Shown here: positions 1 to 64,000 of the stretch, piece after piece | How positions within the stretch are numbered: position 1 is the first letter of the stretch | Layout: every line of letters begins with the position of its first letter | Origin: Scyliorhinus canicula | Lineage: Eukaryota | DNA: 64,000 nucleotides | Assembly (NCBI RefSeq): GCF_902713615.1 | Contig: NC_052152.1 | Span: forward strand, 51,559,810 to 51,623,809 | Direction: 5' to 3' | Program-made: the position numbers and the translations under genes | The notes under the pieces: model-generated | Database searches by the model: none | What the model was told of the DNA's origin: nothing | What the model saw: only the letters and a program-made list of their open reading frames with translations

Positions 1-1395
1 ATGAAATTAACATAAACAATACCCCCCTGAAACCTCCCCCCCCCCCCCCCCCCCCCGGGTTCCTGCTGCTGCTGACCTAGTTCCCTATCATTGAGCCAGA
101 AAGTCGAGGAAAGGCTGCCACCGCCTAAAGAACCCTTGTACCGACCCCCTCAGGGCAAATTTGACCTTCTCCAGCTTAATGAATCCCGCCATGTCATTGA
201 TCCAGGTCTCCACGCTCGGAGGTCTCGCATCTTTCCATTGCAACAAGATCCTCCGCCGGGCTACTAGGGACGCAAAGGCCAAAACACCGGCCTCTTTCGC
301 CTCCTGCACTCCCGGCTCCACCACAATCCCAAATATCGCGAGTCCCCAGCCTGGTTTGACCCTGGATCCTACCACCCTCGACACCGTCCTTGTTACCCCC
401 TTCCAGAATTTCTCCAGTGCCGGGCATGCCCAAAACATATGGGCATGGTTCGCTGGGCTCCCCGAACACCTGATGCGCCTGTCCTCACCCCCAAAAAACC
501 TGCTCATCCTCATCCCGGACCGTATATAAGCCCTGTGCAGTACCTTGAACTGGATGAGGCCAAGCCTCGCACATGAAGAGGAGGAGTTCACCCTCTCCAG
601 GGCGTCCGCCCATGTCCCCTTCCTCAATCTGCTCCCCCAGCTCCACTTCCCACGTAGCCTTCAGCTCCTCTACCGACGCCTCCTCCACCTCCTGCATCAC
701 CTGGTAGATGTCAGACACCTTCCCATCCCCGACCCACACCCCCGAAAGCACCCTATCCCTTACCCCTCCCCCCCCCCCGGGGGCAGCAAAGATAACCCCT
801 CCACCTGCCGCCTAGCAAACGCCTTGACCTGAAGGTACCTGAACATATTCCCTGGGAGGAGCTCAAACTTCTCCTCTAGCTCACCCAGGCTCGCAAACCT
901 ACCGTCAATGAACAGGTCTCACAACTTCCTTATGCCCGCCCTGTGCCACCCCAGGAACCCGCCATCAATGTTCCCTGGGACAAACCGGTGGTTACCCCGC
1001 AGCGGGGCCTCCACCGAGCCCCCCACTTCCCCCCTGTGTCGCCTCCACTGCCCCCAAATCTTGAGGGTAGCCGCCACCACCAGGCTCATGGTGTACCTTG
1101 TTGGAGGGAGCGTCAATGGCGCTGTTACCAGTGCCTTCAGGCTCGTGCTTCCACAGGATACCATCTCCATCCGTTTCCATGCTGCCGCCTCACCATCCAT
1201 TACCCACTTGCGTACCATCGAGACGTTAGCCGCCCAATAGTACCAAGAGAGGTTGGGCAGTGCCAGCCCCCCTCTATCCCTGCCCCGCTCCAAAAAGACC
1301 CTCCTCACCCTCGGAGTCCCGTGCGCCCAAACAAATCCCGTGATGCTGCTGTTCACCCTCCTAAAAAAGGCCCTCGGAATGAAAATGGCATATCT
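1..1395 (-). mobile_element. 5'-truncated L1-clade LINE (ORF2 C-terminal part and 3' UTR), frameshifted
   Basis: ORF pieces 88-627 and 919-1395 match the C-terminus of the full-length L1 ORF2 at 22633-26190 (GGLALPNL, C-x2-x..HMFWAC, WQPFLDFL). Homology ends near 1395. Confidence 0.9.
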
Positions 1396-1817
1396 GACAT
1401 TGATGGCCTCCAGGATGAGGAAAGGTGATGTAAAGGCCTGGCTGATCAAGGCTAGAAGATATTTCTGGAAGTTCAAGAAGCTAATGGGAGGAGGCAAAGA
1501 TTTAGGCACACTATTATTACCCAATGGTTTAGAACAAAGAACTAAATACGATATTGGACATTTTGTATGTAAATAAATCTAAAAGTTGCAATAGGGAGAG
1601 GTAATCGTATAATCCTATTGTCACTGGACAGTATCCAGAGATGTAGGGTAAGGCACTGGGGACCTGGATCTGGATTCCACTATAGTAGATGGTGAAATTC
1701 AATAAGAGTCTGGAATTAAACGTTTAGTGTTGTCAATTATTGTAAAAACCATCTGCCATCTGGTTCACTCATTTATTTTTGGGAGTGAAATCTGCCATTC
1801 TGGTCTGGCCGACATTT

Positions 1818-2159
1818 GAATCATAGATCATCATAGAATTTACAGTGCAGAAGGAGGCCATTTGGCCCATCGAGTCTGCACCAGCCCTTGAAATAGCACC
1901 CCACTTAAGCCCACACCTGCACCCAATCCCTGTAAGCCCACCTAACCTCTTTGGACACTAAGGGCAATTTAGCATGGCCAATCCACTTAACCTGCACATC
2001 TTTGGACTGTGGGAGGAAACCGGAGCACCGGGAGGAAACCCACGCACACACGGGGAAGGACGTGCAGACTCCGCACAGTCAATGGCCCAGCCGGGAATCG
2101 AACCTGGGACCCTGGAGCTGTGTAGCAACTGTGCTAACCACTGTGATACCGTGCTGCCC
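1818..2159 (-). mobile_element. HE1-like tRNA-derived V-SINE
   Basis: Reverse strand begins GGGCAGCACGGT...GGTTCGATTCC (A/B boxes), carries the V-domain GGGTTTCCTCC-GGTGCTCCGGTTTCCTCCCACAGTCCAAAGA, and ends GGCCTCCTTCTGCACTGTAAATTCTATG. Confidence 0.85.
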
Positions 2160-2539
2160 CTGTCCAGATGTAGTTGACTCTTAAATACTCTCTGAAGTGG
2201 TCTAGCAAACAGTTGAGGATGGCCAGCAACACTTATATCCCAAGAAAAAAAATCAGGCTCTGTTAATAATACATTGTCTCTGATCCCTGGGACAAGGTAT
2301 AAATACGGCGTTTTCTGAGTTCATGGCGCAGTAGGCAGTGGAGAAAAAATTTGAAGAATAGATCCATGCTATTCTTCAGTAGTTTAGGAAATCATGAAGA
2401 TGTGAAGGGTGCATTAAAATTAAAGGAAAAAATAAATGACCAGGCTGAGCCAAAGAGAGCCCAGTGGAATAAAGGACATAAATTGACCTGGAGGCCAGGG
2501 TTAGTCATCTGTCCCAGCTGCAAAAGGCATGGAGCACGC

Positions 2540-3360
2540 AGTGCTGGGCTTTGTGGGTGAGGATGGAGATGGGCTCTTGCAGGGGGTTAGGGTTGCAGGC
2601 GCTGGCAATGGTGCCATTCCCGATGGCCCAGGGAAGTATTCAGTGAGTCCAGTGCTGGTGGCCATGTTAAAAATCTGGAGGCAGTTTAGGCAGCATTTTA
2701 GGTTGGGAGCTGGGGAGGATGGATGCAAGGTTCCAGGGATAGGAGGAGAGGGGTATTAAGGAAATTAAGGATCTGTTTCTGGGAGGGTGATTTGCAAGTT
2801 TGGAGGAGCTGGGTTAGAAGTTTGGGCTGACAAGGGGTTTGATTGTGAAGTTTGGGCTGGCGAAAGTTTCAGGTATATGGAGGTGCAGAACGTGCGAGGA
2901 AGGTCTTCTCGACCTTCCCGATAGTACCTACCTCCTCATCACTGGAGGCAGTGCTGTTTGTCAGCAGGGGAGGTTGGAGAGGAGGATTGAAGAGGGGAAT
3001 TGGAAAGGAGAGTCCTCTTGGCGATTGACAGGAGGATTTTGGAGGAGGATGGGGTGTCCATGGAGGGGGTTAAGGCAAAGTGGGAGGAAGAGTTGGGGGT
3101 GGTGCTGGAGGAGGGGCAGTGGTGCGAGGTGCTGCGGAAAGTGATGGTTCGACTTTGTGTGTGAGGCTGGGGCTGATGCAGCTGAAGGTAGTGCACAGGG
3201 CACATCTCACAAAGTCTAGGCTGATCCGGCTATTTGAGGTAGCGGAGGATGTCTGTGACCGATGTGGGAGGGGCCCTGCAAACCATGTTGATATGTTTTG
3301 GTCCTGCCCAAGTTGCCTGTTTGGAAGGGTAGGAGTTGGGATTTTTCACGTGGCTGTTTT
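2540..3360 (+). mobile_element. Degenerate older L1 ORF2 3' fragment
   Basis: Translated pieces such as LGLMQLKVVHRAHLTKSR and CDRCGRGPANHVDMFWSCP are homologous to the L1 ORF2 C-terminus; many stops and frameshifts. Confidence 0.8.
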
Positions 3361-3371
3361 CGGGGGTTTGT

Positions 3372-3678
3372 GTTATAGAACAGTACAGCACAGAACAGGC
3401 CCTTCGGCCCTCGATGTTGTGCCGAGCAAATGATCACCCTATACCCCCCCGCCCCCCTTAACCTTACTTTTTAGGACACTATGGGCAATTTTAGCATGGC
3501 TAATCCACCTAACCCGCACATCTTTGGACTGGGATGAAACCGGAGCACCCGGAGGAAACCCACGCACACACGGGGAGGACGTGCAGACTCCGCACAGACA
3601 GTGACCCAGCCGGGAACCGAACCTGGGACCCTGGAGCTGTGAAGCATTTATGCTAACCACCATGCTACCGTGCTACCC
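3372..3678 (-). mobile_element. HE1-like V-SINE with CR1-type tail
   Basis: tRNA head and V-domain. The tail GGGCCGAAGGGCCTGTTCTGTGCTGTA matches the CR1 3' end near 39910-39940. Confidence 0.85.
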
Positions 3679-3849
3679 TTATCTGGTTTGGGTTTGTTTA
3701 TTTGGTTTTGTTTATCTGGTGGGAATTTCTTTGTGTTTTAGGGACTGAGCTTGGAGGAGGGGATTGGGAGGAGGATGGGGCCTGAGCATGAGTCTCCACA
3801 CCAGCCAGCTTAATTTGGCTAATGATTGGGAGTGTGGTGGGAGGAGGGG

Positions 3850-4250
3850 ACGCGGGCCCGTCCTGGTGGGGGGGAGGGGGGATCCAACTCCGGAGGGGGG
3901 GGGGCTTCCACGGTGGCCAGGCCCACGATCGGGGGTTAATTCTGGGGTGGCCTATGTTCCTCCACATTGGGCCCCTGTAGGGCTCCGCCATGTTGTTCAG
4001 GGGCTGGCGCGGAGACAACAACCCACATGCATGCGTGGGCCTGCGCCGTCCGTGGCACACATGCGCGGACCTGCGCCGGTCGTGTTGGGGCATGTATCGG
4101 CAGCTGGAGCTGCATGAAGCACTCCTGTGCCATACTGGCCCCTTGTGGGCCGCAGGATCGCTGCTCCTAGTGGCCAGGTGACACCGTCGTAAAATGCTCC
4201 GGTGTTTACGATGGCGTCAACATTTAGCCCCATTATCAGAGAATCCCACC
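3850..4250. mobile_element. Truncated Harbinger-family MITE
   Basis: Ends in CAGAGAATCCCACCC, the TIR shared with other MITEs here; internal sequence resembles 48228-48908 and 54897-56476. Confidence 0.55.
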
Positions 4251-4496
4251 CAGAGTGTTTAAGGGGTTTGATGAAAAGTTGCATAGGTCATAGCAACAAG
4301 GGAGAGGAACAAGGGTTGGACTATCCAAGGCTGGGGGTGGGGAGGCTCGGGCCAGGTTGGAGGGGTTGGTGGGGGAACAAAAGGTAAAGGAGGTCATTGG
4401 GAGGATGCGATCGAAGAAGATGGCAGGGCCAGATGGGTTCCCAGTGGACTATTATAAGAAGTTCGAAGACAAATTAGCGCCGCTGATGGTGAGGTG

Positions 4497-4860
4497 TTTA
4501 GATTGGATTGGTTTAATGTCACGTGTACCGAGGTACAATGAAAAGTATTGTTTTGCGTGCAGATCAGACAGATCATTCTGTACATGAAAAGAAAATATAT
4601 AACAGGGCAAATATAAAATATGTAAATACATAGACACAGGCATCAGGTGAAGCATACAGGAGTGTTGTACTACTCAGTGGAGAAGATGTTTGAACAGATC
4701 ATTCCATAAGTCCATCAGTCCATAAGGGGGTCATTTAGGAGTCTGGTAACAGCTGGGGAAGAAGCTGTTTTTGAATCTGTTAGTGTGTGTTCTCAGACTT
4801 TTGTATCTCCTGCTTCATGGGAGAAGTTGGAAGTGAGTAAGCGGATGGGAGGAATCTTGA
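4497..4860 (-). mobile_element. Rex1/Babar-type LINE 3' end fragment
   Basis: Reverse complement of the 3' part of 52870-53650, with a (CCAAT)n tail. Confidence 0.7.
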
Positions 4861-5398
4861 TTGTGCTACCTGCTTTATAGGGAGGGCAGTACCACCACAA
4901 ACTTTGGGACAGGCTTCAATCTGTTGTTAAAGAAGGACAAGGACCTGATGGAGTGTAAGTTTTTTAACCCCATATCATTACTGACTGTAGATACCAAGAT
5001 ACTGGTGAAGGTGCTGGTGGTTAGGCTAGAGGGGTATCTCACGAAGGTGATACCAAAGAGGGCCTGTGAAAGAAAGTCAGTTATTCTCGAATGTCATGAG
5101 GTTATTAAACTTGATCATGACACCGGCCGAGGGAAAGGAGACGGAGGTGATGGTGGCGCTAGATGCAGAAAAGGCGTTCAATCACGTAGATGGGGCACTT
5201 GATGGCGGTCTTAGAGAGATTTGGGATTGAGCTGAGGTTTACGGAATGGGTACGGCTATTGAAAAGGGAACCGATGGCAAGTGTCCGCACAAATAATATG
5301 AGCGCGGGGTACTTTACTCTGCACCGGGGTATCAGGCAGGGTATCCTATGTCCCCCCCTGCTATTTGCATTGGTGATAGAGCCATTGGCCATTGCTTT

Positions 5399-5694
5399 AA
5401 TAATTATAATAATCTTTATTATTGTCACAAGTAGGCTTACATTAATACTGCAATGAAGTTACTGTGAGAATCCCCTAGTCACCGCAATCTGGCACCTGTT
5501 CGGGTACACAGAGGGAGAATTCAGAATGTCCAAATTGCCTAATAGCACATCTTTCGGGACTTGTGGGAGGAAACCAGAGCACAAGGGGAGGGGGGAACGT
5601 GCAGGCCCCGCACAGACAGTGACCCAAACCGGGAATCAAACCTGGGACCCTGGTGCTGTGAAGCCATAGTCCTAACCACTATGCTACCGTGCTA
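5399..5694 (-). mobile_element. V-SINE variant with GTGACAATAA-(ATT)n tail
   Basis: tRNA head and V-domain; tail ...GTAACTTCATTGCAGTATTAATGTAAGCCTACTTGTGACAATAATAAAGATTATTA. It splits the L1 fragment. Confidence 0.8.
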
Positions 5695-6749
5695 TACACT
5701 AAGGAGTTCAGGACTGTGGAAGGGGATAGTGGTGGGGGGTGGGGAAGGAGGGGTGTGGAACATAGAATATCCTTGGACGCGGACGATTTATTGTTGTACA
5801 TTTCAGAGGCAAGTGCATCGGTGGGGAACATAATGGGACTTCTCCAAAGATTTGGGTCATTTTCAGGGTATAGACGAAATTTGGAGAAGAGTGATTATTT
5901 CATGATGTCCCAGCCAGGAGTGGGGGCAGGACTGGAGGGACTGCTACTTTGCAGGGCGGCAAACCACTTCAGGTATTTGGGGGTGCAGGTGGCGCAGGAC
6001 TGAGGGGGCTTTGTAGCAAGGTGAGGCAATCTCCTTCTGTCATTGGCAGGTCGGGTGCATGCGATTAAAATTAATGTATTGCCACGATCTTTGTTTTTGT
6101 TTAAGCGCCTGCTGGTCACCGAAGGCATTTTTTCAGGAAGTGGACAAATTGGTCACCTCATTCATCTGGGATTGGAAAGGTAGCCAGGGTTACGAAAGTG
6201 GTCCTACAGAGAGGGCGGTGATCACTGAAATGATGAGGATTTGGGTCATGTGGGGGGGGGGGGGCAGTTCCTGTGGGTTGGGCTGGAGGTGGGTTTGTGT
6301 AGGGGATTGGGGTTGAGGGCGCTGGTAACAGCACCGCTTCCCATGGCCCCGGGCAAGTACCTAGGAGTCCGGTGGAGGTTGAAACACTGAAGATTTGGAG
6401 GCAGATGAGGCAGCACTTTAAGCTGGGGGCAAGGTCAGGGGAGCTGCTGATTAGGGGGAATCACAGGTTTGATGCGAGCGGTGTTTTAATTTAAAGTAAC
6501 TCTCACAAGTCACACCACGGTAGAAAAACAATACATTATAAAGACCCATTTCATTCACAAGGCTGCCCTCAATTCATTCATTCATTGATTATGAGAGTAT
6601 TGTGTCTTTGGAGTGTAAATCATGGTATGCTCCCAATTTAATCTTTTATGAAAGCTTTTCAGGTATAAGAAAAACACGGCAAATTTGGTTGTAGCTTTAC
6701 TTGTTAACATAATTGATAAATATGAATGTGTTGTCAAATAACATTTTTT

Positions 6750-7157
6750 TAAACTCAGACATCACCACATTTATTCATGATTACAACATCAAATTAGTTA
6801 TGTAAATTGTATCCACAATTATCAATATGTAATTGATAATAAATTATACATATTAACGTGTTTACTCAAATTATTTCCCTATGCGTGGAACATTTAAGAA
6901 TCATTTTAATATTCTCTGCGTATTAAATCAAAAGTACTGATTTCTTTGGGTGGTTGAATAGTTTGCGGTAAGTGAGAGCAATAATGGAGAAATATTACAA
7001 CTTAGAAATAGCTTTCCTCATTCTGGGAATTCTCTGGAGAAAATAATCAATGAAGGTTGATTCCATTGACTGCAGGATGGGTAAGTTAGCTGGGTAACTT
7101 TAACAGTTGAGCCATTATTCCAACACGTAGGTAGATTTAAGATTGGCTTCTCTGTTA
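6750..7157 (-). other. Candidate terminal (3' UTR) exon of the VJ-type Ig receptor gene
   Basis: Strong minus-strand acceptor AAACTTTCTTTGTACTTTCAG| at 7158/7157; AATAAA at 6775-6770; unique AT-rich sequence. The 3' end is approximate. Confidence 0.45.
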
Positions 7158-7619
7158 CTGAAAGTACAAAGAAAGTTTCTTTTTATAAATTACCATAGTA
7201 AATTTTCAGTGCAAGTAGATGTTAATAACTTTGATTTGACTTTTTAAGAGAACCTTTAATGTTGTAAAACATCCCAAGCTATTTAACAGAAAGAAAAAGG
7301 AATAGGCACTACGAGTTAGGGAAAGTAACAAAAAGCTTAATCAAAAAGATAGATTTTTAAAAAATGCTTTTAGGGGTGGAGAGAGAAGCCAGGAGATGAA
7401 AGAGATTAAATTGGAATCTCCTGAGGTTTAGTTAGAGGGAGCTAAAGGCCCTGCCATGAATGGTGGATGAAGGGAAGTGTAGAGGGTCAGAGCATGAGGG
7501 CCAAAAGGTGCAGGGGCAGAATTAAAGCTGGAGGATGTTGCAGAAGTAGTTTGGGGAGGACTGCAGGAAATGGAAGATGACTCTGAGGATTTTAAATTCA
7601 AGTGGCCGATTCGCTAAAC

Positions 7620-8195
7620 TATTCATTGTCACAAGTAGGCTTACATGAACACTGCAATGACGTCACTGTGAAAAGCCTCTGGTTGCCACATTCAGGCGCA
7701 TGTTCGGGTGCACAGAAGGAGAATTCAGAATGTCCGAATTACCTAACAGCACGTCTTTCGGGACTTCTGGGAGGAAACCGGAGTACCCGGAGGAAACCCA
7801 CGCAGACACGGGGAGAATGTGCAGATTCCACACAGACAGTGACCCAAGCCAGAAATCGAACCTGGAACCTGTGGTAGTATGAGTAGAGGTACTACGGTAC
7901 CTAGCAATGCCGAGACACCATTGGTGGAGAAGACTCACTGCTCATTGGCCCGATGGTATGTAATACTGGTCACCCATTGGTTAGAATTGTAAGGGACCGC
8001 CGCCCAGTAAGGCGGGGTATAAGAGCCCGTGTATCACCCACAGCTTCCTTTCTGTACCTGAGCTGCTGGGGGAAACATCTTGTCTATTAAAGCCTTCAGT
8101 TCGGACTACAACCTTGCTTCTGTGGTCATTGATAATGCATCAGAACCCTTACGCTGTGAAGCAACAGTGCTAATCATTGTGCTACCGTGCCGCCC
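7620..8195 (-). mobile_element. V-SINE split by a solo LTR
   Basis: SINE tail at 7620-7869 and head at 8143-8195 rejoin around the LTR. Confidence 0.8.
7870..8142 (+). mobile_element. Solo LTR, 273 bp (Gypsy-like)
   Basis: TG...CA termini; perfect 5-bp TSD GAACC (7865-7869, 8143-8147); GGGGTATAAGA TATA-like box and ATTAAA signal. Confidence 0.85.
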
Positions 8196-8874
8196 ATGAC
8201 ATTGCATTTGAAGACTCAAGTCCAAGGGCATTTTATAGGTAAAAGTTGGGATCACATTAGGTACAGGGTGGGAAGTTGAGAAAGAAAGAATAGAAAAAAC
8301 AAGAATTGCAGAGATCGGGAGGATAGGGAAGAGAAAAAAGTGTGAAAAAGGGTTTTCGTCCTCAGTTTGTGGCAGCTGCTGATCAGTCTGGACATTGCTC
8401 TGGATAATAGTTCAATCCTGATTTCAATGAAAGCAGAGGTTCTAACAGGGCATCAACTGTGGTATTCCTGGAAATTTGATCATATATTTAATCACATGGC
8501 ATTCAGGTCATATGACATGATGCTGAATCACATGACAGATGCTGATTCTATTCAGATGTTACTGGATTATAGCCTGGTATGACCAAGCTCCAAATAAAAT
8601 ATTTTTGTTCTGTAGTCAGGTGATTTACAATTTATAAATCAAAGAAAGAATTTTAAAAATGGGAAAGATAAAAGGATATGTTTAACAGAAACTATTACTG
8701 TGATGTTTTAAGGCATTGCAATGAGAATCAGCAAGTTCACTGATTCAACAAAATTATAATCGATATAAGTAACTTCCATCCAAACTTTTTCTAGAATTTT
8801 CTGACCTTTCACAATACACAGCAACGGTATAAAAATACTCCCATGGCCCACCACTGAAACCCAGCTTCAGGAGG

Positions 8875-9120
8875 TGGTGCGGTTGCACAGTGGTTAGCAC
8901 TGCTGCCGGCCTCGGGTGACTGTGTGGAGTTTGCACTTTCTCCCCATGTTTGTGTGGGTTTCCTCCAGGAGCTCCGGTTTCCTCCCACATCCAACGATGT
9001 ACAGGTTAGGTGGATGGGGTGCGGGTGTGGTCCAAGATAGGTTGCTCTTTCAGAGGGTCAGTGCAGACTTGATGGAGACCCGATGGGCCGAATGGCCTCC
9101 TTCCGCACTGTAGGCTTTCG
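8875..9120 (+). mobile_element. HE1-like V-SINE, partly deleted
   Basis: GCACAGTGGTTAGCACTGCTGCC head, V-domain, and tail GGGCCGAATGGCCTCCTTCCGCACTGTAGG. Confidence 0.75.
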
Positions 9121-9658
9121 ATGTTGAAACGGCCTTGTTAAGGCCAATTGAGTTTACCAGTTTTTCAGAAATTCAGTGTGAGGAAATTGTGGTCGATACA
9201 TAATCATGTCAGATGTGACAGTTTGATTGCATAGAGGTTGATTCAGGGTTGAGGAAAGTTACCGATACCGAAAGATACCAAAATAGAGCTGGATGTTGTC
9301 AGAAAAGAAAGCTGACCCACACACCTAGTTGACGTTATTGAGAGGAATCATGTTGATGAGAACCGGGAAATAAGAATAGGTATTTGGCAAACTTCACAGA
9401 TTACCGTAGAGGAACATGAAGAGAAGTCCTTGCTGGAGATATGCAGTCTGGTACGGATGGAATCACAGAAGAGCAGAATCACAAGACAGTTCGGTAACAG
9501 AAGAAGCGTATTGAAAGAGGATGGAGTATGGGCAATGATCCATGTCTGTCAGAAATTATAGTGTCTATTTCTGCCCTTTCCTCAAATGAAAATTAGGTAA
9601 CACGAATGTGTGAGGCATAATTTTGATTATGGTGTATTTACATACCATTCTCTCTTGT

Positions 9659-9756
9659 TTAGTAGAATGTCTCAATGACGATGAAGTAACATATGAGCAG
9701 CACAAACAGAATATAGCGGATGACTGACAGGAGATTGTTCATAACGGTCCCGAATT
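9659..9756 (-). CDS. Transmembrane exon of the VJ-type Ig receptor: (E)FGTVMNNLLSVIRYILFVLLICYFIVIETFY*
   Basis: Acceptor GCTTTTGTTGCAG|AA at 9757/9756 in phase 1, compatible with the V and stalk exons. Hydrophobic helix with a lone Arg. TAA at 9661-9659, then donor AATG|GTATGT at 9646/9645. Confidence 0.65.
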
Positions 9757-10016
9757 CTGCAACAAAAGCATACTGGATAAAATGTAATTCTATAGTTGTA
9801 ATAATGTAGAGTAAATTGGAGACGATTGACAATTTGTACTTAGTCCAGTTTGCAATAACATATTCTATATGAATTGGGAGAGATAACAGGTTCATCACAA
9901 GAGTGCACTCATTATATAAAAATTTTTAATAGCAGATTTTTTTAATAACAGGCATAACAGATCAATGGGCACATATAGACTTCCGATCCTGGCTTCTTCA
10001 GAAATGCGGAATGTAC

Positions 10017-10121
10017 CTTTAATCCAACTGTTTCTTTGCAGCGCTGGATCATTGGGGAAAGGCAAATCGCATCCCATTTTTACAGTACTGGCTATCGCAT
10101 TTTGGTAAGTGTTCACTAACA
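10017..10121 (-). CDS. Candidate stalk/connecting-peptide exon: (V)LVNTYQNAIASTVKMGCDLPFPNDPALQRNSWIK
   Basis: Acceptor TTTTCAG|TG at 10122/10121 and donor AAAG|GTACAT at 10017/10016. 105 bp, phase 1-1, open frame, one Cys, 260-bp intron to the TM exon. Both splice sites are only moderate. Confidence 0.45.
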
Positions 10122-10671
10122 CTGAAAATCTGCGACATTTTAACAGCTTTTCCAGCGTATTAATGTTTGAGCAGCTGAGGGAATAGATGGTGGGCTGGGG
10201 GGAGGGTGGCTGATGTAAGTAAGTACATGGATAGGGTGATAGGTGGGTAGATGGCGGTGTTGCAGGTAGATTGGGAGGTACATGTGTAGGGTGGCAGGTG
10301 GTTAGGAGGGTGAGGTAAGGTCAGGTTGAGGGTGAGGGTGGGGGTGTTGGAGGGGTGGAGCTGGATGGTGGGGTGTGGTCTGGTTCGGCCAAGGATATTG
10401 GGGGTTGGGAGAGTTGGAGGGAGTCAGGTGGTGAGGTTGGATCAGGATAGGTTGGTGGGGAGGGGGGAGGAGGAGGGATGGATGGGGGTTGTTAATCTGA
10501 GATCAGTGTGAGTGATTGACCGGTCAGTTATACAGTTACCCAGGAATTTGATTCGGGATTTTTCTGTTTAACATTTCCTGGGTAACAATCCGGGTAAGTA
10601 ATTCAGAATTGTCCCAAGTCTCTGATTCCAGCTCAAATTTAAAGGGTGGGATTCTCCGTTTCTGAGACTAT

Positions 10672-11305
10672 GGGCTGGAGTCTCCTATTCTGCGGCTATG
10701 TCCAGAGGATCCATCTGGTCTTACGGCCAGAAGGTCAGCGCCGCCCCCGCACAGATTCTGCGCCCAGTGGGGGGCGAGCAGCCACACTGCGTAGGCTTTA
10801 CCTGCAGATAAGGCCGCAGAATGGCCTGGTCCGTGGCCGCGCATTTGCATGGCGGTGGCCTGCAGCGGCCCTGCCGTATAAGATGCCGCCGGATGCGTGC
10901 CGACCCGACCTGCCAAAAACTGCCCCCGTGTAACCCCCATCGCCACCCCCAGACCACTCCCCACCAGTCCCCCCAGAAGCCCACCTGCCAGGAGAGCAGC
11001 TCCACCCCCCGACTGTGACGGCGCTGGACACAGTCCGCAGTCGCCATACGAGGTCCCCGAACGTTGTGAGGTCACGTGTCCCACGCCGTCTGGGACTCGC
11101 CCCATCGGGGGCAGAGCATTGGGGGAGGGCCTCAGGTAATGTCCTGAGGCCGTCCCGATGGCGCACGATGTACTCCTCGAGTACGCTGCTTTTGAGGGGG
11201 CGGAGCATCGGAAAAGCAGCGCCGCCTCTGATTCCAGCGTAAACGTGGATTCTTCGGCTGATCGCCGAACGCAATTTCGCCGTCGGCGATCGGAGAATCC
11301 CGCCC
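10672..11305. mobile_element. Harbinger MITE nested in the left end of element A
   Basis: GGGCTGGAGTCTCC...GGAGAATCCCGCCC, flanked by TAT/TAA. Confidence 0.7.
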
Positions 11306-11496
11306 TAAGTGTTGACACCAATGCAGAATTTGTGGATTTTCACGACAGCAAAACTGGCGCCGCACCTGGACCGATTACACTACTATTAAGAGGCTAGCGT
11401 GGAACACAATCGATTCTAATGAGAAATGCTGTTGACAAGCTGCAGCCACATATATACATTCCACCCCCCACACAACACCATTCCAGCTGACGGTCA

Positions 11497-11684
11497 GGGG
11501 CTGGTTTAGCTCACAAGGCTAAATCGCTGGCTTTTAAAGCAGACCAAGCAGGCCAGCAGCACGGTTCGATTCCTGTACCAGCCTCCCCGGACAGGCGGCG
11601 GAATGTGGCGACTAGGGGCTTTTCACAGTAACTTCATTGAAGCCTACTCGTGACAATAAGCGCTTTTCATTTCATTTCATTTTC
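11497..11684 (+). mobile_element. Short tRNA-derived SINE without V-domain, (TTTCA)n tail
   Basis: GGGGCTGGTTTAGCTCA A-box, GGTTCGATTCC B-box, tail CTTTTCACAGTAACTTCATT...GTGACAATAAG. A second copy lies at 45694-45872. Confidence 0.8.
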
Positions 11685-11687
11685 AAG

Positions 11688-12629
11688 ATGGCAGCCAGGA
11701 GAGCAGCTCCACGCTTCACCAATGCCGAGCTGGACACCCTCCTGGGCAACGTGGAGGGGAGGAAGGTGACCCTTTACCCTGGCCCAGGAAGGACGCTGCC
11801 AGCTGCTGCCATTCGTCATGCCTGGGCGCAGGTGACAGAGATGGTCAGTGCCACCAGTATGCCGAAAGAAACTGCAGAACCTCCTCAGGGAGGCCAAGGT
11901 GACCAGGCATGACTGTGCTCCTGACTCATGTCCCACACAGCCGTCACCCTGCCCCCTCCCAACCCAGAGGACAGACGAACCCCGCCTTGCAAAACATACC
12001 GGCACCTATACCAGCTGCCATGGCCGGGTGCACTGGCCACGGAGGCCACCAGATGCCCACCCCCTGGGCTGCTTGCATCAGTCTGCCGAACACTGTCATC
12101 TTCTGTACCTCCCCCCGCACCCCTTCAGGAGGAGGCTGCGCACAACCGCCGGGAGCATGAGAAGACAAGAGGAGGTCTGCCAGACATTTCGGTAACAGAA
12201 GAAGACTCAATTAGTGCGAGGTGGCGGAGAAGTCTCAGGGGATGGCTCCGCTTGCAATTCGTCCCATGGAGTAGCCCAGGGGCCATCGGGCACCCTGAGG
12301 GAGGAGGAGGTGATGGGGCCCGTGCCGGTGACTCCCACAGGGGAGGTCCCAGAACACCACAGCACCTTGGACCCCCCCCCCCCCCCCCCCATCCTGTCCC
12401 TGGTGCATCAGGTGGACAAGGGCAGCAAATGGGGGCACCATGCCACCTGGGACACCTGAGCAGCAGTCGGCCCATCCAGGCCCGGTCTGCCCAGAAATGC
12501 CCGGCAAAGGGGACCCTTGTCACAGGGCAGGAGTCACAGCAGGTCGCCTCCATTCCTGCTGTATCATCTGGCAAACCACCTAGGCGTAGCGTTAGGGCAC
12601 GTAAGGCCAGAAAGTTAGACACAGGTTAG
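11688..12629 (+). pseudogene. Harbinger A Myb/SANT-like (NAIF1/MSANTD-type) DNA-binding gene, degenerate and spliced
   Basis: MAARRAAPRFTNAELDTLLGNVEGRKVTLYPG...AWAQV aligns with the Myb exons at 29090 and 41662; frameshifted. Confidence 0.75.
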
Positions 12630-13049
12630 ATTATCATGGATGCAGGGCAGTTTAGTTGTAGGGCACAAATCTGTAAATATTTGTTCACATGAAACACCCG
12701 TTACCACTGTTACAACCTGCCTCTGTGCTCTGTCTGATGGGTGTGAGGGGTAGCTGGTCTTGGCTGGTCGGGGAAGTGGAGAATGGGCGAACGTTGTGGG
12801 GGTGGGGAATGGGCGTACACTGTGGTCTGGCCTCCACACCACCCCCCAGCTCCCCCCTCTGACCGTCCCCACCACCGCCACCCCAAGGGATTCGATGGGA
12901 CCGTGTGATGGAATGGAGAACTTGCATACAGGAATCACCTTGGTGGACGGTGGAAAGTGCGACCATGGACAGGAGTCAGATATTGTCAAATGATACGGAG
13001 AACTAGGGCTCATGGCAGAGCAGGTTGTCATCATCCTCCATCCCATGGA

Positions 13050-14167
13050 CCAATGATAGAGGGCGTTGCAGGGGGGAAGAGTGGGGGGAAGTGAGGGTGG
13101 TGTGGGAGTGGGATGCGGTGTCCGTGCCCCTGGCCAGTCACCTCCCTTCAGTTGGTGAACCTGGAACCGATCAGGGTGTCCTGTGCACGCAGGCCCTGGC
13201 GCCCATTTCGTGTGGCCTCCCATGCCTGCCTGGGCCCCATGTCCCGCCCATCCTCCCCCTCTCCCGCATGCTCCTTGTCAGACGAGGCATGGTGTTCATC
13301 CTTCTCCTCCTCCAGCACATCGCCCCTCTGCTGCGCGATGTTGCGGAGGGCGCAGCAGACCGCCACGATGTGGACAACCCTCTCAGCATCATACTGGAAC
13401 ATCCCGATCGGTCCAGGCACCTGAACCCCATCTTCAGGAGGCCGACACATCGCTCAATCACGGACCTGGTCGCTGTATGGGATTCCACGTTGGTCTGTGG
13501 CCTCCAGATAGATGTCACCAGCCACGATCGCAGTGGATAACCCCTGTCACCCAGGAGTCAACCCCCCCAGCCGAGGGAGGGGTGTTGCGTCTCAAACATG
13601 TCAGGAGTCGTCGAACGTGCCAGGATGAAGGAGACGTGCACACTGTCTGGGTGCTGGACACTGACGTGTATGATGTGCATCTGATGGTCATATTTCAGCA
13701 GCACGTTCTATAGTGGAACCCCTTTCGGTTTGTGTACAGCAGCCTGTTATCTGCAGGTGCCCGGTCAGGGATATGCATCCCGTAGATCACCCACTGGATC
13801 CGGGGCATCCCAACGATGGCGGTGAACCCCGCTGCCCGGGAATCCTAGTGGGTCCAGTCCACATTAAAGTGAATGTATTGAGCCACCCGTTCTGGCAGTT
13901 TCTCAAATGACAAGCAGTGCCGGTATACGCGAGGCCTCATGCGGCGCCTCCTTGGCACCTCCTTCTCCTTGGATTGTTGGGTGGCTCACTCTCCATCCTG
14001 CGTGGCTGCCTCCTGTCCCTCTGGGACACACTCTGCTGCTACATGCTCTGCTGCAGCCGTTTCGTCCTCCTCCTCAAGCAGCGCCTGCTCGTGTAGCCGC
14101 AGGGCATCCCCAGGGCAGCGGTGACTAGGAGAAAGGCAACCATTGCTGGTTGAATTCCAATATCCAT
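13050..14167 (-). pseudogene. Harbinger A HARBI1-like DDE transposase, disrupted
   Basis: Remnants HTATRSVIERCVGLLKMGFRCLD and VCCALRNIAQQRGD; frameshifts and deletions. Confidence 0.8.
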
Positions 14168-15829
14168 TGTCTGCAGGGGGTGAAAGGCATGGTGCCTACA
14201 TCCGTGCCCAACCAGGTCCAACAGGCAACATGGTGCCCAGTTGGCACTGTAGGCTCTGCCCCCGCATGTCCCTCTCCCCCCTCCCGCCACCATCCCCGCA
14301 CCGTGGGGGCCTCTGGCACTGGCACCTATCGCTGATGTCAGGGGTACCATCGGCTGGCACTGCCCTCGCCAGGGGTATGCACCGCGGCACTGGTTGGGGC
14401 TACTGTGGGTGTTGCCCTGGATGGACCGCTGGTGGGTGGTGGCCAGGTGAGGGTGGGGGGGGGGGGTGGAAGGGGCGGGTGTGTGGCAGAGGTGCAGGGA
14501 TGGGGGTGCGGGGGTGTGGGCACCGAAAAGGCCGGGGTCATTCTGCAGAACCAGGGGACTTGGTATGTGGTCAGTGGGTTGTGCAGCAAGATGGCCACGG
14601 TAATGGCGGTCCGTGCCTGGCACCGCCCCAGTCCCATGGGGGGTCACCCCAGATACTCGGCCTGTTCCTTGGTTGCCCCCCCACCCCCACCCCGCCCCCA
14701 GCCCTGGCAGGGCATGCTCCCCCATACACCTCAGCCAGCCCGGCCAGTGTCCGATCCGGCAACCCATAGTCGCTCCTCTCCGGGTCCTACCTCCTCTCTC
14801 TTCCTCACCAGCCACCACAAAGGTTTCACGATTTTTAAAAGCACAAGTGAGCCGTGCCATCGGGAACTTGTCCCATCGGAGGAGGAGACTCGCAGTGGCC
14901 GCAGTGAATTCCGGGTCAGGCCCGCTAATGATATGCAAACGGTGTTTACTGTATGGTACGCATTCACACCCCTGTCGAGGTGACCGAGAATTGGGATTTG
15001 GCATCAAATCGGCACCTGCCGCAATTCTGGCGTTGGAACCTAGTCTCTGCCCAATTGCGTTTCGCGATTTTGGTGTCGGTAAAGGAGAATCCCGACCAAA
15101 GATTTTTGCAGAGGGTCCAGGAATTTTAATTTCCCGAGCTATTCTCATAGAGTCAGTGTGTTGGAGCTTCTGAGGTTACCTGACTTCCAAAGCATACCTT
15201 GGGTTTATGTCCAACCTCCAGTGGTCTGGAGACAAGGTGATCTGGGCCAAATATTCCAGGGTGGGACGGGGGGGGGGTGAGAGAGAGAGAGAGAGAGATT
15301 GTTGAATCAGACTGGGCCATAACTTCCAATGGAGTGGTAATTGAATCGGATTGCCTCTGCTGCACCCAAAATACTTACCTGGAAATCCAGGCAACCCTGT
15401 CTCGTATGACCTTCCAATTCAGGCTGGGTGAGATCTGGGCAGTGCAGCCTGTCCCCAGGGCCTAGCGTTGAGGGTTGTGGAGGCGAAGATGAGGTGAGGG
15501 ATGGAGTTGAGGATGGAAGCGTCCGTAGGAGATTGGAATAGGTCAGAGCAATCGTTGCCAAGAAGCTAGAAGTGGTTTTCATTCTTCTGCTTTTTCTGGG
15601 CAACTATTGATGTAACCCAGTCAGAACTATCAGAAGTTTGTGATTTAAATTGAATTCTCAAATGGTTCCCAACGCAGGACAATTGCTCGTTACAAGTTTG
15701 TATTTTCAAGGCAATTGCTGTGTAAACCCTTACCTGGGAACGTCCGGGCCGGCTGGGGGATTTTGGGGGGGCGGGGTGGAGCGGGGGAGAGAGAGAGAGA
15801 GAGTTGTCCCCCAGTGTGCTGGAGCTCAG

Positions 15830-16080
15830 AGGTTCACCCACCGTCTTGGAAACAATTTGCTGGTCATGGAGGTGGCTACCTCGTGTTTTCTCATTGCTGG
15901 AGGGCACCAGGTACTTATCTGCTAATTCCCATCAGTCCATTCCATATTTTAAAGAACATGGTCAGCCTGTTTTTCTCCCTCCTTTGCAGCACTGATTCCC
16001 ATTCCAAATCTTTGATCAAGGATGTGATTCTTGTGTATGCAGATCCATGAAGAATCAGGCAGCACTTCAATCTGATTTAT
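15830..16080 (-). mobile_element. Old non-LTR retrotransposon RT C-terminal remnant
   Basis: Minus-strand translation RITSLIKDLEWESVLQRREKNRLTMFFKI...KTRGSH is typical of LINE RT C-termini. Confidence 0.55.
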
Positions 16081-16539
16081 ACCTCGCCATATTTCACACA
16101 CTACGTAGTCTGGCAGTGAACAAACAAATGTTTGATAAGCAATAAATCTGAGATTTTAGTTCTTCTTTGCCCCTTCCTATCTCTAACATGCTCAATCATC
16201 TTCACGTTTAAAGTTTCCATCTGCCACATAACTTCTGATGAGATATGATAGCAATCTGAAGAGTTAATTCCGATGAGGAAATAAAAACAAAATCAAATAT
16301 AATGCACCTACGTTCATGTGTGTAATTCTTCCGTACAGCAGCTGTAAAAATGAGATTTAAGAAAGATACTATTCAGAAACGTGCTTTCAAAAATAAATAT
16401 TTGATAAGTTTAACAATTACAAGGATTTTGACCCATTGCCGTGGTAACCGCAAGTACATAAATCAGGATCTGCATCTAAAACAAGAAGTGAGTTATCTAC
16501 TCAACAAATACGCAGCAGGTAGCGAGGGAATGGGCGATT

Positions 16540-17700
16540 CTTCACAAGTGGAATTTAACGAAGCTGGTGGAGGAAGCCAGGGAGGATCTCAAGAGGTGGG
16601 ATATGTTGCAATTGAGATTAACGGGGAGGGTACAAGATGTAAAGGTGAACACTCTGCCGAGGTTCCTGTTCATTTTCCAAACCTTCCTCTTTATTCCGAA
16701 GGCCTTCTTTCGGAAACTGGATACAATTATTTTGGACTTCGCATGGGCGCGGAAGGTGCCAAGGGTTAGGAGGACCCTGTTACAGAGGCAGAGGCAGCAG
16801 GGAGGGTTGGCGTTGCCAAACCTGCTTCTTTCTTTTTGGGCGAACGTGGAGAAGGTGAGGCGACGGTTGGAAAGAGAGGGAGTAGAATGGGTTAGGATGG
16901 AGGAGGAATCCTGTAAGGGGTACAGCTTAAGAGCTATGGTGATGGCAGCATTGCCAATGGCGCCCAGCAGGTACTCAGGGACCTGGTGGTGCAGTCCACG
17001 GTGAAGATCTGGAATCAATTTAGGAGGCACCTTAGGATGGCGGGGATGTCGGTGTTAGGGCGGTTGTGTGAGATTCACGGGTTTGAGCCGAGGCGGATGG
17101 ATGGCACATATAGGAGGTGGAGAGAAGTGGGGCTGGTCAAGGTGAGGGATCGGTATCTGGAAGAAGAGTTTGCCAGTATGAAAGAATTGAGGGAGAGGGT
17201 AGAGCTTCCAAGAGGGCGTGAGTTCAGGTACCTGCAGGTAAGGGACTTTGCACAGGTTTGGAAGGAGTACCCCATGTTGCCAAGGTACACCCTGCTGGAG
17301 CGACTGTTGCTTCCGGATGTGTAAGGGGAGGGTAGAATTGGAGATATATACAGGTGGCTGGGAGAGGAGGGAGGTGAGTGGATGGTGAATTAAGGAAAAA
17401 TGGGAAGGGGAGCTGAGAGGGGAGATAAATGAGAGTATGGAGTGAGGCACTACAAAGGGTAAATGTGACCTCCTCGTGCTCAAGGGTGAGTCTGATACGG
17501 TTTAAGGTCGTGCAGATTGCACGTATGACTTGGGCAAGAATGAGTGGTTTCTTCCAGGGGGTGGCAGATGAGTGTGAGAGGTGTGGGTGGGGAGCACCGA
17601 ATTGTGTGCCCATGTTCTGGGCCCTCTAATTGCCCAGCGACAAATCTTATTGGAGTGGTGGTCAGCAACGCCACCGGGGGTAGCGGCCTGGCTCATTAGA
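16540..17700 (+). mobile_element. Degenerate L1 ORF2 3' fragment
   Basis: VKVNTLPRFLFIFQ, GGLALPNL and CERCG...MFW motifs. Confidence 0.8.
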
Positions 17701-18965
17701 ACTATTTTGCATGTCATTGCCAGGTGGGATGCACAATTTACAAGCCAGCTGGGAAATGCTCCGCACCAATCATACCCCCCCCCCCCCCCTGCACACTCAG
17801 CTGAGAGTCTCGCTGGCGTGAATTGGGGCAAGTATTGAGGAACATGGTTGTGGTAGTTTGCAGTCTGAGGGGTGGCAAGGTGGTTAGTACCCTCCCAACA
17901 AGGGTGTCGTGGGGATCCTTCCTGGGAGATGGGGAGTCAAGAGGGCTTGTGCTGGGCTGGAGGGGCTCAGGTCGGGGCTCTTCCCTGGGATGGGGCTCCT
18001 TTGGCTGCTCTCACCATCTTCAGCCTTTAAACCCATTAACAATCACTCAGAATGTAAAAACTACCTTAATTCAGTGAAAATGTTCTTGTCTGTAGCCTTA
18101 AGCCATTTAAACAGTCAGTGTGTAACGGTTATCCCATAATAGTGAAAATATTTTCATTTGTACTCCAATATCATTTATACAGTCACTCAGTATTTCATAA
18201 ATGCACATCCCTCTTAATAAAATGAAGGTATTCTTATCTGTACCCCTAAACCCTTTAAAAACTCTTGTCAGTATGCCAAGTTTAAAGGACTGTGAGATAA
18301 AGGTGAAAGTTATGTCTTTAAAATGGCGGAAACCTTTGAAGTGATTTTTACAGTCAATTTAATTGCCTTTAGAAGTACAGAAGTCATGTGCCTATGGCTA
18401 AGACACTGAATGCTTTGAACTAGATTGTTTACATTGAAATTCACACTCCATTGCCTGCGGAAAACATTGTGATTGACAGCTCGCTGGACATGCAATGGGT
18501 AGAATCAGATTGTTTATTTTTATAACTCTGCAGGCATCCATTAAGTCAGGGTAGTAGCTGTTTCTCTAACTGCAATTTGTTTTACGAGTCTGCCTATTTG
18601 TTCTCCAGTGCTTCCTAGAATGTGAGGGACAGCCCACTCAGTTGTTCTTTCCTTGAGAAGGCTGCAGATGGGCAGAGCAGCCAACAGAGCTCCATGCCAG
18701 AGAAAACACCAACATGAGCCCCTCCAGCCCAGTACGACACCCCCTGACCCCCACCTCCCAGGAAGGATGCCCCTTGACACCCCAATGGCTATTGTTGGGA
18801 AGGTACTTACCACCTTGCCACCACTCAGACTGCAAGGTGCCAGTTAAGAGGAGGGTGGGGCGAGATGGGGTAATGGGGGGGAGGGGGGGGGGGCGGAATG
18901 GGAAACCTGGGGGGGGGGGGCTAAAGGGAAGTTCTGAAGTTAACTCGTGCCCGGAGTTAACTGGA

Positions 18966-19290
18966 GGGAAGACACGATGGCACAGTGGTTAGCACTGCTG
19001 CCTCACAGCTCCAGAGACCCGGGTTCAATTTCTACCTCAGGTGACTGTGTGGAGATTGCGCTTGTCTACGTAGGTTTCTCCGGGTGCTTCGGTTTTCTCC
19101 CATAGTCCAAAGATGTGCAGTTTAGGTGGATGGCCGTGTTCAATAGCCCCTTAATATCCAGAAGGTTAGAGTTACGTGGGATTACTGAGTTGGGGGGATA
19201 GGGTGGGGGCCTGACCTGAGGTAGGGTAACCTTTCAGAGGGTCAGTGCAGACTCGATGGGCCAAATGTTCTCCTTCTTCACTGTAATGTT
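18966..19290 (+). mobile_element. HE1-like V-SINE
   Basis: GGCACAGTGGTTAGCACTGCTGCCTCACAG head, V-domain and CTGTAA tail. Confidence 0.75.
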
Positions 19291-19313
19291 TAAAATTTAA
19301 AAATCTTTCAAGT

Positions 19314-20055
19314 TGTGGTAACCTAGCAAGGCCGACATTCAGGCCCGATTAAAATTGGGTATTTTAAATTAAAGAATCCGCTTGATTAAAATTGGGTATT
19401 TTAAATTAAAGAATTGGATACTTTAAAACAAGCTACAGTCACTCCAGCACAGCCTCATGGGGATTTGGACTGGTCAAGTTCGAATACACTTTGAGGTCAG
19501 ACAGGCTGCCAAGACATGGACCTGCTCAGTCAATTGACCATCAAGAGATAATCGATCCGATTGAAATGCACGGGCCTATTGTTACGAACTCAGGCTGGGC
19601 TAGACTCTCGGGCGCCTGGAGTTCCAGCCGTTACATTATTTGGCAAGGGGTACGTTCAAACATGGCCATGGGAGATGGACACCTGCGGGTGGCCCAGGTA
19701 ACCTGTCAATAGAGCATCAATCGGATCATTGGACACTAAAAGTCCTTTTCGATACCCCATTGGCCAAAGGCCGCAGGAAGTGGGAAAAGGGCGCAAAGCC
19801 AGTAGGGAATAAAAACAGTCACTCCCGACCCCTCAGGAGCAAAGACTTGACATGCGTTACCAGATTTGAGCAGATTTGACCAGACCAGACCAAACTTTGA
19901 CCAGAAGGAAGGGAGGAAGAGACTGCCAACGTGAACCACCTTAGTGAAAATGGGCCAGAGGAATTCCAGCAATCAGATCCATAGCCTACCAAGCCATCTT
20001 TATGCATAGTATACACTGAACTTGGGTACCTCTAGTATTTTGAGGGTAATATAAG
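19314..20055 (+). mobile_element. Possible solo LTR
   Basis: Starts TGTGGTAACC; internal 31-bp tandem duplication (about 19347-19415) and AATAAA near 19808. No TSD was found and the 3' end abuts an L1 poly(A) tail. Confidence 0.3.
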
Positions 20056-20257
20056 ATTTTTTTTGTAAAATAATTTTATTCAAACATTTTCCATTTTACA
20101 CATAACACAACAACACATCACCCCCAATTACAAACCCCTCCATAGAAAAAAAGAACAAAAGAACAAATCACCCTAACTCTCCCGCCCAGCGAGTGACCAG
20201 GTGACCGGCTCTTTGAAGTACAAGATAAATGGCTACCTGCCTTTGGTGGAACCCTTA

Positions 20258-20945
20258 GGGCAAGATTCTCCGCAAATGCGGAGAGTCGTAAAGGCTGCCA
20301 TGAAACCGGCCGTGTTTCACAGCAGCCTTCACGCCCGTTCCCGGGACCCGATTCTCCCCCCCCCCCCCATCGGGGCTAGGAGCGGGACCCCTGGAATCAC
20401 GGCGTTGCGGCCTAAACGACCGTCGTTAAGGCCGCGCGCATGCGCGGTGTCGTCATCACGCCATTGACGGAACCCGAGCATGCGCGGTTCCGCATTTCTC
20501 CACTGCCGTCCAAGATGTGGTGGCTTGATCTTGTTGGGCGGCGGAGGGGAAATAGTGCGTCCCTTTTGGACGCAGGCCCGACGATCAGTTGGCACCGATC
20601 GCGGGCCTGACCCCTCCCGAGCACAATGGTGGTGCTCGCGCCCCAAACGGGCTTCTGGATGCCCCAAAAGAGGGCATCCAGCGCCCGTTTTTACGACGGC
20701 AGCAAGCAGGTGTGTTTGCTGCCGTGAATAAACGGGTGTAAAGGCCCGGCCGCTCAGCCCATTGGCCGCGGAACACGAGTTAACTTCAGAACTTCCCTTT
20801 AGCCCCCCACCCCAGGTTTCCCATTCCGACCCCCATTTGTGACGTGGGTCGGGCAAGGGGGGGAGAATAGCGGGAGGGCTTGAAAAATGTCGGGAGGCCC
20901 TCCCGCTATTCTCCCAACCGGCGTGGGCAGCGGAGAATCGCACCC
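20258..20945. mobile_element. Harbinger MITE, 688 bp
   Basis: TIRs GGGCAAGATTCTCCG / CGGAGAATCGCACCC with a perfect TTA TSD (20255-20257, 20946-20948). Confidence 0.8.
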
Positions 20946-21115
20946 TTAATTTCTCACCTCACTGTGTACTTGACTTTTTCAAGGTCCAGATGATGCCTCA
21001 GCCATACTGACCTTCACCCACCTTCGAGCAATCAGCGAGGTGAAGGCCAGGACATTGTCCCCCGCTCCCGTCTGCAGCTCCAGCAAGTCTGACACCCCAA
21101 ATATGGCAACCAGGG

Positions 21116-21460
21116 TGTTGTGTTCTATGGCTCTCCTGATCATGAAGACACGCATAGAACATGTGTGTTTAACTATAACAAGTATTTATTATTACACACG
21201 TGGACAGGTAACCAACAAACTTATGTACAGACAATTATATAAGTTATTGGAGAGCTACAGTGAGATTTGACTGTCCTGTTGTCTGTCCTGCTCCCAATTG
21301 CCTTCGTCTCGTCAGTCACCTGACATATATATAGCTCCATGTGTGTCTGGCTCCACTTACTGGTAGGAGGTCATAACTGTCATTACATGTATTGATGATC
21401 AGCTTTATACATTGGTACTGTTAAAGTCATTGGTACAATTATATCCAGCTATATTAGACA
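21116..21460 (-). mobile_element. Probable solo LTR
   Basis: TGTTG...GACA ends; TATATATA and minus-strand AATAAA in LTR order. No TSD; the right end abuts a SINE fragment. Confidence 0.4.
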
Positions 21461-22568
21461 TTCAGAATTCTCCCTCAGTGTACCCAAACAGATGCCAGAG
21501 TGTGGCGACTAGGGGATTTTCACAGTAACTTCATTGCAGTGTTAGTGTAGGCCTACTTGTGACAATAATAAAGATTATTAGTTTTATATCACCATACAGG
21601 GGACAGGGCTCCAGCTCAATTTTCAGAATCGGCGATATGGTGCTTAGAAAGGAGACTCAGAACCCTACGAGCTTAGAACACGGCCAGAACATACGTACAT
21701 TAACCATTCGGACCTCTCCCACAATGCTTGCACTTGTCCACCACTCCCGCAAACAACCTTCTCATCCTAGACCTAAATGAGCCCTTAATCTGTATTAAGC
21801 CAAGCCTCGCACATGAGGACATGGCATTCACCTTCCACAGGGCCTCACTCCACACCTCATCCTCCAACACCAGCCCCAACTCCTCCTCCCACTTAACCCT
21901 CCCCTCCCTCCCCCCCGATAGTGCATCTTCGGCCGTAATCCTTCCACAGATACCCAAGATAATCCCCTCTTCCAACTCAGCAAGCGAAAGAACCCTCTCC
22001 AGCAATGAGGTTGGCGGCACCATAGGGAATGCCAAAAAGATCCCTTTCGCAAAATTACGAACTTGCGAACAAGTAATTACATCTGAATGAGTCAGACCGC
22101 GAGAGCCAAAAGTTCTCCAACAACTCCTCCAAACATGCAAACCGTCCCTCCAAGAACAGATCCCCCATTCTTTCCAACCTCTTCCGTTCCCACCAAACCG
22201 ACCCCCCCCCCCCCCCCCACCATCGAGCGTTCAACTTCGCACGCTCAAATATTTGGTTCACGCAGATTGGAGCCAGCTTTGATACCGCCTGTGATTTAAA
22301 ATGTTGCCGAAATTGTCTCCATATCTTCAGGGTGAAGACGGCCACCATACGGCGAGTATTTCACCAGTGGGAACAGGAGCTAGTGCCCTCAATCCCGACC
22401 CCCTACAGGATTCTGACTTCATCCTTTTTTTTTATTTTTTTAAAATAATTTTTATTGAAAGAGTTTTTCCATACAAACATTTACCCCTACTAATTTTTAA
22501 ATTATTTACAACACAATCCCTCTAGGCAAATATCCCTCCCTCGCCCGCCCTCTCGCGCGCACCAGTCC

Positions 22569-22606
<38 letters not shown>

Positions 22607-22632
22607 GTTGCTGCTGCCACGACCCCGAACGT

Positions 22633-25600
22633 CTATCTCTGATCTAAAAAGTCAAGGAAAGGTTGCCACCGCCTGGAGAATCCCTGTACCGACCCTCTCA
22701 GGGCAAATTTGATCCTTTCTAGCTGAATATAGCTAGCCATATCGTTAATCCAAGTTTCAACGCTTGGAGGCCTCGCGTCCTTCCATTGAATTAATATCCT
22801 TCGTCGAGCCACTAGGGACGCAAAGGCCAGAATTCCGGCCTCCCTAGCCTCCTGTACCCCCGGTTCTACCCCGACCCCAAAGATCGCAAGCCCCCATCCT
22901 GGTTTGACCCTGGACCCCACCACCTTCGACACCGTCCATGCCACCCCCTTCCAGAACCCTTCCAGCACCGGACATGCCCAGAACATATGCACATGGTTCG
23001 CTGGGCTTCCCAGACATCTGACACACCTGTCCTCACCCCCAAAGAACCGGCTCATCCTTGTCCCCGTCATGTGAGCTCTATGCAGCACCTTAAATTGAAT
23101 GAGGCTCAGCCTCGCACACGAGGAGGAAGAATTGACCTTCTCCAGTGCATCCGCCCACGTCCCGTCTTCTATCTGCTCTCCCAGCTCCCCTTCCCACTTG
23201 GCTTTCAGCTCCTCCCCTGATGCTTCTTCCGCCTCCTGCATTATCTTGTAGATGTCTGATATCTTCCCCCCTCCGACCCAGACCCCCGAGAGCACCCTAT
23301 CACTCGCCCCCTTACTGGGGAGCAGGGGGAACCCCTCCACCTGCCGTCTAGCAAATGCCTTCACTTGTAAATATCTGAACATGTTTCCCGGGGGGAGCTC
23401 AAACTTCTCCTCCAGCCCTCCCAGGCTCGCAAACCACCCCTCTATAAACAGGTCCTTCAGCTGCCGTATGCCCACCCTGTACCAGCTCTGAAATCCCCCG
23501 TCGATGTTCCCCGGGATGAATCTATGGTTCCCTCTTATTGGCGCCGCCAACAGACCTCCCATTTCCCCCCTGTGTCGCCTCCACTGCCCCCATATCTTGA
23601 GGGTGGCCGCCACCACCGGGCTCGTGGTGTACCTCGTGGGGGGGAGCGGCCATGGTGCCGTTACTAGGGCCCCCAGGCTTGTGTTGCCACAGGACGCCCT
23701 CTCCATTCGTTTCCAAGCTGCCCCCTCCCCTTCCATCATCCACTTGCGCACCATTGACACATTTGCCGCCCAGTAATACCCCGAGAGATTGGGTAGTGCC
23801 AGCCCTCCACTGTCCCTACTCCACTCCAAAAAGACCCTCCTCACCCTTGGGGTGCCATGCGCCCACACGTAGCTCATGATGCTACTCGTCACCTTTTTGA
23901 AGAAGGCCCTAGGGAGGAAGATGGGCAAGCACTGAAATAAAAACAAGAACCTTGGGAGGACCGTCATTTTGATTGACTGCACCCTCCCCGCCAGCGACAA
24001 CGGTGCCATGTCCCACCTCTTAAATTCCTCCTCCATCTGTTCCACCAGCCTGGAAAAGTTCAACTTGTGGAGGGTCCCCCAGTTCCTTGCCACCTGCACC
24101 CCTAAGTACCTAAAGCTCTTTCCTGCTCGCTTGAAGGGGAGTCTCCCAATACCCTCTCCCTGGTCCCCCGGGTGTATCACAAAAACCTCGCTTTTGCCCA
24201 AATTTAGTTTGTACCCCGAAAAGTCCCCAAACTCTGCTAATAGTTCCATTATCTCCGGCATTCCCCCTTCTGGGTCTGCCACGTACAGCAGTAGATCATC
24301 CGCATACAGCGATACTCGATGTTCCTCCCCTCCCCTAGTCAGTCCTCTCCACCCCCCTGAACCCCTCAGTGCCATCGCCAACGGTTCAATCGCCAGTGCG
24401 AAAAGTAGGGGGGATAGGGGACATCCCTGCCTGGTCCCTCGGTGGAGCCCGAAATACTCCGACCTCCTCCCGTTTGTCACTACACTCGCCGTCGGGGCCG
24501 AGTAGAGCAACTTCACCCACTTAATAAACCCTTCCCCAAACCCAAACCGTTCCAACGTCTCCCACAGGTACTCCCACTCCACCCTATCGAATGCCTTCTC
24601 CGCGTCCAGCGCTACCACTATCTCAGCCTCCCCCTCCACTGCCGGCATCATAATTACATTCAGCAATCTCCGCACGTTCGTGTTGATCTGCCGCCCCTTC
24701 ACGAACCCCGTCTGGTCCTCATGGATTACCCCTGGCACACAATCCTCTATTCTAGCTGCCAGGATCTTTGCCAGCAACTTGGCATCCACGTTCAGAAGCG
24801 AGATAGGCCTGTAGGACCCGCACTGCACGGGGTCTTTATCCCGCTTCAATATCAGGGAGATCAGAGCCTGCGACATTGTCGGGGGCAGAACCCCCCCCTC
24901 TCGCGCCTCATTAAAGGCTCGTACCAGTACCGGTCCCACCAAGTCCACATTTTTCTTATAGAATTCCACCGGGAACCCATCTGGCCCCGGCGCCTTCCCC
25001 GCTTGCATCTGACCTATTCCCTTGACTAGCTCCTCTAGCCCTATTGGCGCCCCCAGCCCTTCTACCAGCCCCTCCTGGACCCTTGGGAACCTCAATTTGT
25101 TTAGGAAGTCCTCCATTCCCCCTCTCCTCGTCGGCGGCTCAGACCGATACAACTCCTTGTAAAAATCCCTAAAGACCCCATTCACTTCTTGCCCCTTCTG
25201 CACTACCTTCCCGCCCCTCTTCTTCACTCCCCCAATCTCCCTAGCCGCATCTCGTTTGCGAAGCTGGTGTGCCAGCATCCTGCTCGCCTTTTCCCCATAC
25301 TCATAGACCGCGCCCTGTGCCCTTCTCCACTGCGTCTCTGCCTTCCTGGTGGTCAGCAGGTCGAACTTGACCTGCAGGCTGCGCCGTTCTCCCAGCAGCC
25401 CCTCCTCTGGTGCCTCCGCATATCTCCTATCCACTTCCAATAGCTCCCCCACCAGCCTCTCCCTCTCCTGCCTCTCCTTTCTTTCTCTGTGTGCCCTTAT
25501 GGAGATCAGCTCTCCCCTGATCACTGCCTTCAGGGCCTCCCAGACCATCCCCACCTGCACCTCACCCGTGTCATTCAAGTCCAGATAGCTCTCAATGCTC

Positions 25601-37089: not shown

Positions 37090-39879
37090 TCTGAGGTGCA
37101 TTCGTTTTAATGCGAGAAGTGTAGCAGTTAAGGCAGATGAAATTAGGGCTTGGATTAGTACCTAGGAATATGATGTTATTGGTTTTACTGAGACTTGGTT
37201 GAGGGAAGGGCAAGATTGGCAACTAAATATCCCAGGGTACAAATGCTTCAAGAGGGATAGAGAGGGAGGTAAAAGGGGTGGAGGAGTTGCATTACTGGTC
37301 AGAGATGATTTCACAGCTGTGATTAAGGAGGGCACTATGGAGGATTCGCGCACTGAGGCAATATGAGTAGAGTTAAGAAATAGGAAGGGTGCAGTAACAT
37401 TGTTGGGACCTTACTACAGGCCTCCCAAAAGTGAGCATGAAGTAGAGGTACAAATATGTAGACAGATTATAGAAAAATGTAGGAGCAATAGGGTGGTCGT
37501 AATGGGAGATTTTAATGTCCCCAACATTGAATGGGACTCATGTAGCGTTGGAGGCGTAAATGGAGCAGAGTTTGTAAGGAGCATCCAGGAGGGTTTTCTA
37601 GAGCAGTATGTAAATAGTCCAACTCAGGAGGGGGCCATACTGGACCTGGTATTGGGGAATGATCCCGGCCAGGTGGTTGAAATTTCAGCCAGTGATTACT
37701 TTGGGACTAGCGATCACAATTCCGTAAGTTTTAGAATACTCATGGACAAAGACGAGAGTGGTCCTAAAGGAAGAGTGCTAAATCGGGGAAAGGCCAAGTA
37801 TAACAAAATTCGGCAGGAGCTGGGGAATGTGGATTTGGAGCAGTTATTTAAGGGTAAATCCACATTTGAAATGTGGGAGTCTTTTAAGGAAAGGTTAATT
37901 AGAGTGCAGGACAGACATGTCCCTGTGAAAATGAAGAATAGAAATGGCAAGATTAGGGAACCATGGATGACGGGTGGAATTGTGAGACTAGCTAAGATGA
38001 AAAAGGAAGCATACATAAGATCTAGGCGACTTAAAACTGATGAAGCTTTGGAGAAATATCAGGAAAGTAGGACAAATCTCAAACGCACAATAAAGAGGGC
38101 TAAAAGGGGTCATGAAATATCTTTGGCTCACAGGGTTAAGGAAAATCCCAAAGCCTTTTATTCGTACATAAGGAGCAAGGGGGTACCTAGAGAAAGGATT
38201 GACTCACTCAAAGACAAAAGAGGGAATTTATGCATGGAGTCAGAGGAAATGGGTGAAATACTTAATGAGTACTTTGCATCGGTATTCACCAAGGAGAGGG
38301 ACATGACGGATGTTGAGGTTCGGGATGGATGTTTAAATACTCTTGGTCAAGTCGGCATAAGGAAGGAGGAAGTTTTGATTATTTGAAAAGGAATTAAGGT
38401 GGACAAGTCCCCAGGTCCGGATCGGATCCGGAAGCGAGGGTTGAAATAGCTGGGGCCTTAACAGATAACTTTGCAGCATCCTTGAGCACGTGTGAGGTCC
38501 CGGAGGACTGGAGAATTGCTACATTGTCCCTTTGTTTAAGAAGGGTAGCAGGGATAATCCAGGGAATTATAGACCTGTGAGCTTGATGTCAGTGGTAGGC
38601 ACACTGTTGGAGACGATACTGAGGGATAGGCTCTATTCATTTGGAAGAAAATAGACATATCAGTGATAGGCAGCATGGTTTTGTGCAGGGAAGGTCATGT
38701 CTTACAAATCTAATAGAATTCTTTGAGGAAGTGACAAAGTTAATTGATGAGGGAAGGGCTGTAGATGTCATATACATGGACTTCAGTAAGGCGTTTGATA
38801 AAATTTCCCATGGCATGTTGATGGAAAAAGTGAAGTCACATGGGGTTCAGGGTGTACAAGCTAGATGGATAAAGGACTGGCTAGGCAACAGGAGACAGAG
38901 AGTAGTGGTGGAAGGGAGTGTCTCAAAATGGAGAAAGGTGACTAGTGGTGTTCCACAGGGATCCGTGCTCGAACCACTGTTGTTTGTGATATACATAAAT
39001 GATCTGGACGAAGCTATAGGTGGTCTGACTGGCAAATTTGCAGATGATACTAAGATTGGTGGAGTTGCAGATAGCGAGGGGGACTGTCAGAGAATACAGC
39101 AAAATATAGATAGATTGGAGAGTTGGGCAGAGAAATGGCAGATGGAGTTCAATCCAGGCAAATGCGAGGTGATGCATTTTGGAAGATCCAATTCAAGAGT
39201 GGACTATAAGGTCAATGGAAGAGTCCTGGGGAAAATTGATGTACAGAGAGATCTGGGAGTTCAGGTCCATTGTACCCTGAAGGTGGCAATGCAGGTCGAT
39301 AGAGTGGTCAAGAAGGCATACAGAATGCTTGCCTTCATTGGACGGGGTATTGAGTACAAGAGTCGGCATGTCATGTTACAGTTGTATAGGACTTTGGTTA
39401 GGTCACATTTGGAATACTGTGTGCAGTTCTGGTCGCCACATTACCAGAAGGATGTGGATGCTTTAGAGAGGGTGCAGAGGAGGTTCACCAGGATGTTGCC
39501 TGGTATGGAGGGTGCTAGCTGTGAAGAAAGGTTGAGTAGATTAGGATTGTTTTTGTTGGAAAGACGGAGGTTGAGGGGAGACCTGATTGAGGTCTACAAA
39601 ATTATGAGAGGTATGGACAGGGTGGATAGCAACAAGCTTTTTCCAAGAGTGGGGGTGTCAATTACAAGTGGTCACGATTTCAAGGTGAGAGGGGGAAAGT
39701 TTAAGGGAGATGTGCATGGAAAGTTTTTTACGCAGAGGGTGGTGGGTGCCTGGAATGCTTTACCAGCGGAGGTGGTAGAGGCGGGCATGATAGCATCATT
39801 TAAGATGCATTTAGACAGATATATGAACGGCCGGGGAACAGAGGGAAGTAGATCCTTGGAAAATAGGCGACAGGTTTAG
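37090..39879 (+). pseudogene. CR1 ORF2 (APE and RT) in several pieces
   Basis: VMGDFN, SDHNSV, QHGFVQGRSCLTNL, GVPQGSVL, FADDTK, QRDLGV and RRLRGDLIEVYKI motifs. Confidence 0.9.
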
Positions 39880-41409
39880 ATAAAGGATCTGGATCGGCGC
39901 AGGCTGGGAGAGCCGAAGGGCTTGTTCCTGTGCTGTAATTTTCTTTGTTCAGTGGATTCTCATATGTAGTTGGTCCTCATATGTAGTTGGACAACTGGCA
40001 CTGGGGTGCTCCCATTGCTAGTTGCAGCCTTCCTTGTACTCAGGTTCCTACCTGTCCAATTATACTTGGCAGGAATTCCCCTGCTCTTATGCCCCTACAA
40101 TTCCAGGCAGGTGACCATCTATTGCACAGACTCCTATCTGTGCCACAGGAAAGACACGTGCTTTCCAAAGGGTGAGACTGCTTAATGCCATTCACTGTTT
40201 TATGGGGTCCAGATAACTCCCTGGGTGGAAATGACTGGCCCCATTGTGTACCTGTCTCCCTTTACCAGGCCTGCTGGCATATGCAGTTCATTTATCCTCA
40301 GAAAAATCTCCCCATTAATGAAATCTTAATTAGCTTAAATATTCTGATGACGCAATCAGGTCAATGAAGGTAATGCAGTTGATGTGAAGTACATGAACTT
40401 CCAAAGGACATTTCATAGAGTGCCATATAGCAGGCTTGTCTGCAACATTCCAGCCAATGGAATAAACAGGGGGCATGGAGATGAAATTTGCTGGGTGACA
40501 GGACACTGTAGTGTTTCATCGTTTGAAAGAGACAATATGAAATAAAGAATTTTGAAAGAGCAGGAGTAGAGCAAATTGAGTGAATGTGCACACAAATCAT
40601 TGAAATTTGCAGAGCTGGTTCAGGAAGTGGTTCGACAACAGTTGGGATCCTAGATGTTATAAATAGTAGGTGTGTGTCAGGCAAAAAGAAGATTATGACA
40701 TCACCTTTATAAGACACTGGTTCAACCTTAACTGGTATATTGGCCGAGGTTTTCTGCTCGCGTTCTTTATGGGCACATTTGGAGACAGAAGGGGAAAATC
40801 TCACGAGGCCCAAGTTTCTTCTTACATTGGCAGGAAATCCCACCGCGACCGCACCCCCCCCCCCCCCCCCCCCCCCCAACCCCCGCGCCCATCCGCCAGT
40901 CAGGTAACAGGAATCCTGATGTTCAACATCAGGGACACCATTATAACAAATCTGAATATCATTTTCAGGCCTCTACACCTGAACCATCCCCCCACCCCGT
41001 AATATAATCCATTGACATCGGCATGAGGGCAGACTGGTGTGACTTACAACTGGTCTCTCATGGTGTGCACCTGGTGGGAAGACACTCCAGAAGAGCTCAG
41101 GTGAATGCATCACTGGGATGGGGTGGGGGGAACAGAGTGGCCAGGGCCTGTGTTTTCGGGGGGGGGGGGGGGGGGGGGGGGGGGGGTCATTTTAACGTTT
41201 ACGCACCAGGGTGCCTTTATAAATCATGCTCTGATCTTTAAATTCTAATTTGCTGGCAGGGTGGTCTCTGTAAGCATGAAGTTGTGGGGCCCACCCCTTG
41301 GGTATATTTGTTTCCATGTTCCTCACAATATGGCGGAAGTGGTTTCATACACTACTTTTCCCATCCACTGTTGCACTGTGCCAAAATGCAGGTAAAATTC
41401 CACCCAATA

Positions 41410-42690
41410 AGCGCGATTCTCCGGAAAACTATCCACGTTTTGTAACAAGCGGGAATTGCCGCATTTACCCGGCGTTCTGCCCGGCGAGCTGGCACCACTA
41501 TTCAACATTAATTGGTCCACTTGACGAGGCCTCATGGGCTTCCCGCCCCGAATGCTGGCTCGGCAGCTGATTCGCCGTGACCGTGCTCGCCAGCACCCAC
41601 TAACAACGTCAAGCAGCACTTAAATAGCACTTGCTCAGCCAACCCCAGCCAGCTCACAACAATGGCATCGAGGAGACTTACCCCAAGATTCACTGATGCT
41701 GACATGGAGAGGCTCCTGGACGCGGCGAAGGCCAGGAGGAATGTCCTGTTCCCCCGAGGGTCCCGGAGGATGAGCCACAAGGCAGTCAGTGCTGCCTGGG
41801 ACGAGGTGGACGCAGCAGTCAGCTTGGATAGTGTGACCAGGAGGACAGGCCTCCAGTGTCGGAATGTCAACGACCTACACCGGGAAGCACGGGTGAGTAG
41901 ACACCAATGTCCCACCTCCCAACACCCCCAAGGGAGCATCCCCCCAGGCGACCCCCAATCCTCCCTCCATCCCCCTCCCTCTTCAGCACTCCCTCCACCC
42001 ACCCCTTCAACCCTCCCTCCACCCCAACCCTCCCTACAGCCCCCCCCCCCCCCCCACAACTGTGAACCACGTGTGTGGCTAATGATTGCTCTCTGTCTCC
42101 TCAGGAAAAGCTCTCCCATAATCAGCAGGAGAGGGCCCAGAATGCGGTGAGGTGCCGGACTGGAGAATCCTCACCTCCTTCGAGGAGTGGGCCCTGGAGG
42201 TGACTGGTGTGGCTGAAGACAGGGCGGTCACCCCTGCGGAGGCTGGCGGACGCCGCAGAGGTGAGGAACCACCATGCCCCACCGGAGGACCTGTCAAACG
42301 TGAGTTGTTCTAGCCTTACTGACCCATCCCTCCCACTGACCACATGTCCATTGTCCTGCATGTCTTCCAGCAAACGGCGCGGCCCATCCTGGGCGGCACC
42401 CTCTCCTGAGTCCGAGAACACCTCAGCGGAGAGCTCCGAGGATGCAACTGTTATAGTCGCAGCACAGCTGTCATTCCCACCCTCCAACAGCGCAGATACA
42501 CACACCTCGGAGGGAAATGTTAGTGGTCAGGCTCTTCGGGCACAATCTGGTGAGCATCACACTTCTGATGATGTAGATCTGGTGGAGGGAGGAACCCCCA
42601 GGCAAGACAGCATTCGGAGGTCTGCTGGATCCCTGCTCCCAATTGGGTCCCAGCCTGATGCTGCGCCTCTGGAAGAGTTTTCCGGAGCTG
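41410..42690 (+). mobile_element. Truncated Harbinger C (left end and spliced Myb/SANT gene only)
   Basis: GCGCGATTCTCC TIR remnant. Exon 41662-41892 MASRRLTPRFTDADMERLL...AWDEV...QCR, donor CGG|GTGAGT, acceptor TCTCCTCAG| at 42104. Cut by a SINE. Confidence 0.75.
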
Positions 42691-42694
42691 GCAT

Positions 42695-42995
42695 GGTAGC
42701 AAAGTGGTGAGCACTGTTGTTTCATAGCGCCAGGGTCCCAGGTTCGATTCCCGGCTTAGGTCACTGTCTGAGCGGAGTCTGCACATTCTTCCCATGTCTG
42801 TATGGGTTGCCTCCGGGTGCTCCGGTTCCTCCCACAAGTCCCGAAAGACATGCTGTTAGGTGAATTAGTCATTCTGAATTTTCCCTTAGTGTACCCGAAC
42901 AGGCGCGGGAGAGAAGCGACTAGGTGATTTGCACAGTAACGTCATTGCAGTGTTAATGTAAGCCTACTTGTGACAATACTAAAGATTATTATTAT
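42695..42995 (+). mobile_element. V-SINE variant with GTGACAATA-(ATT)n tail
   Basis: Head, V-domain and tail as at 5399-5694. Confidence 0.8.
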
Positions 42996-43124
42996 TGTAG
43001 ACATTGCATCCCAGGCCATTCGTAAGTGAAAATTGCAATCGTGGTCCGACAACATGCATCTCCCCAATGGCTAATTTAATGCCTAACTCAAACAACAGAA
43101 TTTCATCGAGGTATTTTCCCTTAC

Positions 43125-43466
43125 CTTTAACAATTAGGTGAGTCCCAGCGCCTGTGGTCTTACTTGAAAGCGAACCTTCATGAGTAACAATATTACAATA
43201 ATACACCCCTGTGTCAGAAACGAGAAGATCTTTAATTCTCAGAACACTGTGGAAATGAGTTGTGTTGACACTGGACACAGTGATACGATCATCTTCCAGC
43301 TCGGTACTGATATTTCTCACATGCGTTTCACCAAAGATCATTTTGACGGAATGCCAATAGAAACTGCCTTCATTCTCTAAAATGCAGTTGAAATGGGCAG
43401 CCTGGCCTTCCTGCAGCCTGAGTATGGGGGGAGATTGCAGCACCTCCGATCCAGTAGCAGCAGCAC
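43125..43466 (-). CDS. Ig V-set exon with germline-joined J-like motif; NKp30/NCR3-like receptor
   Basis: Acceptor GTAATAG|GT at 43467/43466 and donor AAAG|GTAAGG at 43125/43124; 342 bp, phase 1-1. Q-SP..EG...C, W, L-x-I-x-D-L-x-x-x-D-T-G-V-Y-Y-C and TGAGTHLIV. Confidence 0.9.
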
Positions 43467-43547
43467 CTATTACAATACAACCTCATTAATGTGTTGAAGA
43501 TAGTTAAACATTTCAGTGTAAATTGTAGTAATTGCCTCCATATTATT

Positions 43548-43762
43548 TATTTTTAAAAAATAAATTTAGAGTACCCAATTAATTTTTTCCAATTAAGGGG
43601 CAATTTAGCATGGCCAATCCACCTACTCTGCACATCTTTGGGTTGTGTGGGCGAAACCCGCAAACACGGGGAGAATGTGCAAACTCCTCACAGACAGTGA
43701 CCCAGAGCCGGGATCGAACCTGGAACCTCGGCGCCGTGAGGCAACAGGGCCACCGTGCTGCC
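43548..43762 (-). mobile_element. Short V-SINE with A-rich tail in intron 1 of the Ig gene
   Basis: GGGCAGCACGGTGGC head; tail GGGTACTCTAAATTTATTTTTTAAAAA. Confidence 0.8.
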
Positions 43763-43829
43763 CAACATGCCTCCATATTAAGAATGAATAATTATATACA
43801 TTACCTATATCTAGAATCAGTATACTTAC

Positions 43830-43863
43830 AGACTGAAAACAAGAGCAATGCAGCAATCATCAT
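43830..43863 (-). CDS. Leader exon of the Ig receptor (MMIAALLLFSV)
   Basis: ATG at 43863 and donor GTCT|GTAAGT at 43830/43829 in phase 1. Spliced to the V exon it gives the signal peptide MMIAALLLFSVCAAATGS-EVLQSP. Confidence 0.85.
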
Positions 43864-43920
43864 GCGTGATCAGTGACAAAGGCACTGAGTAGATCTTTTT
43901 TGCGACAACCGAAGCAGTAA

Positions 43921-43956
43921 TTTCACTTCCTTTTTCTTAAAAGAGACAACTTCCTC
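43921..43956 (-). promoter_or_regulatory. Proximal promoter: Ets-IRF composite element plus a second Ets site
   Basis: Minus-strand AGGAAGTGAAA (43931-43921; EICE consensus GGAAnnGAAA) and GAGGAAGT (43956-43949), 58-93 nt upstream of the ATG. Confidence 0.55.
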
Positions 43957-44924
43957 AGAGATGTTGCTCACTTTTCTGAAACCAACAACTTGTTTGTATA
44001 ATCTATTGCAAAATCAATTTTGCCTGTGAATTTCTGAGAGTTGGAAGAACATTTCCAAGTATCCTGAACTATGTTGCTGATAAGAGAGTGAAATCGTTAA
44101 TTTGTTCTGACAAACTGGCATTCTTACCCTTTCTGGAATTCCAAGATATTAGTTATTAACGAGGAGCTCTTTATCTGACTTGATCCACGGGATGTTACTG
44201 GGATTGTTTCCATCGGTTTGAGGTATTTTTCATCTATGTGATTAAGGTGTCAGTGCAGCAAATAGGAAAAGACTGTCACCTCTACTTTGGGGAGTTAATT
44301 AATCGAAAATGCCACTAAAATAATGAGGAGAGATTAGGACAGATTAAATAGAGCTACCTTTTATATAGTGGGTTATTAAGAGTAAGGAATGTCTCGTCAC
44401 GTCTTTTAAAGAAACATTGGATATATTTTTGCAATATAGGACGATGCAAGCTGCAAGAACACTGGAGGAGTGCGATTCATTTTGCAATATAAATAGAAAA
44501 TGCTGGAAATGCTCAACAGATCAAGCAGCATCTGACGGAGAGAAACACCGGGTATCAAATTTCCTGAATTCATAGAATTTTGCTTTGTCTTAGTTTTGTA
44601 ATGCTTTTGTTTTGGAATGTGTTAGCCAAGAGATAGCACAGACACTATTGACTGAATGGCTGACTTCTGTGCGAGCAAACCTGTATATGTGGTACTGTAC
44701 TCCATGAAGGGAGATTGATCTCAGTACAGGCAAGGCAAACCTTTGCATGGACTTAGTCAAAACACTTTCACCTCTAAATCAGAAGATTGTGAGTTAATGT
44801 TCTACTCCAGAAACGTTTGCATAAATGAGACTGACAACTGCAGTATTGAACGGGTGCTGCACTGCCAAATATGCTGTCTTTCAGCTGAAAGGTTTATTTT
44901 TTAAAAAATAATTTTTATTAAAGT

Positions 44925-45200
44925 TTTCACAAAATATCAACAACAAAAATATAAAGTACAAAATGCAAAAAATGTAAAGGAAACTCAGTAACAAAAATAA
45001 TAATTAACACCCGCCCAAACACATAGCAAATATATACACCCAGACAAAACCTCCAATATATAGAAACAAAACAGAAATAAACCCCCCCCCCCCCCCCCCC
45101 ACCCCGGGTTGCTGCTGCCACTGATCATTGTCTACCGTTCTGCCAGAAAGTCTAGGAATGGTTGCCACCGCTTGAAAAACCCCTGTACCGACCCCTTCAA
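44925..45200 (-). mobile_element. Short L1 3' end
   Basis: FALKGSVQGFFKRWQPFLDFLAER, L1 3' UTR and AATAAA/A-tail. Confidence 0.8.
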
Positions 45201-45247
45201 AGCAAATTTGTACCCAGAGGAAAAGCAGGATAAAATGCATTTAACGC

Positions 45248-45480
45248 AGGGTCGGAACGGTGGCGCACTGGTTAGCACTGCTGCCTCGCGGCGCAGAGGG
45301 CCCGGGTTCAATCCCAGCCCCAGGTCACTGTCCGTGTGGAGTTTGCACGTTCTCCCAGTGTCTGTGTGGGTTTCACCCCCACAATGCAAACAAGTGCAGG
45401 GTAGGTGAATAGGCCACGCTAAATTGCCCCTTAATTGGAAAACAAAAGTTGGGTATTCTAAATTTATAACAAAAAAAAAA
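45248..45480 (+). mobile_element. Short V-SINE, A-rich tail
   Basis: Same family as 43548-43762. Confidence 0.75.
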
Positions 45481-45693
45481 GTGCATTTAATGCTCTAAAT
45501 GACTAATGCTTAGAGACATTGGGCAGAATTGTACAGCCCCTCCTGCCAGTGGGATTTTTCAGTCCTGCTGAAGTCAACTGAGTTTTGAACAAGTCTCTCC
45601 ATTTTACACCCTCAGCCCCTCATGACAGGACCATAAAATCCTACCATTACCATGATTGGTAACATTCAAAATATTTTCCTAAATCCTAAATGA

Positions 45694-45872
45694 AATGAAA
45701 TGAAAATTGCTTATTGTCACGAGTAGGCTTCAATGAAGTTACTGTGAAAAGCCCCTAGTCGCCACATTCCGGCGCCTGTCCGGGGAGGCTAGTACCGGAA
45801 TCGAACCGTGCTGCCGGCCTGCTTGATCTGCTTTAAAAGCCAGCGATTTAGCCCAGTGAGCTAAATCAGCCT
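45694..45872 (-). mobile_element. Short tRNA-derived SINE, (TTTCA)n tail
   Basis: Copy of 11497-11684, flanked by the direct repeat CTAAATGAA (45686-45694, 45873-45881). Confidence 0.8.
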
Positions 45873-46679
45873 CTAAATGAACTAAGCCCTTAAAAAATCT
45901 GGATGAATTTGACACATGTAAATTTGTATTTTTTTTTCCTATTTTAGCAATTGAAAAATGTTAATAAAAATACTTTAAAAAAAATTCTGGATGAGTTTGT
46001 ATATGACTGTTATCAACACTGAAACGTCTGATTGAATGGTGACAGTTCATCGGCTCTCCCAGAGCATGCAAACATCATCATGGGTTATCAGAACATAACT
46101 TATCACAATACAATAATGTGGATTGCAATGTTCAATTAATACTTGGCAGTTTCACTAGTTACTGAAATTGAATTCTGTTAAAAGTTTTACTATGCATATA
46201 TTATATATATGTTAGTTCCCCACCTCTGCAACAGAGTCTCATTGAATAATGTGAAGCACAAATACAACTGATTCATCAAACTCAAATAATTTAACAAGTG
46301 GGGATGATTATGGTTTCATGGCTGCCAAATTGATCTGTTATACATTTTTCACACATGGAAAATAAGTATGTCAGGTGTAAGCACAACACAGAAATCAGAA
46401 GGATGAAGTTGAATACTTTGAAATAAGTTTTATTAATTCAGCCTTTTAAACATCTGATGAATAGTGTAGGATGAAAGAATCACAAACATGCTTCTAGAGA
46501 ACAACCCAACAGTCCAACGCTTCTTCAATGTGACACATGAAGTTGCTTCAGGCTTGAAACAGATAATTCTAGGTATTAGCCTATAGCTTTAATTAATCAA
46601 AATACTTTGCAGATTTAGAAGATAAACCATTTTAAAATGCACATACCTAAGCAGCATGTTGTATTAATAAGAAAGGCTG

Positions 46680-47070
46680 ACTTAAAAGAAGTGCAGAAGC
46701 CAGAGCTCAAGGAAAGGAGGAAGGCTGATATTGTGGCCTTCGCCTCTCTGATTGCATGGCGGCGAATTGTGCAGGAGTGGCGGTCGGCATCGCCACCGGG
46801 AGTAGCAGCTTGGTTGGGTGACCTGTACGACTTCCTGCGATTAGGGAAGATAAAGTATGAGTGAAGGGTCTCTACAGGGGAGTTTGAGGAAAGGTGGGGG
46901 ATGTTTGTGACCGTGTTTGAGGGCCTGCTCATCGCCGGGGGGTGGGGGGGGGGGGGGGGTGAAAAAGGGGATAAATCTGTACAGACTGCACAGGTAGTTG
47001 ATGGTTGGGAAGTATGTTTCCCAGTGTGTTTATTCGCTATAACCTGTTTTGATATAATAAAATGCATTTA
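46680..47070 (+). mobile_element. Old L1 3' end
   Basis: AFASLIAWRRIVQEWRSASPPGVAAWLGDLYDFLRL followed by UTR and AATAAA. Confidence 0.75.
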
Positions 47071-48227
47071 AAAGTGTAAACAATTTCGAGGGTACCTTTC
47101 ACACAAAAAGGCAGGATTTAATGTGGGAAATGGGAGCTCGATATTACAACACAAAACCTGGTAGAATTCCTGTCGGCCCCATCTCTAGCAGCCCCAAATG
47201 TAGAGTTCTGAATTGACAGGGGAAACCCTGCCGCCTGGGTTCCTGGTCTCCACCCGGGGGTCATTTAATTGCTGAGTGCCTGTATCGAGAGAGACAGGCA
47301 AGTGAGGCAGATGGGGCATTCAGACATGGGCGGTCTATGTCAAGGGGAAGTCTTCAATACCTGGATTTAATTGGAGGGAGTCAGGAAGGCATCAGGATCT
47401 TCAGTTCGCACCCTCCGGCACAAAACCCCGGTTACTCTCTGGCCTTGGAACACACCTCTGGGTGGGGGAGGGGTGAGAAGGCACTGAATTAATTCCAAAC
47501 AATACTTTTGGTAGTACAAGCAAAAAGTTACTTAATGTAAATAGCATTCCTCATTATTCAATGTCTCATTTAAACTAGTAACATTTACCCTAAAATTACA
47601 TTAAATCTATAGAGTGAGAGAAAAACCACACAGGAGTTGCAAAGGGGCTCCACAACTTCTTGGCTCAGATGTCAACAACTAAAAAGACAGTAAATTAGAT
47701 TTGAATTTGAATGAAGGTGACATTTTTAAGAGTTTAAAAATGTGAACATTCAAATGTGAATGCATCACCATACTCTTTTTTTCTTTTTCATTCATGGCGC
47801 AGCATTTATTGTTCGTCCTTAATTGCCCCCGAAGTGACTTGTGAGGCCATTTAATGGTCAACCACATTGCTGTGGATCTAGAGTCACATGTAGCCAGACC
47901 AGGTAAGGATGGCTAATTCTTTGCTGCAAGGACATTGCTGATGGGTTTCAATGCAATCAACAATGATTTTATGGTCATCATTAGGCTTTTAATTCCAGGT
48001 TTTTATTGAATTCAAATTTCACAATTTGCCATGGTGGGATTCAAATCTAGGTCCCCAGAACATTACCCTGGGTCTCTGGATTACTAATCCAGTGACAATA
48101 CCACTATTCCATAGCCTCCCCTTAAAATCTGCTGCTTAAAACATTCTGTTTCAGATGAAATGCATCAAAATAAGTTTTAATTAATATTTTGAAATTAGCA
48201 CAAAACTAGTATTTCAAAAACATATTA

Positions 48228-48908
48228 GGTGAGATTCTCCTGAGTCGGCGCGATGGCCTGACATTGGCGTACGGTGCGAACCACTCCGGCGTTGGGCCGA
48301 CCAGAAGTAGCTGAATTCTCTGCACTTCCGGGGTCTAGGCCGGCGCGGAGGGGTTGGCGCCATGCTACCCGGCGCCGAAGGGACTGCGCGAGTTAGCGCA
48401 TGCACAGAACTGCCGGTGTGGTTCTGCACATGCACAGACCGGCTGGCGTATTCTGGCGCATGCGCAGGGGGGTGTCTCCTCCACGCTGGCCATGGCGAAG
48501 CCCTACAGGGGCCAGCGCAGAAGGAATAAGTGCCGCCTCGGCACAGGCCCGCCCGCAGATCAGTGGGCCCCGATCGAGGGCCAGGCCACCGTGCCCCCCC
48601 CCCCCCCCCCCCCGAAGACCACACCAGCCAACGTACCTGCCAGGTCCCGCCATGTGGGATCTTGTCCAATCCACTCTGGCGGGACTGGCCAAAAATGGGC
48701 GGCCGCTCGGCCTACTGGGGCCCGGAGAATTGCTGGGGTGCCCGCTGCCAACGGCCCCCGATCGGCATGGCGTGGTCCCCGCCCCAAAACCGGTGCCGGA
48801 GAATATGGCAGCCGGCATCGGAGCGGCGGGGCGGATTCACGCCGCCCCCCCCCCCCCCCCCCCCCCCGGGGATTCTCCGACCCGGCAGAGGGGTCGGAGA
48901 ATCCCGCC
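48228..48908. mobile_element. Harbinger MITE
   Basis: GGTGAGATTCTCC...GGAGAATCCCGCC ends; internal hairpin at about 48280-48360. TSD not resolved. Confidence 0.7.
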
Positions 48909-49410
48909 AACTGTATTTTGCACATCATTATTTGAAATTTATAAATTGCTTTCATTTTAATTCTGACTTCAGTGTTGAAGTTGGTCTAAACATCCATTCA
49001 ATATATTTAATCAAATTGTGAATATATACATTAGACAAGTCTGAAATAAGTTCATATGTAAGATATATGCCAAGAGCTTTGTATATATTCCACAAATAGC
49101 ATATACAATGTCAACTCTATTTCAAATTATGCTATTCCATATCTTTAGCATCAAGGGCCAAGCACCATTTTAGTAGGAAAATAATCTGAATGGAACTAAG
49201 GGAATTATTGATCAATTGGGTCTGCTGTTTGCTTTTACCAAGGTATATTTAGTTCACACATGGTAGGCCACACTAATTTCTCTCATTCTGCAAGATCTTG
49301 ATCATTCCACCTCCATTAGTTTGGAAATTATTTTTCTATATTGTAAAACTAAAATGCATCATTGCCTCTCGTACAATTTAATGCCACTACACTAGATTCT
49401 TTACCATTAG

Positions 49411-49416
49411 TTTATT
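49411..49416 (-). terminator. trim45: Candidate poly(A) signal of trim45
   Basis: First minus-strand AATAAA I found below the stop, about 370 nt into the 3' UTR. Confidence 0.4.
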
Positions 49417-49783
49417 ACTCTCCATGCCGTAAGAGTGTTCATTTTTGAAAGCTGCAACAAAAATACATTACTATTTCCTTTGCTTTCCTTCCACTGGAGT
49501 CGTTTATAGTTGGTTAAGTGAACTTTTATGTTTCTTTTTTTTGATGAGTTTTAACCGGGAAGTTAGTCATTTTGACAAGATCCCCAAAGTAATCGATACT
49601 GACCAGATCAGAACATCTCAATTTTTGTCCTCACCCCTGGAATAAGAAAGATTATACCAGTCATTAAACTGGCAAAACATTGAAGTAACCTTGAAGTTTT
49701 CCAATTCGGCTGAAAGGTCATTACTTCACTGCAAAAATTTCCATTCATCGATCTTATATATGTGGTTAACTTGCCTTGACTTT

Positions 49784-49932
49784 TTACAAAGCAACAGTTC
49801 TAATCAGGCTCTGATAAGTGTTGCCATTTAGTGTTCCAGAGCATTCTGAATTTTCTGTCAACTTTCCACAACAGGACCAGTGCAGCTGGCCAGGGTGACC
49901 TTTATGCCCATGTCCGCAGCCTTGGTACCCAC
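49784..49932 (-). CDS. trim45: TRIM45 last coding exon: (G)GYQGCGHGHKGHPGQLHWSCCGKLTENSECSGTLNGNTYQSLIRTVAL*
   Basis: Acceptor TTTGCCCTTTGATTGGCAG|GT, phase 1. Matches the vertebrate TRIM45 C-terminus as I recall it (GCGHGHKGHPG..HWSCCGK...RTVAL). Confidence 0.92.
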
Positions 49933-50455
49933 CTGCCAATCAAAGGGCAAAAAGCAAATTTTCACGATACTATACACTCAGTAATATCAGTAAATTTAAT
50001 GTAATCTCATGTCAGAAACGCATATCACACTAACTGCGTTTTTTAAAACCTTCTTTAAGGTGGCAAACATTAAGATAATCCTGCCCTATATTCTGAGCCC
50101 AGTCCTATTTCTGAACTGTATCATTTCCAAGGGTTCTAATTCAGACTGTCAAGAATACATTTAAAAATTAATGACAACTGTAAAGTAAGATACAAACAAA
50201 AATGTCTCTGGGACTTTTATTCATCAATGATTAATTGAGTGCATTGTTGCATTTAGATAATATGTATTAACTGGGGCGCCTCTGAATTTGAAGACACTGA
50301 AAGTGTGGTTGTTGAATTTGGAGGCGTGTGCTTGTAATTTGTGTCTCTGCAAATAAAGTTTAAAAGTGTGCAAAGCTTAGGCTCCAGTTCCATCCCCCAC
50401 TTGCTGGCTATCTTAAGTGGAACGGTACATGCAAAAGTTTTTATATTAAACTCAC

Positions 50456-50582
50456 CAGGCATTGTGCCTCTGCAGCCACAACGAACATCTTTTTGTCCGC
50501 CACTGGAACAGAATGTGCAGCAATGGAATATACCAGGGTGCTTACGGAATTTACTCGTGACCGCTATAGTGAATGGAGATCC
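50456..50582 (-). CDS. trim45: TRIM45 penultimate exon: GSPFTIAVTSKFRKHPGIFHCCTFCSSGGQKDVRCGCRGTMP
   Basis: Acceptor TTGTTTTATCAG|GGA and donor CCTG|GTGAGT; 127 bp, phase 0-1. End of the filamin repeat (GSPF) plus the FHCCTFCSSGGQK motif. I found no earlier exons in the window. Confidence 0.92.
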
Positions 50583-51984
50583 CTGATAAAACAACAGCAG
50601 GTTATTAAAGTTACATTGCAGTTAACCTCTGTTGAAATAACAATCTTTCTTTTAAAATTAAATGCAAATGCACAATAGCAAAGTAAATAAAATATTGACT
50701 TTTACTAAAAAATGATTGAGCCCCTCTTCGATACACAGAAGTGACCAAATGTACAGCTGCTCTACTGAAGAGCAAGTTTCAATCGCAATAATATTGTGAT
50801 CTCTCCGAAACATATTTATAATACCTGTGTTATACTGTTAACGTTTTTTGGGTCACCTTACTCATAACCTAGAAAAATAGACTAATCCAGAGAATGAGAG
50901 CTCAACTCCCACCTCAGCTATTTAAGAACTTGATCTTTTTGATTTGCTTTTGGGGCCAGGAAGCTGCCAGACTGCTGGAAAAACCCAACTGATGTGTCTG
51001 AGGGAACAAAACCCACCTGCATGTACCCAGTTTAGCCTATGTGTGACTCCAGTTGCACGCCAATATGGCTGACTTTTAGCTGAAGTGGCCAAACAAATCA
51101 ATGTATCAAACCACTTCAAGAAGGCAGTGCCTGAGTAGATTAAAACTAATAGGTTTATTTAGGAGCAATATAACACAATGCTGTAAAGACAAAGAGAATA
51201 CAGAGAAAAGAATAGAATCCATCCACATGGTGGGAAATTACCTCCTTTCTAGAATCCAATCCGTTTTTCAATGGTTTGTTCATAGTTTGTTCATAAATAA
51301 CATTAGCTAGGACACAGCCAGATTAATGAACACATTTCTGATTACTGCATTCCAGGAAGGATGCGATCAAATTTAGAAAGGGTACAAAAGAGATTTCGGA
51401 AGGTGTTGCCAGGAATTTTATCATAGGCTGGGATTGTTTACTCTGGAACAGAGGAGAATGAGGTAAGATTTAATTGGGATGTCTCGATGTCTAGATAGGG
51501 TGAATAGGAAGGACCTGTTTCCCAAGTTGCGGGGGGTAGCTTTAACTTAATTAGTTAAAGGATAAGGGGGGAAACGGAGGAGAAATCTTTCTCCCAGAGG
51601 GTGAAGAACTCATTGCCTGAAAGATAGTAGAGGCAAAGATCCTTATCCTATTTTATAAAGTACTTGGATATGTACTTGAAGTGTCGTAACATACAAGAGC
51701 TTGAATAAGATTAGGTTGGTTAGCTGTTTTACAGTCAGCACAGGTGGACTGGATGACCTGTGCAGTAAATTTTCCAGGACTCTATGAACCCTCTATTCGA
51801 TTCTCACCCATTTGCTTATCTATGTTCCTCTTAAAAGGCATCTATTCTATTCACCTAAATCACTTTCTTTGGTAGCGAGTTCCACATTTTCACCATCTTT
51901 GGGTAAGAAAAATAAATACAATGCATGGACTGTTAGCAGAAGATAAGGGAACTAAATGTCTCTCACAAACTTAAACTAGCTGCA

Positions 51985-52140
51985 GTGAAAGACCAAAATG
52001 GACAGATAATTAGAGGCAAACAGGAGAGTAACAAGCGGTGGAAAGAATATTTAGGATTGATACAGAGTATAGTGAAAAAATTGTCCTGCAGAGTTAGCCT
52101 GAGAACGGGATCAATACTGGAGACAGGAGGTCAAGGCAAT
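51985..52140 (+). mobile_element. RTE-like LINE fragment
   Basis: KDQNGQIIRGKQESNKRWKEY resembles the linker between the endonuclease and RT domains of RTE ORFs. Confidence 0.45.
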
Positions 52141-52156
52141 GATGTTCCAAATAACA

Positions 52157-52775
52157 GGCGCGATCTACCAGCTGCTTTGTGCCTTCGCCAGATTGAAAGG
52201 CCACCCCTGGCAGCTACCAGCCTCACTGAGGAGATTGCAGTCAGGCGCAGTTCAGTACTGGTCCCCACAAACGGGTACTTGGTGGACGGTATCTGCGGGG
52301 GAGGGGGGGGGGGGGGGGGCTCCCAGGTGATAGGAATCCCATGGGTGAGCGGCCTCCAGGCAGAGTGGCACCCTGGCACTACTGGTGACACCTGGGCACC
52401 GTGGCACTGCCAGCCTGGCATCCGCCAGTGGCACCTGAACACCCTGGCAGTGTTATCCAGGATCCAGCCCGGCACTGCCAGGGCCCTAGGCGGCACCGCC
52501 AGGCTGAGTCACTGCCAGACCGACAGTGCCAAGGTGCCAAGCTGACATTGTACCTGCGCCATGGATCAGGCCATGGGGTGCCCTGCCCAAGAGCCCCCGA
52601 TATGTGAGTCGGGGGAGTCTGTCCTTCCTGACTGAGGAGCTCCTCTCGTCGTAAATGTGGTTAACTGTGGCCTCGGTGGGGCCATCCCTGCTGGGGCACG
52701 AAAACAAGACACAGTGCCAGAGTTCTAATCCCGCCCAGAATGGCACTCTGTTTCATTTTGGTTAGATTGTGCACA
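52157..52775. mobile_element. Probable non-autonomous DNA transposon (different TIR family)
   Basis: GGCGCGATCTA...TTAGATTGTGC ends; GC-rich interior with GGCACTGCC motifs. Confidence 0.4.
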
Positions 52776-52869
52776 ACATCTCACAGCATGAATTCATTTT
52801 TAGAGCCCTATCTCATTTGTACGCATTAATTCATACAATGTAGACATTGCTGCAATCAGCAGCTCTGGT

Positions 52870-53650
52870 CAATCTCTAATTGCCTTTGAGATGGTGGGGG
52901 TGAGCCACCACCCTGTACACACCCCTGTCTGTACGGTAATGTACACATCCCTGTCTGCATCAACGGAGCCGAGGTGGAGATGGTTGACAGCTTCAAATTC
53001 CGAGTTGTGCACATCACCAAAAATCTGTCCTGGTCCACCCAGGTCGACGCTATAACTAAGAAAGCACAACACCGCCTAGACTTCCTCAGGAAACTAAGGA
53101 TATTCAGCATGTCCACACTGACTCTTACCAACTTTTACAGATGCACCATAGAAAGCAGCCTATCACAGCCTGATATGGCAATTGCTCGGCCCAAGACCGT
53201 AAGAAACTTTGGAAAGTCGTGAACACAGCCCAGTACATCACACAAACTTGCCTCCCATCCTTTGACTCTATCTACACCTCCTGCTGCCTTGGGAAAGCGG
53301 GCAGCATAATCAAAGACCCCTCCCATTCGGCTTACTCACTCTTCCAACTTCTTCCATCAGGCAGGAGATACAAAAGTCTGAGAACACATGGAACAAATTC
53401 ACAAACAGCTTCTTCCCCGCTGATACCAGACTCCTAAACGACCCTCTTATGGACTGACCTGATTAATACTACACTCCTGTATGCTTCACCCAATGCCGGT
53501 GTCTATATATTTACATTGTGTACATTGTGTTGCCCCATTATGTATTTTATTTTCATGTACTAAATGATCTGTTTGAGCTGCTCGCAGAAAAATACTTTTC
53601 ACTGTACCTCGGTACACATGACATTAAAAAAATCCAATCCAATCCAATCC
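52870..53650 (+). mobile_element. Rex1/Babar-type LINE 3' fragment
   Basis: VDSFKF..VHITKNLSWS...KKAQHRL.FLRKLR...FYRCTIES (DUF1891-like) with a (CCAAT)n tail. Confidence 0.8.
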
Positions 53651-53734
53651 ATGACCCGCTGCAGTTCATATGGTGTAGGTACACACACAGCGCTGTAAAG
53701 GAATAAGTCCCAGGATTTGGACACAGTATCAATG

Positions 53735-54040
53735 GAAGAATCATGAAGGAGGTCATTCAGCCCATTGAGTCTGTACCAGCCCTCCGAAAGATCATTCTAC
53801 CTAGGCCCAATCTCCTGCCCTAACCTCGTAACTCCACCTAACCGTTGGACACAAAGGGGTAATATATCATGGCTAATTCACCCAACCTGCACATCTTTGG
53901 ACTGTGGGAGGAAACCGGAGCACCCGGAGGAAACCCATGCAGACATGGGAAGAATGTGCAAACTCCATACTGACAGTAACCCGAGGTCGGAATTGAACCC
54001 GGTCTCTAGCGCTGTGAGGCAGCAGTGCTAACCACTGTGC
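53735..54040 (-). mobile_element. HE1-like V-SINE
   Basis: Head, V-domain and tail on the minus strand. Confidence 0.75.
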
Positions 54041-54896
54041 CAGTGATATAGCTCCAAGTCAGGATGTTGTGTGACTTGGAGTGACACAGTGCTTTGTTCT
54101 TGAAAATCAAAGGGGAATAGGGAGGGACGGACTTTAAAAAACCCACAATCAACAGGAAACTATTAGAACTATAGACTGACAGGTCCCCAGGACCTTGTGG
54201 TCTGCATCCCAAGAGGAAGTAGCTACATTGGTTATATTCTTCCAAAATTCCCCAGATTCTTAAAAGGTCCAAGCACGTTGGAAAACCAAAGATGGAACAC
54301 CTCTTATCAAGAAAGGAGGGAGATAGCAAAACCAAAAGCCGGTTAGCCCAACACCAGTTATAATAAAAAATGCTAGATCCATTATTTAGGCAGTAATTGA
54401 AGAATTCTGGCAGATGGAAATTAATTATGAATAATTATAGTTAGTTTTGACTATTGATTAAAAATTGTAAGATTGGAGAACAAGTCAGTAAGTATTTGGG
54501 TTAACGTGGAGCATCAGTCCACAAAGTAAAGGAACCACTGAGGTCAAGGAACTCAGTTGATATCATCACTGACTGTGTGTTAGGCTCTGATTCAAAGAAT
54601 TCCAAGAACTAAATCAAGTCTAGTTGGGTTCAGAGTATGTTCTCTATTCTTGGTATTGTAGGAGCCTCATTTAATTTCTTGGAGGAAATAGTCAACTCAT
54701 AAACAGTGCAGAGACAATAAAGAGAAGTTAAACAGAAGTGTGAGATACAGCAATGGAAGGACATGATTGGAAGGGCCAGTTAGCTCAGTTGGCTAGATTA
54801 CGAGCATGTTCAATCCCCACTCCAGCTGAGGAAAGCTTGGGGCTCGCATCCTCACCCTGTCTCCATAGCAAAATCATGGAATAAATCACAACCCAG

Positions 54897-56476
54897 GGCC
54901 GGGTTCTCTGGCCCTGCGCCGGGTCGGACAATCCCTGGGGGTAGATGCGAATCCCGCCCCGCTGCTGGCTTCCCTATTCACCGGCGCCGTTTTTCAGGCG
55001 GCGGTGGGATTCACCCCCCCTCGGCGATTTTCCAGGACCTGATGGGCCGAGTGGCCGACAGGTTTAGCCCAGTCCCGTCGGTGTGAATTACTCACCTCAC
55101 ACACGGTGGGACCTGGCAGGTAAGTGTGCGGGGGCCAACCTGGGGGCGGGGGGGGGGGGGGGGGGGGGGGGGGGACCGACCCAGGATCGGGGCCGACCGA
55201 TCGGTGGGTGGGCTGGTTCCGTGGGGGCCTTCTTTCCTCTGCGCCGGGCCTCTGTAGGGCTCCGCCATATTCCCCGGGGGCCGCCGCGGAGAAGGGAACC
55301 CCCGCGCATGCGCAAACACGCTGCCCAGTCCGCGCAAGCACGAACTCGTGCTAGCCCTACGGCATCGGTTGGAGCTGCGGGAACCACTCCGGCGTCAACC
55401 TAGCCCCCTAGAAAGTGGACAATTCCTCATTTTCGGGGGCCATTGACGCCGGAGTGGGTGACGGCGGAGTGGGTGACGGCGGAGTGGGTGACGGCGGAGT
55501 GGGTGACGGCGGAGTGGGTGACGGCGGAGTGGGTGACGCCGGAGTGGGTGACGCCGGAGTGGTTGGCACCGGAGTGGGTGACGCCAGAGTGGTAGGCGGC
55601 GGAGTGGGTGACGGCGGAGTGGGTGACGGCGGAGTGGGTGACGGCGGAGTGGGTGACGGCGGAGTGGGTGACGGCGGAGTGGGTGACGGCGGAGTGGGTG
55701 ACGGCGGAGTGGGTGACGGCGGAGTGGGTGACGGCGGAGTGGGTGACGGCGGAGTGGGTGACGGCGGAGTGGGTGACGGCGGAGTGGGTGACGGCGGAGT
55801 GGGTGACGCCGGAGTGGGTGACGGCGGAGTGGGTGACGGCGGAGTGGGTGACGCCGGAGTGGGTGACGCCGGAGTGGGTGACGCCGGAGTGGGTGACGCC
55901 GGAGTGGGTGACGCCGGAGTGGTTGGCACCGGAGTGGGTGACGCCAGAGTGGTTGGCGCCAGAGTGGTTGGCACCGGAGTGGGTGACGGCGGAGTGGGTG
56001 ACGCCGGAGTGGGTGACGCCGGAGTGGGTGACGCCGGAGTGGGTGACGCCGGAGTGGGTGACGCCGGAGTGGGTGACGCCGGAGTGGGTGACGCCGGAGT
56101 GGGTGACGCCGGAGTGGTTGGCACCGGAGTGGTTGGCACCGGAGTGGGTGACGCCGGAGTGGATGACGCCGGAGTGGATGACGCCGGAGTGGTTGGCACC
56201 GGAGTGGGTGACGCCAGAGTAGTTGGCACCGGAGTGGTTGGCACTGGAGTGGGTGACGCCGGAGTGGGTGACGCCGGAGCGGGTGGCGCCGGAGCGGGTG
56301 ACGCCGGAGCGGGTGACGCCGGAGCGGGTGGCGCCGGAGCGGGTGACGCCGGAGTGGGTGACGCCGGAGTGGGTGACGCCGGAGTGGGTGACGCCGGAGT
56401 GGTTGGCGCCGGAGTGGTTGGTGCCGGTTTTCATTCCGGTTTGGGAACATTGCCCCATTATTGGAGAATCCCGCCC
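54897..56476. mobile_element. Harbinger MITE enlarged by an internal tandem array
   Basis: GGCCGGGTTCTCT...GGAGAATCCCGCCC ends with a CAG TSD (54894-54896, 56477-56479). Confidence 0.75.
55445..56425. repeat. 15-bp minisatellite (GACGSCGGAGTGGGT)n, about 65 copies
   Basis: Direct reading; no unique spacers between units. Confidence 0.95.
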
Positions 56477-56654
56477 CAGTAACCTTCGAATCATTGCGGA
56501 TTCTACCTGAAGACAAAGTACATGATTGTAGGAAGGGAGCAATTCCAAACGTGGTGCGAGATATTGAAAAATCGATGAACAGAGAGTACACCGTGACACG
56601 CTCTAATCAGTGACCAGCCAGAGAACGAACGCAAGGTTCTTAAAAAGTAATTTA

Positions 56655-56865
56655 GCATGGCAGTGCAGTGGTTAGCACTTCCACCTCATGGCGCCGAGCA
56701 CCCGGGTTTGGTCCATGTGGAGTTTGCATATTCTCCCCGGGTCTGCGTGGGTCTCAGCCCCACAACCTAAAGATGTGCAGGATAGATGAATTGGCCACGC
56801 TAAATTGCCTCTTAATTGGAAAACAAAGAATTGGGTACTCAAAATTTATAAAAGTAAATTAAAAT
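56655..56865 (+). mobile_element. Short V-SINE, A-rich tail
   Basis: Same family as 45248-45480. Confidence 0.7.
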
Positions 56866-57333
56866 AATAATTTAGAGGAATTGGGAATGAAACTGGCAGA
56901 GCTCAAATATTTTTAATCAAACTCCAACTACGTCACAGGCTATGGGGAGAGCAGACAGGGAGGCAGTTGTATTGATTCTGGGGAGTGCATTGAGAAAGGG
57001 ACTGGTTGTCCCCACTGGTCCTCCAGCAGCCCCTTCCCGCTTCCCTTCTACACCCACCATCCTCCCCCCATCCTCCAATATATTCTGTGATATTAGAACC
57101 GGAAAACCTAACTGCATTCCGGAAGGTTCCGTTGCCTAGTGAAATGCCTGATAATTTTACCCATTGAAAGGACGCTACAGCAAGAGACTTCTGGTGAAGA
57201 AATAAATAACATCTAGGCAATGCCTTTCATAGCTTCAAGATATGCTGACGTGCTTCAGTAATTATTTTTCTGGTGTGCCATTTCATTGGAAAAAATGTTG
57301 AGCTTTATTGTGTAGCCAATAATACGTTAAAAA

Positions 57334-57845
57334 GGGCAGCACGGTGGCGCACTGGGTAGCACCGCAGCCTCACGGCGCCGAGGACTCAGGTTCGATCCCG
57401 GCTCTGGGTCACTGTCCGTGTGGAGTTTGCACATTTTCCCAGCGTTTGCGTGTGTTTTGCCACCACAGACTGTGCGGAGTCTGCACATCCTCCCCGTGTG
57501 TGCGTGGGTTTCCTCCGGGTGCTCCGGTTTCCTCCCACAGTCCAAAGATGTGCAGGTTAGGTGGATTGGCCATACTAAACTGCCCCTAGTGTCCAAAATT
57601 GCCCTTAGTGTTGGGTGGGGTTACTGGGTTATGGGGATAGGGTGAAGGTGTTAACCTTGGGTAGGGTGCTCTTTCCAGGAGCCGGTGCAGACTCGGTGGG
57701 TCGAATGGCCTCCTTCTGCACTGTAAATTCTATGTAAAACCCAAAGATGTGCAGGTTAGGTGAATTGGCCACGCTAAATTGCCCCTTAATTGGAAAAATA
57801 AATTGGATACTCTAAAAAATATTTTAAAATAATATGTTAAAAAAA
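57334..57845 (+). mobile_element. A-tailed V-SINE with a 5'-truncated HE1 inserted at about 57466-57735
   Basis: Head 57334-57465 and tail 57740-57845 rejoin as ...CCACAACCCAAAGATG; the insert ends CTGTAAATTCTATG. Confidence 0.7.
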
Positions 57846-57859
57846 AAACCACGGCATTT

Positions 57860-58042
57860 ACTTTTTTAATAAATTTAGAGTGGCCAATCTACCTAACCTG
57901 CACATCTTTGGGTTGTGGGGGTGAAACCCACACAGACATGAGAATGTGCAAACTCCACACGGACAGTGACCCAAGGCCGGGATATGAACCCGGCTCCTCA
58001 GCGTCGCAGTCCCAGTGCTATCCACTGCGCCACATGCCGCCC
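57860..58042 (-). mobile_element. Short V-SINE, tail-to-tail with the previous one
   Basis: Reverse-complement copy of the A-tailed family. Confidence 0.75.
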
Positions 58043-58548
58043 TAACCACAGCATTTATAAATAGACAAAGTTTTAATTCCATTAATGTTCAGCTGGTGTC
58101 AGATCACTGGAACAGTAAAACAAATGTGACAGTGAAATAAGCCAAATGACTCCAAGGGTGAGGAGGGTCTTTTTGGAGCGGGGCAGGGATAGAGGGGGGC
58201 TGGCACTGCCCAAACTCTCTGGGTACTGAAGTAGGACATTTTTTAAGGCTATATTGGATTCGTATTAATATTTACATCATCAAAGCATTCTTCATTTATT
58301 GGACTGATTGGCACCATTTATGATATAAAGGGATGGGCATTCGTTTGAATCCCATTTTTGCACAGCTGAGAAACCTTTTTCGAACGAAATGGAGAATCTA
58401 TAATCTGCCTAGCAACAGCACAAAGCTGCATTTTAAAATGGCACCATGGCCAGAAGATCGGGATATCTGCGATTCAAGACCCTGACAGTGGGGATATATA
58501 TCAATATATATATATATTTTGATTAAAGCTAAGACTTATAAAATGAAA

Positions 58549-59077
58549 TGTTGTAAAACCAAAATGACCCAGGCAGGCAAAAGAAACCTAAGGATTAAAT
58601 ATATTGATTAGATTAGTTTTACACACAGACACAAATCCTATCAAACAGGAGGCTGACACAATAGATTCCCAGGTTAACCCAGGAACCACACTCAACACCT
58701 AATCAAGGTACAGCATAGAGATAATGGGACCCCATTGTAAATCAAGGGAACACCTATTAAAACCAAGCAGATAACGAGACATTGGCGTCAGAGTCAGGAA
58801 GCCCGGGAAATCATGTATCTGTACTATTTATTTGTACTATTCAAATGTAAAACGGCAAAAGCCCGCCAAAACCTTGCAAATGCTTGTACTCTCTATAAAT
58901 ATTGAACCTCGTCTGCATATCAGCGAGATCACCGTGGCCAAGCCATTGTTAGGAGCTGGCTGCGTGGGTCTCCCTGAAGGACTTCAGAATGTGTACAATA
59001 CAGTAAAAATGCTTTGAACCTTGCCTTGAGACTCGACTTCTTAAATGCACTGGCACAAGGGATTTTTCCCTTCAACA
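58549..59077 (+). mobile_element. Probable solo LTR, 529 bp
   Basis: TGTTG...CAACA terminal inverted ends, TATAAATA near 58894 and AGTAAA signal. No TSD; an L1 starts immediately after. Confidence 0.5.
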
Positions 59078-60455
59078 GTACTATTGGGCGGCTAATGTCT
59101 CGATGGTATGCAAGTGGGTAATGGATGGGGAGGGGGCAGCATGGAAACGGATGGAGATGGCGTCCTGTGGAGGCACGAGCCTGAAGGCACTGATAATGGC
59201 GCTGTTGCCACTCCCTCCACGAGGTACACTACAAGCCCGGTGGTGGCAGCTACCCTCAAGATTTGGGGGCAGTGGAGGCGACACAGGGGGGAAGTGGGGG
59301 GCGCGGTGGAGGCCCCGCTGCGGGGGAACCACCGGTTTGTTCCAGGGAACATTGATGGCGGGTTCCTGGGGTGGCACAGGGAAGTTGGGAGACCTGTTCA
59401 TTGACGGGAGGTTTGCGAGCCTGGGTGAGCTGGAGGAGAAGTTTGAGCTCCCCCCGGGGAATATGTTCAGGTACCTTCAGGTCAAGGCGTTTGCTAGGCG
59501 GCAGGTGGAGGGGTTCCCTTCGCTGCCTTCCCGGGGGGGTAAGGGATAGGGTGCTTTCGGGGGTGTGGGTCGGGGATGGGAAGGTGTCTGACATCTACCA
59601 GGTGATGCAGGAGGTGGAGGAGGCGTCGGTAGAGGAGCTGAAGGCTAAGTGGGAAGTGGAGCTGGGGGAGCAGATTGAGGAGGGGACATGGGCGGATGCC
59701 CTGGAGAGGGTGAACTCCTCCTCTTCATGTGCGAGGCTTAGCCTCATCCAGTTCAAGATACTGCACAGGGCTCATATGTCCGGGACGAGGATGAGCAGGT
59801 TTTTTGGGGGTGAGGACAGGTGCATTAGGTGTTCGGGGAGCCCAGTGAACCATGCCCATATGTTTTGGGCATGCCCGGCACTGGAGAAATTCTGGCAGGG
59901 GGTGGCGAGGACGGTGTCGAGGGTGGTAGGGTCCAGGGTCAAGCCAGGCTGGGGACTCACGATATTTGGGGTTGGGGTGGAGCCGGCAGTGCAGGAGGTG
60001 AAAGAAGCCGGTGTTTTGACCTTTGCGTCCCTAGTAGCCCGGCGGAGGATCTTCTTGCAATGGAAAGATGCGAGACCCCCAAGCGTGGAGACCTGGATCA
60101 ATGACATGGCGGGATTCATTAAGCTGGAGAAGGTCAAATTTGCCCTGAGGGGGTCGGTACAAGGGTTCTTTAGGCGGTGGCAGCCTTTCCTCGACCTTCT
60201 GGCGCAACGATAGGGAACTAGGTCAGCAGCAGCAGCAACCCGGGGGGAAGGGGGGGGGGGGGGCGTTTTAGGGGGGTATTGTTTATGTTAATTTAATTTA
60301 TTTTAAATTTATTTTGTTGTCCATCGGGTTTGGTAGGGGTGGGGGGGGGTTTGTTATATGCGTTGTTACGGGTCCGGGTGGTGTTTATTATTGTTATTAT
60401 TATTGTTCTGTTGTTATACATTTTTCAAAAATTTCAATAAAAATTATTTTTTAAA
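59078..60455 (+). mobile_element. 5'-truncated L1 of the young family
   Basis: ORF2 C-terminal pieces (59103-60213), 3' UTR and AATAAAAATTATTTTTTAAAAAAA. Confidence 0.9.
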
Positions 60456-61246
60456 AAAAGTAATAAGCCAAATGCAGCTCTCTGTGACATCATGAGTTGG
60501 ATGCATCAGATTGGATAAATAGCTGCTGGGGAACACGGCTATCTCCTGGTGTCCTGCCCAAAAGCCCACTGAAAAAACACCAAACTGAGCTAGAAGGTAA
60601 AATATAACACATTTCATGCCTCCACCCAAACCCCTTTGGCAAAAACAATCTTCTACCTTGATTAGAGAAATTTTGCTGTGGTTGTGTCCAGTATATCCTG
60701 CATCATTCTGGAACTTTTAGTAAGTCTTGGTGCAGGAGAAGGTTCAGGAAGTAGAAATAAGCATAGCCAGTAGAACTAGAACATTGTCTATGAATTAACG
60801 AACTTTCACTTCAGGTTGTTGACACTTGATAGAATATATAATCTGGTATTTTATGGATAAAGACATTTTAGAAACCAGAGATTGAACTACTCTAAACATT
60901 ATTTATTGATCACTGGTTGTTGTTTTTGCATTAATTTACTGGCTACTTTCGTGCAGGTATTAACCATTTGATATAAATAGATTATTGACTGCATTAAACA
61001 GCAGGGAAGTGTGCAATGTTAAAATGTTAACAAATCAACTAGAGGGGCAATTAAATCTCTGTGTGGATTAAAATTCATATCTTTATCAATTTTAATGAGT
61101 AAAAAAGCATAGGAATAACACTTTATTCCCATCTACTTTCTCAGTAAATTAACTAAGGTGGAAATGTCTGACTAAGGAGAGTCTGATCAATTTCTGGAGC
61201 AACCAGCAACAGTTCAGAGCGTTAATGATTAGAAAGGTCAAGAACA

Positions 61247-61465
61247 AGGGCAGCACAGCGGCGCAGTGGTTAGCACTGCTGCCTCACAGCGGCAAGAACC
61301 GGGTTCGATCCTGGCCCCCAATTACTGTCCGTGTGGAGTTTGCACATTCTCCCAGTGTCTGCGTGGGTTTTGCCCCCACAACCCAAATAGATGTGCAGGG
61401 TAGGTGAATTGGCCACACTAAATTTCCCCTTAATTGGTAAAAAAATTGGGTACTCTAAATTTATA
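61247..61465 (+). mobile_element. Short V-SINE, A-rich tail
   Basis: GGGCAGCACAGCGGCGCAGTGGTTAGC head, tail GGGTACTCTAAATTT. Confidence 0.8.
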
Positions 61466-61589
61466 AAAAAGAAAGAAAGATCAAGAACGGAATATTCCAG
61501 GATGCTGCAAGGTATTGAGTCGCATAGATACAAAAAATATTTATATTCTGCTGACTTTTTTCTTATACAGTTATGGACAATTGAATAGC

Positions 61590-64000
61590 TAATTAGAGGC
61601 GGAGGCTCGACAAATATCCCCATCCTCAATGATAGGAGAATCCAGCACATTAGTGCAGAATGCAAGTATTTGCAACCGTCTTCAGCCAGAAGTGTCAAGT
61701 GGATGATCCATTTCGGCCTCCAGCATCACAAATACAAATCTTCAAAAATTCGATTTGCTCCACATGCAAGGTGGGATTTACCACACACCGCTCCCCTCAC
61801 CACACTGGTACCAGTGGTGGCCCTCCATTAACTGGCGGCGGGATCTTACAATCCCATAGCTGACAACAGGTTTCCCATTGTTTCTACCCTCTGGGAACCT
61901 ACAGCGCAGGGGGGTTACCTGCAGGAGGGCAGGAAGATCCCACCGGCGGGAATGACTGTCAAATCCATCCCATTATCAAGGAACTACTGAAGGCACTGGA
62001 TACTGCAAAGACTATGGGCACTGACAACATTCCAGAAATAGAACTCCAAAATTAGATGCGCCCTTAGCCAAGCTGCCAGTACAGCTCCAACAATGGCATT
62101 GGAAACTTGCCCAGATATGTGCTGTATACAAAAAGCAGTACAAATCCAACCCAGCCAATGAACGCCCCATTTGTCTACTCTCAATCATCAGCAAAGTGAT
62201 GAAAGGGGTCGTCGACAGTGCCATCAAGCTGCACTTGATCACTGATGTTCAGTTAGGGTTCTGGAAGGTCCATTCAGCTACTGAGCTCTTTACAGCTTTA
62301 GTCCAATAATGAACAGAAGAGCTGAACTCCAGAGGTGAGGTGAGAGTGACCTCCAGGCAGCATTTGACCAAGTATGGCATCAAGGAGACCTAACAAAACT
62401 GGGATTAATGAGAATCTGGGGAGGTAACTCCCCGCTGGTTGAGGGTCATGGAAGATAGTTGTGGCTGTTGGAGGTCAACCATCTCAGTCCAAGAACACTG
62501 AGGCAGGTGTTCCTTAGGGTAATGTCCAAAATATCTTCAGCAACTGCATCAATGACCTTCCCTCCATCATAACTGGGGATGTTTGCTGCTGATTGCACAA
62601 GGTATTGATGACTCCTCAGATACTGAAGCAGTCCATGTCCAAATACAGCAAGATCTAGTCAGTGTTCATGATTGCTCTGGTAAATTGGAAATAATATTCA
62701 CAAATCAGGTGCGAACTTCTCTGACCCCCAGCAGGGTCGGAGAATCGCTTGGGGGCGCCTAAAATCCCGCCCCGGCCGTGGCAGAGATTCTCCGCCACCC
62801 GGGAAGTGGCGGGGGCAGGAATCTCGCCCCGCCGATCGGAGAGGCCCCTGCGGTGATTCTCCGGCCTGGATGGGCCGAGGTCCGGCCACTGGGAGGCCTC
62901 TCCCGCCGCCGAGGTTTGAACCACCTCTGGAACGGCGGGCTCAGCGGCGCGAGCAGGCCCCCGGGGTCCTGGGGGGGGCGGGGGCGATCAAACCCCGGGG
63001 GGTGCCCCCACGGTGGCCTGGTCCGCGATCAGGGCCCCCCGATCAGGGGCCGGGCCAGTGCCCTGGGTGCACTATGTTCCTCCGTGACCGCCACGGCCTC
63101 CACCATGGCGGAGGTGGAAGGGAACACCACATCGCGCATGCGCCGGCAGTGACGTCAGCGGCCAGCTGGCCGCTGACGTCACTGCCGGCGCATGCGCCGA
63201 CTGGCAAAAGCCTTTCGGCCAGCCCCGCAACGGGGGCGCTGGTTTTTTGCGCCAGTCTTCTGGTGCAAACCGCTCCGGCGCGGGGCTGGCCCCCAAAGGT
63301 GGGGAGAATTCCCCACCTTTGGGGAGGCGCGACCCCTGAGTGGTTGGCGCCACTCCCCTACTCCGGCACCCTCCGTCACGCCGGGTAGGGGAGAATGCCG
63401 CCCCAGAAGTGCCAGTCAATCACTATTTCCTGTGACAGAGAATGCAACCATCGCCCCTTGACATTCAATGACATTACCATGATTACCATGATTACCATCT
63501 CTGAATCTCCCACTATTACCATCCTGTGAGTTACCATTGACCAGGAATTGAACTGGGCTAGCCATATAAATACTGTGGCTACAAGAACAGGTCAGAGGCT
63601 GGGAATCCTGCGGCGAGTAACTCACCTCTTGACTCACCAAAGCCTGTCCACCATCTCCAAATTACAAGTCAGAAGTGTGATGAAATACTCTCCACTTGGA
63701 TGAGTGCAGTTCTAACAACACTTGAGAAGCTCAACACCTTTCAAGACAAAGCACGTCGCTTGAATGCCACACTATCCACTACCTTAAACATGCAATCCTT
63801 CCAACACTGATGCACAGCAGCAGCAGTGTGCACCATTTACAAGACACACTGCAGCAATCACCAAGACTCCTTTGGCAGCACCTTCCAAATTTGCAACCTC
63901 CACCACCCAGAAGGAAAAGGACAGCAGATACATGGGAAAACCACCACCTGCAAGTTCCCCATTCTCCTCCAATTCACTCACCACCCTGACGTGGAAATAT
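61590..64000 (+). mobile_element. Degenerate CR1/L2-type LINE RT region, interrupted by MITEs
   Basis: Remnants such as NERPICLLSIISKVM, GMFAADC and VTIDQELNWASHINTVATRTGQRLGILRR. Confidence 0.6.
62709..63403. mobile_element. Harbinger MITE with internal perfect palindrome
   Basis: GTGCGAACTTCTC...GAGAATGCCGCCC with a CAG TSD; CCCAAAGGTGGGGAGAATTCCCCACCTTTGGG near 63292-63323. Confidence 0.7.

Follow-up and report, generated by a model that had tools for sequence, protein, structure and literature searches.

The minus strand of the window (the whole stretch of Scyliorhinus canicula DNA that was analysed, 64,000 nt) carries a shark gene that is spliced and encodes a small membrane protein whose single V domain is joined in the germline. 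Its five exons, encoding a leader, a VJ-type V domain, an optional 30-nt stalk segment, a transmembrane (TM) segment and an untranslated 3' end, are spread over ~37 kb. The product would be a type I membrane protein of 157 or 167 aa with one antigen-receptor-like IgV domain, a short stalk and a membrane span containing an Arg. We think it rather probable that this is a lineage-specific, non-rearranging VJ receptor of elasmobranchs, adaptor-dependent and activating, which resembles NKp30 in its working without being NKp30.

The following coordinates all refer to the minus strand. The leader exon (43830..43863) starts with an ATG at 43863 (ATG ATG...) and comprises 11 codons plus 1 base before the donor T/gtaagt. 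Its signal peptide MMIAALLLFSVC aligns with MMLATLLLFAAC in the orthologue from Mustelus asterias; the exon rests on homology to this protein, with 0 RNA contigs over 43863-43830. Intron 1 (43467..43829, 363 nt) includes a SINE copy at ~43550-43760, where word depth rises to millions and every RNA run yields thousands of contigs of 90-99% likeness. The V exon (43125..43466) is a germline-joined VJ-type IgV exon that is flanked by AG and GT sites and is in phase 1 at both ends; its in-frame codons (43464-43126) specify 113 aa. The optional stalk exon (16312..16341) is 30 nt long, lies between the acceptor ttttacag/ and the donor /gtaggt, and encodes AAVRKNYTHE plus the first base of a Q codon. 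The TM exon (9646..9756) encodes (E/Q)FGTVMNNLLSVIRYILFVLLICYFIVIETFY, with the stop at 9661-9659 followed by 13 nt of UTR and the donor AATG/gtatgt (9646/9645). The untranslated last exon (6742..7157) follows the acceptor ctttcag/ and contains AATAAA at 6775-6770; its 3' end near 6742 was placed from the length of an RNA contig of run X14. All junctions are GT-AG and phase-compatible, and the frame is intact through every exon of the window's copy. The introns hold two sets of LINE-type endonuclease/reverse-transcriptase ORFs as well as SINEs. Searching the 64-kb window by tblastn revealed no further Ig exon, be it a second V, a C1 or another type.

RNA evidence was drawn from the runs X14, X18, X13 and X20, which are labelled 'RNA?' and have coded tissues. 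An X14 contig of 870 nt (depth 24) joins the V exon directly to the TM exon across 33,368 nt. In this contig, positions 417-527 correspond to 9646-9756 and positions 528-870 to 43125-43468, leaving positions 1-416 for the untranslated last exon, and at the TM acceptor the X14 loose end reads as the 3' end of the V exon in reverse complement. Contigs of X14, X13 and X18 break off exactly at 43125 and continue into other sequence. The TM exon is covered in all four runs, over its entire length (9646-9756) in X14, X18 and X20, with bare surroundings; in the latter three, the sequence starting at 7157 recurs, reverse-complemented, as the loose end before 9646. In X18, X13 and X20, contigs connect the V exon in frame to the TM exon by way of the 30-nt exon. 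The 30-letter loose end beside the TM acceptor in these runs matches a single place in the window, 16341-16312, with 0 mismatches, and this exon is skipped in the X14 contig. RNA-supported products are therefore 157 aa without and 167 aa with the stalk exon.

These data partly bear out an earlier note on the same DNA, which had been made from the sequence. The leader exon and its donor, the phase-1 V exon, the start of the TM exon at 9756 with its stop, and the transposon-filled introns are all as it described them, on the evidence of the Mustelus alignment, a Pfam V-set match, the RNA contigs and the repeat content, respectively. The long-range join of V to TM, at which the note had arrived by inference, is shown by the X14 contig. 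A 105-nt stalk exon of 35 aa, proposed at 10121-10017 (10017..10121, minus strand), had to be discarded: RNA depth over it is zero in each of the four runs, although the TM exon, just 260 nt away, is covered, and the Mustelus protein has no counterpart of it. Of the two product sizes predicted, 157 aa is found in RNA; the 192-aa form is not, its place being taken by 167 aa via the 30-nt exon.

The X14 contig carries a 1-nt deletion and a substitution in the Cys23 codon, resulting in TAA and a frameshift, and cannot encode the V domain. This frameshifted contig is also the one source of evidence for the stalk-less form and the sole RNA contig over the 5' half of the V exon. Among individuals, the V exon shows 7 substitutions (4 nonsynonymous) versus 0 in the 111-nt TM exon, which is identical across all runs. 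Words from the locus occur in few RNA runs, and because twelve other RNA runs of the species contain ~0.00 of them, the data suggest that expression is restricted.

The V domain matches the Pfam V-set family (E 2e-8), and its AlphaFold2 model (mean pLDDT 90.2) has the full set of V strands, so that a V-set fold is predicted with confidence. In structure comparison, the model scores Z values of 15-16 to Ig VL, CD79b, VNAR and TCR delta V domains. Searching the PDB with the single sequence returned TCR alpha V domains as the best matches (E 1.6e-6), and a profile of three shark V domains did the same (E 1.8e-9, 40.7 bits). With this profile, NKp30 (3NOI, 9FWW, 3PV6) ranked ~56th at E 1.6e-5 to 2e-5, in a full-length alignment ~13 bits below TCR alpha V; the specific likeness to NKp30 that the earlier note had drawn is not upheld by this ranking. 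Duck and mouse MXRA8 and partial matches to DSCAM and VEGFR1 also stood above NKp30 in the profile list. Foldseek against Swiss-Prot placed a mouse TCR alpha V domain first, although the E-values for TCR, Ig, VNAR and CD8 beta lie close together and the margins are small. NCR3 was not among the top 30 of Foldseek against Swiss-Prot, the top 50 of Foldseek against the PDB or the top 50 of VIA-align.

A J-like strand, G-A-G-T-H-L-I-V, is encoded in the same exon as the V region. No heptamer is present at the V-J boundary and no nonamer in the scanned stretch 43000-43600; a heptamer in FR3, at 43251, occurs only by chance. Across YYC...G-A-G-T, RNA contigs and genome are colinear, in agreement with the claim that the VJ exon is joined in the germline and does not rearrange.

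The closest relative is Mustelus asterias XP_078088791 (P0001, 171 aa), listed merely as "uncharacterized", which matches at E 1.3e-42 and has the same leader-V-short stalk-TM build. The V domains are 70% identical. Across the TM exon, 22/32 residues are identical (21/26 from NNL to the end), with conservation of the TM Arg, Cys and Glu and of the ...ETFY C-terminus; the TM core reads NNLQSVVRYILFVLLMCYFILVETFY in Mustelus and NNLLSVIRYILFVLLICYFIVIETFY here. The optional stalk segment AAVRKNYTHE aligns with the Mustelus stalk VAARKNQNYE. A further V-domain match comes from Chiloscyllium plagiosum (P0003), named 'T-cell surface glycoprotein CD8 beta chain-like'; this gene model runs into the intron, and conservation of the TM Arg is seen in two species. 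The CDR1 loop is 5-6 residues shorter here than in both other sharks, consistent with the short Cys-Trp loop noted previously, and the gene spans 37 kb versus 7.4 kb in Mustelus. Among the next-best database matches are shark multi-V proteins (P0005, P0017). Both between species and among individuals, the V domain varies more than the anchor.

In Mustelus, the orthologue is flanked by an Ig V/C2 gene and by a TRIM45-like gene with the RING, B-box and filamin domains of TRIM45. Judged by these neighbours, the catshark gene would lie beside a TRIM45-like gene and not in the MHC, as its placement outside an MHC context in the earlier note had implied.

The membrane span has an Arg in its outer third (LLSVIRYILF) and a Glu at its inner end. 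The stop codon follows four codons after the hydrophobic span, leaving no cytoplasmic tail. The stalk measures about a dozen to two dozen residues, set by the optional exon (which adds 0 or 10), and contains no Cys. The Arg is the single basic TM residue, with no Lys five residues past it. The presence of this Arg, conserved in Mustelus, and the lack of both a tail and a C-domain exon were correctly anticipated. When the 47-aa stalk/TM segment of the Mustelus orthologue was used as a query, 0 PDB chains matched at E up to 10, in a PDB that includes full TCR-CD3 complexes, and no other protein matched in a collection of 5.8 billion.

In NKp30 and NKp46, the Arg of the TM segment pairs with an Asp of CD3zeta/FcRgamma (PMC6514059). 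Because the shark protein has no tail and a conserved outer-leaflet Arg as in these two receptors, we infer an activating, adaptor-dependent role. It probably signals through a partner chain: lacking a tail, it would signal only via a partner with an acidic TM segment, and its Arg would pair in the outer leaflet with the TM Asp of an ITAM adaptor of the CD3zeta/FcRgamma type. The V domain would bind a ligand, and the most likely role of the protein would be that of an activating receptor for recognition, carried by some subset of leukocytes. The general features of adaptor-dependent activating IgSF receptors are found here, namely an Ig ectodomain, a charged TM segment and no signalling motif.

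Activating teleost NITRs and, among mammalian single-V activating receptors, NKp44 and the TREM family likewise combine an IgV domain and a charged TM segment with an ITAM adaptor and have no signalling motif of their own (PMC6514059 and established knowledge). The shark protein may share their operating principle; however, these receptors mostly use Lys with DAP12, whereas here an Arg is situated in the outer third. None of the three families was singled out by specific sequence relationship in the database, Foldseek or PDB profile searches. Germline-joined antigen-receptor-like V exons have also been kept in elasmobranchs in the form of UrIg and UrIg2 (PMC12227049). These are V-C1-C2-C3 proteins, UrIg being made in the liver in secreted form only; the present gene, in contrast, encodes one V domain, no C domain, an Arg-containing TM segment and no tail.

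If the gene were the shark NKp30 (NCR3), or a paralogue that arose from NCR3 recently, its product would recognise a B7H6-type ligand and signal through CD3zeta/FcRgamma. The two designs are indeed alike, each being a non-rearranging protein with a single one-exon VJ-type IgV domain, a short stalk and a TM Arg. In the profile search, moreover, the best 60 PDB sequences include only about four molecules that are not antigen receptors, and NKp30 is one of them, with a full-length match at E 1.6e-5. The J-like strand T-G-A-G-T is without the Phe/Trp of antigen-receptor J segments, as is that of NKp30. However, NKp30 draws its cytoplasmic tail from its last coding exon, with alternative tails, whereas here the last exon is untranslated and a tail exon is missing. 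The V domain is nearer to TCR alpha V by ~13 bits, NCR3 is missing from the structural top lists given above, and the stalk and TM segment have no detectable similarity to PDB chains or to other proteins beyond the orthologue. The names given to the relatives by NCBI, 'uncharacterized' and 'CD8 beta chain-like', include none that is NCR3-like. NCR3 is an MHC-linked VJ gene in sharks (PMC12227049). Since TCR alpha V matches better and the Mustelus neighbour is TRIM45-like while shark NCR3 is MHC-linked, the gene is, as judged from sequence, probably not an NKp30 orthologue, and we regard the NCR3 assignment as quite unlikely. The CD8 beta name attached to the Chiloscyllium protein might instead indicate a CD8 beta-type co-receptor chain, and CD8 beta indeed accounts for six entries in the best 30 of Foldseek against Swiss-Prot (E 1.4e-8 to 5.2e-8). 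By these E-values, however, CD8 beta does not stand apart from Ig kappa or TCR V domains, and it is not in the 60 best PDB sequences by profile. With a stalk that has neither a long hinge nor a hinge Cys, a charged TM segment (Arg) and no tail, such a co-receptor is highly improbable.

TCR alpha and delta chains have a C1 domain, a connecting-peptide Cys and both an Arg and a Lys in the TM segment; in TRAC, the stop lies in the TM exon and is followed by an untranslated exon. The gene could be a C-domain-less descendant of a non-rearranging TCR-like chain that has retained a V domain of TCR alpha type and a 3' end of TRAC type; its product would not act alone but assemble with CD3-type modules or a VJ-C1-TM chain encoded nearby. 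TCR alpha V is the best match in the single-sequence, profile and Foldseek searches, the J-like strand follows G-x-G-T-x-L-x-V, the TM segment has a basic residue with virtually no tail, and the stop in the TM exon is followed by a wholly untranslated exon. Unlike in TCR alpha, the germline already has V and J in one piece, and their junction lacks an RSS. Neither a C1 exon nor a remnant of one is present within the window, the stalk lacks the interchain Cys, and the Arg is not followed by a Lys five residues on. The stalk/TM segment of the Mustelus protein found no match in the PDB or the large protein collection, and the closeness of the E-values for TCR, Ig, VNAR and CD8 beta weakens the V-domain argument; we consider this descent doubtful. 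A decaying lineage-specific gene, transcribed with little or no function in the species, would fit the deepest RNA contig (X14), which is frameshifted and has a stop at the first canonical Cys and which skips the stalk exon, as well as the shortened CDR1 loop and the swelling by transposons relative to Mustelus. Yet no exon of the window's copy breaks the reading frame, and its splice sites fit the consensus. The TM exon, which does not differ between runs, is also strongly conserved in Mustelus, and three runs contain the in-frame V-stalk-TM form. Either an error in the contig or one null allele would account for the X14 result, and decay seems to us improbable. Our preferred reading remains the lineage-specific, adaptor-dependent VJ receptor.

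Human 1p13 carries CD101-TTF2-TRIM45-VTCN1. With little confidence, we also entertain the wider possibility that the gene is a non-rearranging relative of the TCR alpha-type V genes which has survived, having lost its C domain and kept a TRAC-like 3' end, and which is placed together with a second gene, of VJ-C1-TM type, around TRIM45 in a shark counterpart of human 1p13. If the Ig V/C2 neighbour of the Mustelus orthologue is B7-H4, a linked receptor-ligand pair would be conceivable, by analogy with NKp30 and B7H6. Were the wider possibility true, the gene would be one more survivor of the set of receptors that predated RAG, and would lie apart from both the MHC and the Ig/TCR complex.

The gene lies on the minus strand, and its anatomy is largely as an earlier note had drawn it from the sequence, the exception being the stalk exon. 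The leader, V and TM exons are all present with the splice sites and reading frames described there. The leader exon comprises 34 nt from ATG ATG at 43863 to the donor T/gtaagt and is separated from the V exon by intron 1, which measures 363 nt and contains a SINE. The V exon (43466–43125; acceptor aatag/, donor AAAG/gtaagg) has 113 in-frame codons, and its translation matches the Pfam V-set with an E-value of 2e-8, exceeding the curated cut-off. Both canonical cysteines, the tryptophan, a D-x-G-x-Y-Y-C motif and a J-like strand, T-G-A-G-T-H-L-I-V-K, are held in this single exon. The TM exon (9756–9646; acceptor ttgttgcag/) encodes (E)FGTVMNNLLSVIRYILFVLLICYFIVIETFY followed by a stop codon, with a donor, AATG/gtatgt, 13 nt past the stop. 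An untranslated last exon starts at 7157 (acceptor ctttcag/) and carries AATAAA at 6775.

To follow the splicing, we compared the V region with the coded RNA runs X14, X18, X13 and X19, and the TM region with X14, X18, X13 and X20. The V and TM exons are each present in a few RNA runs of Scyliorhinus canicula. Contigs from X14, X13 and X18 end exactly at the V donor, 43125, and all run on into other sequence; the intron beyond has zero coverage in the runs compared with the V region, and no contig from these runs covers the leader exon. In the TM region, RNA coverage is restricted to 9646–9756. The 105-nt stalk exon that the earlier note had placed at 10121–10017 is wrong, as it has no RNA whatever in the runs compared with this region.

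In the X14 contig (870 nt, depth 24), positions 417–527 correspond to 9646–9756 and positions 528–870 to 43125–43468, the loose end at the TM acceptor being the reverse complement of the V exon end. This layout reveals a direct V-to-TM join across 33,368 nt, giving the 157-aa form. In X18, X20 and X13, another stretch of 30 nt adjoins the TM acceptor. It maps once in the window, at 16341–16312 on the minus strand, with 0 mismatches, no such match being expected by chance; its acceptor is ttttacag/ and its donor /gtaggt. The X18 contig (231 nt) places the three exons in order, with TM at 1–36, the 30-nt exon at 37–66 and V at 67–231. The added residues, AAVRKNYTHE, result in a 167-aa form. Past the TM donor, three runs continue into the sequence starting at 7157, and an end of the last exon near 6742 fits the 416 leftover positions of the X14 contig. 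In every RNA run, SINE copies at 43550–43760, in intron 1, and at 42916–42995 have word depths between 10^5 and 10^6, and such words swamp the read-placement output for any stretch containing SINE copies.

The X14 contig, the transcript with the best coverage, is both the only one in which the stalk-less form is seen and the sole transcript covering the 5' half of V. It departs from the V exon of the window at seven positions (43171, 43251, 43257, 43303, 43366, 43377 and 43410), four of the substitutions being nonsynonymous (E19K, E30Q, H70N and H72Y), and additionally carries a substitution and a deletion of 1 nt within the Cys23 codon (43384–43385), by which TGC becomes TAA and the frame is shifted. 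The reference allele of the V exon is intact. Two or three of the X14 substitutions are found in X18 and X13 as well, neither of which reaches the Cys codon, and two V-exon variants recur in three runs, one of them labelled as a second organism. With its disrupted Cys23, the X14 contig could represent a null allele, possibly one that segregates in the species, or else a paralogue or an error in the contig. A processed retrocopy is unlikely, since the contig matches the window exactly in its TM exon and has two V-exon variants in common with X18.

The V exon does not rearrange. RNA and germline sequence are colinear throughout the CDR3/J region, and neither a C1 exon nor a second V exon was found within the 64-kb window. 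The sole heptamer in the V exon, a perfect RSS-like CACAGTG at 43245–43251, lies inside FR3, and no accompanying nonamer was found in the V-exon stretch scanned. Moreover, H72Y destroys this heptamer in the RNA, so that it looks like a chance occurrence.

An exhaustive HMMER search over 1.84 billion cluster representatives yielded two close matches. The closer one, P0001, is an "uncharacterized protein LOC144506486" of Mustelus asterias (E 1.3e-42). Its build is that of the window protein: a leader and a V domain are followed by a short stalk (VAARKNQNYEEPM) and by an anchor with NNLQSVVRYILFVLLMCYFILVETFY at its end, and this lends independent support to the V-stalk-TM gene model. Identity amounts to 80/114 residues in V, 22/32 in the TM exon and 21/26 from NNL to the end, and the Arg, Cys, Glu and C-terminus of the anchor are conserved. 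The other, P0003, is a "CD8 beta chain-like" protein of Chiloscyllium plagiosum with a V domain 55% identical (E 9.4e-28); its C-terminus seems to come from intronic read-through. Both have a CDR1 that is 5–6 residues longer than that of the window protein. The remaining matches are much weaker and comprise TCR alpha V segments, shark multi-V, SIRP-like and frog V-C1 proteins. In a word-indexed collection of 5.8 billion proteins, searches with the V domain and with P0001 returned nothing beyond P0001 itself, no other protein shared words with the P0001 stalk/TM, and the window's own product was absent from the results of all these queries. The P0001 stalk/TM found no match in the PDB, and the protein atlas returned generic V-set clusters only. 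The relatives carry automatic database names only, and our literature search found no publication describing this shark single-V receptor family. The second-best match of the shark V domain was P0002, an Ig-domain protein of 7432 aa from the archaeon Methanolapillus millepedarum; the match (E 1.4e-33, 31% identity across residues 12–74) is odd for an archaeal protein.

Sequence and structure searches against the PDB and Swiss-Prot models show that the V domain is antigen-receptor-like. A single-sequence phmmer search of the PDB gave TCR alpha V as the best match (E 1.6e-6), with NKp30 outside the best 60. A profile of three shark domains again retrieved TCR alpha V first (E 1.8e-9, 40.7 bits) and NKp30 at about 56th, in a full-length alignment (E 1.6e-5, 27.9 bits). 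AlphaFold2, supplied with a 19-row alignment, predicted the V domain with all V strands present and a pLDDT of 90.2. Foldseek against the Swiss-Prot models retrieved TCR alpha and beta V, CD8 beta, Ig kappa and CD79b (E 4.5e-9 to 1.3e-7), with NCR3 outside the top 30; against the PDB, Foldseek and VIA-align both returned a generic antigen-receptor V set, including shark VNAR, with NKp30 outside the top 50. NKp30 is thus a detectable relative of the V domain but not a special one, and the NKp30 label first attached to the gene overstates the relationship. We dropped a possible bridge to NKp30 via the frog VJ-C1 proteins P0087, P0019 and P0056, which carry a T-G-N-G-T-R-L-L-V strand; P0087 searched against the PDB did not retrieve NKp30, and its best matches were CEACAM, VNAR and light chains.

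The surroundings of the gene bear on the same question. The Mustelus gene covers 7.4 kb. Its upstream neighbour encodes a 571-aa RING/B-box/filamin protein, whose domain set is that of TRIM45, and its downstream neighbour a 242-aa Ig V/C2 protein. In humans, the genes are ordered PTGFRN-CD101-TTF2-TRIM45-VTCN1 (PMC11565109). NCR3 has been described as the MHC-linked VJ gene of sharks (PMC12227049), and the position of the Mustelus orthologue beside a TRIM45-like gene therefore makes orthology to NCR3 unlikely. The shark gene departs from NCR3 in V-domain affinity and in its tail, and probably in synteny; its likeness to NKp30 would lie in the way of working. With TCR alpha it has in common its best V matches and the 3' exon layout, whereas it does not rearrange and lacks a C domain, the Cys of the hinge and an anchor recognisable as that of a TCR. 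The gene is best read as encoding a non-rearranging VJ receptor that is specific to its lineage and carries a charged anchor.

Its large introns carry SINEs along with two LINE-type elements in which ORFs for endonuclease and reverse transcriptase are present. One, at 22633–26845 on the minus strand, has a 1185-aa open frame with both domains (RVT_1 E 3.6e-40) and is possibly a young copy. The other, at 35977–39879 on the plus strand, is broken up into three frames and comprises a GDSL-esterase-like part, an endonuclease and a reverse transcriptase. A minisatellite at 55444–56417 consists of ~65 copies of a 15-nt unit (TGACGCCGGAGTGGG), 92% matching, and is open in several frames, one of them of 403 codons.

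The protein is without a cytoplasmic tail, and its TM span has only two conserved polar features, one an Arg within the outer third, the other a Glu at the inner end. In NKp30 and NKp46, the partner of such an Arg is the TM Asp of CD3zeta or FcRgamma (PMC6514059). The missing tail and the similarly placed Arg suggest an adaptor-dependent activating receptor, in which the Arg would pair with an adaptor and the V domain would bind a putative ligand. The 111-nt TM exon is identical across all runs while the V exon varies among individuals, a pattern compatible with a signalling module that stays fixed and a recognition surface that changes.

No living group with immunity based on antibodies and TCRs is older than the sharks, and researchers look to single-exon VJ genes for relatives of the gene split by the RAG transposon (PMC12227049). 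The present gene adds to the shark set an expressed, compact VJ receptor that is distinct from NCR3, UrIg and the multi-V families, and the charged anchor allows a clear prediction on adaptor use that can be tested. The 33-kb intron and 30-nt exon illustrate how thinly a compact receptor gene can be spread in transposon-rich shark genomes. With a TRIM45-like neighbour, and possibly a B7-family gene too, the locus gives a second setting in which to examine whether VJ receptors stay linked to B7-type ligands.
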